DNA from: Antedon mediterranea
Lineage: Eukaryota > Animalia > Echinodermata
NCBI RefSeq assembly: GCF_964355755.1
Contig: NC_092678.1
Location: 22,771,365 to 22,835,364 of the forward strand
Direction: 5' to 3'
Length of the DNA: 64,000 bases
Shown: piece after piece, positions 1-64,000 of the stretch
How positions within the stretch are numbered: position 1 is the first letter of the stretch
How the letters are laid out: every line of letters starts with the position of its first letter
Notes under the pieces: model-generated
Told to the model about the DNA's origin: nothing
Databases searched by the model: none
The model's input: only the letters and a program-made list of their open reading frames with translations
Position numbers and translations under genes: made by a program

Positions 1-394
1 TACGCGCGCTTAAAATTGTCAAAATTTATTTTCGATGAAATAAGAGTACGTTTCAGGCAATTTTAAGCGTTTACAAAATTGCGCATATTTTTGCGCGCGC
101 ACTGCGCGTTCAATGTTATTGCGCACTCTTTTTGCCCGATTTCTGTTTTCTTGACTTACTTTTCAACTCGAAATTACGTTATACGAGCACGTCAAAAGTG
201 ACAGGCTACGCACGTGTAAATTAAAAAAATATAAATGTTTTTAAACATTTCAACATTTTTAAACATGTTCAGTAATTTCGGTCAGTATAGTTCACTATGT
301 CGGTCGGTCTGTCGGTCTGTCGGTCTGTCGGTCTGTCTGTCGGTCCGGTATCACTATGCATTGTAGCACGCGACTTAATGGCTGTTGGCCTTGT
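1..394 (+). mobile_element. 3' part of a Helentron/DINE-1-like non-autonomous element (HINE)
   Basis: Matches 36165-36560. GTCY microsatellite, subterminal repeat cacgcgact, short terminal hairpin, ends in TT context. Confidence 0.75.
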
Positions 395-1451
395 TAATTT
401 GAAGACCTCTATTGAGATAAAAAAAAACATCACTGTAGTAGATTTTAATCTACTACAAAACCTGTTATTGACACCAACTGTGAACTACTCTATAATGTAT
501 ATGTATTTACTATTTATTTTTCTCAATTTATTCAATAACACTAAACTGTTCTTTCCCCAAATGTAAACTTGATGACATTATTTTTCTGTATGTTAATTAC
601 ATAACAATTATAGAATCTTCTTTTCAGTTAGTTATATCATCTCATTAACAGAATAAAGGATTTAGAATAAAAATTCGATATTTTTTTTCTGTACACATTA
701 TGCTTGGCATGAATCATTACATTTATTTTATGCATTTCACGTAACACCATCTACATAGATACATTCTGGTAGCCATTGACGTAAAGTTGTTGATTGAATT
801 TCTTCTTATAAAATAGTATCGCAGATTTTCATTTACAACACTACATTTGAGGTTATAGAGACTTTTAATATAATGCCTATACTTCGCCTTATCACCGATA
901 TTTCCCAATTTTGAAATTCTTTTTATTCTGACCGAGCAGTAGCAGTGTTTATTTCCAGAAGAATACGACACATGTCAGTTTGTGTTGAGAATAAACGATT
1001 TTATTTACCAAATTGTACAAGTTATCTGAAATATACTGTCATTGTTTACATTTAAGAATTTAATTTTTGAAAACTTTGAATGCGGTAAAAGTAGACAACG
1101 TATATTTATGTAAAATACTTCTTTCGTCGTCTAAGGTGAGTGTGCTGCCACCTATATTGCTGTGTTCACGCTCGAGTAAGCTCATTTGCATTCTTTCTTC
1201 ACCAGATGTATTTTTTGTTTATGGCGTTCCAGCCCACGTGTCTGAGATGTGTTTACTATTGCTATGTTGTGCGGAAGTTTTTAAGAAAGAAATCTAGGCC
1301 CGACACTTGTCAAGCCAGGACTCAAGGAATGACGGGGTAAGCTTGCATTAACTTATATTCATTTAATGTAGAACTAGTAGGTCTAGCCACATTTTAGTAG
1401 TACAGTGGTTAGCTTTAATGATACCCGTACGAGTAATGTACAGTAGGGCCT

Positions 1452-3022
1452 TCCAAAGTTTTACCTTCAACCTATTGAATATACAGTTAACAGTTGAATT
1501 TAGAAGAGCATGCTAACCTGGGCAGTATGCCTTTATTTTATAGAAATATGATGAAGTCTGTTGTAAAATTAAACAATATCATACATGTAAAACCAAAAAC
1601 TACCATGGAAATAAAGAGCCAACAATTATGGGAAAACAGACATATCGTATTGAACAATAAATCTATGTATTTTAAAGTATGGTTATCTTCTGGGTTTAAA
1701 ACAATCGGAGATATTTACATGAATGATAGAGTACTTTCACCTTGTGAAATATTTCCTAAACTGTATAAACGGCATAACGCCTTAATTGAATATATGCAAT
1801 TGTTAAAAGCCATACAAAAAGAGTGGAAAGAAATTATTGAAAAAGGTAATACAAAAAGGGAAGACAATAGTATTCCTAGTCTACGACTTTATATGAAAAA
1901 TAAAGGAACCGTCTTCTATAATCATTTTATTAATAGATGTTCAAAAATACCAAATTCACAAACAAAATGGGAAATAGAACTAGGTAAGGTAGACATTGAT
2001 TGGAGTAATGTTTGGTACTATAAAGTTTATAGACTAAAACATATACCCAAAGTTGCTCAATTTAATTTTAAACTTCTGCATAGAATACTACCATGTAAAA
2101 AACGATTGAAAATCTGGAACTTAGCAGGTAATGATTTATGTGATAAATGTATAAACAAGGTTGAAACTGAAAAACACATGTTATATAAATGCAGTGTAAT
2201 TCAATGGATATGGCTTAAATTTAAAAATGTCATAGCTAAGAGCTTTTCAAACGAAGACCCAATAACTTGGACTACAATGATTACTGGATCAAATAACATA
2301 ATTGTAAATGAATTAATTTCATTATTTGTATTCTCTATATATAAGTTGCATATATTAACAAAACCTGAAAAAAAAGGAAACAACTATGAAAAAAAGATCT
2401 GGAATCTTTTTATTACTGAAGTAAAGCATTTAATTGAAAATGAGTATAAGTGCTACTACTTTAAAGCTCAATGTAAATGGGGAGATATAAAGCAAAATCT
2501 CCTTAAATTAATGAAATAAAAAAAAATGCTATTTTTATCTCTTAAATACATTGTATATAGGCCTAGTAACTATATTAGTTTTAAGAAAAGTCATCCGGGT
2601 ATGAAGCGACTCACATACACACAGAGCCAAAATATTACCTTGGACTTGCACTTTATTCTTTATATTCTTCCCCTGCGTTTATAGCCTCTCTACCCAGACA
2701 ACGGACACGAACAGAATAAAACAACAATAATAACTTTTTCATAAGTTTTTTTTTTTTTTTTCAATCAATTTTTATCGTCAGTTTACTGCCATCGACATAT
2801 TTTAATTAATTGTATTTTTAAAAATGTATATGAATGTAAATGTGGTTACTTCTTAACATCAAAATAATCTTAGTCTTATGTATATACTGTTCAAAAGATA
2901 TGTATTTTTTTAACAATGTACCTTATAAATAAGAGAATTATATAAATGTGCATATATACATATATTATTTATATTTATAGAACTATAATAAAAGTGGGAC
3001 GAACCCACACAAGACAAAAAAA
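1452..3022 (+). mobile_element. 5'-truncated L1/Tx1-type LINE (ORF2 C-terminus with zinc-knuckle)
   Basis: ORF 1494-2519 contains FKLLHRILP...CDKC...ETEKHMLYKC. Poly-A tail. Target-site duplication aatgtacagtagggcct at 1435-1451 and 3023-3039. The empty site is present in the paralogous flank near 52400. Confidence 0.88.
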
Positions 3023-3804
3023 AATGTACAGTAGGGCCTGTCAATACTGGACGCATTCTTGTATTGGAAGTTAGACTAGTGTTCTTTCTTGTAAGTCGGT
3101 AATGCGTGAAACATGAATATTCATATTACTACCTTATTAAATATGCATGATTCTGCATCGCATACATAAGGGAAAAAAATAATGCGTAATGGACAGATAT
3201 AAAGACCATTAACAAAGTTTAATAACAATAAACAAAACTTGTACAATAAATCGAGTCAAATGGAATTTGATCAAGTTATATTATAAAAAAAAATACACAC
3301 TCATAAAACTAATTTATAATTTTTAAAACGATTATTAAAAACTAATAAAATGTATCCTCCGTTTAGGCCTATATAATCAATATTATAAATTAAAATATAA
3401 AAATATTAAGGCCCGATAACGATCGACAATAAATAGATAAACGTTTTTTCTTACATAAACCAAAATAGATTCAAAAGTTATCCTATACTTCTAGGATAAA
3501 CAATAGGCCAATATCAATAATAATAAATAACAATAATATTTTTTTTCTAATTTTAAAATGTTTATACATACCCTGTATTTAAAATAGATACAACACCACA
3601 ATAATTAGTAATTAGTTTATTAGAGCAACAGTAAGATTGTCTCCAGATACTTTACTTTAAAAAATACTACAAATAATAGATAAGATCATTGAATTATCAT
3701 CGTTATTCAGAAGGTAGTATTTAAACAGTGTAGGCGACATTTTGATTCAATATGCGAAACGCAAATACCGTAATATGTTATTTAAATAAATTTAGCCTAA
3801 TTAA

Positions 3805-3996
3805 TTATGACTGAAGGTAAATAGCAATAACAAGACCTACCCATAAGAAAATATAAATGGTTAAAATTAATAATAAAAAGCGAAATATATCCTCATAAGA
3901 ATAGAAGAAAATAATAGTTAAAATTATTAAATATATTAAAACTATATGCAAAATATTTAAAAGACGAAATAAATGCGATTTAAATATAGGTTTACA
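3805..3996 (-). other. In-frame hydrophobic 2-TM tail lying behind the gene A stop codon
   Basis: After TAA (3997-3999) the same frame continues CKPIFKSHLFRLLNILHIVLIYLIILTIIFFYSYEDIFRFLLLILTIYIFLWVGLVIAIYLQS*, ending identically to gene B (WVGLVIAIYLQS). Confidence 0.8.
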
Positions 3997-6900
3997 TTAG
4001 TTTACATACACCAACTCTTCTATTTCAAATGTTTTGTGATTCCCTTCATTTCTTAAAACAAATTTTGTTATTAATGATGTTTTGTCAATCTTCGTAACGT
4101 CATTTCCATTGATAGATATCATGTCACTTTTGATCATTATATGATTTTTATAACATTCTCTTAGCATTTTATTTACAATAGTACCTGTTAAATTACAATC
4201 ATTCATAGAAAGATGTTTTAAGTTTGGAAATATAATAAATATATTAGCTAGTGTACTTCCGTTGAATGATGATAGGTTGAAGCCATCAAAATTAAGATTA
4301 TCCCATCTTAACCTATAACGACTAGGTGATATTAAAAGATCGTGTAATTGTTTAACTGACATATCACTTGGTATAATGTCTAATTTTTTCTTTACTTCGG
4401 TATCAATATCTGAAAGATCAATTCCTTCTAAGTTGATAAAAATGTCTTTTGGCTTTAGATAGTTTATATCTACTTCATTAAACATGTCACCTATTTGTTT
4501 GCTTGATAATCGAGAATTGGCCACTTTGAAAGTTTCTAAATCTTTGGAAGTGTTTAATATACGACCTAATAGAGATCCATTGATAAACTCCGGATTTTTG
4601 GTGTCGAGTCTAAAACTCTTCAATTTAACAAAAGCTTTACTATGTTCACATTCTTCTAACATTGTGTTAATATGTGAACCACCTATATTACAACTCATAT
4701 AACGTATGTTGAGCTCTCGTAAATTTGGAAAGTTTTGAATTAATTTACACATCTGTGAGTCAATTGTAGTGTTATATTCGAAGCAATCAATAGTCCACCA
4801 AAAATTATGTACTTCCTCACCAAAACGATATTTTTTCCATTCGTCTGAGAGGATTTTAAGAGCTTTATCACCCCATTTATGAAGTAATTGTATCAAAAAG
4901 ATGCTTCGATCTGCAAACTTATACAGATATCCTAATAAGATTTCAACGTGTGCTACTAACCTACATACATTATCAGATGACTCAATGTTTGATTCTTCTA
5001 TGATTGATATAGTTTTAAATATTCCTATTTCCCCCTTGTTTGTAAAATCATCTGCAAACAATTTCATTTGTTGAAATAAGTGCAAATCTTTTTCATATAA
5101 CAACTTAAAAGAATTTTTAAAATTGTCAACATGCATTTTCATTTCTGATGACATATGTTTATCCAATGATGTCAATACTTTTTGTTCGTGCTCTTGATTT
5201 ACATATTTAAAATACTCTAAAAAAGAGTAATAATTTGAGAGCCTATTTACCAACCAGTGTTTTATTAATTTATCTGCATTAGGACCTAGAAAACTAATAG
5301 TGAAAACTCTTGCCATGTGTAAATATTCGCTCGTCCTTAAGTTCTCGCATTCCTCAGATGTTAAAGTATCAATTTTGTTAGACAAGTAAAACCCGGCTAG
5401 CGCTTGTGACCATAACTTATGTGGACATCTGTAAGTCTCTACAGAATCATCCTGAACAGTAGGGTCATCTTTGTAAACAAATCCTATTTTCAACGATAAG
5501 TCAGCCAAAGTTTCATTTCTTACTAGTTCAAGTAATTGTATTTTAGTAAAATGAAGTTTATTTGTTTGTAAACCAATGTAACTTATTTTTCCTAATATTA
5601 AAATTGCATTTTTATAGTCAGTTGAAATGTTGTCAAAGTTGGATATCCGTTTTTGCTCATTACTTCTGTTAATGTACTGATTTAAAATGGAACGGAAGAT
5701 TTCTTTCAAAAAACGTTGAAAATCTTTTGTAATTATTTGTTCGTGTTGCCATATAACACACATTTTAAGTAATAAAAATGGGGATGAAAACAGTTCAAAT
5801 ACATTTTTGTGATCACCACCCCAATTATTTTTCACTGAATCAAGTTTGAATTCGTCAATCAATAACTGGCCCAGATTAGAGTTGAAATTGAAATGTCTAT
5901 TTATATATGGTTTTATGTTTTCTGTAGAGAATCCTTCTACTTTTACATATACATCAAAATGCCTACGTACACTTTCAGTAAAACCCGGTCGTGAAGTCAG
6001 AATAACTGTGCTGTCTTCCAATTCTTCTCTTTTTAGTATCAGTAGAATATCTACCCCAGATGTTAACTCATCTAATCCATCTATCAGAAGAACTAAATCT
6101 TTGTCGTATGTCTCTACAAAAGTTCTTATAATAGTTTCATTTACATAGATACCTGTTTTTTTACGAGATTTCTTCAGCTTAACTGAATCAACAATTAAAT
6201 CTGTGATTGTTTGTCCTTCTTTGATGTCTCTGAGGTTTACAAGAAATAATATTTTACCAGCAAACGTACTATCGTTATTTGTCGCCCAGTTATAAGATAA
6301 ATATTGAAGCAAGGTTGTCTTACCAATTCCACCATTTCCTACCATTAATACTTTACAGGAGTCTTTAGACTTTATAATATCCAATAATTCTTGTAATGAT
6401 GCGTCGACTTTTCTTTTTTCTATATGTAGTACTGGATCTGTGAACATCTGTGAAATGTCATACGGATGATTTTCTCCCCATGTTGGTGGTATTATATTTG
6501 GGTCTTCGAATTTTTTTCTCTGTTCTGCTGTTATGAAGTTTCGAATAAGCTGATCTGAAATGAAGACAATCTATGAAAGTATAAACCGAACAGGCTTTTT
6601 TTTTTGCAAATTTCAACGTTAGGTAGCGGCTATTAAATACTAATTTCATAATAGAAAATTAATAATAAACATTACCTTCTGTTAATTCGCAATCTGAAAA
6701 CCTGTTTGCAAAAACGTGGAATAAGTATGAGAGTATGACAGCTGAGATGACAACAATAAATGCAAAGACCATCGCTAAAGCTAAACAAATGTAAGGTATA
6801 TTTCAGGATTACTGAAGGGCATGCACGGTTTAAGTTCATTTGATGATTACTTTTTTTATTAAGTTATAGAAAAGATGCTTTTGAATACATTGCTTCTTAT

Positions 6901-8675
6901 TTTGATTTGTGGTAGGTCAATGTTACATTGTGAATTTATTTTACGATATTATTTATGCTTACCGATATGTGTACTTGGTTTAGATTTAGATTTCCTGTTA
7001 CCTGTAGGTTAGAAATAAAATTACAATACGTAACAAAATTAAAATCCCAATAAACGTCATTAACCCATGACGTCATTTACCCAAATAACGTCATTTACTC
7101 ATAACCAATACTATTATTTTTGTGTCTGTTGTGACACCATAGATCATTCTCTATGACTCTTTTTTCCAAGATGATGGAGTGGTTATGAAAAATATCGCAA
7201 TTGGATTTATGTTATAATGGTTTGCGCCACCTACGGGTCAATATCATCATTACATTATATGATAATGAATGGTGCATGTAGCTCACGTCACTGTATTGTG
7301 TTTCATACACATCTATCACAGTCTTACAGTATTTGTAGTTACATAATATTTGAATGTTCAATCCTTTTTCCCTATCTTGTTTAGTATTCACTGGATTTGA
7401 TAATGATGTTACTGGATAGGCTAAGCTCCATACCTGTAGAAATTGATATCGGTGTTGGTGTCGATGCTGAAGCCGATGTTTGAATAACTGTAGGCTGATA
7501 GGGTTTTGCTGATAGAAATACAAAAAGAAATCAAAATATAATATAAGTTTAAACTTAACCAACTAACTAAAAACAGGAACATTTTTAGATTATCTGAAAT
7601 TGCTGTACATATGGTTTTATGCTTCTTACAGTTATTTTTATGTTCTAGGCCTAAATTTAAATTTAAAATAAAATTTTAAATAAGTTAAAAAATTTTAACA
7701 ATTGCAACCATACCCACTGCACCCTTCTGTCACTGGCTAGTCTGCTACATACCTGTGGGAACTACCATTGTTGTAGCTGAAGCCGGTATCAAGGTAGGCT
7801 GATAGAATGTTGCTGTAAGTTATATTCATATGCACAAAAGAAATGAAGATATAAGTTTAAACTTCACCAAAATGTTACTAAAATTGAAATATACAGTATT
7901 TCCAGAAACTATAAAGACCCCATGAAAATCTTAAATAATTTAGTTTGAATTAATATCTTTGTTATTTTGAAATTATTATTTTCAAATAAATGCCATGGCC
8001 TTTGATATAGTTTAGTTGTTTAGAGGAAATACGCTCAAGCCATCATTGATTTTGCATGATGTACTACACGGTAAATCCGTGATTAATAATAAATATTATT
8101 ATTTTCTAAAACAAATTTAATGAGCAAATAAAAAAGAATCTCAATCGAGATGTGGTAGGCATACCCAGTAGAATATGTTGTGCTACATTGTTTAGTAGTT
8201 TTGCAAATATTTCAATTTGTTCTCGTGAATCCAAGTTTCCGTTTTTCTCAATGTGATATACAACATCCCAAATGTTGTCGTAGTTGAAGGCACACAGCTT
8301 GTAGAAATCAATAACATTTTGTAAGTCATTTTTGTCTACGTTAATAAGCGTTGTAAACAGTGCTCTGCGGTAGTTGGTTATTATTGTCTCTGATGTGTTA
8401 TTACTGCATTGTACAGTATTCTTGTATTCTGTTGTACAATTTATCGCTGATTCCTGATTAGTTACTTCAGCAATGTCCAACAACAGCCTCACATCAGTTT
8501 TTGAGATAAATCGATTGCGAGTAAGAGTATTAAATAGGCCCATGGCTGACTGATCTAGACCGCCAATAGGTATAATACCACATAGAAGCATTCTTAACTT
8601 CCTAACGTCCACGCCAGCATAGGATTTGCTAAGTTTTTCCAGAAACATTTGGTATTTAACATCATTTTCGTCCAT
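3997..8675 (-). CDS. NLR-like gene A: tandem DED-like - S/T/P linker - TM - NACHT - LRR (~1115 aa, 6 coding exons)
   Basis: Exons 8165-8675, 7753-7812, 7434-7508, 6963-7001, 6676-6780 (LAMVFAFIVVISAVILSYLFHVFA) and 3997-6554. All introns are GT-AG and phase 1, and the total is 3348 nt in frame. Walker A GNGGIGKTT, Walker B LLIDGLDE, sensor ILTSRP, LRR-like FPNLxxLxM repeats. Confidence 0.85.
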
Positions 8676-10339
8676 TTTTAATCTGAAAACAAAAACCTAT
8701 TAGTAAAAAACTCACAATATTAACACAATTTGGAACAATTTTCATACATTGTAGCCAGCTAAGGACAAGAAAAATTGTTCAAATGTAAGCAATTAATGTG
8801 TAGGCCTAACTTTCTAACTATGCATAGTCCCAAATGTTCAACACACTCTGACCTGAAGAATCTTTAGTTTAAACTACATTATGCCTACTAATTCAATATC
8901 AACATTACAGTTATTACCAACAATATAACTGACCTATTTCTATGTATTGGAAATAACAGCCTTATAAATTAAAATTCCATTTTTTTTCAATATTCATCAA
9001 CAGTATTTCTTTCTTTTTTCCCATTATCTCAATTTTTTGCCGATTGAAGTTTGATCAGATGCCTCGTAAACTGATCGAAGAACTATATAATACTAGGCCT
9101 ATATGTACTGATTTATACTTTACCAGTTGTTGTTTCTTTCTGATGAACAGTAACGGTAGGCGTATTCAAAATCAACAAGACAAGTTCCAAAATGGTTGCT
9201 GTACACTGAACCGTAACATCTCAGGGTTGACTTTATCGTTTTTTCATTTTAATCTCTACTTGTTTTTTTGTCTGACGTTTTTCTGAGTCTTCTCCTAGTG
9301 TAGGCCTATGCCTACTGTTAAATCCAATTCAGAAGAGTTTGCAACAAAACTGATTTATTGAACCTGAACCTGTGTAGATCCTATTTTAATGCACTTGTCG
9401 TGCTAAATAAATTGCCTAGGAATATAATGGCGACAACAAGTATTTTGAAGTATTGTATGTAGAGTATTGTATATTATTCAGTAATTATTCTATTTCACTG
9501 AAGCGTGTTTGAACGGGTCAACGTCACAATAACGAACTTTTGTGAAGAACCTGTTAATATTATACAGAAAGTGCCATATAAATATGATATTAGGGACTTT
9601 TAGATCTGAGTGAACGTGCACGACGTTCACGTCTACATGGGTCGTAGTCTATGAGTGGACATTACGTTGACGTGCCAGTGATCTTACTGCGTAACCTCTA
9701 GTATAGCTATTCCATCACTGGGTCGGTGGATGGGCTTATTAGGTCAGGCTAAGTTTGTAGCTTGGCTTAGCCTAGATCCTTAATTTTCTGAACAAATGTT
9801 GGCGTCCTAGTGATAAAACTTAGGCCAAAACCTGTAGTATTTTTTTTTTAGTTTCTTGTGAGCTTTATTCAATCAATCATATTATTTTTTTAGTCATAAT
9901 AATGTGTAGTATTATATTTGCAATTTTTTTTGTAAATATATTTGTAGCCTAGGCTATATAACAATAACACGTGAAGTAAAATATCGAGTCGTTAAAGAGA
10001 CAATAAGCAATAATCGTATATGAGGGTTTAAATGTTAAAAAACTGAACATTATAATAACATTTTAAATTATAAGACCAGAATAGTTTATTCATTTAGATA
10101 AAATCGAGAATGATAAATATTTTGTTCATGATACGTTGAGATTTTAGATATTAAAATATTTGTTAAGGAGATTAGTATAAATTGTTTTTTTCAATAGACC
10201 TATTTCTATTTTTCGGTGTTAAAATAAAATGTTTATTATAATTATTAAAATTAGCTCTTTATTTAAAATAACCAATAAAAATCGATAAGTCACAGTTTGT
10301 AAATATAATTAATGTACTTTATTTACTACATTCTCAGAA

Positions 10340-10571
10340 AATCGCGAGACCATTCTCAGAAAATCACTGCGAGACCATTCTTCTCCGCCAATCATCGCGA
10401 GACCATTCTCCGCCAATCATCGCGAGACCATTCTCGGCCGCCAATCATCGCGAGACCATTCTTCTCCGCCAATCATCGCAAGACGATTCTCCGCCAATCA
10501 TCGCGAAACCATTCTCCGCCAATCATCGCGAGACCATTCACCGCCAATCATCGCGAGACCATTCTCCGCCA
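10340..10571. repeat. 25-bp minisatellite (ccgccaatcatcgcgagaccattct)n
   Basis: About 9 tandem units without spacers; paralogous array at 50530-50818. Confidence 0.9.
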
Positions 10572-10805
10572 TGATTCGTGGTAAACGTTTGCAGTGATAT
10601 GACGTCATACATCCACTCGTCAAAGAGCGAACGCGCCAAATGCCACGTGAACATGCCAGTCGCCTAGCGCGCACGACCATATCATAAGAATGACGTCATA
10701 GTGTAACAGTCGGCACAGTGGACGTGCAAAAAACTCCCGTATTAAATGAGGAACGTTGAAAAGACAATAAAAATAAGTCTACAATTACTATTACCGTATA
10801 GTATG

Positions 10806-11277
10806 TACCACTGTAGGCCCATACTACTGTAGGCCTATACCACTGTAGGCCTATTATCCAATATAGGCCCATACTACTGTAGGCCTATACCACTGTAGGC
10901 CTATTATCCAATATAGGCCCATACTACTGTAGGCCTATACCACTGTAGGCCTATTATCCAATATAGGCCCATACTACTGTAGGCCTATACCACTGTAGGC
11001 CTATTATCCAATATAGGCCCATACTACTGTAGGCCTATTATCCAATATAGGCCCATACTACTGTAGGCCTATTATCCAATATAGGCCCATACTACTGTAG
11101 GCCTATACCACTGTAGGCCTATTATCCAATATAGGCCCATACTACTGTAGGCCTATACCACTGTAGGCCTATTATCCACTATAGGCCCATACTACTGTAG
11201 GCCTATACCACAGTAGGCCTATTATCCAATATAGGCCCATACTACTGTAGGCCTATTATCCAATATAGGCCCATACA
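10806..11277. repeat. Satellite of 16-18-bp units (ccactgtaggcctata) with ~50-bp higher-order repeat
   Basis: Directly visible tandem array; abuts the start of the segmental duplication at 11278. Confidence 0.9.
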
Positions 11278-14200
11278 GAACTGTGAACTACTCTATAATG
11301 TATATGTATTTACTATTTATTTTTCTCAATTTATTCAATAACACTAAACTGTTCTTTCCCCAAATGTAAACTTGATGACATTATTTTTCTGTATGTTAAT
11401 TACATAACAATTATAGAATCTTCTTTTCAGTTAGTTATATCATCTCATTAACAGAATAAAGGATTTAAAATAAAAATTCGATATTTTTTTTCTGTACACA
11501 TTATGCTTGGCATGAATCATTACATTTATTTTATGCATTTCACGTAACACCATCTACATAGATACATTCTGGTAGCCATTGACGTAAAGTTGTTGATTGA
11601 ATTTCTTCTTATAAAATAGTATCGCAGATTTTCATTTACAACACTACATTTGAGGTTATAGAGACTTTTAATATAATGCCTATACTTCGCCTTATCACCG
11701 ATATTTCCCAATTTTGAAATTCTTTTTATTCTGACCGAGCAGTAGCAGTGTTTATTTCCAGAAGAATACGACACATGTCAGTTTGTGTTGAGAATAAACG
11801 ATTTTATTTACCAAATTGTACAAGTTATCTGAAATATACTGTCATTGTTTACATTTAAGAATTTAATTTTTGAAAACTTTGAATGCGGTAAAAGTAGACA
11901 ACGTATATTTATGTCAAATACTTCTTTCGTCGTCTAAGGTGAGTGTGCTGCCACCTATATTGCTGTGTTCACGCTCGAGTAAGCTCATTTGCATTCTTTC
12001 TTCACCAGATGTATTTTTTGTTTATGGCGTTCCAGCCCACGTGTCTGAGATGTGTTTACTATTGCTATGTTGTGCGGAAGTTTTTAAGAAAGAAATCTAG
12101 GCCCGACACTTGTCAAGCCAGGACTCAAGGAATGACGGGGTAAGCTTGCATTAACTTATATTCATTTAATGTAGAACTAGTAGGTCTAGCCACATTTTAG
12201 TAGTACAGTGGTTAGCTTTAATGATACCCGTACGAGTAATGTACAGTAGGGCCTTCCAAAGTTTTACCTTCAACCTATTGAATATACAGTTAACAGTTGA
12301 ATTTAGAAGAGCATGCTAACCTGGGCAGTATGCCTTTATTTTATAGAAATATGATGAAGTCTGTTGTAAAATTAAACAATATCATACATGTAAAACCAAA
12401 AACTACCATGGAAATAAAGAGCCAACAATTATGGGAAAACAGACATATCGTATTGAACAATAAATCTATGTATTTTAAAGTATGGTTATCTTCTGGGTTT
12501 AAAACAATCGGAGATATTTACATGAATGATAGAGTACTTTCACCTTGTGAAATATTTCCTAAACTGTATAAACGGCATAACGCCTTAATTGAATATATGC
12601 AATTGTTAAAAGCCATACCAAAAGAGTGGAAAGAAATTATTGAAAAAGGTAATACAAAAAAGGAAGACAATAGTATTCCTAGTCTACGACTTTATATGAA
12701 AAATAAAGGAACCGTCTTCTATAATCATTTTATTAATAGATGTTCAAAAATACCAAATTCACAAACAAAATGGGAAATAGAACTAGGTAAGGTAGACATT
12801 GATTGGAGTAATGTTTGGTACTATAAAGTTTATAGACTAAAACATATACCCAAAGTTGCTCAATTTAATTTTAAACTTCTGCATAGAATACTACCATGTA
12901 AAAAACGATTGAAAATCTGGAACTTAGCAGGTAATGATTTATGTGATAAATGTATAAACAAGGTTGAAACTGAAAAACACATGTTATATAAATGCAGTGT
13001 ATTTCAATGGATATGGCTTAAATTTAAAAGTGTCATAGCTAAGAGCTTTTCAAACGAAGACCCAATAACTTGGACTACAATGATTACTTGATCAAATAAC
13101 ATAATTGTAAATGAATTGATTTCATTATTTGTATTCTCTATATATAAGTTGCATATATTAACAAAACCTGAAAAAAAAGGAAACAACTATGAAAAAAAGA
13201 TCTGGAATCTTTTTATTACTGAAGTAAAGCATTTAATTGAAAATGAGTATAAGTGCTACTACTTTAAAGCTCAATGTAAATGGGGAGATATAAAGCAAAA
13301 TCTCCTTAAATTAATGAAATAAAAAAAATGCTATTTTTATCTCTTAAATACATTGTATATAGGCCTAGTAACTATATTAGTTTTAAGATATGTCATCCGG
13401 GTATTAAGCGTATATATCATTCCATCCTATCCATTCTAAACACCTTTTTTTTCAAGCTTTTGCATTCTTCGTTTTCATCTCATCCATTTTTTTCTTGGTG
13501 AAAATGGAAGATTCTTTATATTCTTCCCCTGAGTTTATAGCCTCTCTACCCAGACAACGGACACGAACAGAATAAAACAACAATAATAACTTTTTCATAA
13601 GTACGTTTTTTTTAAATCAATTTTTATCGTCAGTTTACTGCCATCGACATATTTTAATTAATTGTATTTTTAAAAATGTATATGAATGTAAATGTGGTTA
13701 CTTCTTAACATCAAAATAATCTTAGTCTTATGTATATACTGTTCAAAAGATATGTATTTTTTTAACAATGTACCTTATAAATAAGAGAATTATATAAATG
13801 TGCATATATACATATATTATTTATATTTATAGAACTATAATAAAAGTGGGACGAACCCACACAAGACAAAAAAAATGTACAGTAGGGCCTGTCAATACTG
13901 GACGCATTCTTGTATTGGAAGTTAGACTAGTGTTTTTTCTTGTAAGTCGGTAATGCGTGAAACATGAATATTCATATTACTACCTTATTGAATATGCATG
14001 ATTCTGCATCGCATACATACGGGAAAAAAATAATGCGTAATGGACAGATATAAAGACCATTAACAAAGTTTAATAATAATAAACAAAACTTGTACAATAA
14101 ATCGAGTCAAATGGAATTTGATCAAGTTATATTATATAAAAAAATACACACTCATAAAACTAATTTATAATTTTTAAAACGATTAATAAAAACTAATAAA

Positions 14201-14840
14201 ATGTATCCTCCGTTTAGGCCTATATAATCAATATTATAAATTAAAATATAAAAATATTAAGGCCCGATAACGATCGACAATAAATAGATAAACGTTTTTT
14301 CTTACATAAACCAAAATAGATTCAAAAGTTATCCTATACTTCTAGGATAAACAATAGGCCAATATCAATAATAACAATAATATTTTTTTTCTAATTTTAA
14401 AATGTTTATACATACCCTGTATTTAAAATAGATACAACACCACAATAATTAGTAATTAGTTTATTAGAGCAACAGTAAGATTGTCTCCTGATACTTTACT
14501 TTAAAAAATACTACAAATAATAGATAAGATCATTGAATTATCATCGATATTCAGAAGGTAGTATTTAAACAGTGTAGGCGACATTTTGATTCAATATGCG
14601 AAACGCAAATACCGTAATATGTTATTTAAATAAATTTAGCCTAATTAATTATGACTGAAGGTAAATAGCAATAACAAGACCTACCCATAAGCAAATATAA
14701 ATGTTTAAAATTAATAATAGAAAAAGTGAAATGTATCCTCGTAAGAATAGAAGAAAAGTAGAAGATGTTATAGCTATAATTATAATTATTAAAACTTTAT
14801 ATACAATATTTAAAGGACGAAATAAATGCGCTTTAAATAT
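11278..14840. repeat. Recent segmental duplication of ~477-3990; older copy at ~51390-53310
   Basis: Almost base-identical, including the L1 insertion; the third copy lacks the L1. Confidence 0.92.
12255..13873 (+). mobile_element. Second copy of the same L1/Tx1 insertion (carried by segmental duplication)
   Basis: Near-identical to 1452-3022 with the same TSD (12238-12254, 13874-13890). GGA>TGA nonsense change at 13089-13091. Confidence 0.88.
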
Positions 14841-17800
14841 AGGTATACTAGTTTCTATATACCAACTGTAATAGTTCAAATCTTCTATTTCTAATGTTTT
14901 GTGATTCCTTGGCATTACTAAAGTTTTGTGATTCCTTGGCATTACTAAAGTTTTGTGATTCTTTGGCATTACTAACATTTTGTGATTCTCTTTAATTGCT
15001 AAAGTTTTGTGATTCCGTTCAATTGATAAAGTTTTGTGATTCCGTTCAATTGATAAAGTATTGTGATTCTCTTCAGTAGCTAAAATAAATGTTGGGATTA
15101 ATGATGTACTGTCAATCTTCGTATGGTCATTTCCATTGATAGATATTAGGTCACTTTTGATTATTATATTATTTTCATAACATCCACTTAGCATTTCCTT
15201 AACAATAATACCTGTTAAATTACAATTATTCATAGAAATACGTCTTAAGTTTGGAAATATAATAAATATATTAGCTAATGTACTTCCATTGATCGATGAT
15301 AGGTCAATGCCATCCAAAAAAAGACTATCCCATCTAAATCTATAACCACTAGGTGATATTAAAATATCGTGTAATTGTTTAGAAGACATACTATAATTAC
15401 CCCAAGTTTGGCTTTGAGGGCCCTGCCGTGTTTCTAATAAATCGATAATGTTTCCAAGTAATTCGGTATCAATATCTGAAAGAACATTTCTTTGTAATTC
15501 GATAAGATTTTGTTTTGACTTTAAATAGTTTATATCTACTTCATTAAATATGTCGACTATTTGTTTGCTTGATAATTGAGAATTCGCCACATTGAAATAT
15601 GTTAAATCTTTGGAAGTGTTTAATATACGACCTAATAGAGATCCATTGATAAACTCCGGATATTTGGTCTCGAGACTAAAACGCTTTAATTTAACCAAAG
15701 TTTTACTATGTTCACATTCTTCTAACATTGTGTTAATATTTGAACCACCTATATTATAACCCATATAACGTATGTGGAGCCCTTCTAAATTTGGAAAGTT
15801 TTGAATTATTTTGCAAATCCGTGAGTCAATAGTAGTGTTATATACGATGTGATCAATAAACCACAAAAATGTATCTACTTCCTCATCAAAACGGTATCTT
15901 TTCCATTCGTCTAAGAGGATTTTAAAAGCTTTATCACCCCATTTATTAAATAATTGTGTCATATACCAACTGTTTAGATTTTTAGACAGATATCGTAATA
16001 AAATATGAACGTGTGCTACTAACCTACATACATTATCAGATGACTCAATGTTTGATTCTTCTATGATTGATTTCATAGTTATATAATATATTCCTGCTCT
16101 CTCTAAGTTTGTAAAGTCATCTGCAAACAATTTCATTTGTTGGAATAAGTGCAAATCTTTTTCATATAGGGTCTTTAAAGAATTTTTAAAATTGTCAACA
16201 TGTATTTTCATTTCTGGTTGCATATGTTTATCCAATGACTTCACTACATTTTGTTCGTGCTCTTGACTTACATATTTAAAATATTCTAAAAAAGAGTAAT
16301 AATTTGAGAGCCTATTCACCAACCAGTGCTTCATTAATTTGTCTGCATTAGGACCTAGAAAACTGATAATGAAAACTGTTACCATGTGTAAATACTTGTT
16401 CGTCCTTAAGTTCTCGCATTCCTCAGATGTTAAAGTATCCCTTTTTTCCGACAAGTAAAACCCGGCTAGTGCCTCTGACAATAACTTATGTGGACATCTG
16501 TAAGTCTCCACAGAATCATCCTGAACAGTAGGGTCATCTTTGTAAACAAATCCTAATTCCAACGATAAGTCAACTAAAGTTTCATTTTTTACTTGTTCAT
16601 TTAACTTTCTTTTAGTAAAAAGAAGTAAGTTGTTATGTAAGCCAATGTAACTAATTTGCCCTAATATTACAATTGCATTTTTGTAGTCAGTCAAAATGTG
16701 GTCAAATTCTGGTATTGCTGTAGTAGTAGACTTGTTACTCCTGTTAATGTTCTGTTTTAAAATCAGACAAAATATTTCTTTAAAAAAATGCTGAAAATCT
16801 TTGGGAATTGTTTGTTTGTGTTGCCACACAGTACACATTTTAAGTAACAAAAACGGGGATGAAAGTAGTTGAAATATTTCCTTATGATCACCACCCCAGT
16901 ATATAGATTTAGAATCAAGTTTAAATTGATCTATTAATAACTGACCCAGTTTATAATTTCCAATATAATCAAAATATTTGTTTATATATGGCTTTATATT
17001 TTCTGCACTGAATCCCTTTATATTAACAAGTACATCAAAATGTTTTTCTACGCTATCCACTGTAGGACCAGGTCGTGAAGTAACAATGACCGTGCAATCT
17101 TCTAGTTCTTCACGTTTTATTATCATTGGAATATCTAGCCCAGAATTTAACTCATCATATCCATCCAGCAGAACTACACATTCTCGGTCATGTTTCTCTA
17201 TAAAAGTTTTTATAGATGTATTACTTACACGGGGATCTGTTTTTGCATTCACCTTAACCCTATTTATGATCATATCAGTGATGGTTTGACCTGCCTTGAT
17301 GTCTCTTACGTTTACAAGAAATAATATTTTACCAGCAAACGTATCATCGGAATCTATCGCCCAGTTATAAGATATGAATTGAAGCAAGGTTGTCTTACCA
17401 ATTCCTCCATTTCCTACCATTAATACTTTAGGTGAGTCTTTTGACTTTATAATACCCAATAATTCTTGCAAAGATGTGGGACTTTTTATTTTTTCTTCCT
17501 TTGTAGTAGTTTTTAAAACTGGATCTGTAAACATCTTGGAAATATCAACATAGTGTCCAAAATGTTCGGTCCACGTCGGTGGTCTCAATGTTGGGTCTTT
17601 TAATTTATTTGTCTGTGTTGCTGTTAAGTAGTTTCGAATAATATCATCTGAAATCAAGAAAGTTTGTAATTCATCTCGTGAAAAGCAAATATTACCTAAT
17701 AGGTTTGACCATACCATCAATATTTTAATATAGTACTCCTTTACATTTATTATCCAGCAAGTTCATGACCTTCTTACGCTCATTTGCCTCGTTTGAAGCC

Positions 17801-20800
17801 ATTGTAACAATTCTGATTTTTGACTCTCTTTTTTGTTCACACTACCACTGCGCATAATGTTTATACACTGCATAGCTAGAAAATCATCAAATTGTATTAT
17901 TATATACATACCATTATCCCCTTCTGTTAATTTGTGGTTTGTAGCTAGAATGACGGCAATGACCAGTACTAAAGTTGCTATAATGAAATACACAAAAGTA
18001 ATTTAGTTACAATTGCAGACATGAGACCGTTGCAAACTAAAAGACGCAGTTCTAGTCATTAATATAAGTATGTAATACGCTTCAAAATAAATAAATTATG
18101 TTTGATATTGTAAATTTATTGAAAATAAACATTAGTTGAGTTGTTACTGCTTGTACTTACCGAGTAATGGTATAGCCATAGATTCCAAGTTATGTTGATT
18201 TGTCACTGCATGTAGGCCTATAACTAAAATAAAAAATAAATGTATAATAGAAACTATTGTATATCATTAGGCGACTCTACTTCAACAACTGTGCAATAGC
18301 AACTGTTATATAAAAAGGATACATCTGATTAGAATAAATCATTATATAAAAAGAGAATAACAAAATGTACGTATTACGTTTCAAAGAAAGGTATTTTTTT
18401 TGTTAACACGCCTGCTCGTGTTCTTGCAATTTGATTGGTCAATTAGGCATCACGTGTCATTTGGAAGTAGCCCTATCTCATAGAAAAGTGATATTTAATT
18501 GCGATAATGTACGGCTCTATTCACGTTCAGCTTTCTGTAAACATTTTGATAATGTTTGTTGACTGATCGTGTTTATCTGTTCTACTCTGCTTCTAAAGTT
18601 GGAACACTGCCTTTTTTAATGGCCTAGCTTCACGCTAGAATTCGTCAATGATTTAAGATGGATAACTTGAATAAAAGTAGGTGTTTTATAAAACAAATAA
18701 CTGATGTTTTGTATTCGTTATATGGGAAGAATATTTCATGTCCACCTCGTTAAATAGTCAATTTAGTCATGAAATATTCTACCATTCAACTCATAAACAT
18801 TAATTATTTGTATACGTCTATACATTGAATATACAATAACTATTTGTTTTTTAAAAACTTTATTGTTGTTTTCAATACAGCCACATTGTTTTGTGATTCA
18901 TAAACAATTCAGTTAACTCTTGTACTTACCAAAGTCTACAAAAGAAAAAAAAACTCTTGTTAAATGTTAAAAATGATGTCACATCATCCATAACATTAAC
19001 AATGACATTTGAAATATAATATTTTTATTTTAAAAAGTTTTTAAACAGCTGTTTGTAATCATTAGGAGTAGACAATTATAAGATTGTTGTATTACATGTA
19101 AAAAAACCCAACTCAAATCAATCTGTAACGAAAATATCACATCTATAATAAATTCTTTAAAAAAAAATATAGGCCTATTTAGGCCTACACCTAAATATTC
19201 AGAATTTTTAGGTTTCATACAATGTATTTTATATAAATCTATTGAGATAAAGTATATTCTTTACGAGGATAAAACAATATTATATTAAGATTGTGTTATC
19301 ATTACTGTTTAACAATGTAAAAAACCAAACTAAAATATCGCGGACCGGAAAATTATGATTTTGAAATGTATCAAATTCAATAACCAAAAAATAGCAATAC
19401 GGCTTTACCACGTTGAAACACCGGTTCTCGTCAGATCACCGAAGTTAAGCAACGTTGGGCCTGCTTAGAGCTTGGATGGGAGACCATCTCTGGGAATATT
19501 GGGTGCTGTATATGGAGCTGGGGTCCCGTTAGGCATTTGAAATCAGCACTGCTGACTCTTATGGCAGCTCCTGCATCTAGTATCTGCCTCAGACTATTGA
19601 CTTATGCCTTTCCTCTGGTCAAGGTGGGCACTGGACGAGAGAAGCCCTTGATCAATGTTAGGACCAATCAAGGTGCTTTAAACTGTCCTGGCTTTGTTTG
19701 TATCAAACCTGTTAGTGGCGGTAATTATCTGTTGGTTTCGATTGAATAAAATAAAAAATAAAATAAAAGTGTGTTTATACTTTATTGCGATTTATTCCTC
19801 AGTGGAGAAAATAAAATATTAGGATTGCTGTATCGTTACATTTTAAGAGGCTTAAATGTAAAAAAAAATATTTAAAAAAATAAATAAAAGGTCATGGACG
19901 TGAGAATTATAAGTTTGAAATGCATGTATGACATTAATAAACAATATTAATAAACATATGTTGAGACACAAAATGAGTCTAATGTTGTTATTCATAATGC
20001 TTACCGTTATATATCCTGTTATCCGATCGAAGTGACACTGTAGGTTAGAAATTAAAAAAATTCAAAATCTCAAAAATACATTTACCACAACCACTAATTG
20101 TATACTGTGTTGATTCTTAATTTATTGTGAATAATTTGTTATTTTGAACAACAAAGTGAAACACTCTTAAAGATGTATTGTCCCCCAAAAAATGAAAAAT
20201 GAAGGTTAATTAAATCAGACTTTGAATATGTTATTTTTTAGTTTTAATAAAGTTAATCACTTCAGTAGAAAAACAATGAAACAAAATAATGTTTTCACTT
20301 ATAAAATGACAAAATAAATATGTCATAGATATTATTGTTGTTTAGTTAATTATAATGGAATGAATTTATTTCCATCGTTTGAATTACTTACTGTTATTTA
20401 CATCGACAGAATTGATTAAATGGTTGAATCCATTTATTCTTAACATCTTAATGAATTCCTTCATGTTTTCTTCCGAGAGAATCATGTTTCGTTCAAAATC
20501 CATGATCAAACTCCAGCTATCTTTATATGATTTTAGCATTGTTTCTCTGTAAATATGACTTAACCTTTTTTTTTCACTCTTTGTCATGTTTTGCCCAAGT
20601 CGTATTACACTCTGTCTGTATTCACTAAATGCCAAAGCTCTCTCTTCTCTGCATGGGCGTAGGCATACCATTTTTAAATCTGTTTGTTCATATATTTCCT
20701 CCCAAACGCCATCCTGTTGTGTTATAGTTATGGTATCGTATATAAGAGTGGGATTGTTGTGATTCAGTCCTTTATGTGTATACAACAAGTTTAGCAATTC

Positions 20801-21716
20801 CATCATTGACGAAGCGTTCTCTAGTCTACCTTTGTCAGGCACCAAGTCTTCGTACAACACTTTAATCATCTTGATTGGGCAAAATTGGTCAAACCAATTT
20901 GCCACAGTAATTTTCAACTTTATGAATTGATTTTCTGTTAAGGCTGTTAAAGTAAAAATACATGTCATTGTGTTCTTTTGTTTCTAATATTTGTATTATG
21001 ATAATGTGAGATATTTAAGGTCAAAGGTGACTTTTATGTAACATTTGATGTCTCATAACTCCTCAACCCCTGGGTTTAAAAGGATAAATGAAGTGTCATT
21101 AGGAGTCACAAAAATAAATACAACTTTTGCAACTTTTTAATAATTCCATTGGTCAGATATACAAGGTCAAGGGTCAATGACCTTTATTTAGTATATAATG
21201 GCTCATAACTCTTTAACAACTGCACACAAAAGGACGAAAGTGTTCCTGAATCGGTTTTACTGACCACATATATTGTTTGTCTATTTGTGACTTTTACAGC
21301 CAGAGATATTACAGGCAGTCATATAGGATTTTGGCCGCCATTTTGGAAGATCGAAAGCTGATTGGGTGGCTCCCAGGCAAAACTCAATTAGTAGGACTAA
21401 GAGAAGCCCCATGCCAAATTTGGTGCCACTCGCCTTAATCACTATTAATGTCCATTTTCACAAATGGAATTAACATCTAATTGATTTAAATGTAAATTAT
21501 TGAAAAATAATAATGAAACTGCCTTTCCTTTCAATATATAGGTCTATAAATAAAGTATGGTGTAATCGTCCGTAATTTCATGCTTATTCTTTACTCCATG
21601 ATAAATCTAAGGAAAGTTAAACCAGTGGCGTTTTACACTGATTATTTCCTAACAGTACCGGGATCTCGTTTTTTTACTTATGTTTAGTATATTTTACCTG
21701 TTTCTGTTCCTTCCAT
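14649..21716 (-). CDS. NLR-like gene B: DED-like - microexons - TM - NACHT - LRR - 9-aa repeats - 2-TM tail (~1245 aa)
   Basis: Exons 21698-21716 (MEGTET), 20392-20943, 20005-20037, 18930-18935 (6 nt), 18161-18223, 17912-17977 and 14649-17647, all phase 1. The TM MAIPLLATLVLVIAVILAT spans two exons. Motifs GNGGIGKTT and VLLDGYDE; C-terminus has two hydrophobic stretches. Confidence 0.8.
19394..19768 (+). mobile_element. 5S rRNA-derived SINE (SINE3-type)
   Basis: 19394-19512 is a diverged 5S rRNA sequence (taccacgttgaaacaccggttctcgtc.gatcaccgaagttaagcaacg...ttggatggg...gggtgctgta), followed by a ~230-bp non-5S body and an (aataa)n tail. It lies in a gene B intron. Confidence 0.85.
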
Positions 21717-22818
21717 GTTTTCTGATGAACAGAGGTGGCGGTGGCTTATTCAATAAACTAGTTGCAAAATTGTTCCTGTATAGTAACTTAATCTCAAAGT
21801 TGACATCTAAAACTCAGTGCTGCACTTCGGGAAAGTGTAATCCTCTCCTGATGTATTTTAAAATTAAATATAGAGTGATCAAAGTAACGATAACTTAACA
21901 TTGGTCGTGTAGACCTACTATTAATGTACGTATCTAGCTAGATAAATAGTGTAGTAATATTCGGTAACCTAATGTCAACAAGTACTTTGTATTATATTAA
22001 CTTTGTATTATTATATTTTATTGAAGCGACACAGCCACGTCACAATAACGCATGTCACGTGAACGTCACCAGACTAATACCAACAACCTGATCATAGGCC
22101 TTATAGTATTATCGTATCAAAAAATAGGTATAATGGAATGAGGAATTTATAGTCCGGTTTTACATTATTTACAGTATTATATTCAGTCATTTAAATGAGT
22201 ATATAATTATAACTATATTAGTATTTTGGTATGCCTACTTTGGATATATGATGATTAAACATTTAAAACTGTATAGAATCTCAACATTCGTGTGTTCAGT
22301 CGCATTGATCGTTTTCCCTACATTTACCAGTTCACTGAATCATACATAGTATGACTAAATATACGCCCGATCTATGCTATGTCGGTTTTAGTTTTACTTA
22401 GTTTTGCAACTTATGGAATCGATCATAGTATAACATTTTAGGTGGAATATTTTAATCAATCATTGATTGACTTGACTGGTGTACTTCTTTTCGGCATTGA
22501 AAACTTCGTGTTCTAGGTCTATTTATACTAAACTATTTTTTTCCCGCGTATGCTGTTTATGGCGTTTGTTTGTGACGTGATTTCGTTTAAAGAAATATAA
22601 TAATCATTATCTTACAATGAAATGCCAACACACTGCCTGTTGAGGGCAGTAGACTAATACATACAATTATCATTTTCCTTTTTTACGTATTCTGTATTGT
22701 TATTTTCAATTATATGTAATTAGGACTACTGTTATTGGAAAATCTTAGAAATGATAAACCAATAATATGAATTGTGAAATATAACGACATTCAGTGTACC
22801 ATTTGGCGTTCTTTAGTT

Positions 22819-23187
22819 AGGCCCATACCACTGTAGGCCTATACCACTGCAGGCCCATACCACTGCAGGCATATACCACTGCAGGCCTATACCACTGCAG
22901 GCCTATACCACTGTAGGCCTATACCACTGTAGGCCTATACCACTGTAGGCCTATTATCCACTGTAAGCCTATACCACTGTAGGCCTATACCACTGTAGGC
23001 CTATCATCCACTGTAGGCCTATTATCCACTGTAGGCCTATACCACTGGAGGCCTATACCTCTGTAGGCCTATACCAATGTAGTGTAGGCCTATACCACTG
23101 TAGGTCTATTATCCACTGTAGGCCTATTATCCACCGTAGGCCTATTATCCACCGTAGGCCTATACCACTGTAGGCCTATTATCCACC
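22819..23187. repeat. Same 16-bp satellite family, mostly monomeric
   Basis: (ccactgtaggcctata)n upstream of gene B. Confidence 0.9.
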
Positions 23188-23654
23188 ATCGTTTTTATGA
23201 TGGTCTGTGCAAACTGTCGTCATCTGATTTTTATATTCGAATTATGCTATAGTCCATTTTTATTGGTTCTGTGTGTTTTCAGAATTTAAAAAGAGAATAA
23301 TTTTCGAAAATTATTACTTAATATTCATTTGCTATTGAAATTAGCAATAGGTTGAATACCAAATTAATGAACATAAATAATATATTCTCTTTAATATAAT
23401 AATAATGAATATATAAGAAGATAAAACAGAAACAAATTATTAAACTTTATAAGATAATTCATAATATAATTTTTAATAGCCCTTTCTTCAACAACAAACA
23501 AATAAATTATGTACAGATACTTAAAATAACCAAATTAGACTTAAAAGCAGAAATAAAATGTATTCATGAGTAAGAAAATAAACATTATCAACCCCATTTA
23601 ATAACAATTTCATTTTGTATATTTTGAAATACATACTACTAGGCCTAATGCAAA

Positions 23655-23992
23655 TATATATTGTCCCCCTGAAAAAAAAAAAGTTTTTTTGTTTAATGCC
23701 ATTTTGATGTTCCATAATAGTTATTCGCTTTGACCAATAATTGGACCAGAAAAAAACAATTACGTACCTGAAAAACTGTAATTTAAAGCAAAAATAGTCA
23801 AATTGGCTGCCAACCAATGGGTTTTTGGTTGAATTTAACGGTTTGTTTTTTGTCTTTTTATAAGTGAAAACATTATTTTGTTTCCGTTTTTTTCCTTGCG
23901 GAGTGATTAACATTATTACAACTACAAAATGGCCTATTCAAAATCTGATTTTTTTTATTAATTTTCATTTTTGGAGGACAATACATCTTTAA
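23655..23992. mobile_element. TTAA-type MITE (Kolobok/piggyBac-like); partial inverted copy at 20168-20317
   Basis: TIR remnants tattgtcccc ... ggacaatacatctttaa. 20168 begins ttaaagatgtattgtcccc and matches the right end in reverse orientation. Confidence 0.55.
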
Positions 23993-24805
23993 CTAATAAT
24001 TCCATTCACCAATTTGTATTGATATTTATTAAGATAAAATAATAAATTTTCTTGAGTTACGATTAATAATAAAACCATATCTATGTTATTATCTCACGAG
24101 AAAGAAGCAATGGTTACCATAATGGTTTACGAATAATCAAATAAATGTATTAAAATACAGTATACAAAACAAATAATGTATCGGTAATAATTCAGTAATA
24201 AAATAATTATTGAGAATATCCAAAAAGCTAAACACACCGTTTTGACACTAATCTTCATAATTTGTTCAATTAAATTTAAATTTATTTAAAAAAAAAATTG
24301 TGTATAAATACAATAACATAATGGTCAATATGTTGTTTACAGGGGAGGGGTCAAAGTCCGTTGTGCGTTTTTTTATTTATACCATTGTAATTTATTATGA
24401 TATTATGTCTTACACATTTGAGGTGTAGTGATGTCTTATGAATGAAAAGGAACAATGCCCTAAATCCAATAAATTACTGTAATTTATTGTACAAGATTAT
24501 TTGTTTTAATAAAAATCAAAAGTGGATAACACATTAAATTGGTAATTCTACAGTAATGTTTTTAATTTACCGTTAGAATAACGATGTTTTTATTAATTGC
24601 ATTGACAAAGACATAACGTTCAGCTCGATAACGTTACAACATTACACTGACGTTCATAACGTTAATGCTAAACAAAAATATAGCAGCAGTGCGCCGTCAT
24701 TTTATAACGTTTAACCAAGGAAGAGTTAAATTATAAAAAAAATTGTAATTTAACTCTTCCCTGGTTTAACTAATAATAAACGTTATATCAAATTTCGTTC
24801 TATCG

Positions 24806-27800
24806 TTATTCGTTCAACTTGGTGGTTTTAAGAATTGTGTGACGAACAACCATGATATTTTTGAATATTTTCGATGGAAAAACAGGCGTATCGTACATAG
24901 TTATCGTTATATCAACATCATGTGGGCCTTCTGTCGGTAATTTACCGCCGACTGAAAGCTTCCCATTTTCTAGCCGCATGACTTGCCGCTGTATCGTGCT
25001 GTACTGTAAGAGCGCCTGCAGGTTCTCAATTGAATCCAATGAGTTAAAATCAGTAAATAAAACGAGTTCTAATCTCATAATAAATGTCCTGCCAGATGCT
25101 GGACTGTTATCTATTTTTAATGTTTGGTTATTGTGTTCATTTTCAAAAACAAATAAAGGAATTATTGCGTTGTCATAAAGTTTAACATTTGGTTTTAAAA
25201 CTGTTAAATTGTCTTTATTTATTGCCCCCATTTTATAACATTCACTTAGCATGTCTTTAACTATTTTACCTTTTAAATTACAACCATTCATAGAAAAACG
25301 TTGTAAGTTTGGAAATATTATAAATATTTTAGCTAGTGTACTTCCGTTTATTGATGATAGGTCGACGCCTTCCAAATTAAGAGAAAACTTTTCAAATCTG
25401 TAACGCCTTGGTGAGCTTAAAAGATCATGTAATTGATTTGATGATAAATTATGCAGACCCCAATTTAATTCAAATCCCAAAAATGAATTTATAATGTTCG
25501 CAAGTAAATCAATACTAATTTTTGAAAGATCATTTAGCTCTAAATTCATGAAAATATCTTTTGATTTTAAATAGTTTAAATCGATTTCATTTAGCATATC
25601 GACTGTTTGGATACTTGACATATTACAATCTTGCAAATTAAAGAATTGCAAATCTTTAGAAGTATTTATTATGTGACCTAATACAGTACCATTTAAACAG
25701 GTAAGATTGTTACCCCTGAGAGCAAATACCTTCAATTTAGGAAATGTTTCACTGAGTGTACATTCATTTAACATTAATTCAATTCGCTGACAATCCAGTA
25801 AATTGCTTATGGTGAGAATTTCTAGGTTACGAAAGTTTTTTAAAAAATTGCAAAGCTGTGAGCCGTTTATTATAAACCTGGGTTCAAAGCTTGCATGAAA
25901 TGCAAAGGAACGTATTTCCTCACCTAAAGAGTATTTCTTCCATTCTTCTGAAAGAATTGCAATAGCCTTATCCCCCCATTTCTCAATTAGAGTTATCAAA
26001 TATTTATCACGCTTCATTGGTATGGCTTGAAGGGATGACTCGTCTTGATGTAATTGCAATATAATCGAAATGTGAGCTACAAATCTGCACACATTTTCAA
26101 ATGTATGTTTATTCGATTCTTTTACCAACGACGTGATACCAGCTAATAATTCCCTCTTCTTTTGTGTTTTACACACATTTGACATCCACTTCAGTAGTTG
26201 TAAAAAGTGCAAATTGTTATCATCAATAAACTGTTTAAAGGAATTATTTAACCTTTCAAAATGTATTTTCATTTCTGGAGAGGTATGTTTATCCAATGAT
26301 TTCAAAACCTTTTTTTCGTCTGATTCATTCACATATTTAAAATATTTTGAAAATGAGTAATAATTTGACGCCTTATTCTCCAACCAGTGTTTCATTAGTT
26401 TGTCGGCATTGGGACCTAAGAAACTAATAGTAAAAACTCTTACTATGTGTAAATACTCGTTCGTTCTTATTTTCTCGCATTCTTTGGAATCAAAAGTTTC
26501 AATTTTGTCAGACAAGTAATACCCGGCTAGAGCTTCTGAAAATAACCTATCTGGAAAACTGTAAGTCTCTAAAGTACCAAATTGAACAGTAGTAGAGTCA
26601 TCTTTGTAAACAAATCCTAAATTTAGCGAGAAGTCAACTAAAGCTTCATCTTGTTCTATTTCGTTTAATTCTGTTTTCGTAAAACGAAGTACATTGTTTT
26701 GCAAACAAATGTACTGTAACTAATGTGTCCTAATATTAGAATTGAATTCTTATACTTAGTCGGAATCTTGTCAAAGTATGCTATGGTATCTTCTGTTTTA
26801 TTTATGCTGATGTGCTGATTTAAAATTGAAAGAAACATGTGTTTAAAAAAAATCAGAATATTTTGGGGGATCTTTTGCTCGCTTTCCCACATAATACACA
26901 TTTTACGTAATAAAAATGGAGATGTAAGAAGTTCAAATATTTCTTTATGTTCACCACCCCAAGTATTTGTATCAAGTGAATCAAGTTTAAGTATGGTAAT
27001 CAATGTCTGACCCAGTTCAGGCTTTCCAATTATTTCGAAATATCTTTTTATATATGACTTTATGTTGGTTTTATCAAATCCTTTCTTCACTTTTACAAAT
27101 ACGTCACAATGTCTGTGTAAACGCTAAGTAAATGAAACTGGTCGTGAAGTCAGAATAACTGTACTGTCTTCCAGTTCTTCACGTTTTAATATCATTGAAA
27201 TATCTACCCCAAATTTTAATTCATCTAATCCGTCTATTAGAAAAACTAATTCTCTGTTGTGTTTCTTTATATAATGTTGTATACTTGCCTGCTTACTTAC
27301 ACATAGATCTAACTTCAACTGAACTCTATCAACGATTATGTCTGTGATGGTTTGACCTGGTTCGATGTCTCTGGCGTTTACAAGAAATAATATTTTACCG
27401 TCAAACGTAGCATCAGAATCAGATGCCCAGTTATAAGATATGAATTGAACCAAGGTTGTCTTACCAATTCCCCTATTTCCAGTAATCAATATTTTAGGTG
27501 AGTCTTTGGACTTTATAATAGACAATAATTCTTTTAATGATGTGCCCATTCTTTTTCCCCTCTCTATGATATAAAGCTCTGGTTCAGTAAACATCTCAGA
27601 AATATTGTAATATGTATCTCCTCTGTACATTGGTGGTCTTAGGCATGTGTCGTTCAATTCCCTTTTCTGCTCCGCTAATATCAAATTTCGAATAGTTTCT
27701 GAAATAAAAAAAAGCAAATAAATTGTGCCTATATAAACTATTAGAAACATATAAAATAAGAAACAAATACTCAAAATAAGACGCAAATTATTGTAATGTT

Positions 27801-29229
27801 TTTAAACAGTCAGTGTTATTCTATCGTAAATTAAATTCGTGGTTATTAATGTGCTAAACATAATTACCTGTGTCCATGGAGTGCTGGTAATCATCATCAT
27901 TATAATTACTAAATGCTGTTACTTCATGGCCTGAAACCTTCGCAAAAACACCCAAAATTACAACAATGAATGCAGTGGCCATTAAAACTAAAGAAATAAT
28001 ATAACAGTATTTTTTTTAAACATTTACAAGTAAAACATCGATGGACAACCATATAATGTAATTATGCTTAAACAAAAAAGATGACATCCCACATAGCAAA
28101 GAAACGAGGTGAATCACTATAATGATCGTTCGCCTTTCAAAGAAATGTATACTAGACGTTGAAGAGCCCGCAAAGTGTAAACAAAAAAATATAGGGCCTA
28201 AAACATTTTCGAAAATTATTATTTTTGCCACGCGAATTGAACTATGTAAACGAATTACGCCTTCTCTGTTGGGAATACATAACTTATGAAAGCTTCAGAC
28301 ATAATAATTGCATATAAAATTACGTTTTTCAGTAATTTATTCAAGTCCATATTATATCAGACACTTCAAATTCAGAACGAGTTAGAAGACGGTATTGTTG
28401 ATAAGAAAGAGGTCAATATTTATTTAAAGAGGTTGGAACCATAAAATATTGGAAAAGTATATATAGAATAGGCCTAAATTATTAGAAAATCTTTTATATT
28501 GCCTTAGTGTTTGAATTTATTGTCGAATTTATTATACCCCAGGTTACTTTGAGATTAGATTTAGCTTAGTCAATGGAAGTATGTTATGCTCCAATGTCAA
28601 ATTTATTTCTAAGATATGTTTTCAAATATGTTTAAATTACACAAGTTTAAATATATATTATTTATATCTTTAATTAATTAATTCGTTTGGCTGTTTAAAT
28701 GATTTATGTTTTGAAGATTGAATGGAAAATGAAGAAGAATTCTAAAAATGTGATATAGGCAGGTAGTGAGATATATCAATGTGTTGTTCGAGTGTGTTTT
28801 AGATAAAGTAGAGAAAAATGGATAATATAGTATTTATTAGTTCTGTTTTTGAAATTTTAAAAGGTTAATGTTAAAGTCACCCAATTAAATTACAATCAAT
28901 ATGTACTATTTAAAGTGGTTCATCTTTTTTAAAGAAACATTTTTTAATCCGGTGGGTTGTAGCCTAAATAATACCTAATTATTCAGCATTTTAGTTAGCC
29001 AAAACTTATGATAATTCGTTAAGAAAAGCGTGTTAGAATTAATCTCGCGATTACGATTACACTACATTCCGGCAGTTTTTGTGCATTAGTTGTTTGTGAT
29101 GTTCTCGGTCACTGACTAATTTCTTGGAAAAATGACACTATTTGGGCTACCTACCTGTAAAAAATGGTTTCGGTGCTCTTCTCCGTTCCGCTGCTGGTTT
29201 TCCTATTGGTTCCGCTATTGGTCGCGGTG
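24806..29229 (-). pseudogene. NLR-like locus C (linker - TM - NACHT - LRR), disrupted
   Basis: Exons 29155-29229 (PRPIAEPIGKPAAERRRAPKPFFT), 27868-27987 (LMATAFIVVILGVFA) and 24806-27698. In-frame TAG at 27124-27126 and a frameshift near 26705-26715. Walker A GNRGIGKTT. No recognisable DED exon; C-terminus unrelated to the paralogs. Confidence 0.8.
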
Positions 29230-30808
29230 CTAAAGTACAAGTACATTATTGTACACACAGATTCAACAAGAAACTCATTTAAAAGCTTCACCAAAAATGT
29301 AAATACAATTCGAATCTATTTTATTGAATACTATAATTATTAAGCCACACGGAAAAAAGTTGTTGGACATCATCCCCATTATGTATGCAATGTGCAATGA
29401 CAGAAACTTTATCCTGTAAGTTGTAGTTGTGGCCGTTAATCAGCCCATCTTTTACAAATTCTGAGCTTTTTAACCGTTTATTTGTACTCAGTGTCGCTGT
29501 AAACTGTGTAGGTCTAATGGCAGGTAATCCAGCTCTATTGATAACTAACTGTATATTTCAGTATTCACCAAACTAGTATATCTGTCACATGATTTGTGAC
29601 GCCGTGGATGTCGGAACTTGTATGCGCGCGCTTCAATGATTGATGATATGAAATATTCTAATAATTCTAATTCGGACGATGAAATGCTTTCTACAAAGTT
29701 CTTAATGATGTGGTCAGTTTCACAGTTAAAATTCATTTGATTTTCCAATAATCAATTACTAGCTTATGTGCCTGATAATTGATTGAGAAATGTTTGTTAA
29801 CAAATTACACCACTAATATAGTTATAATAGTAGGCCTACAGTATTAACATCGCCACATAAAGTGAAGGCTATAAGTTTACCATTCTGTAGTTTTTGTATA
29901 ATATTTAACTTTTGTTTAATTAGAAGACTCAGTAACAGACACTAACAATAACAGACAAATGTAGAAATTACAAGTTTAATAGTAATAGTAAACAAAGATT
30001 GAAACCTAAACCATTTTGTCATTTCATCAAATTAACCCAGTAAACCGTTACATAACAAATACATTAATGAAACAACATTCATTTATTTATTTATTTATAA
30101 ACTTATTTTACATGGTTGACATTTTCATTAAAAATAATGTTCTTACAAATGGTCCATGATTAAAGAAATGCATGCGTAAATATGAACAGTCATAAGTTAC
30201 AAGTTACAAAAAAACATTTTTTGTTTTTTTTGTTTTAGATTATAGAAAGACATTCATTATTCAAGAAGATAAAAAAAAGATACTTTTTAAGCACGCACTC
30301 AATTGATTTTTTTTAAATTATCTAAAACACATTTAAACCAATAGATTATTACAAATTATCAGTAACAAAGATGTTTAAAGCTTATTACTGATTAACATAA
30401 GCAATATGAAATGATAAAAACACGTCGCTATTCTTTCAGAACCTCGTAACCTATAGATTAGAAAAAGAATATTGCAAAACGGATTAAAGATTAAACTATA
30501 AAACATGGTAGAGCAAAATAAATGTGTCTTATCCTCTTTCATGTAAAAATATAAAATAGATTAACAAAATACATTAACTAATTCATATTAATTATTTTAT
30601 ATTATATTATCATAACAACTCAAGTCTTCTATTTCTAATGTTATATGTGTTATGTTCCTTTTTTTGTTTCTGTTATTTTTTTTTAAATAGTGATGCGATT
30701 ATTACGTTATTGTATTGTTATTACCATCAAAAGTACGATATCAATACTGAATATTATAGTGATTTATTGATCTCGACATACATACATACTTAAATTACAA
30801 TGTTCATT

Positions 30809-33800
30809 CTATATATTTACAGGTAGATGTACATTGAATCTTTTAACAGAATATACATAAATAAAGAAAATAATACAACAACAAATACAATAATTTATAT
30901 CGAAATAATAAAGAAGAAAGTAGATCAGAGCGAAGAAGAATAAAATGGAACAAAGGGTTATTATAATAGATATAATATAAAAATGCACTGCTTCGTATAA
31001 AGTTATCTTATATCTAAGACTCCGATAAAGTATATATTTGTAAAAATGCCATTCCTCTATGTCTAATATTACCTTATTGTTTGTTCTACTAAAAACTAAG
31101 AATGGAATCATATAATTATTATTAACATTTTTATTATTGTCATTATTTGTCAATATTAAATTGTTTTTTATTATTAATTTATTTCTATAACACTCGTTTA
31201 GAAAGGCATTGACAATATCACCTGATAGTCTACAATCATTCATAGAAAGACGTATTAAGTTTGGAAATGTAATAAATATGTTAGCTAGTGTACTTCCGTT
31301 GATTGATGATAGGTCAATACCATCCAACGTAAGAATACTCCATCTAAATTTGTACTGCCAAGGTGATATTAAAAGATCGTGTAACTGTTTTGCTGATAAA
31401 TGATAATGGTACCATTCCAATCCATTTGCTTTCAAATAATTTGGTACTTTTAATGCATTGATAACTTTTGCTAGTGAATAACTATCAACATTTGAAAGAT
31501 CGTTCGAAATTAAATTGATGAAATTTGGTTTTGATTTTAAATAGTTTGTATCTACTTCCCTCAACATATCAACTATTTGGTTGCTTGATAAATGACACCA
31601 ACTCAAATCAAAATTTTTTAAATCTTTAGAAGTATTTAATATGTGACCTAATAGACTCCCATTGATACAAGGAAGATTTTGACTCGAGAGCAAATATGTT
31701 TTCAACTTGACAAATTGTTTAAGTTTGTATCGTTCTAACATCTCGTTAATACGTTTACACTGACTTTGTGAATATAATCGTAGAGCGACTTTTTCTAGGT
31801 TTGGACAGTTTTCAATTAATTTGAACAAATGTGGACCAGAAAGGTTACTAAAAATATATTCAAAAAACAAAAAATACCGTATTTCCTCATCATAATCGTA
31901 TTTCTGCCATTCGTTAGAAAGAATTTCAAGAGCTTTATCACCCCATTTATAAAGTAATGTTGTTAAACATTTATTATTGACAAAAACGGCATATTCATAT
32001 TTGTCATTGTATCTTAAAAACATTGTCATGTGAGCTACTAGCCTACACACATTTTCAAACGACGCTGTAGTTGAACTTTGAATGATTAATTCCACATTTG
32101 ATATTACTGTATTACTGTCTTTTATAAGTTCATCTGAAAACAATGTCAGAAGTTTGATCCAGTGTAAATTGTCACTAAAAATAAATGTTTTAAAGGAATT
32201 CCGTAAATTCTCAACATGTGGTTTCATTTTAGGAGATATTTGATTGTCCAGTGATGTCGTTACTTTTTCTTCATGCTCTTTACTTACATATTTAAAATAT
32301 TTTGCAAATGAGTAATAATTTGACGCCCTATTCACCAACCAGTGTCTCATTAATTTGTCAGCATGAGGTCCTAGAAAACTGATAGTGAAAACTCTTGTCA
32401 TGTGTAAATACGGGTTTGTTCTTATTTCCTCGCATTCCTCAGAATCTAAACTAACAATTTCATTAGCCAAATAGTAACCAGCTAGAGCTTCTGACAATAA
32501 CTTATATGGCCATCGGTAGGTCTCCTTAAAATTATCCTGAACAATTGGTTCTTCTTTGTAAACAAATCCTAATTCTAACGATAATTTAACTAAAGTTTCA
32601 TTTTTTCCAACATTTTTTAATTCTGTGTCAGTAAAATATAGCAAATTATTCTGTAACCTATTGTAACTAATGTTTCCTAATATCAAAATTGCATTTTTAT
32701 ACTCAATCGGAATGTCTTCAAAGTCTATCACTTTTGTAGTACAGCTATCACCTCTGTTTTTGTATTGATTTAAAAAGGAAAGGAAAATTTCTTTAAACAA
32801 ATTTGAAAAATTATCTGGGCTTACTTGATGGTGTTGCCACATTGTACACACTTTAAGTAATAAAAATGGGGATGAAAATAGTTGTGGAAACATGTATGTG
32901 TGATCAAAATCAACTTTATAGTTTTCAATTAATGACTGACCCAATGTATAATTGTTAATTGATTTGAAATATCTGTTTATATAGTAAAGTATATTTTCTC
33001 CAGTGAATCCCTCCACCTTAACATGAACATCGTAATACTTTTGTAAACTTTCAGTGAAACCTGGGCGCGATGTGAGGACAAGTGTGCTTTCTTCCAATTC
33101 TTCGCGTTTTAATATCATTGGAATATCAACTCCAGAGTTTAACTCATCTAATCCATCTATTAAAATAACTAATTCTTTTTCATGTTCTTCTATAAAAGTT
33201 TTTATAGTAGTTTTATTTATATCAATACCTGTTTTTTTACGAAAGTTCTTTAACTCAACTTTATCAACGATTATATCTGTGATGGTTTGATTTTCCTCGA
33301 TATCTCTGACGTTTACAAGAAATAATATTTTACCAGCAAACGTTGCATCGTTGTCAGTCGCCCAGTTATAAGCTATATATTGAAGTAATGTTGTCTTGCC
33401 AATTCCTCCGTTTCCTGTCATCAATACTTTACATGATTTTGTAGAATTTATAATAGCCAATAGTTCTTGTAATGATGTATATTTTTCTTTTTTCTCTCGT
33501 TTTACAGTAGTGTATAATACTGGATCGGTAAACATCTGTGAAATATCATAAGTTGTAAACCCTTCTCTCCATGTCGGTGGCCTTATGCTTGGGTCTTTGA
33601 ATTTTGTTTTCTGGTCTGCCGTTAAATATTTTTTAATAATCTCATCTGAAATCAATTAGGAATTATTCAATGAACAAAAAAACTACATTTATTGAAAACT
33701 CACATGAAATAAAATAACAGTACAGTCCAAATAAAACCTAAAAGACGTAGGAAGGTAACATTTTAGAATCTGAAACTGGCAAATAGCAGAATCTCTGTGT

Positions 33801-35559
33801 GTTACGCCAGTCATAAAAATATAAGTACTAACCTGTTGATTCATAGAAGTACAAAGTACCTAAGATGACGACAGTGATGGCAATTAATGTCATTGGTAAA
33901 ACTATATATATATAAAAGATTAAACTGTTACTCAATTAAAATAACATAACATAACATGTATATAAATAATACTGTCAAATTATTGAAACATTATTGAAAT
34001 AATGCTTATTTTTTTCGGAACATGAATGTTCCGTATGTTTAGTTGTATGAAAAATGTCTCATGCGTATTTTTTTTAAAGCCACGGCAATTAAAAAAAATA
34101 CCATGGCAACCTTAAAAATGAAACACCACGGCAAATTATAAATGAAACATCACGGCAAAGTATACAAAATGCTATGGCAGAAGTGAGTTACAACGGCGGA
34201 AGTGAAACCCTTGGAATCTTCGATTTTTTCTGAGGCAAGTAATTATTTCCTCGAACAATTGATGTAAATAAATATATGGCTATAATGAGCATAGACTTTT
34301 CCTTAGGGGGCTTAGACGTACGTTCGCAATGACCTTGAAGGCAATCAAAACAGAATACCGAGTAAATGATCAAACAATCATGCTAGTTTCACACCAGAAC
34401 ACACACTAACTTACACCAACAAAATGTTATCTTGCTCTTTAGTCACGTGTGTTTACCTGCGGATCAATACGATCGTTTTGCTCATTGGTAGCATGCATGC
34501 TCCGGAATTTAAGCTTAATTACCTACCTGTAACTATTGATACTACGTGTTCCATTTGTTCCTCTGCATTCTCTTCTGCTTCCTCATTTTGTTCCTCTGCA
34601 TTCGCTTCTGCTTCCCCATTTTGTTCCTCTGCATTCGCTTCTGCTTCCCCATGTTGTTCCTCTGCATTCGCTTCTGGTTCTTCTATTGGTTTAACAAGTT
34701 TAAACTTAACAAAATGTGTAACTACAAATCCCATATGTTAATGGCCCTTTTCCGGTAAAATACAAGCCTACATACAAACTTCAAAGATTGAAATAGTAAA
34801 TCAAATCCCTTTCGAAGTAAATTCATTAATTAAAACATGTCAATTAAGAACAAATTTCTGGAAAATACTAACATTAATGGAAATTATAATAATTGGTAAT
34901 TAACCAATACTTATTAACATACCTCCAATGTATGTTTGAGGTCTAAGTATTCTTAACATCTCAATGAATTTCATTATTTAGAACAAGGATCGTGATATCA
35001 TTATAATGATAACGAGATACATACAGTACATACCAATAAGTAGCATTAGTGTTTCTTTTCCTTTTTGTCTGAGACAGTCCGCAAACTTTTTTATTTTGTC
35101 TGGTTCATCTGCAAGATGTTTGTCAATCTCAAGATGAAGCACTGCATCCCAAATATTTCTGTAGTTATGTTGGTTTATTTCGTAGAAAGCAGTAACACAT
35201 AGCAATTCACCTTGATCATCAACTTGGCTCATGGCTTTATACAGTTGCTTACGATAAGAGGACAACTTTGGTCCATCCAGTGTATTCTGAACCCCATTGT
35301 TATTCATGTACCTTCTAACATGGTCTTTAGCCTTCTTCACTCCAAATAGTTCCGTAATCTCAAATAGTAAGTTAATATTAGTAGGTGTGATGTAAGCTTT
35401 TTCTTCGAGTATATTGAATAAATTGTGTCCGATAAAAGCTGAATTTCTAATATCACCCACATCTAGGTGATCAAACAAGATGCATTTTAACCGAAGGTAA
35501 TTGTTCCCGTTAAAACATGTACTTAGGTTTGCTTTCAAGGTCTTAAAACCTTCTTCCAT
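30809..35559 (-). CDS. NLR-like gene D: DED-like - acidic repeat linker - TM - NACHT - LRR - 2-TM tail (~1195 aa)
   Basis: Exons 35034-35559, 34527-34682 (EANAEEQ repeats; acceptor choice uncertain), 33833-33901 (LPMTLIAITVVILGTLYFY) and 30809-33645. Phase 1 throughout, 3588 nt in frame. Motifs GNGGIGKTT, ILIDGLDE, VLTSRP. Confidence 0.82.
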
Positions 35560-35784
35560 TGTAGAATTTATTTTTTTGTACTATTGGATGAGTGTAAGTA
35601 ATATTTTATACTATCTTATGACAGCAACAACCCATAGAATATTAGATGATCTGTTTCCTTAAATCAAGTTAAAAAACAAAGGGAAAACCAGTTTTACAAA
35701 ATGTCCTCGTTTGTTATCCAAAAATATACAACTTATCATTGACATATGAATGATTTACTTCAGGAAAAGGCTATTTCGTATAAT

Positions 35785-36560
35785 TAGTCGCGTGGAAGCG
35801 ACTCTATAGTTCACTAAGTCGGTCGGTCGGTCTGTCTGTCTGTCTGTCTGTCGGTCTGTCTGTCGGTCTGTCTGTCCGGTATCACTATGCGTTTTATCGC
35901 TTTATGACCTTATCTTGATATCAGTTTAATCTAGCTAAGTCAATTTTTCACAGAATATTCCTTATGGCCAGGAATCGATGTGGTTATGTTTTCACGGTGC
36001 GCAATAAAAAATTACGCGGTCTACGCACGATTTAACGAAATCACGTTTGTAATCATATCTTAACAACCATGAATCACAATTAAATAAAATTTGGTACTCA
36101 TAAATTTCAGGGCATAAATCATCATATGGCAATACAATTACGTGCGTAGCGCATGTAACGCATGCGTACGCGCGCTTAAAATTTTCAAAATTTATTTTCG
36201 ATGAAATAAGAGTACGTTTCAGGCAATTTTAAGCGTTTACAAAATTGCCATGAGTGCGCAGATTTTTGCGCGCGCACTGCGCGTTAAATGTTATTGCGCA
36301 CACTTTTTGCCCGATTTCTGTTTTCTTGACTTAATTTTCAACTCGAAATTACGTTATACGAGCACGTCAAATGTGACAAAAAATATAAATGTTTTTAAAC
36401 ATTTCAACATTTTTAAACATGTTCAGTAATTTCGGTCAGTATAGTTCACTATGTCGGTCGGTCCGTCTGTCTGTCGGTCTGTCTGTCTGTCGGTCTGTTT
36501 GTCTGTCGGTCCGGTATCACTATGCATTGTACCACGCGACTTAATGGCTGTTGGCCTTGT
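35785..36560 (+). mobile_element. Full HINE/DINE-1-like element
   Basis: 5' palindromic subTIR agtcgcgtggaagcgact, two (GTCT/GTCG)n blocks within a duplicated core, 3' inverted cacgcgact plus hairpin. Confidence 0.8.
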
Positions 36561-37053
36561 TATCTACTACAGTTTACTTTTGTCTCAACGTTGTGTTAAT
36601 TGTGGAAGTTTGATCAGTCAGTCATCACATCGAATATATACATTTTTTATCTATAAACGAAGAAGATAGCCCTAAAAATTAGATACACAATTTTCAAACT
36701 GGAATTTCTAAAGAAAATACAAAACAAATGTTGTTATCGAATTCAATGTAGGGTCAGGCCTACAGTGGCTTATGTTGACTAGTCTTGTACTTTCATCGCA
36801 CCATAATCGAATTTAGATCACCTCGACGAAAGTGCGACAAACCAAACCAAAATATTGAATGTGTTTTAAGGCAAGCTAAATCGCCAAAAATATGATCGTA
36901 TAATAAAACAGGAATACTTATATTATAAATTAGAGTACCGTAATTCAATATCAATTTAAAGTATCCAAGTATCCAGGCCTACTAGCACTTTTTTTCAATA
37001 CTGTATAAAGTGTATTTATTGTATTCTTTGCATAGTCCCAAAACAGCATAATT

Positions 37054-40000
37054 CAATACACAGCGGACGTGTTTCAGTCGAGCTCTCTAGGCATGACATT
37101 TCTCTGAACAATATACAGTATAGCCCGGGAATTTTGAACGAGTCCGGCCGACACAGATAGGCACAAAGGCACTCCTTGGGCCTAGTTCAAGTGTCTTTCA
37201 ACCTCGCATTTTTTAAAGCAACTAAAATATTTTTATAGCATGTTGTTTGTATAGCTGTCTGTATATTGATGATATTTTTATATGCTTCTTCATGCTGAAA
37301 TTTTACATGCATTTTTAATCTGAAATTGTGTACGGATTTTAACTGTATTTGTATCGTTGTTTTTTTTTTGTATGATCTGTTTACGGTACCGTATTGACTC
37401 ATTTCATAGCCGGTAAGTTTCTTCTTGATGGATTTTGACTTGGATTAGATTGTTGATTTATCATGGCTACGTTTCGACATACCGGTTTGCCTACTCTATT
37501 AGTGATCCTGCTGGCGGTGATAACAAAATGGAATGCCAGGGATGTCCAGAGAAATTCCAATGTTTTGCGTACAAGGAGTCCGTTTAAGGAATTCTTCACT
37601 AGCCAACATGGAATCACAGCACTTAAATTATGTTCTACGTCATACTTTGAAAAGGTATATCCACGTAAACACGGTCACGGAGGAAAAACTAAAACACGGG
37701 CAATACGACTTGGAGTTTTATTGAGACATTTTGCGTTTATGATTCTTGTTTTAAGTGGAGATATATCGTCTAACCCTGGACCCACAACTTGTGATCCATG
37801 TGGGCTGTGTTCAGGATCTGTGAAATCAAATCAACGAGGTATCTGTTGCGATGGATGTGACTCATGGTACCACATTAAATGTGCGAATATCTCTATTAAA
37901 GAATACAATCGCCTTGCCAAATCTGGCATTGCTACTCATGTATGGTACCTATCTTCAGTGATTCATTATTTGAAGATGATACTATTAATATATCTGATGT
38001 TTCGTACACAGAGTTATTAAATGCCAATTTGGAAAACGAAGATAGGCTGCTCAACGAGTTGGAATGTAAACTTCTTTGTGGTAAGGGTTTGATATTTATT
38101 CACCTTAACGTTAGAAGTCTACGTAACAAAATCGATCAAATTAGAGATATTGCAAAAAATACGAACGCATCAGTCATTGCAATAAGTGAGTCGTGGCTCG
38201 ATGATTCAATCAATGATGCTGAAATAAAAATAGAAAATTTCTCCATAGAAAGGAAAGACAGAAATGGAAAAGGGGGTGGAGTGTGTTTATATATACGCAA
38301 TACTATTTCATACTCAGTCAGAAATGATTTGGACAGAGAGGATATCGAATGCAAATGGATTGATATAATTTTGCCAAAGTCGAAGCCAATTTTAACCGGT
38401 GTATGCTATCGCCCACCAAAACAAGGTACATTTTTTAACTGTTTAGAAAACCTGCTTATGACTGTTGGAAACTTCATTGCTCAAGAAATTATTATTCTTG
38501 GAGACTTTAATGTAAATGTTTTAAATTGTAATCGTAACAACTATGAGTCAGTGACTAACTTCTGTAATATTTTCGGTCTTGAACAACTTATCACTGAACC
38601 AACTAGGATCAGTGATAACAATAGCTCAGCAATAGATTTGATCTTTGCCAGTGATCCTTTAAAAATTAAGGCCAGTGGAGTAATTCCTATTGGACTAAGT
38701 GATCACTTTTTAACGTTTTGTAGACGAAAACGGACTAATATCATTTCTGGCATACACAGAACAATTGATGTTAGATCAATGAAAAATTACAGTTCTGATT
38801 CACTGACTCATATGCTTAATAGTATTGACTGGTCAGATTGTATTAGTTTAACTTGTGTTCAATCTTCATGGGAAACATTTAAAGATAAGTTTCTGCGTAT
38901 AATTGATTCAATTGCTCCTAAAAAAAAGTTAGGGTTAAAGTAAAAGATCAACCATGGTTTGACTCAGAATTAAGAGATCTTATTAGGCAAAGAGACAAAA
39001 TGTTAATTAGATATCGTAGTACAAAGGATGTGATGCATCTCAAAGGTTTTAGAAAACTCCGAAATAGTGTAAATTATAAAATTAAAAAAGCTAAAGTAAA
39101 TTTTTATTCTGAACAACTTCAAGAAAATAAATACAAACCAAAACAATTATGGAAAGTTCTTAAAGGTCTTGGAACCTCTAAATCAAATAATAATGACAAG
39201 AAACAGGTTAGTCTTGAGATCAACAATGAATATGTTCATGATAAGAAAGAAGTTGCTGAAGAGTTTAATTCGTACTTCACCAACGTTGCTGGAGAGCTAG
39301 TAAACAAACTTGACCCTCCTAGTAATACTTATAACTTGGAACATGTCAATGTCTTTTACAGTAGCAAAGGTGTCTTTCCTAATGATTTTTCTTTCATAGA
39401 ATTATCTGAAGATAATGTTCTTAAAGCTTTGACCAAATTATCGACGAGTAAAGCTACCGGAATAGATACTTTACCAGCCAAATTCTTCAAAGATGGGGCT
39501 TCTGCAATAGCAAAACCATTAACTCATATTATTAAGTTGTCCTTCACATCCGGTATTGTACCCAAAGAATGGAAATTAGCGAGAGTCATCCCAATTCACA
39601 AAAAGGGTAGTAAAACGGTGGTAGGTAACTATCGTCCGGTGTCTATACTCTCGGCTTTTTCTAAAGTTGTTGAAAGACTAGTACATGACCAATTGATGGA
39701 ATACCTTAATTCACTTATCTATGATTTCCAATGTGGGTTCCGAGCAAATTTTTCGACAGATCTTTGTTTAATTCACCTAACTGACCATATTAAAAAGAAT
39801 TGGGATAAAGGTAATTTAACAGGTATGATAGTCTTAGACCTACAAAAGGCTTTCGATACTGTAGACCATCAGATTTTACTAGGCAAAATGAGAGCATTAG
39901 GATTGTCCCAAACAGTAATAGGTTGGTTTAAATCATATTTAACAGATAGATGGCAGGTAGTTGATAATTGTGGTACTCTTTCAACGTGGAAAAAAATAAC

Positions 40001-41138
40001 ATGTGGGGTCCCTCAGGGGTCAATATTGGGCCCACTGTTGTTCTTAATGTATGTGAATGATATGGAATCTGCATTGAGTAGTAAACTGCTCCTTTATGCC
40101 GATGATTCTGCTATAGTTGTATCTAATAAAAGTGTCGCCAATATACAAAATGTATTGTCAAAAGAATTAAAATCTATTAATTCTTGGTTATTAGATAATA
40201 GATTGTCATTGCATCTAGGCAAAACGTATTCAATTCTATTTGGATCTAAACGTAAACTCAGAAATCAACAAGAATTGAAAGTTACATGCAATGATTATAT
40301 AATCACAAACAAACCTACAGTAAGTTATCTAGGACTTGAACTCGATAACAATCTAACTGGAGATTATATAGGTAAATCAGTTATAAAGAAAGTAAACTCA
40401 AGGGTAAAATTTTTATATAGAAATAGAAAGTACTTAACTTTCAGAGATCTTAAGTTACTAGCAAATAGTTTGGTGTTATGCCTTTATGATTATGCTTGTA
40501 GCGTGTGGTACTCTGGATTAAAAAAAACATTAAAAGTTAAATTGCAAACTGCACAAAATAAGACGGTCAGATGTATTCTTGGTCTTGAACCAAGGGATCA
40601 CATTGGGGCTAATGAATTAAACAAACTGAATTGGCTCCCAGTAGACTTAAGAGTTAAACAGATAAAACTTTGTCACATGTATCGTATTATTAATGGATTA
40701 AGCCCTACGTTTATGAATGATGGTATTAGTAGAGCAAATGTAATTCACCAGTACAAAAATACTAGATTTGCAACTCAATCAATTTATAGACCATATATAG
40801 GTAACCACTCCCAAACAACCTTTGTTAACACGGCAATAACGTCATGGAATCACCTGCCAAAATTGATACAGTGTTCAGAAACCATCAATCAATTCAAAAG
40901 AAATATCAGGAAACATCTCAAAGAGGTTATGCTTGAAAGATTATAATTTATATTTATATTGTTGCTACATGTGTTATTGTTTATTGTAAATGTTTATTCT
41001 TATGGTGTTTTTATCCTTAAGGGCCACAATGGAAATAAGTTTGACCTTTGGTTACTTTTTTGTGTTACCCTGAATTCATTCTTTGTATTTTTTATGTTGT
41101 GTTATTTTATGAATTCGAATAAAGAAATGAAATGAAAT
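37054..41138 (+). mobile_element. Near full-length CR1/L2-group LINE: 2A-like motif, PHD finger, APE endonuclease, reverse transcriptase
   Basis: SGDISSNPGP then CGLC...CCDGCDSWYHIKC (PHD). HLNVRSL, ISESWL, GDFN and SDH (APE). DLQKAFD, GVPQGSILGP and YADD (RT). Frameshifts near 37925 and in the A-run near 38925. 3' tail aataaa(gaaat)n. Confidence 0.92.
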
Positions 41139-41523
41139 ATTATTACTCCTACTAACTATTATTACTACTCCTACTATTATTACTATTACTGTCCGTCTAA
41201 TACAAAATGTGTATATTAATTGAAAGTTTAACAAAATAATGCTCACGGTGTGTTATTCCGTCTGCCTATCCAGGCCTACTAGCACTTTTTTTCAATACTG
41301 TATAAAGTGTATTTATTGTATTCTATGCATAGTCCCAAAACAGCATCATTTAATTATTGAATTATTACTCTACTATTATTATTACTCCTACTATTATTAT
41401 TACTCTACTATTATTATTACTCTACTATTATTATTACTCCTACTATTATTATTACTCTACTATTATTATTACTCTACTATTATTATTACTCCTACTATTA
41501 TTATTACTATTTATTATTATTAT
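41139..41523. repeat. (tat/tac)n microsatellites within a short tandem duplication
   Basis: Two ATT/ACT-rich arrays, each followed by the same atacaaaatgtgtatattaattgaaag sequence. Confidence 0.8.
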
Positions 41524-42559
41524 CAGTCTGATACAAAATGTGTATATTAATTGAAAGTTTTAAAAAAAAATGCTGACGGTGTGTTATGTCGTCTGCTTGC
41601 TAAAAAGATAGGGCGTACTTCGTTATATAACAGTCCACCATTCGTCTTTCGTCATTTTGTGTAATGTCATTCCGTCATATATTATGTAGTAGGCAAACTC
41701 AGTCGCAAAATGGCTTATGAATTGAAAAATAAACCCATATTTTAACAGAAATGCAGATTATATAGGCATATTCTAATTATTTATATACTCTACTACTTAC
41801 TTATTTCTTCCAATTTCCAATGAACAATGACAGTAGTCTTTATTGCATTCTGTGTTTAGTAACAAATATACACTTTTCACAGTATTTGCTCTGCATTGCG
41901 TATTATCGTAGAGTAAACAACAATGATCGTCACAATGTGGACTTTACTCTCAACAATAGAGAGACTCTGTCCCTCATTTATCAATTCACATGATATGAAA
42001 AATAAACACCATCACTTTAATCAATCCCTTTGTACTTGTCTGAGGTGGTACATTCCAGTTCTATTATATCTAACTATAGAAAACTTACTCCAACAAAAGC
42101 AAATTTATTTTCGGTGCTAAACCTATTGGTACATCTAACAAGATTCTTGAAATGTTTTCGTCGACAGTAAACTTTTTTAATCACTCACAGTTTTCAATGT
42201 TAATAGACCTATAATGTAATTAAGACGTTATACCAAGATGAATGTCTGTTCATTATAACATAGTATGACATTTTGCAACAGTACCTCTAAACTGTAGAAT
42301 TTGCAATGTTTATTAGTAGGCCTAGTTTTAAAATATGCCAAATTTAATTTCCAGGTTGACCTATCGATTTTAAAACCAATAAAAAAAAAGGTAACGAAGC
42401 ATAATTACAATGCATATTTTATTTAATCAAAGGCATTGGTTAAACATAACTTGAAATACTTGGCCATAAAACAAATAAATAGTACAAACCAAGTGATGTT
42501 TTTCGGTAATACAGTAATATATATTAAAAGACCACAATTTCAGATAAAGGTTAATTTCA

Positions 42560-42762
42560 TATTTTATTCCATTCTTTTTTCATCTGAAAACAATTAAAGT
42601 TAAAACTATTGCCACTAATGTATTTAAGACAACTACCTAAAATGTACGTAAATGTACCTTCATTTCTGGAGGGATACACTTTTTCGTGTTCTTTTACAAT
42701 TTAAGATATTTGAGAATGAATAATAATGATGTGATGCCCTAATTACCAACCAGTGTTTCATG
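42560..42762 (-). pseudogene. Decayed NACHT-LRR exon fragment fused to a DED exon
   Basis: An alternative frame reads MKHWLVIRASHHYYSFS and nearby PPEMKVH, matching MKHWLVNRASNYYSF...SPEMKIH of the paralogous NACHT exons. Confidence 0.7.
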
Positions 42763-45700
42763 AATTTTCTTGATTTTGCATGGTTCATTAGCTAGTACTT
42801 CAATTTCTAATTTAAAAACGACATTCCAAATATTTTGTAAGTTATGATGTTTTAGGTTGTAGTAAGAAACCAAACGTTTTAATGCATCTGGATGAACTTG
42901 TCTCATGGCTTTAAACAGTCGCTTCCGATCATCTGACAACATTGTATCATCATCAATATATTGAAGTCTGTTGTCCTTCATATACTGTCTTATAAGATCT
43001 TCGGCAGGCTTCACTTCTGTTAGCTTCGTAATCTCTAATAGCAGACTTACATTAGTAGGTGTGATTAAGCCTTTTAATTCAAGTGCATTAAACAAGTCAT
43101 TTCCAATAGCATCTGTAGTATCACTAACACTTAAATAGTCAATTAGACAGAATCTTAACCAATAATATCTTTCACCCTCATAATATCTACTGAGATCAGC
43201 ATTCATGGTTTTAAACTTTATTTTAGATTCTGTAATTTTACTGTATTTTATTGTGTCTGCAAAAAAACAACAAATTGTATACATTAATTAATTCTTAATT
43301 CTACATTAATTCTTCTATTTCTGGTTAAAGGTCTTGATCGTATTAAACGGCATACACAAACAGGAGAAATAATATACAAAAATAATAACAGTACTGAGAT
43401 CAGCGTTAATTGTTTGAAACGAACTGAGTTGATGCATACATTACGTCACAAATGTCCGTATTGCGTCAACTAGTATGGCTCACTGACACTCGACGCAGCT
43501 CTCTCATGTCGTAGGCCTACTGTGTCGTAGGCTTAAACTTAACATTTTTTGTGTCTATCGCGCTAAAATTGAGGTTTTATTGTTGGAAATGCTATTAGAA
43601 GTCTATAAATATCATATTTCGTTAAATTAACACTTTGAATTGACAGGTCTTGGTAGGTCTTGGTAGGTCTTGGTATTTAGGAAAACCCGTTTGAACGGTT
43701 TGGGATTTGTCAATGAATTGTGCTGTGTCTAAATTACATTACATACGGTATACAAATTATTAGTCGCGTGCAACGCGACTCCACAGCTCACTATGTCGGT
43801 CGGTTAGTCGGTTGGTCGGTCGGTAAACACTAACTTGAGCACGCGACTGCAGCCATGTATATGCCATAGCCATAGGGATTTAGTTCCCATTTGCGTTACC
43901 TGCGACTAACTTTGTGGTTGTTTTGTTGTTGGCAATAAACAATAAGAATTAATGTGAAAATTAATAGTTACCTACCATAATCACTTTCCGTTAATTTGCG
44001 ATCCAAAACAAAACATGAGAATATGTTAGGAATAGCTATTACGATTGCAATGACCAGTGCTAAAACTATTAAGGAAAAAACAAACATTTATCAAAGTTAA
44101 TTGTGAAGTTTCACTCCAAAATTGTAGATTAAAGTACAATAAAAAAAGAACAAATTAGTAATTCATAATTATGATTAATTCACAGTATGAATTGCTTTTT
44201 ATGATTGATAGTGAATTTATCGAAAATAATTATAAGTTTTTATGATCAACACTTACCTGTACATATGGCTATAGGCTTCTTACATGATGAAGATATCCAG
44301 TTATGTTTAACTTGTTCTAAATTTAAATTAACAAAATAAAATTCTAAAATAAGTTAAAATATTAATATAAATTTTAAATCATAGTAAGCAACCAAATTCC
44401 AAATTTATTCCATAGCTAATTCTTCTTCATTAAATTATGATTAATTAGATTTTGATATTTTTGTAATTACTTTCACACGGTCATTATTATTATGTATCAG
44501 TTAGGAAATGTATTCTTAACTTCCTCAGCTACCCACAGGTGATGATTGTTCTTTGTAATTCAATACAATAAAATACTTACTATTATTACGCGTTCCTTTG
44601 CCTATAAGAATAAAATTAAATATCAAATATGTATTATGATTAAAACTGATCTAAATAATTCAGTTGATTTTTGATGAACATTAATCAGGTTTGATCTATT
44701 GATAGAGTTGCATCAATTTTATAATATATCTCCAATATATATAAACATATCTCCAAAAAAGTTGGAGATTTTTCATTAAATTTAGATAACAAAGCTAAAA
44801 TTTAAGGCCCTATTTCAGGATTACAGAGCATGCATGGTTTAAGTTCATTTGATGATTACTTCTTCTTCTTTTTTTATTAGTTATTAGAAAAGAAAAAATA
44901 AATTAAAAGAGGCTTTTGAATACATTGCATAACATAGGTCAATGTTACATACACATTTACGATATTCTTTATGCTTACCGAAACGTGTAGGCCTAATTGG
45001 TTTACATTTATATTTCCGGTTACCTGTAGGATAGAAATAAAAATACAATATGTAACAAAATTCAAACCAAAATAATGTCATTAACCCATGACGTCATTTA
45101 CCAAAGAACGTCATTTATCCATAACCAATAATATCATTTTAGTCTCTGTTGTGACACTATAGATCATTCTCTATGACTGTTTTTTTTTTTCAAACATGAT
45201 GGAGCGGTTATGATTTATTTTGTAATGGTTTGCGCCACCTACAGGTCAATATCATCATTACATTATATGATAATGAATGGTGTACGAGTAGCTCACGTTG
45301 TTTTGTGTTTCATACATCTATCTTACAGTATTTGTAGTTACATAATATTTGAATGTTCAATCACAGAAAATGGAGTCTCATCAAGCCCTTTTCCCTCTCT
45401 TGCACCCGTGCACCCCAATGTTTAGTATTCACTAGATTTGTTAATGATGTTACTAGATAGGCTAAGCTCCATACCTGTAGAACAATATTGTATTGTTTTC
45501 TAAAACAAATGTAATGAGTAAATAAAAAAGAAGCTCTTTATCGAGATTGGTAGACATACCTAGTAGAATATGATGTGCCACATTGTTTAGTAGTTTTGCA
45601 AATATTTCAATTTGTTGTTGTGAATCTAAGTTTCCGGCTTTCTCAATGTGATATACAGCATCCCAAATGTTGTCGTAGTTGAAGGCACTCAGTTGATAGA

Positions 45701-46070
45701 AATCAATCACATTCCTTAAGTCATCTTTGTCTACGTTAGTAAGCGCTGTAAACAGTGCTCTGCGGTAGTTAGTTATTATTGTCTCTGATGTGTTATTACT
45801 GCATTGAACAGTATTCTTGTATTCTGTTATACAATTTATCGCTGATTTCTGATTAGTTACTTCAGCAATGTCCAACAACAGCCTCACATCAGTTTTTGAG
45901 ATAAATCGGTTACGAGTAAGTGTATTAAATAGGCCCATGGCTAATTGATCTAGATATCCAATAGGTATAACACCATATAGAAGCATTCTTAACTTCCGAA
46001 CTTCAGTGCCAGCATAGAGTTTGCTAAGTTTTTCCAGAAACATGCGGTATTTAAGAACATTTTCGTTCAT
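42739..46070 (-). CDS. Chimeric locus E: DED-like - basic linker - TM - second DED-like module, no NACHT (~414 aa; may be a pseudogene)
   Basis: Exons 45560-46070 (close paralog of the gene A first coding exon), 44979-45023, 44581-44601, 44257-44316, 43976-44065 (VLALVIAIVIAIPNIFSCFVL) and 42739-43256 (paralog of the gene D DED exon). GT-AG, phase 1, 1245 nt in frame. Confidence 0.6.
43761..43871 (+). mobile_element. Minimal HINE-related element
   Basis: tagtcgcgtgcaacgcgact hairpin, cactatgtcggtcgg core and cacgcgact subTIR are shared with the larger HINE family. Confidence 0.6.
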
Positions 46071-47189
46071 TTTTAATCTGAAAACAAAAATCTATTACTA
46101 GTAAAAAACTCACAATATTAACACAATTTGGAACAATTTTTATAAATTTTAGCCAGCTAAGGACTGGAAAAATCGTTCAAACGTAAGCAATTAATGTGTA
46201 GGCCTAACTTTCTAACTATGCATAGTCCCAAATGTTCAACACACCCTGACCTGAAGAATCTTTAGTTTAAACTACATTAGGCCTACTAAATCAATATCAA
46301 CATTACAGTTACTACCAACAATATCACTGACCTATTTCAATGTATTGGAAATAACAGCCTTATAAATTAAAATTAGATTTTCTTCAACAGTATTTCTTTC
46401 TTTTTTTGATCATCTCCATTTTTTCTGATTGAAGTTTGATCAGATGCCTCGTAAACTGATCGAAACGTTTAGTGCAAGAACTATATAATACTATATGTAC
46501 TGATTTATACTTTACCAGTTGTTGTTTCTTTCTGATGAACAGTAACGGTAGGCGTATTCAAAATCGACAAGACAAGTTCCAAAATGGTTGCTGTACACTG
46601 AACCGTAACATCTCAGGGTTGACTTTATCGTTTTTTCATTTTAATATCTACTTGTTTTTTTGTCTAGTGTAGGCCTATGTCTACTGTTAAATCCAATTCA
46701 GAAGAGTTTGCAACAAAACTGATTAATTGAACCTGAACCTGTGTAAATCCTATTTTAATGCACTTGTGCTAAATAAATTGCCTATGAATATACTGTCGAC
46801 AACAAGTATTTGGAAGTATTATATGTAGAGTATTGTATATTATTCAGTAATTATTCTATTTCACTGAAGCGCGTCTACATGGGTCGTAGTCTATGAGTGG
46901 ACGTTAACGTGCCAGTGATCTTACTGCGTAACCTCTAGTATTCCATCGCTGGGTCGGTGGACGGGCTTATTAGGTCAGGCTAAGTTTGTAGCTTGGCTTA
47001 GCCTAGATCCTTAATTTTCTGAACAAATGTTGTCGTCCTAGTGATAAAACTCAGGCCAAAACCTGTAGTATTTTGTATATGTAGTATATTCTTGTGAGCT
47101 TTATTCAATCAATTATATTATTATTTTTAGTCATAATAATGTGTAGTATTATACTGGCAATTAAAAAAAAATTATATTTGTAGCTATAT

Positions 47190-50131
47190 TCTATGCGACC
47201 GAGAAGGTAAGACGTACACATACGGAGCTCCGCCACAAATATTTTATACTTTGCCAACACCAATTACGCCTGGTCATTCTTTTGGATTTCATAAAGTAGT
47301 AAGTTATCTTACCTTTAATCACATCATTAACAGTATTTAATCATTAAAATGAGTACTAGAAAGAGTAAAAAATCGGCCGATCCAACGCCTACAACCGACT
47401 CAATTGAAACTGCCGCTACTACAAATGACGCGTCAGCACAAATAAATGCCCTTCGTAGTGAGCTCCAGAAATTTGCAGCTGATATTAACTCAAAAATTGA
47501 CAATGGAATTAAATCAATTAAAGATAATCAACAGGTATTGATCAGCAGAATGGAAGAAATAGAAAATAAACAATCTGTTATGGAAAAATCACTGGAATTT
47601 GTTTCGAAAAATACAACTGAAATAAAAACGGAAGTGACTGGACTGGAGGCTAGCGTCACTTTAATTGAAGCGGAACTGAAAGAAAAGGGTGACAGAATCA
47701 GCGTTTTGGAAAAGGAATTACTCAAAATGGAAAGATACAGTAGGAGTTTCAATCTAAGATTCGGAGGCATCCCAGAAAAGGAAGGAGAAAATCCGATAGA
47801 TGAAATATCAAATTTAATAGGTAATGAACTTGACTTAGCAGGCGTTACCATTGAAAACGCACACAGAACGGGTAGGCCTAAAACCGGATCGCAAACAACA
47901 GTCCCCAGACACATAATAGCGAAATTTCTATACAGACCGCAAAGGTTCTCTATCCTATCAAAGGCTAAAAAAATTAAGAAAAAAAGCTTTTATGTCATGG
48001 AAGACCTACCCCTATCTGATGTGAAAAAAAAAACATCAACTAAAGGATGTAATGTCGAAGGCATATCTAGCAGGCAAGCACCCGTCTTTTCGTAACGGCA
48101 CATTGTACATAGATGGAATGCCTTATCGTGAATAGTCCTAATGACGCAATCAGAATGTAATTTGAATAGCTATTCAAGTATTTATCGCACATTGACACGT
48201 AGGCCTATTTTATATAATCGTATATTCTACCTTTAGAAGGCCTAGTAGACGTGTGCATTGCGTTTTTTATGTACATATACGAGAACCATTATGTTATGTT
48301 GGACCATCATGGACCTGATTATTTGGCGGAGCAAAGAAGCAAAGAAATTGACTATTTATTTATAATACTTACTTTGTAATGAACTTGCATATATGTATTC
48401 ATAGGAGGTGGCGATGATAGAGTTACACCATACGTTATTAAATTGATTTCTCCATTCATTATTAATCACCTTACGTTCTGTATTAATTCATCTTTTTCTT
48501 CAGGTAGTTTTCCCAATTATTTAAAGTTAGCAAAAGTTATTCCAATTTTCAAGAAAGGTAGACAAGATATACTTTCAAATTACAGACCCATTTCACTACT
48601 TAGTACCTTTTCCAAAATCATTGAAAAATTAATGTACTCCCGTCTCTATGAGTTCCTGGATTGCAATAACGTACTCTTTGCTCATCAATATGGTTTTCGT
48701 AAATCTCATTCCACTTCACATGCAATCCTTGATCTCATAAATAATGTAACAAACTCCTTTGAAAAAAGACAATTTTTGTTATCTGTCTTTGTTGACTTAT
48801 CCAAGGCCTTCGATATTATAGATCACCGTATACTTATTAATAAACTTAACAATTATGGAATCAGGGGTATTACCTTAAACTGGTTTCGTAGTTACTTAAG
48901 TATGAGGAAGCAATATGTCTCGTTTGGTAATTGTATATCACCAGAGGAGGAGATGACATGTGGGGTGCCACAAGGGTCGGTTCTTGGCCCTCTCCTTTTT
49001 TTAATTTACGTAAATGACTTATCCAGAGTCAGTGACACCCTCCATGTCATCTCCTTTGCTGATGACACTACACTATTTTTTTATCATTCAGATTTAAAAG
49101 TTTTATTTTCTATAGTTAATAATGAATTGTCAAAATATAATGACTGGTTCATCTCAAATAAACTCCTTATAAACTCCATGAAAACCAATTACATTCTTTT
49201 TCATACACAACGTCAATCGTTAGACCTTACTGATTACAATATATTTATTAATGGAGATAACATTAAACAAACGTCAGAGACTATGTTCCTTGGTGTTTTA
49301 ATCCAGGAAAACTTGAGATGGACCAGTCATCAGAATCATATTGCAAATAAAATTTCTAAAACAATTGGGATTATAAATAATCTTAAGCACACTTTTCCCC
49401 GGCGTATCCTTCTTTCATTATATAATACTTTAATTTTACCTCATCTTTATTATTGTAACATTATTTGGGCTGCAGACTATCCATCACATCTCGATAAACT
49501 TAATAAGCTGATTAAGCGTGCTATTAGAAATATTACTTTTACGTCTCGCATTACTCCATCTGAACCTTTATTTTATGAACTTAAGTTACTGAAGTTAGGT
49601 GATATACATAAATTGCAAAGTGCCTCTTTTGTCTTTCAATATTTTTCTAACAATCTTCCTTCTCCCATGATGAATTTATTTAACACTGCTGATTTCAACC
49701 ATGGTCATAATTTAAGAAGTACTGTTCATAAGTTTCAGTTAACTATTCCTTTTGTAAGATTAACTAGTTCTTCCCACTTTATTTATGTTTCTGGCCCTTT
49801 AATTTGGAATCAATTAGATACCAGTATTGTTAACTCTTCCTCTCTCCCAACTTTTCGTAAAAAACTTAAAAGTAATTTGTTATCATTGTACTCAAACTAG
49901 ACCTTCAAACTGTTTTTGTCATGAGTTTTTTATTTTATTTAATAATTACATACAAATGTATTTTTTTCTTTGGTTTATAGGTCTTGCGTGACAAGTATTC
50001 TCTTCTTGCAAGATCCTCTATTAATGGTATTTTTTTGTATTTTCTCATTATAAATTATCATTCTTTTTTTATTGTATTGTTTTACCATTGATAGAAACTA
50101 ATAAATGTTGAATTATTATTATTATTATTAT
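47190..50131 (+). mobile_element. CR1/L2-group LINE with coiled-coil/RRM ORF1 and an RT lacking the endonuclease region
   Basis: ORF1 47349-48135 (coiled coil, NLRFGGIPE, AHRTG, PRHIIAKF; A-run frameshift near 48030). RT 48443-49900 (DLSKAFD, GVPQGSVLGP, FADD). (tta)n tail. Empty site visible near 9950-9965. Confidence 0.9.
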
Positions 50132-50529
50132 ATAACAATAACACGTGAAGTAAAATATTTTAAAGAGACAATAAATTATAATCTTAAATAAGAGTTTAAA
50201 TGTTTAAAAAAAAATAACATTTTAAAATATAAGACCAGAATAGTTTATTTATTTAGATAAAATCGAGAATGGTAAATATTTTGTTCATGATACGTTGAGA
50301 TTTTAGGTACAGTATTAAAATATTTGCTAATACATTTTTTTTTTAATAGACCGATTTCTCTTTATTTTTCTTCTGAGTTATCAAGGCTATTCTATTACAC
50401 AAGTTTTTCGGTGTTAACATAAAGTATTTATTATAATTATTAAAATTAACTCTTTATTTAAAATTACCAATTAAAATCGGTAAGTCACAGTTTGTAAATA
50501 TAATTAATGTACTTTACTACATTCTCAGA

Positions 50530-50818
50530 AAATCATCGCGAGACCATTCTCCGCCAATCATCGCGAGACCATTCTTCTCCACCAATCATCGCGAGACCAT
50601 TCTCCGCCAATCATCGCGAGACCATTCTCCGCCAATCATCGCGAGACCATTCTCCGCCAATCATCGCGAGACCATTATTCTCCGCCAATCATCGCGAGAC
50701 CATTCTTCTCCGCCAATCATCGCGAGACCATTCTTCTCCGCCAATCATCGCGAGACCATTCTCCGCCAATCATCGCGAGACCATTCTCCGCCAATCATCG
50801 CGAGACCATTCTCCGCCA
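50530..50818. repeat. 25-bp minisatellite, paralog of 10340-10571
   Basis: About 11 tandem units with occasional 3-bp insertions. Confidence 0.9.
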
Positions 50819-53122
50819 TGATTAGTGGTAAACTTTTGCAGAGCTATGACGTCATACATCCACTCGTCAAATAGCGAACGCGCCAAATACCACTTCGTGA
50901 ACATGCCAGTCGCAGCGCATAGCATGGAATATCATAAAAATGACGTCGTAGTGTAGCAGTCGTCACAGTGGACGTGCAAAAAAAAATTTCATGAGGAACG
51001 TTGAAAAGACAATAAAAAGAAGTATACAATTACTATCCGTATCGTATGTTTATCTAACACAAGTATGACATTTTTGTGAATATTTCTTAAATAAAATTGT
51101 TTGTTAAAACCATGTTTGTTTGTATGTGATCACAACAATTAAGAATGTGTATTTATAATGTGGGTTCAAGAGAGGACATTTTTCTGATTAAAAAAAGATA
51201 TCCTTGTTAATATGAGACTCACTACAACAATGACTACAATATAATTACATTCAAATCACTAAATGGGAGAAAATCTTATTTTAGTGTGACTTTTAATTTT
51301 ATTTTGAAATTTATTTCAAAACATTATTACCCTTAAATTTTCAACTTTACTGAACATTTTAGCAGTATTGCAAAAAACCTGTTATTTACAACAACTGTGA
51401 ACTACTCCACCCTATAATGTATATGTATTTACTATTTATTTATCTCAATTTATTCAATAACACTAAACTGTTCTTTCCATCAAATGTAGTCACTTGATGA
51501 CATTATTTTGCTGTATATTAATTACAGAATTAATTATAGAATCTTCATTTCAAGCTCTAGTTATATCATCTCATTAACAGAATAAATAGTTGAAAATAAA
51601 AATTTGATATTTTGTTGCTTAGTTTTCTGTACACATTATGCTTGGAATGAATCATTAAATTTGTTTTATGCATTTCAATTAACTGGTACTGGTTCAGGTA
51701 ACCGTCTACAAGATACATTCTGGTAGCTATTGACATAAAGTTGTTGATTGAATTTCTTCTTATAAACTAGTATCGCAGATTTTCATTTACAAAACTACAT
51801 TTGAGGTTATACAGACGTTTAATATAATGCCTATATGCCTTTACTTCGCCTCATCACAGATATTTCCCAATTTTGAAGTGTTTATTTTCAGAAGAATACG
51901 ACACATGTCAGTTTGTGTTGAGAATAAACGATTTTATTTTCCAAATTGTACAAGTTCTGATTAATTATGAAAATTTAAAAAAATATCTGAAATATACTGT
52001 CACCGTTTACATTTAAGAATTTAATTTGGGAAAACGTTGAATGCGGTAAAGCAACACAATGTATGTCAAAATAGTTTTGTCGTCTAAAGTGAATGTGCTG
52101 CCACCTATATTGTTGTGTTCACGCTTGAGTAAGCTCATTTGCATTCTTTCTTCACCAGATGTATTTTATGTTTATGGCGTTCCAGCCCACGTGTCTGAAA
52201 TGTGTTTACTATTGCTACGTTGTGCGGAAGTTGTTTAAAGAAATCTAGGCCGAACATTTGTCATGCCAGGACTCAAGGAGTGACTACGGGGTAAGCTTGC
52301 ATTAACTTATATTCCTTTTAATGTAGAATTATTAGGCCTAGCCACATTTTATTTATTACAGTACAATACAGTTAGCTTTAATGATACGCGTACGAGTAAA
52401 GTACAGTAGGGTCTGTCAATACTGTACGCATTCTTATAGTGTTCTTCCTTGTAGTCGGTAATGCGTGTAACATGAATATTCATATCACTACCTTATTGAA
52501 TATGCATGATTTCCGCATTTGCATACATACGGGAAAACATTGCGTAATGGACAGATATAAAGACCATTGACCAAGTTTAATAACAATAAACACAATTGTA
52601 CAATAAATCGAATCAAATTTAATTTAATCAAGTTATATTATACCCACAAAAAGAGAAAATACACACTCATAAAACGAATTTATAATTTAAAACGATTATA
52701 AAAACTAATAAAATGTATCCTCCGTTTATATAATCGATATTATAAATTAAAATATAAAAATATTGAGGCCCGATAACGATCGACGATAAATAGATAAATA
52801 TAGATTTGTCTTACATAAAACAAAATAGATTCAAAAGTTATCCTATACTTCTAGGATAAACAATAGGCCAATATCAATAATAATAAATAACAATAGTACT
52901 TTTACATACCCTGTATTTAAAATAGATACAAAACAACAACAATTAGTAATGAACAACAGTAAGATTGTCTCCTGATACTTTACTTTAAAAAATACCATAA
53001 ATAATAGATAGGATCATTGAATATCCATCGATATTCAAGGTAGTATTTAAACGGAGTAAGCGACATTTTGATTCAATATACGAAACGCAAATACCGTAAT
53101 ATGTTATTTGAATAAATCTAGC

Positions 53123-56100
53123 TTAATTAGTTATGACTAAAGGTACAAAACATAAGAAAATATAATGGTTAAAATTAATAATAGAAAAAGTGAAATATAT
53201 CCTCATAAGAATAGAAGAATATAAGAAGATGTAGCTATAATTATTAAATATATTAAAACTAACTTTATACAAAATATTTAAAAGACGAAATAAATGCGCT
53301 TTAAATATAGTTTTACATTTAGTTTCTATATACCAACTGTAATAGTTCAACTCTTCTATTTCTAATGTTTTGTGATTTTCTTCAATTACTAAAACAAATG
53401 TTGGGATTAATGATGTACTGTAAATATTCGTAATGTCATTTCCATTGACAGATATCAGGTCACTTTTGATCATTATATGATTTTTATAACATTCACTTAG
53501 CATTTCATTTACAATAGTACCTGTTAAATTACAATTATACATAGAAAGATGTGTTAAGTTTGGAAATATAATCAATATAATAGCTAGTGTACTTCCGTTG
53601 ATTGATGATAGGTCAATGCCATCCAAAATAAGATTATTCCATCTAAATCTATAACGAGTAGGTGATATTAAAAGATCGTGTAATTGTTTCGCTGACATAT
53701 AATACCTGTCCCAAGTATCATACAGTTTGTATAATGTCTAATTTTTTCTTTACTTCGGTATCAATATATGAAAGATCAATTCCTTCTAAATTGATAAAAA
53801 TGTCTGATGATGTTAGATAGTTTATATCTAGTTCATTAAACATGTCACCTATTTGTTTGCTTGATAATTGAGAATTCGCCACAATGAAAGTTTCTAAATC
53901 TTTGGAAGTGTTTAATATACGACCTAATAGAGATCCATTGATAAACTCCGGATATTTGGTCTGAGACTAAAACTCTTCAATTTAACAAAAGCTTTACTAT
54001 GTTCACATCCTTCTAACATTGTGTTAATATGTGAACCACTTATATTATATTCCATATAACGTATGTGGAGCTCTTTTAAATTTGGAAAGTTTTGAATTAA
54101 TTTGCAAATCTGTGAGTCAATTGTAGTGTTATATTCGAAGGAATCAATAGTCCACCAAAAATTATGTACTTCCTCACCAAAACGATATTTTTTCCATTCG
54201 TCTGAGAGGATTTTAAGAGCTTTATCACCCCATTTATGAAGTAATTGTATCATACACCTACTGTTTCGACTTTGATCCAGATATCGTAAAAAGATTTCAA
54301 TGTGTGCTACTAACCTACCTACTTTACCAGATGACTCAATGTTTGATTCTTCTATGATTGATAATATAGTTTTAAATATTACCCGCTTGTTTGTAAAATC
54401 TGCAAACAATTTTATTTGTTGGAATAAGTGCAAATCTTTTTCATATAGCAACTTAAAAGAATTTTTAAAATTGTCAACATGCATTTTCATTTCTGATGAC
54501 ATATGTTTATCCAATGACTTCACTACATTTTGTTCGTGCTCTTGATTTACATATTTAAAATATTTTGAAAGCGAGTAATAATTTGAGGCCCTGTTTACCA
54601 ACCAGTGTCTCATCAATTTGTCTGCATCGAGACCTAGAAAACTAATGGTGAAAACTCTTACCATATGTAAATACGCGTTCGTCCTAAATTTCTCACATTC
54701 CTCAGAATCCAAAGTATCAATTTTGGTAAACAAGTAAAACCCGGCTAATGCTTCTGACAATAACGTGTGTTGATATCGATAGGTGTCCACATAATTATCC
54801 TGTACGATAGGATCTTCTTTGTAAACAAACCCAAAGTTTAGCAATAAGTCTACTAAAGTTTTATTTTTTGTAAGCTTATTTAATTCTGTTTCAGGAAAAG
54901 ATACTAAATTATTCTGTAAACTATTGTAACTAATGTTTCCTAATATTAGAATTGCATTTTTATACTCACTCGGAATTTTGTCGAAGTCTGTTACTGCGTT
55001 TGTAGTATCAGATCTGCCGCTGTATTGATTTATAAAGAAACGAAATATTTCTTTAAACAAATTTTGAAAATTATCTAGGTTTAGTTCTTTGTGTTGCCAC
55101 ATACTACACACTTTAAGCAACAAAAATGGTGATGAAAATAGTTCTAATATATATTTGTCATCACCACCCCAAAGATCTCTAGAATCAGAATCAAGTTTAA
55201 ACTTCTCAATTAATTTCTGACCCAGTTCTGGCTTTTCAATAGATTGGAAATATCTGTTAATATAGGGCTTTATGTTTTCTACATCGAATCCTTCCACTTT
55301 TACATGTACGCCATAATATTTATGTAAATGTTCAGTAAATCCCGGTCGTGAAGAAAGAATAACTGTACTGTTTTCCAATTCTTCTCTTTTTAATATCATT
55401 GGAATATCTACCCCAGATGTTAACTCATCTAATCCATCTATCAGAATAACTAATTCTTTGTCGTGATCTTCTATAAACGTTTTTATAATTGTTTGATTGA
55501 TATGGAGACCTATTCTACGAAAATGTATTAGTTTAACTTTATTAACTATTGTATCTGTGATAGTTTGACCTGGTTTGATGTCTCTGAGGTTTATGAAAAA
55601 TAATATTTTACCAGCAAACGTCATGTCAGAATTTTTCGCCCAGTTATAAGATATATATTGAAGTAATGTTGTCTTACCAATTCCCCCATTTCCAGTAATC
55701 AATACCTTACATGATTCTCTGGACTTTATAATACCCAGTAATTCTTGTACAGATGTGTTCTTTTCTTTATTCTCTACAGTAGTGTATAGTACTGGATAGG
55801 TAAACATCTGGGAAATATTATAAGTTTCAAAATGTGTTCTCCATATCGGTGGCCTTATCATTTCGTTCTTTAACGTTTCTTTCTGTTGTGCTGTTAAAAA
55901 TTTTCGAATAGTCTTATCTGAAAACACACAAAAAGAGAATATTATCTGTTGAAACACATATTAAATCTGAACGTGGAAAATAGTGAGCTTTATTGAAATC
56001 ATAGTTACAAATACATACCTTCATCACTTTCTGTTAATTGTGTATCCGAAACTTGGCTTAAGAAACTGTTGAGTACGATGCCAATGATGATGATCAGCAG

Positions 56101-56866
56101 TACTACTAATAAAATTATGATTTTTTTTTAATTGAAAAAAACAATATAAATGTAGACAATATCCACAACTCAAAAGTTTAACAATATTAACATCATTAGA
56201 ATATATACAAATACAAAGAATAATAAATAAAAATGTTAAAATCTAAATATAATTTCAATAAACTGTAAATATTCCAAACCATAATCTTTGTCACAACCAA
56301 AATACTGTATAATCAATTCTTTCTTCATTATGATTATAAACAGGAATAATACTCAAATATTGTTAAATAAGTTAATAAAAACATAATATTTAGTAGGTGC
56401 TAATTCAAAATATTGGCTAATATTGTCTATGACACTGAAAAATAATTTTTTTTTATGTTACTTGTGTCCCAAAATGCCTTATATACTGGCCTTGATCAGA
56501 CTGAGTTCGTAAGCAATGCAGAAAGCATGACATTAATTTATTTACCTCTTTTATTGAATACCGGTGCTTGTGCCGGTGCTTGTGCCGGTGCTTGTGCCGG
56601 TACTTGTGCCGGTGCTTGTGCCGGTGCTTGTGCCGGTGCTTGTGCCGGTGCTTGTGCCGGTGCTTGTGCCGGTGCTTGTGCCGGTGCTTGTGCCGGTGCT
56701 TGTGCCGGTGCTTGTGCCGGTGCTTGTGCCGGTGCTTGTGCCGGTGCTTGTGCCGGTGCTTGTGCCGGTGCTTGTGCCGGTGCTTGTGCCGGTGCTTGTG
56801 CCGGTGCTTGTGCCGGTGCTTGTGCCGGTGCTTGTCCCGGTGCTTGTCCCGGTACTTGATCTGCTG
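53123..56866 (-). pseudogene. NLR-like locus F: (QAPA)n linker - TM - NACHT - LRR, frameshifted in the LRR
   Basis: Exons 56546-56866 ((APAQ)n...FNKR), a possible 24-nt exon near 56462-56485, 56019-56105 (VLLIIIIGIVLNSFL) and 53123-55917. There is a 1-nt deletion near 53960 relative to gene B and a second shift near 53725. No DED exon found upstream. Confidence 0.75.
56561..56858. repeat. Coding 12-bp VNTR (tgtgccggtgct)n, ~25 copies
   Basis: Near-perfect tandem array inside a GT-AG-bounded exon of locus F. Confidence 0.9.
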
Positions 56867-57942
56867 CTGAAGTATGTATTCATATGTATTAGTATAAACA
56901 AAACATCTCCGTGACATATTGACATTTTAAGTTAAATAAAAGGATGCGACACCTCCTGTCGTATATCCTTTATCGCCTATAAAGATAAACACACAAACAT
57001 TGCTGTATGTTTACCGTACCACTCTACAGTTGAGTAATTTTTGTATATTTATACATGGGTGATCGAGTAACCTTTTCAACATTGTATAGGCCCTGCTTAG
57101 GTGATGGTCTTTTACTTAAATGTCAATAACTCATTTTCAATGAGGCCCATTCACATTCAATCGTTATCGTCTTAGTGTAAATGGGCCTTAAACAAACATA
57201 CTTATACTTCGGCACTAGAAACAGCGCCGGTAGCCTACACAAACTATAGTTTGAAAATGATGGACAATGATACAGCATCACGTTTTTTTAAAAATTGTAA
57301 TTAAAAATAAAAGCCTATAACACCTCTCTTCTGCTTGCACGATTTTCAATAAATATATAAACAAAACCATCCAATAATGTAAAACAAGATTGTTTAAATA
57401 TTGAAAATCGAAAACAAAATAACTAACTAAATATATTGGCGATGAAGAGACGATTATTTAACGTTACCGTGATTAGGTTACTTCACACCATCCCAACATA
57501 ATTCGAGTTAATTTATTCCTAGCATCTTTAATTAATTTATTTATGTTTTTTAAAGAAACATTTGTTAGTGTTGTTCAATATCCATACACTATTTAGGCCT
57601 ATATGGTTTGAGTGATATTGTGTGTCTTGACAAATGCGTAACTTAAACTGCCTGCGTGTCCCAGTACTTGATCCGCTGCTGAAGTATGTAGGCCTATTCA
57701 TATGTATTAGTATAAACAAAACATCTCCGTGACATATTGACATTTTAAGTTAAATAAAAGGATGCGACACCTCCTGTCGTATATCCTGTACCGGTACCGG
57801 CGCTGGTTCTAGTGCCGAAGTATAAGTTTGTTTAAGGCCCATTTACACTAGGACGATAACGATTGAATGTGAATGGGCCTTTAAACTTTGCAAATGAGTT
57901 ATTGACATTTAAGTAAAAGACAAGTTAAAGACCATCATAAAT

Positions 57943-58388
57943 AGGGAGTTTTCGCAATCTTACGAATACGATAACAAAAACGCACACGTATTCGTTTTTC
58001 GTAAGCCAGTTAAAATCTGTTTCACATGGCAACGAAATATTGAGGGCGCCGTCCAAAATATGACTGGTAAATTTGAGCGAAGCGCTGGTACGTGTCGCTT
58101 GGTGCTTGGCTGCCTAAGCCTAGCGTAACATCAAAGCGAGTGAGGACTTTAAAAACTGCTATTTATCAAAATTGACCTGGCATTTTAGTAAATTACTTTA
58201 TTCAAATGCAAAATGTGCAAAATAGATCAAAAACTATACTCGTTTTGTAGTTACGAATATGACTGGTGATATTCGTCAACACGCACACGCTTTACGAATA
58301 TGAAATGGGGATCAGCTCAAAAGTTTCACAAATGTGTGACGTATCCGCCGTTTTCGTTATCGTATTCGTAAGGTTGCAAAAACTCCCT
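57943..58388. mobile_element. MITE with ~35-bp TIRs (PIF/Harbinger-like)
   Basis: agggagttttcgcaatcttacgaatacgataac ... gttatcgtattcgtaaggttgcaaaaactccct, flanked by aat on both sides. Absent from the adjacent duplicate unit. Confidence 0.75.
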
Positions 58389-59369
58389 AATATACAAAAA
58401 TTACTCAACTGTAGAGTGGTACGGTAAACATTACAGCAATGTTTGTGTGTTTATCTTTATAGGCCTACACAAACTATAGTTTAAAAAAAATAATGGACAA
58501 TGATACAGCATCACATTTAAAAAAAATTATAATTATAAATAAAAGCCTATAACACCTCTTCTGCTTGCACGATTTTCAATAAATATATAAACAAAACCAT
58601 CCCATAATGTAAAACAAGATTGTTTAAATATTGAAAATCGAAAACAAAATAAAATACGATATGTACTAAATATATTGGCCATGAAAAGACGATTATTTAA
58701 CGTGACCGTGATTAGATTACTTCCTGTACACACCATACCAACAGAATTCGAGTTCATTTATTCCTAGCATCTTTAATGTGTTTATTTATGTTTTTTAAAG
58801 AAACATTGTTCGTTTTTTTCAATATCCATACATTATTTATATAGTTTATTCGATGTTGTGTGTCTTGACAAAAAGGGTGACTTAAGCCGCCTGTGCGGTA
58901 CTTATTAACGTGGCCCTTCTGTATTTGTTACGTGTAGTTAATATTATAGTTGTAATTCCTCATATTGATACTTTATAATCATAATCATAAGATGTTATCA
59001 CATAAAAAAACGAAAAAAGGGGAATGCATTAAACATTCTTTGGCATTCCATAGATACAGTTAAAAATAATCTGAATTATTAGTTTAGTGACTACCATACA
59101 CAACATCCGTATCAACTGATTGCCAGCGGAGCTAGACATCTGGTAATATTTGTATAGATAAATCTACACTTTCGAGGCAAAATAAACGGGATAAGACGGG
59201 ATAAATCGTAACATTATTATTATAATAGGTTAAATCAATATTAATATAAATTATCCACTGTAATTATGATGATGCAAACTGTCTAGCGCCCCCTATATTG
59301 TCCTAATTTATGCCATAATTAATCTCAATAATTATTCATGATTTCTGCCTTAACTTGATAGGAGTAAAA

Positions 59370-60549
59370 ACAAGGCCAACAGCCATTAAGTCGCGTGCTA
59401 CAATGCATAGTGATACCGGACCGACAGACAGACCGACAGACAGACCGACCGACCGACATAGTGAACTATACTGACCGAAATTACTAAACATGTTTAAAAA
59501 TGTTGAAATGTTTAAAAACATTTATATTTTTAGTCGCGTGGAAGCGACTCTATAGTTCACTATGTCGGTCGGTCTGTCTGTCTGTCTGTCTGTCGGTCTG
59601 TCTGTCGGTCTGTCTGTCGGTCTGTCTGTCGGTCTGTCTGTCGGTCTGTCTGTCGGTCTGTCTGTCTGTCTGTCTGTCGGTCCGGTATCACTATGCGTTT
59701 TATCGCTTTATGACCTTATCTTGATATCAGTTTAATCTAGCTAAGTCAATTTTTCACAGAATATTCCTTATGGCCAGGAATCGATGTGGTTATGTTTTCA
59801 CGGTGCGCAATAAAAAATTACGCGGTCTACGCACGATTTAACGAAATCACGTTTGTAATCATATCTTAACAACCATGAATCACAATTAAATAAAATTTGG
59901 TACTCATAAATTTCAGGGCATAAATCATCATATGGCAATACAATTACGTGCGTAGCGCATGTAACGCATGCGTAAGCGCGCTTAAAATTTTCAAAATTTA
60001 TTTTCGATGAAATAAGAGTACGTTTCAGGCAATTTTAAGCGTTTACAAAATTGCCATGAGTGCGCAGATTTTTGCGCGCGCACTGCGCGTTAAATGTTAT
60101 TGCGCACTCTTCTTGCCCGATTTCTGTTTTCTTGACTTACTTTTCAACTCGAAATTACGTTATACAAGCACGTCAAAAGTGACAGGCCACGCACGTGTAA
60201 ATTAAAAAAATATAAATGTTTTTAAACATTTCAACATTTTTAAACATGTTCAGTAATTTCGGTCAGTATACTACTTATTACAAAAATGAATTTGAAAAGC
60301 ACAAGAGTAATATAAAGAAAACATGGGGTGTCATAAACTCATTATTAGGTAGGATGAAACATCAAGAAAACATAACCACATCGATTCCTGGCCATAGGAA
60401 TATACTGTGAAAAATTGACCTAGCTAGATTAAACTGATATCAAGATAAGGTCAGAAAGCGATAAAACGCATAGTGATACCGGACCGACAGACCGACAGAC
60501 CGACCGACCGACCGACATAGTGAACTATAGAGTCGCTTCCACGCGACTA
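59370..60549. mobile_element. Nested HINE complex: inverted 3' end, forward copy, LINE fragment, inverted 5' end
   Basis: 59370-59528 is the reverse 3' end. 59531-60270 is a forward copy. 60271-60372 is a LINE ORF2-like piece (YYKNEFEKHKSNIKKTWGVINSLLG). 60373-60549 is the reverse 5' end. Confidence 0.8.
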
Positions 60550-60908
60550 AAAATGTGTAGTGGCACTATTTTTAGAACCGTATAAAGTGCATATATAACA
60601 GTCTACTATGCCTAGTTGTAAATAAGTATTAAATCCTAAGAAGCGTTAGACTTCATCTATTTTGTATTACAGTATTACTCTTACTATTATTATACCTATC
60701 AGTCTAATATAACAGAAATTTTAAAATGTTTAATGGAAGTAGGGCCTAATGCTTACGGGTTGTTTTATAGCGTATGTTTAATAGGCCCTACTTTGTTAGT
60801 AAGACAGTCCGCCACCATATTCGTCTTTCGTCATTTTGTACCGTCTCTATCTATATATCTCAAGCAGTTTTATAGATCGATAAATAATAACAATGTAATG
60901 TATGATAC

Positions 60909-62664
60909 CGTATCCGGATATTCACCCCCTGGACATTTACCCCCCGGACAACTACCCCTCGGACAACCACCACCTGGACCACTACCCCCTTAGGACAACT
61001 ACCTCTTTAGGACAACTACCCCTTTAGGACAACTACCCCCGGACAAATACCCCCCGGACAACTACCCCCTTAGGACAACTACCCCCTTAGGACAACTACC
61101 CCCCGGACAACTACCCCCCGGACAATTACCCCCTAGGAACAATTACCCCCCGGACAATTACCCCCGGACAATTACCACCCAGAAAACTATCCCTTTAGAA
61201 CACCCTAACCACTCAGACCATTCAACAACCTGACTCTGCAACAGTGTATAATAGGAATTAATAACTATATTTTAATTCGTTACTTTGACGAATTACTATT
61301 CATTATTGTAAACAAAAGTAAAAGATTGAACATAAATATAGCCTAGTATAAACTGAAGATTGTCACACATGATCATAGGATAGTCGAACGTATTATATAG
61401 TACTCCCTGTATTTACTGTAAAGACTGGGTTCGCTAATAATAATAATAATTTTTGCGTCAGGACAATGCTTCGATAACCACTGGTCTTAAAAGAATTAAT
61501 TTTTGTCTCAAATTTGTCATATATGTATTTTTGTACACTTGAAGAATAATATCACTTTTGATATTTGACCTCAATGTTCACTCACCGAATAAACGTCGAT
61601 CTTTAAATAAATTCCCCTCAAATAAACGGTGACCATGTCACTCCCATGAAACATCATATGGAATAATCGGCGTCTATTTCCATTAGATTATACCCCCTCC
61701 CATTGAATAAACAACTTTCTTCCAATAAATGTCCACCTAAAAACGACCTAAACAATAAACAGCCCAGGCCGTTTTTTCAATAAATACGGTACTTTAAATC
61801 TAGCACATCTAGGGTCTTCTTGCGTGCTGTTAAACAGAATAATCGGTTAAAAACGGGTGTTTCGAAACTAGAGACCCGAGACCAGAGACCCAATACGAAA
61901 AGGGAGACCTAAATATACGAAAAGGGAGTCCCACGTACGAAAAGGGAGACCCCACTATACGAAAAGGGAGACCCCACTATACGAAAAGGGAGACCCTAAT
62001 ATACGAAAAGGGAGACCTAAATATACGAAAAGGGAGACCCAGTTATACGAAAGGGAGACCCAGTTATACGAAAGGGAGACCCAAATATACAAAATGGGAG
62101 ACCCAAATATACGAAAAGGGAGACCATAGGTCTCCCTTTTCGTATTGGGTCTCGTGTCAGGTCTCTGGTCTCGGGTCTCTCTAGTTTCGAAACAACCGTT
62201 AAAAACAGATGATTTCATTTTTACAGAAACCGGTCCTATATATTTGTCTACTTTTGGATGGGGGAGGGGGTTAGTTGACCGGGGGGTAGTTGACCGGGGG
62301 GTAGTTGACCGGGGGGTAGTTGACCCGGGGGTAGTTGACCCGGGGGTAGTTATCCTAAGGGGGTAGTTGTCCTAAGGGGGTGGTTGTCCTAAGGGGGTGG
62401 TTGTCCGGAGGGTAGTTGTCCGGGGGGTTGTTATCCTAAGGGGGTAGTTGTCCTAAGGGGGTAGTTGTCCGGGGGGTAGTTTTCCGGGGGGGTAGTTGTC
62501 CGGGGGGTAGTTGTCCGGGGCGTAGTTGTCCGGGGGGTAGTTGTCCGGGGGGTAGTTGTCCTAAGGGGGTAGTTGTCCTAAGGGGGTAGTTGTCCTAAGG
62601 GGGTAGTTGTCCGGGTGGTAAACATCCGGGGGGTAACTGTCTAGGGGGTAGGTGTCCTAGAACC
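60909..62664. mobile_element. Foldback/MULE-like element with long repeat-built inverted arms
   Basis: Left arm (ggacaactacccc)n at 60920-61200, right arm (ggggtagttgtcc)n at 62270-62660. 9-bp TSD gtatgatac at 60900-60908 and 62665-62673. Confidence 0.8.
61855..62197. mobile_element. MULE-like MITE nested in the foldback element
   Basis: TIR gg(g/t)tgtttcgaaactagag...gagaccagagacc. 9-bp TSD gttaaaaac. Internal ~21-22-bp tandem repeat tatacgaaaagggagacc. Confidence 0.82.
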
Positions 62665-63317
62665 GTATGATACATGAGTAACAGCGTCATAATATAATGT
62701 AGTTTAATAGTTATGTTAACGTAGGCCTACAAATATTATAATAATTATTTTAATTTAATATGCCGATTTTGTTAGGAAATGTGCAGATTTAGTGATATTC
62801 TATTCCATTCTTATTGGTTTGAACTTATTTCTTCCATTTTCCAATGAACCATAGCGCTAGGAATTCATTGTGTTTAGTAACACAACGAGACCCTTCACAA
62901 TTATTTTATTTGCTCTGCATTGAGTAGGCCTATTGATATTGCAGATTAAATAACGTTAGGTGAACTAAATAAATTGAAAGGATTGTTATGGTACAGTAAG
63001 TCCATTTGTCGTTTATCAAAGATGATGGAGTGGTTATGACCATTGGATTTATTTTGTAATGGTTTGCGCCACCTACAGTTCAATATCATCATTACATTAT
63101 ATGATAATGAATGTTGCATGAGTAGCTCACGTTGTATTGTGTCTCATACATCTATCTTACAGTATTTGTAGTTACATAATATTTGAATGTTCAATCTCAG
63201 AAAATAGAATCTCATCAAACCCTTTTCCCTCTCTTGCACCCGTGCACCCCAATGTTTGGTATTCACTGGATTTGCTAATGATTTCTGTCTAGTATTACTA
63301 GTAAATACAATTAAAAC

Positions 63318-64000
63318 TAGATTTGAACTCGTCACTACGGACGAGTTAGGTTATCCGCAGTGCAAAAGCCACGTGCACGTCATACGTTAGAATAGTGCGC
63401 GCAAAAAAATAAAACGATTATGGCATTGAAAAATGTTAGTGCGCTCTCTATGTTGCGTCGCGTCTAAGTATATACGGTATAACACTATATACTGTATACG
63501 TACTACATACAGTGCAGAATAGGTGAAAATAAGTGACCAAAGTTATTGACGCATTTGAACATGATGACGTCATCACAATTTTTAAAATGGTGGATCATGC
63601 GAAAGGTAATTGATTGATCTAGACAATATAAAAAAATTGAGTGAAATGGAATAAGGATAAGTAGAGATGCGCTCTATTAAATTGACGAGCTATGACGAAA
63701 GAGAAAAAAATCCTATATTTTATATTCGGGTGGCCATACGATGACGTCACAATGTCTGGTTAGCCATATCAATGCATGATTCGAGAAAAACAACTCATCT
63801 ACTTCCAGAATCTGAAATTTTAAATATTTTCACCTCGGAGTTTAGAATCTATGACTGTTTTAAAAAAGGCATAATTTTGACGAATTTTTGAACTTTTTCT
63901 TCAAAAACGCGCGCAAACTGTTCAATTCTACGTGCTCGTATGACGTGATTTTAAGTCGAAATTGATTGAAAATTGGTAAATGTACTAGAAAAGGCTGAAA
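63318..64000 (+). mobile_element. Start of a probable interspersed non-autonomous DNA element
   Basis: Abrupt end of intron paralogy at about 63285, a terminal hairpin aactcgtc-actacg-gacgagtt and a CpG-richer body. Family not identified. Confidence 0.4.

Follow-up and report, generated by a model that had tools for sequence, protein, structure and literature searches.

Can an NLR place its sensor on one side of a membrane and its death signal on the other? NLRs are regarded as the cytosolic arm of innate sensing, in which sensor, ATPase switch, and effector share a compartment. The question is raised by a stretch of 64,000 nucleotides from the crinoid Antedon mediterranea (hereafter the window), in which an initial annotation had seen six paralogs, here genes A to F, each with a small hydrophobic exon that might separate a death-fold effector from NACHT. 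Our analysis of the sequence supports an architecture in which a tandem death-effector domain (DED) is followed by one hydrophobic helix and by NACHT-LRR, and the same predicted order recurs in other crinoid gene models. The exons of the five genes that carry NACHT are as follows (P0001 and similar designations denote proteins of the family).

3997..6554, minus strand: gene A NACHT-LRR exon (Pfam NACHT 1.9e-19)
6676..6780, minus strand: gene A predicted transmembrane exon (splice borders, hydropathy, match to P0001)
6963..7001, minus strand: gene A basic (K/R-rich) micro-exon, immediately before the hydrophobic exon (similar peptide in P0161)
7434..7508, minus strand: gene A S/T/P-rich linker exon (similar peptide in P0161 and P0002)
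7753..7812, minus strand: gene A putative S/T/P-rich linker exon, phase 1-1 (AG..GT in the sequence)
8165..8675, minus strand: gene A tandem-DED exon, from ATG, with a phase-1 donor (Pfam DED E 1e-4; frame open)
14649..17647, minus strand: gene B NACHT-LRR exon with two hydrophobic segments at its end (Pfam NACHT; frame open)
17912..17977, minus strand: gene B predicted transmembrane exon (splice borders, hydropathy)
18161..18223, minus strand: gene B putative linker exon, providing the start of the hydrophobic run
20005..20037, minus strand: gene B putative linker micro-exon
20392..20943, minus strand: gene B tandem-DED exon, internal, with a phase-1 acceptor (Pfam DED 2.9e-7)
24806..27698, minus strand: gene C NACHT-LRR exon, its frame broken near 27124 and 26719 (Pfam NACHT)
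27868..27987, minus strand: gene C predicted transmembrane exon (splice borders, hydropathy)
29155..29229, minus strand: gene C putative basic linker exon
30809..33645, minus strand: gene D NACHT-LRR exon, with hydrophobic segment(s) at the C-terminal end (Pfam NACHT 3.5e-19)
33833..33901, minus strand: gene D predicted transmembrane exon (splice borders, hydropathy)
34527..34682, minus strand: gene D putative acidic linker exon with a 33-nt repeat inside
35034..35559, minus strand: gene D tandem-DED exon, from ATG (sequence comparison; frame open)
53126..55917, minus strand: gene F NACHT-LRR exon, carrying a stop (53924-53926) as well as frame breaks in its LRR part (Pfam NACHT)
56019..56105, minus strand: gene F predicted transmembrane exon (splice borders, hydropathy)
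56546..56866, minus strand: gene F putative linker exon with a 12-nt repeat (Gln/Ala/Pro-rich) and basic residues at its end

All six hydrophobic exons lie where the initial annotation had placed them, on the minus strand between an AG acceptor and a GT donor and in phase 1-1; their lengths in A to F are 105, 66, 120, 69, 90, and 87 nt, each divisible by 3, so that the frame is kept. Their GC content is 0.33 to 0.39, versus 0.16 to 0.29 in the 100 nt upstream. As a control for chance, 122 candidate small exons from the six strand and phase classes of the window were passed through a hydrophobicity filter: strongly hydrophobic peptides came from 3 of the 122, all three being called exons (A, B, and E), and the called exons of C, D, and F did not pass this filter for strong hydrophobicity. 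We rejected chance hydrophobicity of AT-rich introns as an explanation. The segments had been described as about 18 to 24 aa long; they are hydrophobic, but the uncharged runs measure 17 to 26 aa and often begin in the preceding exon. The exon of gene A matches residues 36 to 75 of the Antedon RefSeq protein P0001 at 77.5% (E 2.7e-11).

As annotated, the next exon in five genes (A, B, C, D, and F) is the NACHT exon, in phase 1 (Pfam NACHT E 1e-13 to 1e-19). The proposed in-frame splice from the DED exon to the transmembrane exon in A, B, and D holds insofar as the reading frame stays open all the way from the DED exon through to the stop, but the junction is not direct, with one to three small phase-1 linker exons intervening. 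Exon joining in the window models was deduced by reading the splice sites and by comparison with homologous gene models; in one sequencing run, introns were covered and no splice joints were found among the matches listed, which has no bearing on splicing. An assembly artefact is unlikely, with DNA contigs spanning the compared regions and RefSeq models from other crinoids showing the same domain order. The count of six NLR paralogs has to be reduced: A, B, and D give intact NLR models, although the window lacks the first exon of B, while C and F are broken and E is devoid of NACHT. No exon upstream of the tandem-DED exon of B, which matches the second DED pair of P0002 at 62%, and no DED exon for C or F was found in the window. 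Gene C is probably a pseudogene or a broken allele; its break near 27124 was unchanged in two sequencing runs, and a third run had one contig with some additional letters at this point. Duplications and one deletion are evident in the array, with two of the six genes broken. A two-segment hairpin had been reported at the end of B and D; the pair is clear in B, but the second segment of D is short, and gene A retains only an out-of-frame remnant of such a pair after its stop.

That the N-terminal exon encodes a death fold was borne out by a profile of five DED exons, which matches the caspase-8 prodomain (E 7e-5), and Pfam DED scored above its cut-off in P0002 and P0161. The dN/dS of the DED exon, 0.39 to 0.45, indicates purifying selection. 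AlphaFold gave a poor model of the DED exon of A alone (pLDDT 54), and a fold search with this model returned weak matches (E 0.1 or worse), DED proteins holding the top 44 ranks among the matches listed. In the AlphaFold model of P0003, a DED pair predicted with confidence is followed by a disordered linker, then by a single helix of 27 residues (199-225), and finally by a beta-sandwich and NACHT. The best folds for this model were NLRC4 and NOD2, matched over ∼780 columns (E 1e-16), consistent with C-terminal LRRs, and an ESM Atlas search with its residues 1-600 gave no usable match. The LRRs are few and degenerate, with Pfam matches weak in the window and above the cut-off in P0004. The clade alignment shows intact Walker A, Walker B, and sensor-1 motifs, with the winged-helix His retained in most rows.

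The hydrophobic segment also occurs in nine RefSeq models from two crinoids (Antedon and Anneissia). In a tree of NACHT sequences, the 13 rows with the segment group together in a single clade (98/89), which is nested within a set of 38 soluble NLRs, and all clade members on the tree have it; the exon was thus gained once. Every member examined has one hydrophobic segment before Walker A. The peak 19-aa hydropathy in this region was 2.35 to 3.62 in 15 models and at most 2.09 in 41 others, a clean gap and not an independent test, since the groups are defined by the same trait. Additional modules lie between helix and NACHT in P0010, with two six-cysteine EGF domains (Pfam EGF 1.3e-12), and in P0003 and P0007, with FN3; they were found in 3 of the 58 family proteins scanned and in none of the soluble ones, the EGF case being one automated gene model and the FN3 being equally close to titin and NCAM. 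The soluble crinoid DED-NACHT-LRR NLRs (RefSeq, Antedon mediterranea and Anneissia japonica) share the NACHT family and similar tandem-DED exons but have no hydrophobic segment before NACHT, twice the core cysteine, and no EGF or FN3 insert.

How would such a protein sit in the membrane? The positive-inside rule, the behavior of signal anchors, and the disulfides of EGF domains are the basis for arguing orientation. Hydropathy and the structure model both give an internal helix without a cleavable signal peptide, as in a type II protein, and hydropathy and inspection found no signal-peptide-like stretch in eight models that begin in the DED. The charge difference across the helix, calculated as C minus N, has a negative sign in 13 of 14 models, i.e., the N-side is more positive; D is opposite (+4.5), five models are weak (−1 to −1.5), and charges around the C-terminal segments indicate mixed orientation. 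Cysteine makes up 1.10% of the NACHT core in the membrane clade versus 2.14% in soluble relatives (12 versus 38 proteins) and 2.08% versus 3.48% of the next 250 aa (10 versus 36), whereas the DEDs preceding the helix show no such reduction (1.50% versus 0.99%). Three soluble proteins also have just 5 cysteines, no new conserved cysteine pair was found in the membrane clade, and a literature search on cysteine loss after relocalization gave nothing useful. Clade-specific NxS/T columns were present in 8/12 membrane versus 1/38 soluble proteins, 6/12 versus 0/38, 5/12 versus 0/38, and 4/12 versus 0/38. The sequon excess over composition was not significant (54 seen versus 45.0 expected, z 1.5), and it was absent from both Anneissia members (1 and 2 sites) and after the core (1.38 versus 1.42 per 100 aa). 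Since the clade has a single origin, the cysteine and sequon contrasts represent one event, and the p-values exaggerate them. The intact ATPase motifs are expected of a cytosolic ATPase and thus count against a type II orientation, and the DED-side linkers of A (S/T/P-rich) and F (Q/A/P-rich) resemble extracellular stalks. The xxEL C-terminus of P0001 and P0020 was considered as an ER-retention signal and set aside as a poor fit to the usual KDEL pattern.

Gene E departs from this scheme, with DED pairs on both sides of the helix, a feature missed in the initial annotation. Its exons are as follows.

42739..43256, minus strand: gene E second tandem-DED exon, downstream of the hydrophobic exon and terminated by a stop (89% to P0161)
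43976..44065, minus strand: gene E hydrophobic exon, which includes an internal Pro-Asn (splice borders, hydropathy)
44257..45023, minus strand: gene E three basic linker micro-exons, 45023-44979, 44601-44581, and 44316-44257 (matching linker in P0161)
45560..46070, minus strand: gene E first tandem-DED exon (recently duplicated from that of A)

Here the hydrophobic exon splices in frame to a second tandem-DED exon, giving a tDED-TM-tDED protein that lacks NACHT and is not an NLR. The 3' end of the second DED exon merges into an out-of-frame remnant of a NACHT exon (42675-42767, self-BLAST), and E may be a regulator produced by a deletion in the tandem array. The same order is found in the Antedon ortholog P0161 (XP_071960776.1), with identities of 89% in the second DED pair, 66% in the first, 50% in the linker, and 70% in the hydrophobic exon. 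A simple span would place the second DED pair of E in the lumen, and this is the best evidence against such a span. The annotated placement on opposite faces of a membrane is the default and most likely reading, and a span that separates DED from NACHT in one orientation or the other is somewhat more probable than not. The initial annotation did not choose an orientation; the evidence, chiefly the charge bias, the EGF or FN3 modules following the helix in relatives, and the restriction of cysteine loss to the part behind the helix, points to the type II form, with DEDs cytosolic and NACHT-LRR luminal or outside, for which we see an even chance.

Our working model is that a clade of crinoid NLRs gained a small exon encoding a hydrophobic helix between tandem DED and NACHT-LRR. 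This predicted signal anchor would keep the DED pair in the cytosol and expose NACHT-LRR to the secretory lumen or the cell exterior, where ligand binding by the LRRs and nucleotide-dependent oligomerization of NACHT would cluster the helices. Clustered helices would in turn crowd the cytosolic DED pairs and seed a DED assembly of the FADD/caspase-8 type, in the manner of a death receptor, and in B, D, and some relatives the hydrophobic segments near the C-terminus might re-tie the far end to the membrane. We advance this tentatively as the best explanation, in which we infer splicing, membrane insertion, and orientation, and clustering at a further remove. On a bolder reading, which we consider less likely than not, one exon would have turned a cytosolic NLR into a surface or endomembrane death receptor, whose complete, ATP-binding NACHT-LRR ectodomain, possibly oligomerizing with luminal or released extracellular ATP, signals through the helix to cytosolic caspase-8-like DEDs.

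The segment could instead be a one-sided anchor, hairpin or re-entrant, leaving DEDs and NACHT-LRR both in the cytosol as an ordinary DED-NLR tethered to an organelle or the plasma membrane. This would preserve the normal NLR mechanism with no new assumptions and accommodate the intact ATPase motifs, the nonsignificant sequon excess, the conserved DED pair that follows the segment in E and P0161, and the Pro-Asn within the segment of E. We hold it to be rather unlikely, given that most segments comprise 17 to 28 uncharged residues, lack a central proline, and are acidic or neutral on the C-side, that the segment is modelled as a single straight helix, that the EGF pair of P0010 follows it, and that cysteine loss is limited to the part after it. 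A single span in the opposite sense, with the DED pair outside or luminal and NACHT-LRR cytosolic as in AjNLRC4, is very improbable: the folded N-terminal part of 170 to 400 aa has no signal peptide in front of it, the charge bias of 13 of 14 models is opposed, the EGF domains would become cytosolic, and soluble relatives have closely similar DED pairs. It would keep the ATPase and the conserved second DED pair of E in the cytosol, and it would suit the stalk-like DED-side linkers of A and F and the charge bias of D.

The survival of the frame upon skipping in all six genes, together with two broken genes and the duplications and deletion in the array, would also suit an optional cassette or relic. 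The working product would then skip the phase 1-1 exon and be a soluble DED-NLR, the membrane form being minor, a decoy, or degraded. We judge this improbable in view of the inclusion of the segment in 9/9 RefSeq models in or tied to the clade, the lack of a clade member on the tree without it, and the retention of its hydrophobic character across two crinoid genera.

If the type II orientation is true, a working STAND ATPase switch would function beyond the cytosol and pass its signal through a membrane to death-effector domains. The sensor would then lie outside while the death signal stays within the cytosol, the reverse of the usual NLR build. The designs of NLRs and death receptors would be joined, and the single published claim of an extracellular NACHT would gain independent support. 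The soluble sister genes constitute a built-in control. Even a one-sided anchor would define an overlooked clade of membrane-tethered NLRs, present in RefSeq as "uncharacterized protein".

Death receptors share the proposed principle, in that clustering outside brings cytosolic death-fold domains together. Their orientation is type I; they carry a signal peptide, a death domain, and ectodomains rich in cysteine, and they have no NTPase; the crinoid genes show no homology to them beyond the death fold. Membrane NLRs are already known, as the initial annotation had stated, from descriptions of anthozoan proteins (PMC3879445, PMC5094078) and of the sea cucumber proteins AjNLRC4 (PMC8699970) and AjNLR-new (PMC13133943). 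Like the crinoid genes, the anthozoan NLRs are described as membrane bound with transmembrane segments upstream of NACHT, but their 3 to 5 N-terminal segments are the N-terminal domain itself and do not separate a death fold from NACHT (PMC3879445, PMC5094078), whereas each crinoid member has a single segment before Walker A. In AjNLRC4 of Apostichopus japonicus, according to the available text, a transmembrane segment immediately precedes NACHT, as in the crinoid genes, but Ig lies outside and NACHT inside, opposite to the orientation suggested here, and CARD and LRR are absent (PMC8699970). Pfam scans found no Ig domain in the crinoid genes and their relatives, which have DED and LRR, unlike the Ig-TM-NACHT receptors of the sea cucumber. 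The initial annotation knew of no description of this architecture; our literature search found no death-fold effector across one helix from NACHT in the texts available, but an extracellular NACHT has been claimed for AjNLR-new of A. japonicus from prediction, antibody localization, and binding assays (PMC13133943). This protein is likewise an echinoderm NACHT protein with transmembrane segments, reported to carry Ig domains between two of them and to act in phagocytosis through fidgetin (PMC13133943). Compared by description, the available account of AjNLR-new includes no death-fold domain or LRR (PMC13133943), whereas the crinoid genes have one helix, with a tandem DED before it and NACHT-LRR behind it.

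The DED-helix-NACHT arrangement is real and conserved across crinoids. All six small hydrophobic exons proposed by the initial annotation for the minus-strand paralogs A to F were borne out, with AG..GT borders, lengths that are a multiple of three and phase 1-1 in 6/6, and their GC content exceeds that of the upstream intron. Among 122 candidate small exons in the window (two strands, three phases each), only three are strongly hydrophobic, all of them called exons; the remaining three called exons failed to pass the filter of that scan. The hydrophobic exon of A matches an Antedon protein at 77.5% across 40 residues. The reading of the N-terminal exon as a death fold also holds: a profile of five DED exons finds the caspase-8 prodomain at E 7e-5, with 148 of 169 positions matched. 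The DED exon lies upstream and in frame in A, B and D, as first proposed, but does not adjoin the hydrophobic exon: one to three extra phase-1 linker exons, which are S/T/P-rich, acidic or basic, intervene. We infer exon joining throughout the array; the spliced models run uninterrupted end to end, at 1115 aa for A, 1195 aa for D and, without its first exon, 1237 aa for B. The description of all six paralogs as NLRs needs amending, since E has no NACHT and C and F are broken copies with frame breaks and no DED exon within the window. Sequence at 63012-63282 resembles that of the linker introns in A and E, which suggests that the upstream exons of F have either been lost or are located past the end of the window.

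The array stands in AT-rich animal DNA, a minus-strand tandem series of NLR-type genes that is interrupted by retroelements. Its other features are as follows.

37457-40943, plus strand: LINE between E and D, near-complete and frame-shifted, with a PHD-finger ORF, endonuclease and reverse transcriptase
47331-49897, plus strand: second LINE, with reverse transcriptase and an ORF1-like frame without a Pfam match
19395-19514, plus strand: 5S rRNA-like sequence (Rfam, 71 bits), intronic in B and very deeply covered by contigs
14881-15084: in-frame minisatellite, 27-nt unit, after the LRR in a coding exon of B
34554-34680: in-frame minisatellite, 33-nt unit, in a linker exon of D
56561-56858: in-frame minisatellite, 12-nt unit, in a linker exon of F

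The 5S-like stretch probably forms the head of a SINE derived from 5S. The minisatellites of B, D and F alter spacer length beside the membrane segments. A direct duplicate of 2.1 kb (476-2608 and 11279-13410, 99.4% identity), which contains a LINE end (zf-RVT), lies downstream of genes A and B and marks a very recent segmental duplication.

For the NACHT exon of D, the best 15 of 19 protein matches come from Antedon mediterranea or Anneissia japonica (30-57% identity), which points to a crinoid (feather star) origin of the window. A profile run against 1.84 billion representatives gave a block of very strong matches (E < 1e-84) followed by a drop. Nine RefSeq models carry the hydrophobic segment. 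The DED-helix-NACHT order is complete in P0020, P0002 (with two DED pairs), P0003 and P0007; P0001, P0004, P0010 and P0011 have a short or partial N-terminus, and the ninth, P0161, is tDED-helix-tDED. In a NACHT-core tree rooted on eight outgroup rows, which omits the 6 of 57 family proteins without a full core, the 13 segment-bearing rows fall into a single clade, with bootstrap 98 and SH-aLRT 89 and present in 99% of bootstrap trees, that sits inside a set of 38 soluble rows; those soluble members with a species name are all (13/13) from the same two crinoids. This places a single gain of the exon ahead of the Antedon-Anneissia split, for which phase-1 exon shuffling would be the simplest route. 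Among the soluble sisters, P0021 (Anneissia) has a cytosolic OTU protease domain ahead of NACHT, in place of EGF or FN3, and P0014 and P0048 (Antedon) have N-termini that resemble TIR on visual inspection, without a Pfam match at E 0.001. The outgroup protein P0070, a remote NACHT protein in which four hydrophobic segments precede Walker A, is unrelated to the membrane clade in this tree.

AlphaFold models P0003 (mean pLDDT 74) with a confident DED pair and, after a linker of low confidence, a single helix spanning 199-225 (pLDDT in the 60s); a beta-sandwich, also of low confidence, and then the NACHT module follow. The folds closest to this model are those of NLRC4 and NOD2. Membrane and soluble groups alike keep Walker A, Walker B and sensor-1. 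Purifying selection acts on the DED pairs and NACHT cores of the window paralogs (dN/dS 0.35-0.51), and a 100-codon stretch near the LRR start of A, B and F gives 1.3-1.5, as point estimates on low dS.

As to which side of the membrane each part occupies, our preferred reading, to which we give about even chances, is a type II receptor, with cytosolic DED pairs clustered by an oligomerised, exported NACHT-LRR. Insertion of a long, uncharged helix that follows a folded N-terminal domain leaves the N-side of the helix in the cytosol; a signal peptide is absent in 8/8 DED-starting models, and the charge bias agrees in 13/14. The exception is D, whose opposite bias would fit a reverse span, a reading that we consider improbable. 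EGF domains require an oxidising compartment, and in P0010 the helix is followed by two EGF domains of six cysteines each, albeit in a single automated gene model; FN3 follows the helix in P0003 and P0007, its likeness to titin equalling that to NCAM. Neither domain occurs in soluble proteins among the 58 proteins scanned. Cysteine is halved in the NACHT core of the membrane clade (1.10% vs 2.14% in soluble members) and lower in the 250 aa after it (2.08% vs 3.48%); the DEDs before the helix show no such drop. Four sequon columns are almost exclusive to the clade, but sequons exceed the number expected from composition by a non-significant factor of 1.20, and the excess is absent in Anneissia members and in the part after the core. 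Because the clade has one origin, these compositional shifts count as one event.

The weightiest point against type II comes from gene E (42739-46070, minus strand), in which the hydrophobic exon joins a second tandem-DED exon in frame; the end of that exon runs into an out-of-frame fragment of a NACHT exon, suggesting a deletion. The Antedon protein P0161 (XP_071960776.1) has the same tDED-helix-tDED layout. It also reproduces the linker of E, with the region of a 21-nt micro-exon that had been predicted beforehand from the window alone, and this one protein appears under two RefSeq accessions, a pattern that at NCBI usually marks transcript-based variants. Between E and P0161, conservation peaks in the DED pair behind the helix (89%), which is hard to explain in a luminal location. 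E may have changed topology, having Pro-Asn inside its segment, or may act via an exon-skipping form. It may also show that both sides of the segment are cytosolic in all members, as expected of a one-sided anchor holding DED and NACHT-LRR in the cytosol; this reading, with the EGF domains of P0010 against it, we rate a minority possibility. An optional or relic hydrophobic exon is a further reading, and a rather unlikely one. E itself is possibly a deletion-derived, membrane-bound DED adaptor or cFLIP-like regulator. In the type II receptor, the exported NACHT-LRR would oligomerise, its oligomers would cluster DED pairs on the cytosolic side, and these would seed a FADD/caspase-8-type assembly. 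Such an inside-out NLR working as a death receptor is plausible, unproven and held only tentatively.

A literature search conducted mostly at the level of abstracts returned no DED-helix-NACHT protein and no paper on crinoid NLR architecture, and the portion of PMC11508797 covered holds nothing further on membrane forms. NLRs with a DED or death domain are described as common in echinoderms (PMC8913654). Membrane NLRs are described in anthozoans, with three to five N-terminal segments (PMC3879445, PMC5094078), and in a sea cucumber, where AjNLRC4 has NACHT inside and Ig outside (PMC8699970) and AjNLR-new is claimed, as a first report, to have an extracellular NACHT (PMC13133943). By this search of limited depth, the DED-helix-NACHT protein of crinoids is a new form of membrane NLR.

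Follow-up and report, generated by a model that had tools for sequence, protein, structure and literature searches.

The window, that is the whole 64,000-nt stretch of Antedon mediterranea DNA analysed here (NC_092678.1:22771365-22835364), carries a minus-strand tandem cluster of crinoid NLR-type genes (Table 1), for which the closest RefSeq proteins come from A. mediterranea and Anneissia japonica. The genes are built in a recurrent order, a DED-like exon being followed by a basic mini-exon, a TM exon and a single large NACHT-LRR exon, and every mini-exon (39, 75 and 60 nt) as well as every TM exon (105, 66, 120, 69, 90 and 87 nt) is symmetric, of phase 1-1. All five units of the window contain NACHT (PF05729), which scores 50-70 bits where the cut-off is 26.7, and Walker A and Walker B can be read in the ORFs of B, C, D and F in addition to gene A, whose two motifs are intact as the original prediction held. 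Gene D looks intact, C and F are decayed and the TM exon of B is short. The NACHT-LRR part of gene C is likely a pseudogene, and its C-terminus is different, being non-hydrophobic. The frameshifts in C and F were absent from the original prediction.

Table 1. Exons and motifs of the NLR-type cluster (positions counted from the first letter of the window).
Feature	Position	Strand	Remarks
Gene A DED-like first coding exon	8165..8675	-	MDENDV...AQHILL, phase 1 at end; ORF
Gene A basic mini-exon	6963..7001	-	39 nt, phase 1-1; CTACAG acceptor, GTAAGC donor; encodes NRKSKSKPSTHI
Gene A TM exon	6676..6780	-	105 nt, phase 1-1; TTTAG acceptor, GTAATG donor; encodes LAMVFAFIVVISAVILSYLFHVFANRFSDCELTE
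Gene A NACHT, helical-domain and LRR exon	3997..6554	-	starts at 6554 after TTTCAG; ends with TAA 3999-3997
Gene A Walker A	6313..6339	-	GNGGIGKTT, intact
Gene A Walker B	6064..6090	-	LLIDGLDEL, intact
Gene A ancestral C-terminal two-span tail	3808..3996	-	still in frame, behind the TAA stop
Gene B TM exon	17912..17977	-	phase 1-1, 66 nt; encodes just 12 hydrophobic residues
Gene B NACHT-LRR exon	14649..17647	-	C-terminal tail intact: two predicted spans, RGY between
Second-type DED-like exon, upstream of gene B	20387..20947	-	Pfam DED 31.1 bits, sub-threshold
Gene C basic mini-exon	29155..29229	-	encodes ...ERRRAPKPFFT
Gene C TM exon	27868..27987	-	
Gene C NACHT-LRR	24806..27698	-	spread over three reading frames
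Gene D DED-like exon	35044..35547	-	tblastn with P0002 and P0003
Gene D TM exon	33833..33901	-	encodes LPMTLIAITVVILGTLYFY
Gene D NACHT-LRR exon	30809..33645	-	hydrophobic tail intact
Additional DED-like exon	42805-43230	-	
Orphan mini-exon and TM exon	43976..44316	-	no NACHT exon directly downstream
Orphan mini-exon	44316-44257	-	encodes ...CKKPIAICT
Orphan TM exon	44065-43976	-	
DED-like exon	45558..46076	-	DNA identity 89.9% to the DED-like exon of gene A
Gene F TM exon	56019..56105	-	
Gene F NACHT-LRR	53123..55917	-	split by a frameshift into 53924-55917 and 53123-53737; tail decayed

Exon junctions of gene A are of phase 1 throughout and the joined frame is open for 1070 aa. In run X8, labelled RNA only as a guess, a single contig connects 6963 to 6780 on the minus strand with GT..AG borders, i.e. 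the mini-exon to the TM exon. The NACHT domain is recognised by Pfam at E 1.9e-19, the NACHT-LRR ORF is 55% identical to A. mediterranea P0001 across 99% of its length, and the TM exon shares 77.5% identity with residues 36-75 of P0001. Upstream of its own TM segment, the A. mediterranea model P0007 has NRKSKVKQH. Leucine-rich repeats of gene A stay below the Pfam threshold (17.9 bits, cut-off 27), and homologous regions score 40.3 bits in P0005 (LRR_4) and 33.2 bits in P0098 against the same cut-off. An in-frame TAA lies immediately ahead of the family's C-terminal tail, and because of this stop codon gene A lacks the tail, although the tail region remains 95.7% identical in DNA to the gene B tail and 3′ flank. 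Neither the stop codon nor the C-terminal TM tail figured in the original prediction.

The N-terminal part is best called DED-like. The corresponding exons of the window score 19.7-31.1 bits against PF01335, below the gathering cut-off of 35.9 (23 bits in gene A), and one of them, that of gene D, returned no Pfam match at E <= 0.01. The gene A exon shares 59% identity with P0002 over residues 3-175 of the latter, a protein with a DED above the threshold (37.8 bits), and the second-type exon at 20387..20947 is 61.6% identical to P0002 residues 203-390. Comparison by hhalign with the strong DED protein P0140 gave E 0.0026 with a probability of 11%, and the best caspase-8 DED matches in a PDB profile search reached only E 0.1. 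The AlphaFold model is all-helical and of low confidence, and a Foldseek search with it found no match. This part occupies 170-400 aa ahead of the first hydrophobic segment (TM1). DED-bearing proteins have no hydrophobic core in their first 40 residues, which bears out the claim that the DED exons lack a signal peptide.

Hydropathy and charges around TM1 were counted with simple custom scripts. The core of TM1 spans 20-27 strongly hydrophobic residues; in gene A it reads IALAMVFAFIVVISAVILSYLFHVFA (26 aa), followed by NRFSDCELTE. Three successive KD-hydropathy scans found a strong span upstream of the NACHT/LRR part in 6 of 61 proteins, in two more among 138 (P0069 and the LRR-only P0098) and in P0200 among 47. 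In a quick maximum-likelihood tree of 71 rows, the 11 TM-bearing NACHT rows (seven RefSeq proteins and window genes A, B, D and F) all fall on the same side of one branch (SH-aLRT 96). Conservation of the TM exon extends to its phase and flanks across window genes, A. mediterranea and A. japonica, within open frames of 1000-1200 aa. The predicted TM segment of this crinoid TM clade is real and old.

The flanks of TM1 are asymmetric in the direction originally proposed, basic before and acidic after. Within 15 residues on either side, gene A has 4 K/R and 0 D/E on the N side vs 2 K/R and 4 D/E on the C side, and the basic sequences ERRRAPKP, CKKP and NKR are indeed encoded by short exons, with an AG acceptor and a G/GTA donor, that adjoin the TM exons directly upstream. 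In 9 of 9 TM-bearing proteins the N side has as many K+R as the C side or more; summed over the nine, K+R amounts to 33 vs 16 and net charge to +24 vs -4. The acidic TEDE after TM1 belongs to the start of the NACHT exon, where soluble paralogs are acidic also, so some of the charge contrast was inherited and is not topogenic.

A conserved hydrophobic tail with one or two predicted spans closes the proteins. Genes B and D carry it in frame, and A. mediterranea P0001 and P0200 and A. japonica P0005 have it as well. A YYSxYIE motif ahead of it is common to gene B and P0005, and an RGYI motif to gene B, P0001 and P0200. The LRR-side flank of these spans holds 2-3 K/R in P0200, B and D, and the loop between them 2, 1 and 0, respectively. 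In gene D the loop is acidic (DIN) and the tail basic, which fits an orientation opposite to the one we favour, and P0005 has a single span, 5 residues from its end (ending RRVII), whose basic tail agrees with a cytosolic position of DED and tail alike. Taken over the family, the flanks of the predicted C-terminal spans do not discriminate between orientations. The type II label of the original prediction holds in part. The features of an N-in signal-anchor are there (no cleavable signal peptide, a span of ~20+ residues and a more positive N flank), but the family departs from a single span, having one (P0005) or two (P0200, B and D) extra ones at the C-terminus. Most members would therefore be two- or three-pass proteins, for which 'type II' is too simple; gene A alone would be plain single-pass type II, owing to its TAA stop.

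Glycosylation sequons had also been put forward as a topology clue, and here the original argument fails. Our count reproduced the 11 N-x-S/T sequons of the gene A exon, yet 5000 composition shuffles give 8.2 +/- 2.6 (z 1.1, p 0.18). Pooled O/E for NACHT-HD is 1.15 in the TM clade, 1.01 in the sister soluble clade and 0.94 in other soluble NLRs, and sequons of the LRR part are scarcer in the TM clade than in soluble NLRs (O/E 1.34 and 1.84 per 100 aa vs 1.65 and 2.28). Two NG(S/T) and one NTS, said to be conserved in five NACHT exons, are readable in ORFs A, B, C and D; F shows the second NGS only, because it is frameshifted, and the nearest A. mediterranea protein keeps one of the three (SSINGSTLA). 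The NLS/NLT and I-N/D/S-G-S/T motifs are LRR repeat consensus, found in soluble crinoid NLRs too. The Antedon-type subclade has two sequons of its own, and NET at residue 346 of the gene A exon occurs in 8 of 11 TM rows vs 3% of 58 soluble rows.

Cysteine content after TM1 is halved in the TM clade. In NACHT-HD, cysteine makes up 1.15% of residues for the TM clade (range 0.83-1.65, n=11), 2.66% for the soluble sister clade (range 2.15-3.47, n=25) and 2.27% for other soluble NLRs (n=33), and in the LRR part 2.02% (n=7) vs 3.48% in soluble proteins (n=35). The N-terminal DED part has 1.37% (n=5) vs 1.09% (n=35; p 0.68), so that depletion is limited to the part after TM1. The sister clade has 11 columns with a Cys share of 50% or more, and the TM clade keeps three of them. 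Because the TM clade is a single lineage, the contrasts in charge, cysteine and sequons amount essentially to a single evolutionary event, and Mann-Whitney p-values overstate independence.

Relatives carry additional modules in the region after TM1. A. japonica XP_033105221.1 (P0069), a single automated RefSeq model whose NACHT lies within the TM clade as sister to P0005 in the 71-row tree, reads ...GNKRR, TM, two EGF domains and then NACHT; both EGF stretches (PF00008, E 1.3e-12, 48.1 bits vs cut-off 21.5) have six Cys per module. No second EGF+NACHT protein was found among the best 120 of 277 near-length matches or among 23 shorter ones. In A. mediterranea P0003 and P0004 a putative FN3 domain sits between TM and NACHT, sub-threshold in Pfam (fn3, 20.9 bits vs 25) and matching the NCAM1 FN3 over its full length in a PDB profile search (E 2e-4). 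Its model has 7-8 strands at a pLDDT of only 50, and the top Foldseek matches of that model are all FN3 with TM-scores of ~0.5; the rows listed are all named FN3 domain or tandem except one, the insulin receptor ectodomain. Since its closest solved relatives include intracellular titin domains, FN3 does not fix the compartment. P0098 has a K-rich N-terminus and a TM segment followed only by NLR-type LRRs. Exons of phase 1-1 are the usual class for EGF and FN3 module shuffling.

The original prediction placed NACHT-LRR on the lumenal or outer side of the membrane with the DED in the cytosol, and this remains the best reading through its charge argument (9 of 9 proteins) once the sequon argument is dropped; we give it a probability of roughly 55%. 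Beyond the charge bias, it is favoured by the grouping of the TM-bearing rows in one clade, the EGF and putative FN3 modules on the NACHT side of TM1, the phase 1-1 exons and the cysteine depletion after TM1. Folded N-terminal domains favour the N-in orientation. TM1 would act as a signal-anchor with the DED part inside, because synthesis and folding of the N-terminal domain in the cytosol would be complete by then. The NACHT-LRR part, ~900 residues, would be translocated across the membrane and its far end tethered there by the C-terminal span or spans. Ligand binding by the LRRs in the phagosome, the endosome or outside the cell may then lead to NACHT oligomerisation, which would cluster the cytosolic DEDs and recruit a FADD- or caspase-8-like partner. 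Walker A, Walker B and TSRP are kept and the PHK motif mostly so, and the NACHT module therefore apparently still needs nucleotide. Nucleotide is scarce outside cells, a counterpoint to a NACHT placed there.

To our knowledge every structurally studied NLR is cytosolic and depends on ATP or dATP. Together with the intact Walker motifs, this suits a membrane-anchored NLR facing the cytosol, with NACHT-LRR and, functionally, the DED on the cytosolic side and hydrophobic segments serving as tethers to an organelle or to the plasma membrane. Such an arrangement, which we consider rather unlikely, could come about by tail-anchor insertion, by a TM1 that is hairpin-like or does not span, or in DED-less isoforms with a short N-terminus flipped outward; P0001 isoform X1 has only 37 residues ahead of TM1. 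The missing sequon enrichment, the basic LRR-side flank of the C-terminal spans, the acidic loop and basic tail of gene D and the tail-anchor-like position of the P0005 span all agree with it, and for AjNLRC4 of the sea cucumber both membrane localisation and an intracellular NACHT are reported (PMC8699970). However, a span of 20-27 residues is too short for a helical hairpin, and if it crosses once, DED and NACHT lie on opposite sides and one of them leaves the cytosol; a lumenal DED would have no known partner. The charge bias runs the other way in 9 of 9 proteins, the six-cysteine EGF modules of P0069 would be misplaced in the cytosol, and a cysteine loss specific to the part after TM1 would go unexplained. 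Moreover, TM1 emerges ~900 residues ahead of the tail, so co-translational targeting should pre-empt tail-anchor insertion.

It is improbable that the window copies are decaying duplicates with no functional topology, their signals being artefacts of annotation and composition in an AT-rich genome. AT-rich DNA is indeed rich in codons for F, I, L, Y and N, frameshifts interrupt genes C and F, gene A stops prematurely with respect to the family, the TM exon of B encodes 12 hydrophobic residues, one TM exon is orphaned, and among the listed runs with the stretch none is recorded as RNA. Against this stand the cross-species conservation of the TM exon, its phase and flanks in long open frames, the intact gene D and RefSeq orthologs, the shared tail motifs and the run X8 splice. 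Conditional effectors, soluble at rest and driving their helices into a membrane after NACHT oligomerisation so as to damage or permeabilise it, as in plant CC-NLR resistosomes, fungal HeLo domains and bacterial NACHT-system TM effectors, are very improbable. TM effector domains are common on bacterial STAND NTPases (discussed in PMC13133943), and hydrophobic helices flank the sensor module of the crinoid family on both sides. Against this reading, the segments are uniformly hydrophobic, of ordinary span length and not amphipathic, SRP would probably capture them during synthesis, the DED already recruits effectors, and EGF modules and charge bias are left unexplained.

Membrane NLRs are already known; two have been published for sea cucumber (PMC13133943, PMC8699970). 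AjNLR-new of Apostichopus japonicus (J Biol Chem 2026, PMC13133943) is reported, on the basis of TMHMM, antibody staining and recombinant-fragment binding, to be a membrane receptor with its NACHT outside the cell, and in the literature searched the phrase 'extracellular NACHT' was met in that paper only. A NACHT outside the cytosol, called very unusual for a STAND ATPase in the original prediction, would still be so for NLRs, though with this claimed precedent. Like the crinoid proteins, AjNLR-new is an echinoderm protein with NACHT and TM segments. It differs in having an Ig between two N-terminal TM segments, a C-terminal NACHT and neither DED nor LRR, and its intracellular part is Ig; the crinoid topology is read from sequence alone. 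AjNLRC4 (PLoS Pathog 2021, PMC8699970) is likewise an echinoderm membrane NLR-like protein with two TM segments, but its Ig domains are extracellular and its NACHT intracellular, the reverse of the orientation favoured here, and it has no DED or LRR. Pfam scans of window ORFs, P0001-P0005, P0007 and P0069 found no Ig family, the crinoid proteins having DED and LRR in place of the Ig of these Ig-TM-NACHT proteins. Anthozoan NLRs (Yuen, Bayes and Degnan 2014, PMC3879445) are also membrane-bound by sequence prediction. They differ in that their three to four TM segments lie at the very N-terminus, within a gap-junction-like cysteine-rich region, with no death-fold ahead of them, and in that their NACHT was assumed to be cytosolic.

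Direct evolutionary relatives are the soluble crinoid DED-NACHT-LRR paralogs of the sister clade (for example A. japonica P0006, P0008 and P0076). At 30-45% identity they have the NACHT, helical-domain and LRR module in common with the TM clade, as well as a DED-type N-terminus, but they have no TM exon, no C-terminal hydrophobic tail and ~2x the cysteine after the linker. TLRs and death receptors offer a functional analogy only, in the proposed working principle: an LRR ectodomain or lumenal sensor would cluster a cytosolic death-fold or TIR adaptor domain across one span. They are unrelated in sequence, are type I proteins that have a signal peptide and either LRRs capped by cysteines or TNFR repeats, and contain no STAND ATPase. 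We judge the chances evenly balanced that one clade of NLRs in feather stars was turned inside-out, with a complete STAND ATPase and LRR sensor in the lumen of the secretory or endosomal system or at the cell surface, tethered at both ends and signalling across the membrane to cytosolic DEDs, followed by gain of EGF and FN3 through phase 1-1 shuffling and by loss of free cysteines. If true, this would be a receptor with TLR or death-receptor logic, assembled from NLR parts.

The window is eukaryotic and AT-rich (GC approximately 25-40%) and carries five large NACHT-LRR reading frames, all on the minus strand (genes A, B, C, D and F, coordinates in the table below), with genes C and F frameshifted. 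Five shorter ORFs with death-effector-like sequence lie on the same strand of the same cluster. Pfam NACHT was recovered in all five units at 50-70 bits (cut-off 26.7), and Pfam DED matches in window ORFs occurred below the cut-off only. The best matches in the databases are RefSeq proteins from the feather stars Antedon mediterranea (55-57% identity) and Anneissia japonica, which marks the window as crinoid DNA. In the P-H-K/R-L motif of the WHD, which follows NACHT, the histidine is retained in genes A and B and most relatives and is replaced in genes D (WPYKLL) and C (FPDRLF), a change that may be relevant to nucleotide sensing.

Positions of gene A exons and of the NACHT-LRR coding regions of the five units
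Feature	Position	Strand	Basis
Gene A DED-like exon	8675-8165	minus	read from sequence
Gene A mini-exon, 39 nt, encodes NRKSKSKPSTHI	7001-6963	minus	read from sequence
Gene A TM exon, 105 nt	6780-6676	minus	read from sequence
Gene A NACHT-LRR exon	start 6554	minus	read from sequence
Gene A NACHT-LRR frame	3997-6570	minus	ORF
Gene B NACHT-LRR frame	14649-17762	minus	ORF
Gene C NACHT-LRR	24806-27801	minus	three frames
Gene D NACHT-LRR frame	30809-33655	minus	ORF
Gene F NACHT-LRR	53123-55960	minus	two frames

The exons of gene A are bordered by AG acceptors and GT donors with all junctions in phase 1, and once joined they give an open frame of 1070 residues. One contig of sequencing run X8, which bears the same species label and whose RNA label is a guess, joins 6963 to 6780 with GT..AG borders on the minus strand; no X8 joint was found at any predicted gene D exon border (30600-35700), and none of the listed runs containing the window stretch is on record as RNA. 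The basic motifs ERRRAPKP, CKKP and NKR, which the original prediction had placed before the membrane segments of other units, are indeed encoded by short exons, bordered by regular splice sites, 5′ of the TM exons, and the A. mediterranea RefSeq model P0007 has NRKSKVKQH directly upstream of its own TM segment. Each mini-exon and each TM exon of the window is of the symmetric phase 1-1 type, the usual class for shuffling modules such as EGF and FN3.

Between the NLR genes lie plus-strand non-LTR retrotransposon ORFs (37457-40946, 47331-49900, 1491-2519 and 12294-13091) with matches to endonuclease (Exo_endo_phos, E 6e-15), to reverse transcriptase (RVT_1, E 4e-36 and 2e-33) and to zf-RVT tails. 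No NACHT exon lies behind the minus-strand group at 43976-44316 and 45558-46076, which consists of one DED-like exon, one basic mini-exon and one TM exon; a further DED-like exon (42805-43230, minus) and then the LINE insertion at 37457-40946 follow. These orphan exons may be left over from a former gene or may serve the gene D NACHT exon as alternative 5′ exons. Long simple repeats open in frame at 56453-56926 (minus) and 10272-10597 (plus), namely (HRHK)n and a unit of about 25 residues, RETILLRQSSRDHSPPIIARPFSANH, are probably microsatellite or minisatellite DNA and not genes.

Hydropathy scans detected a strong span upstream of the NACHT/LRR part in P0001-P0005 and P0007 among 61 proteins, in P0069 and the LRR-only P0098 among 138 further representatives and in P0200 among 47 further crinoid proteins (P0005 and P0069 are from A. 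japonica, and P0001, P0003, P0004, P0007 and P0200 from A. mediterranea), paralogs and soluble controls being drawn from RefSeq proteins of two other crinoids. In a quick maximum-likelihood tree built on the NACHT-helical region (71 rows, leaving out gene C, proteins without a Walker A match and proteins with <450 residues of the region), all 11 TM-bearing rows, seven RefSeq proteins and genes A, B, D and F, lie on one side of a single branch (SH-aLRT 96), within a wider set of soluble DED-NACHT-LRR proteins. Since these rows form one clade within soluble proteins, the TM exon would most simply have been gained once, before the Antedon/Anneissia split, within an otherwise soluble NLR family.

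The resulting span of 20-27 residues (TM1) separates the DED-like part from the NACHT-LRR, so that, if the segment does span the membrane, either the DED-like part or the NACHT-LRR has to lie outside the cytosol. We favor, at a probability of roughly 0.55, the arrangement in which the DED would be cytosolic and the NACHT-LRR exoplasmic, as the original prediction had proposed from charge bias, lack of a signal peptide and sequons; the charge bias and the lack of a signal peptide were confirmed. Summed over nine TM-bearing proteins, which are related to each other, the 15 residues before TM1 contain 33 K/R and those after it 16, the net charge is +24 before and −4 after, with the caveat that the acidic stretch following TM1 opens the NACHT exon and that soluble paralogs are acidic there too, and in no protein does the K/R count on the N side fall below that on the C side. 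The N-termini have no signal-peptide-like core and the DED part, 170-400 aa, is synthesized ahead of TM1; a long N-terminal domain preceding a span without a signal peptide favors an N-in orientation.

Domain order points the same way in A. japonica P0069 (XP_033105221.1), a single automated gene model reading basic flank, TM, two EGF domains and NACHT. Each EGF domain has six cysteines (Pfam 48.1 bits, cut-off 21.5), and such domains are not known outside the extracellular or luminal portions of proteins. In the tree the P0069 NACHT has the NACHT of P0005, another TM-bearing protein, as its sister, and the TM-EGF-NACHT order fits insertion into the phase-1 intron of the family, not a merge with a neighboring type I gene. 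No second EGF and NACHT protein was found among the best 120 of 277 near-length matches or among 23 shorter matches. At the EGF position, between TM1 and NACHT, P0003 and P0004 have a probable FN3 domain (model pLDDT 50.4, used only alongside sequence matches); FN3 was rejected as a compartment marker, titin-type intracellular FN3 being among the best solved matches. P0098 consists of a signal-anchor followed by NLR-type LRRs only.

Cysteine content also changes across TM1. Relocation to an oxidizing compartment would predict that free cysteines are lost beyond the span and not before it, and the NACHT-helical region has 1.15% Cys in the TM clade versus 2.66% and 2.27% in two soluble groups, with ranges touching only at 1.65%. 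The LRR part has 2.02% versus 3.48% in soluble proteins and the DED part shows no drop (1.37% versus 1.09%). Three of 11 mostly-Cys columns of the soluble sister clade are kept in the TM clade.

The sequon argument did not stand. Exons, flanks and the 11 sequons counted for the gene A exon were reproduced, and the excess was not: 5000 shuffles gave 8.2 ± 2.6 (p 0.18), and 15 soluble crinoid NLRs have a density similar to that of the TM-bearing proteins. Of six RefSeq proteins with a TM segment, P0003 (z 3.9) and P0004 (z 2.2) were the only two to lie above their shuffles. Pooled observed/expected ratios in the NACHT-helical region are 1.15 in the TM clade (11 rows), 1.01 in sister soluble proteins (25) and 0.94 in other soluble proteins (33), and for the LRRs the ratio of the TM clade is below that of soluble proteins (1.34 versus 1.65). 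The LRR repeat consensus by itself yields N-L-S/T and I-(N/D/S)-G-(S/T), soluble paralogs included, and of three sequons taken as conserved one is kept in the nearest A. mediterranea protein. Sequon enrichment was thus rejected as evidence of glycosylation, being above neither shuffles nor soluble proteins. Two sequons are peculiar to the Antedon-type subclade and offer a weak hint at most; one of them, NET, is present in eight of 11 TM rows versus 3% of 58 soluble rows.

The strongest alternative is a membrane-anchored receptor with the NACHT-LRR facing the cytosol, which we consider rather unlikely. NLRs are textbook cytosolic sensors, and their NACHT ATPase is generally taken to depend on nucleotide from the cytosol; the intact ATPase motifs count against an exoplasmic placement, and all the evidence for that placement comes from one lineage and amounts to one event. 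Under this alternative the proteins would still represent a new membrane-tethered DED-NLR architecture, with the location of the DED as the puzzle, and the charge bias and the EGF domains lie on the other side of the balance. Smaller shares of probability go to conditional membrane insertion of the hydrophobic segments and to a non-functional feature, to be set beside the occurrence of the span in both Antedon and Anneissia.

Overlooked by the original prediction was a C-terminal hydrophobic tail, a conserved feature of the family. Genes B and D and A. mediterranea P0001/P0200 have two predicted spans linked by RGY(I), P0005 has one span ending in RRVII, and YYSxYIE upstream of the tail is common to gene B and P0005. 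Also missed was an in-frame TAA at 3999-3997 of gene A, directly before the tail and 63 codons before the ancestral stop, the tail region being still open in frame to 3808. Tail DNA of gene A is 95.7% identical to that of gene B, and therefore the stop looks recent. The 3′ flanks and tails of the two genes (476-4030 and 11279-14881) share 95.7-99.4% identity and the NACHT-LRR bodies only 82.4%, which suggests recent flank conversion or duplication, or else faster sensor divergence. Directly before its tail, gene B has a tandemly expanded 9-residue unit (RNHKTL.IE / PRNHKTLVM; 14700-14950, minus), an expansion not seen in gene A. Charge counts around the C-terminal spans were rejected as topology evidence: orientation is ambiguous, and the gene D flanks point the opposite way.

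Returning to the exoplasmic arrangement, we propose that TM1 would act as a signal-anchor with the NACHT-LRR translocated and its far end tethered by the C-terminal span(s), gene A taking a plain type II form owing to its stop codon. Ligand binding on the far side and NACHT oligomerization would cluster the cytosolic DEDs, which could start a FADD- or caspase-8-type cascade. For the gene A DED exon, the AlphaFold model (pLDDT 52.5, from a 4-sequence alignment) is of low confidence and gave no Foldseek match at E ≤ 0.001, and a PDB profile search reached caspase-8 at E 0.1 only.

According to the published reports, putative membrane-bound NLRs were first observed in anthozoans (PMC3879445), sea cucumber AjNLRC4 has extracellular Ig and intracellular NACHT (PMC8699970), and AjNLR-new has extracellular NACHT and intracellular Ig (PMC13133943), the only occurrence of the phrase "extracellular NACHT" in the literature searched. 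Compared with the sea cucumber proteins as portrayed there, the crinoid ones have no Ig and instead have DED, LRR and C-terminal spans, which places them outside the Ig group; no description of their DED-TM-NACHT-LRR architecture was found in the literature searched. Another membrane-associated NACHT architecture occurs outside echinoderms in Branchiostoma lanceolatum XP_066275097.1, in which a KAP-family P-loop NTPase domain containing four hydrophobic segments at the N-terminus precedes NACHT and LRRs.

If the exoplasmic arrangement is true, a STAND switch would be able to work in a luminal or extracellular setting, and NLR and TLR receptors would be less sharply divided. The family would be a natural case of a relocated cytosolic domain, traceable through its lost cysteines and its acquired EGF and FN3 modules, and would provide independent comparative support, or a test case, for the sole published claim of an extracellular NACHT, from sea cucumber.

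Follow-up and report, generated by a model that had tools for sequence, protein, structure and literature searches.

A NACHT-less crinoid gene with tandem death effector domains flanking a predicted membrane helix shares its exon chain and deletion scar with database relatives

Within an NLR cluster of the crinoid Antedon mediterranea we found a gene, here called gene X, that encodes one tandem death effector domain (tDED1) ahead of a hydrophobic helix (TM) and a second one (tDED2) behind it, in the place where the crinoid TM-NLRs carry NACHT and LRRs. This tDED-TM-tDED architecture is real, apparently undescribed and present unlabelled in RefSeq. Judged by sequence comparison, the fusion is not private to the 64,000-nt stretch that we analysed (the window; contig NC_092678.1 of assembly GCF_964355755.1, positions 22,771,365 to 22,835,364) and is conserved in at least three copies. 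We hold it very probable that the lineage is real and coding, and probable that the window copy is spliced as modelled. With about even confidence, we read gene X as a NACHT-less member of the NLR cluster, likely a type II protein, that would serve as a decoy or co-adaptor of membrane NLRs.

Five NLR genes (A to E; Table 1) lie on the minus strand of the window, interspersed with LINE and other repeats; they consist of tandem-DED, linker and TM exons together with long exons for NACHT-LRR. Three of the five (A, C and E) contain frameshifts, the NACHT of gene D is 52-57% identical to its best Antedon mediterranea matches, and the named close relatives are all crinoid (Antedon mediterranea and Anneissia japonica). 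We confirmed the six-exon model of gene X on the minus strand: once joined and translated, the exons give 414 aa without an internal stop, all five introns are GT..AG and of phase 1, and the splice sites, including the acceptor ttttgcag that ends at 43257, resemble those of the paralogs. An acceptor AG at 46079-46078 leaves a 5' UTR of 7 nt ahead of the ATG. The intron before the last exon measures 719 nt, compared with 101-264 nt for the TM-to-NACHT intron of the five NLR paralogs. The TM exon would also be in frame with the NACHT acceptor of gene D (33645), giving 1187 aa. A single hydrophobic stretch (aa 207-233; KD19 maximum 2.79) stands out in the protein, with nothing else above KD 1.5.

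The preliminary description of this DNA had proposed that a gene-A-type DED exon, three microexons and a TM exon splice in phase onto a gene-D-type DED exon in an open frame of about this length, and that the pieces come from three paralog lineages. Both proposals hold, the second because the 5' part is A-like, the TM exon B/E-like (78-81% at the nucleotide level, over short stretches) and the second DED exon D-like (69% at the nucleotide level). Similarity to gene A (89-91% over 45484-47162 and 74% over 44791-45482) does stop as described, with its exact end at 44791 rather than near 44810. The two DED exons are real as well, but each is a tandem DED and not a single one, so gene X has four DEDs in total. 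Pfam places a DED at aa 8-86 in a single exon (E 2.7e-4, below the curated cut-off); other weak Pfam matches, such as Cpf1_PI-like and Hemolysin_N, fell below the cut-off and were rejected. An exact look-up of the six single-exon readings in the protein collection returned none. Gene X has no NACHT domain with Walker A and B motifs, of which a frameshifted relic of about 120 nt alone remains, and no C-terminal LRRs, as the frame stops at 42739; neither a Pfam LRR nor a caspase domain (Peptidase_C14) was found by Pfam in P0001, the closest relative.

Table 1. Features of gene X and of the surrounding NLR cluster (window coordinates).
Feature	Position	Strand	Remarks
Upstream region common to gene A	46071..47162	-	89-91% to 8092-9925; 4.6% divergence over 46885-46071
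Exon 1, gene-A-type tandem DED (tDED1, 170 aa), predicted cytosolic	45560..46070	-	66% aa to P0001 N-half; sister to gene A DED 100/100
Pseudo-exon (25 nt) from intron-1 deletion	45475..45499	-	ancestral donor at 45474
Microexon 1 (45 nt, basic linker)	44979..45023	-	6/15 aa identical to P0001
Microexon 2 (21 nt, basic linker; lowest conservation)	44581..44601	-	2/7 aa identical to P0001
Microexon 3 (60 nt; basic juxtamembrane residues and start of hydrophobic helix)	44257..44316	-	14/20 aa identical to P0001
TM exon (90 nt), B/E-lineage type	43976..44065	-	19/27 aa identical to P0001
Phase-1 intron (719 nt) with dispersed repeats	43257..43975	-	sequence comparison
Last exon, tDED2 part: D-lineage tandem DED without ancestral last helix; predicted non-cytosolic	42768..43256	-	149/170 aa identical to P0001
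Last ~9 residues and stop of gene X, NACHT-exon DNA out of frame	42739..42767	-	helix 160-169 in model, pLDDT 55-76
Remainder of NACHT relic, now likely 3' UTR	42650..42738	-	matches gene D NACHT exon from residue ~430 on
AATAAA, first 3' of stop; candidate poly(A) signal	42563..42568	-	sequence motif
Gene A	near 4000-8700	-	NLR
Gene B	14650-20970	-	NLR
Gene C	24800-29200	-	NLR
Gene D	30800-35600	-	NLR
Gene E	52900-56900	-	NLR

Evidence for a genuine lineage comes from relatives that share the chain or part of it. Searching with tDED2 among longer proteins gave 2 matches in 338 candidates, the better of which was P0001, an Antedon mediterranea "uncharacterized protein" of 445 aa deposited as one sequence under XP_071960776.1 and XP_071960777.1; paired accessions of this kind often reflect transcript-backed variants, but could be two gene copies. 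P0001 has the same tDED-linker-TM-tDED chain and ends in the same out-of-frame NACHT-derived tail, with exon-by-exon amino acid identities to gene X of 66/40/29/70/70/88%. It keeps a linker exon that gene X lacks, passes the Pfam DED cut-off in two stretches (44.2 bits) and lies on a contig of 26,055,566 nt that also carries the closest NLR relatives. Its tDED1 is only 66% identical to that of gene X and not its sister, and RefSeq describes neither its architecture nor its function. P0026 (188 aa) opens with sequence resembling the TM exon, matches tDED2 at 78% identity and finishes in the same tail. In tblastn, both proteins align to the window from exactly 43257, the acceptor. The first Met of the P0001 tDED2 exon is at its residue 97, and the frame there consequently depends on an upstream splice; we therefore rejected tDED2 as a stand-alone first exon, although early Mets are present in gene X and P0026. 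The scar at 42767 is crossed by contigs of two additional studies (X5 record 9; X6 records 16 and 17; X7 records 23 and 24), with X6 and X7 representing a second organism. A profile search gave 130 matches, and 1 of 146 proteins examined, P0001, has the tDED-TM-tDED order. The metagenome scan produced 58 pattern matches with none confirmed, and first matches in the ESM Atlas (0.82) serve as leads only.

The scar that these relatives share lies at the 3' end of the gene. Homology of the last exon to D-type DEDs ends at 42767; from this point on the sequence resembles the mid-part of the NACHT exon in all five paralogs (75-78%), and the final 29 nt of the frame (42767-42739) come from that exon but are translated out of frame. 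No other NACHT DNA was found between genes D and E (34000 to 52300). Both the relic and the out-of-frame tail had been overlooked in the preliminary description. At the 5' end, intron 1 lacks the 8092-7441 stretch of gene A, including the two linker exons of that gene, and the deletion left a pseudo-exon whose ancestral donor, if used, would shorten the protein to 179 or 199 aa; to judge from its sequence, this stray donor could truncate the window copy. Taken alone, the scar and the intron-1 deletion favoured a dead join. The scar and tail are, however, common to gene X, P0001 and P0026. Splicing from a GT at 42746 onto gene D (in frame, 1380 aa) was considered and rejected, given that P0001 and P0026 read through to the stop.

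Sequence collections from other runs were used to examine the splice sites. Around the TM donor (43919-44083) and the acceptor (43153-43381), contigs from what is likely the source sample show no difference from the window, so the splice sites are not assembly errors; this identity is a check of the assembly and not independent support, and no listed piece spans the 719-nt intron. The same sample holds X-type as well as P0001-type tDED2. The junction of 43976 to 43256 was not seen among the joints listed for contigs of six runs. In X5, which is RNA by guess only, one contig at 80% likeness covers 43143-43255 and ends at the exon edge where DNA contigs continue (a comparison from one study, which we did not count), while X5 contigs at 88% likeness give no cover of 43192-43365. 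Another X5 contig departs from the window at 45557, adjoining the exon 1 donor, with 217 unlike letters.

Signs of coding constraint come mostly from insertions and deletions. No stop or frameshift interrupts the coding chain of gene X, P0001 or P0026. Among the 12 of 34 indel rows listed, coding indels of the last exon measure 3, 6 and 12 nt; in X6/X7 record 17/24, each of the 10 indels falls beyond the stop on its 3' side, and 8 of them have lengths that are not multiples of 3, within the same listed rows. The Fisher p for these indels is 0.035, and a count of 0 of 10 in the 92 coding nt of that record would arise by chance with a probability of 0.053; 4 gap letters of records 21/28 have no assigned place in this count. 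In a neutral simulation without indels, an open frame survived at 12% divergence in 132 of 600 runs and at 22% in 33 of 600, and these counts fell to 10 and 0 of 600, respectively, with 0.1 indel per substitution, but this overstates the case because P0001 and P0026, taken from protein databases, are intact by selection. Substitution ratios, proposed earlier as a check on both DED exons, are weaker tests: the 27 listed tDED2 variants comprise 8 synonymous and 19 non-synonymous changes and no stop (ratio 0.66, p 0.22), and tDED1 compared with gene A gives 0.49. The NACHT comparisons of A vs E and D vs B were rough and left out.

Phylogeny separates the history of the two halves. The tDED2s of gene X, P0001 and P0026 form one clade (100/99), while tDED1 of gene X pairs with gene A (100/100) and not with tDED1 of P0001 (AU p 6e-5, for a group named after the first tree was seen); the two tDED1s of gene X and gene A are 83-91% alike at the protein and DNA level. 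The conserved unit thus consists of microexon 3, the TM and tDED2, and the 5' half of the window copy with its tDED1 was likely swapped in from gene A later. Cassette shuffling is common in this crinoid family, other shuffled members being P0005 (tDED-tDED-TM-NACHT) and P0020 (four tDEDs before a P-loop). The crinoid NLRs of tDED-TM-NACHT(-LRR-TM) type (genes A-E, P0005, P0006, P0007 and P0018) use the same phase-1 cassettes and are the source of every part of gene X. We propose that the family was assembled from phase-1 cassettes (tDED, linkers, TM and outer module) and that a D-lineage tDED exon came to lie behind a TM exon, in the usual NACHT position, either by a deletion between two tandem NLRs or by replacement of the 5' part of one NACHT exon. 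The breakpoint would have joined the tDED exon to mid-NACHT DNA, which, read out of frame, would have supplied a helix and a stop, and the exchange of the 5' half with gene A would have followed.

Structure prediction supports a death-fold identity for tDED2. The AlphaFold model of tDED2 with its tail has ten helices (pLDDT 91, pTM 0.85), and all 24 rows listed by Foldseek are tDEDs of caspase-8, cFLIP or vFLIP, with a best E of 6e-3, TM scores of up to 0.65 and none at E 0.001; the family profile matches the caspase-8 tDED over its full length with an E of 4e-7. tDED2 is thus predicted to fold like the tDED of caspase-8 or cFLIP. The NACHT-derived tail is modelled as a helix (160-169, pLDDT 55-76) at the position of the last helix of D-type DEDs, so that in the model out-of-frame DNA replaces the helix that tDED2 lost. 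The model of P0001 contains two tDEDs along with a disordered linker and a single unbroken helix (224-249), at low confidence.

Whether the two tDEDs face different compartments depends on the orientation of the TM. The N-terminus of gene X has no hydrophobic stretch or signal peptide, and the charge around the helix is strongly asymmetric: the 40 aa before it hold 12 K/R and no D/E, the 15 aa after it 3 K/R and 4 D/E. K/R are commoner on the N-side in all of 12 family TMs, which were picked by hand with tail anchors, multi-pass proteins and doubtful matches left out. Behind the TM, relatives carry a mucin-like stalk and MAM (P0039, P0052), two EGFs and then NACHT (P0008) or an FN3-like module below the cut-off and then NACHT (P0006, P0007), with no second TM. 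The basic N-side together with MAM, EGF and FN3 modules after the TM makes a type II orientation likely; if gene X is real, its tDED1 would therefore probably be cytosolic and its tDED2 on the outer or luminal side. PMC13133943 reports an outer NACHT in the sea cucumber protein AjNLR-new, a topology derived from TMHMM and cell-binding assays.

Three other accounts have to be weighed against this reading. That gene X is a chance in-frame join of dead pieces, as the preliminary description had offered for two deleted genes, or a real lineage decaying in the window copy, is suggested by the common phase of all cassettes, by the frameshifted neighbours A, C and E, by the pseudogene-like appearance of the tDED2/NACHT scar and the intron-1 deletion, and by a tDED2 substitution ratio not significantly below 1 with no contig joint listed for the critical junction. 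We consider it quite improbable: three intact copies at 12-22% divergence share the same junction and tail, and the linker, the TM and the 5' end of the last exon are conserved in frame. The chance join in particular is strongly weakened because both the chain of exons and the deletion scar recur in P0001 and P0026, though gene X is still born from deletion or replacement events. The competing suggestion, that exon shuffling produced a new adaptor or decoy anchored in the membrane, gained support, the choice between adaptor and decoy being a prediction. A real gene could also have a helix that does not cross the membrane, as a re-entrant or organelle anchor, so that all four DEDs would be cytosolic on a membrane-tethered scaffold. 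DEDs are normally cytosolic; the parent NLRs retain both Walker motifs (A and B) intact, and the four valid DED/NACHT comparisons of relevance revealed no excess of sequons (a row for the NACHT of gene A, being in the wrong frame, was left out), a combination that fits a cytosolic NACHT and hence a re-entrant, non-spanning helix, as does a Pro-Asn break in the helix of gene X, P0001 and P0026. Against this stand the single helix of 27 residues, its strong charge asymmetry and the disulfide-type EGF and MAM modules after the TM in relatives, and we regard the non-spanning helix as rather unlikely.

The third account accepts a real type II protein but makes it an activating receptor, in which tDED2 would bind DED-bearing material, either released filaments or another cell's copy of the protein, and the resulting clustering would let tDED1 recruit FADD or caspase-8. 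It draws on the same anatomy as the decoy reading, on tDED2 being the most conserved part (88% compared with 66% for tDED1) and on the pairing of the tDED-TM cassette with other outer modules in the family, including a kinase-tDED-TM-MAM arrangement. Its ligand is putative, however, and exchange with gene A accounts for the poor conservation of tDED1, so that the conservation contrast is no sign of ligand binding; we deem this account unlikely. Equally doubtful is a "through-membrane relay" in which the outer tandem DED would act as a sensor of DED assemblies from dying cells, or displayed by neighbours, and pass the signal to the cytosolic tandem DED, having arisen by exon shuffling among crinoid type II NLRs with an outward NACHT-LRR and with frameshifted NACHT DNA as a structural helix.

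In the decoy or co-adaptor reading that we prefer, outer tDED2 would cluster the protein through DED-DED contacts and cytosolic tDED1 would enter the DED assemblies that paralog NLRs make with FADD or caspase-8. By analogy with short cFLIP, gene X would most likely cap or dampen those assemblies, since it has no NACHT switch; a decoy is moderately preferred over an activator. Gene X would then likely tune neighbouring immune receptors rather than sense microbes.

Proteins of the short cFLIP type act as decoys. Short cFLIP, viral FLIP and the caspase-8 prodomain resemble gene X in having the tandem DED fold and no catalytic domain, but are soluble with one tDED, whereas in gene X a membrane helix separates two tDEDs; its tDED2 is 12-18% identical to the tDEDs of cFLIP, vFLIP and caspase-8 in structural alignments. 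Pyrin- and CARD-only proteins are NACHT-less death-fold regulators of NLR complexes, as proposed for gene X, but unlike it they are small, soluble, mammalian and of a single fold. Osteoprotegerin is an extracellular death-fold decoy. Likewise, secreted DcR3 contains a death domain according to PMC11874512, which also defines the tDED, and sets a precedent for an outer death fold in a decoy; unlike gene X, DcR3 and osteoprotegerin are secreted TNFR-family proteins with DD-type folds and no cytosolic partner domain. Among echinoderms, the sea cucumber proteins AjNLRC4 and AjNLR-new are NLR-related membrane proteins like gene X, but they have Ig instead of DED and retain NACHT (PMC13133943). Cnidarian TM-NLRs exist and death folds occur in deuterostome NLRs, as stated in PMC3879445. 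The literature searched, which lies largely outside subscription journals, yielded no description of DED-TM NLRs in crinoids or of a TM flanked by DEDs, and no paper combining Antedon mediterranea with the death effector domain; NLR domain tables in the supplements of genome papers could list such an architecture.

Death effector domains are treated as cytosolic. If gene X is two-sided, a DED lies outside the cell; otherwise, the helices of these NLRs do not span the membrane. The topology of gene X would thus also settle that of the whole crinoid TM-NLR family. Its locus offers a clear case of a new immune gene made from phase-1 cassettes and a deletion scar, in which out-of-frame DNA appears, in the structural model, to have been recruited in place of a lost helix.

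The gene-A-type tandem-DED (tDED) exon of gene X, the NACHT-less model with tDEDs on both sides of its membrane helix (TM), differs by 9.0% from that of the NLR gene A without a single gap (46070-45561 versus 8675-8166), whereas the approximately 800 nt upstream of this exon show just 4.6% divergence with 8 gap events. This contrast would reflect either coding sequence changing faster than non-coding sequence or a conversion border. A relic of microexon 3 of gene X (75% at the nucleotide level) lies within a gene A intron at 7603-7694, where the donor is gone and the order is unlike that in gene X. Upstream of gene E, 63012-63282 is 91% like a segment of a gene X intron (45186-45448).

Among the neighboring NLR genes, the DED exon of gene B (20387-20947) resembles the internal, second tDED of the database protein P0005 (tDED-tDED-TM-NACHT; 62%), and tblastn searches upstream of it as far as gene C detected no additional tDED exon. 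For gene E, no DED exon was found within the 64-kb window, of which 56900-64000 lies upstream of the gene; a 12-nt tandem repeat at 56538-56879, in an Ala-Pro-Ala-Gln frame, precedes its TM exon and is likely a linker exon. As read from the window sequence alone, 3 of the 5 NLR genes are frameshifted in the NACHT-LRR exon (see table), and the C-terminal hydrophobic helices of gene A are encoded in a different frame. The 3' flanks of genes A and B (476-4043 and 11279-14908) share a recent segmental duplication (99.4% and 94.7% identity) in which a LINE fragment is included.

Frameshifts and LINE-type elements in the window; LINE-type names come from translated frames, not a family scan
Feature	Gene	Position	Strand	Content
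NACHT-LRR exon frameshift	A	~4000		
NACHT-LRR exon frameshift	C	27123-26719		
NACHT-LRR exon frameshift	E	~53924		
LINE-type element	X (flank)	37457-40946	+	endonuclease/RT frames
LINE-type element	X (other flank)	47331-49900	+	ORF1-like frame and RT frame

The tDED module is a very mobile cassette: in P0021, P0035, P0047, P0059, and P0066 it occurs in fusions with proteins of the RING/B-box-NHL, URGCP-like GTPase, LRR-Roc-COR-Death, and ZU5-UPA types. P0032, P0039, and P0052 display kinase-tDED-TM-mucin-MAM and tDED-TM-mucin-MAM architectures, a receptor-like layout that has a tandem DED and, in the first type, a kinase at the N-terminus.

In the parent NLRs, comprising genes A-E (3800-56900) and the related proteins P0005-P0008 and P0018, a single TM that is basic on its N-terminal side sits between tDED and NACHT. 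Relatives carry EGF or FN3-like modules inserted between TM and NACHT, Walker motifs are kept in the family, and genes B and D encode hydrophobic helices at the C-terminal end. The NACHT-LRR part of the whole parent family may lie outside the cell; if true, this outward orientation would possibly be a bigger finding than gene X itself.
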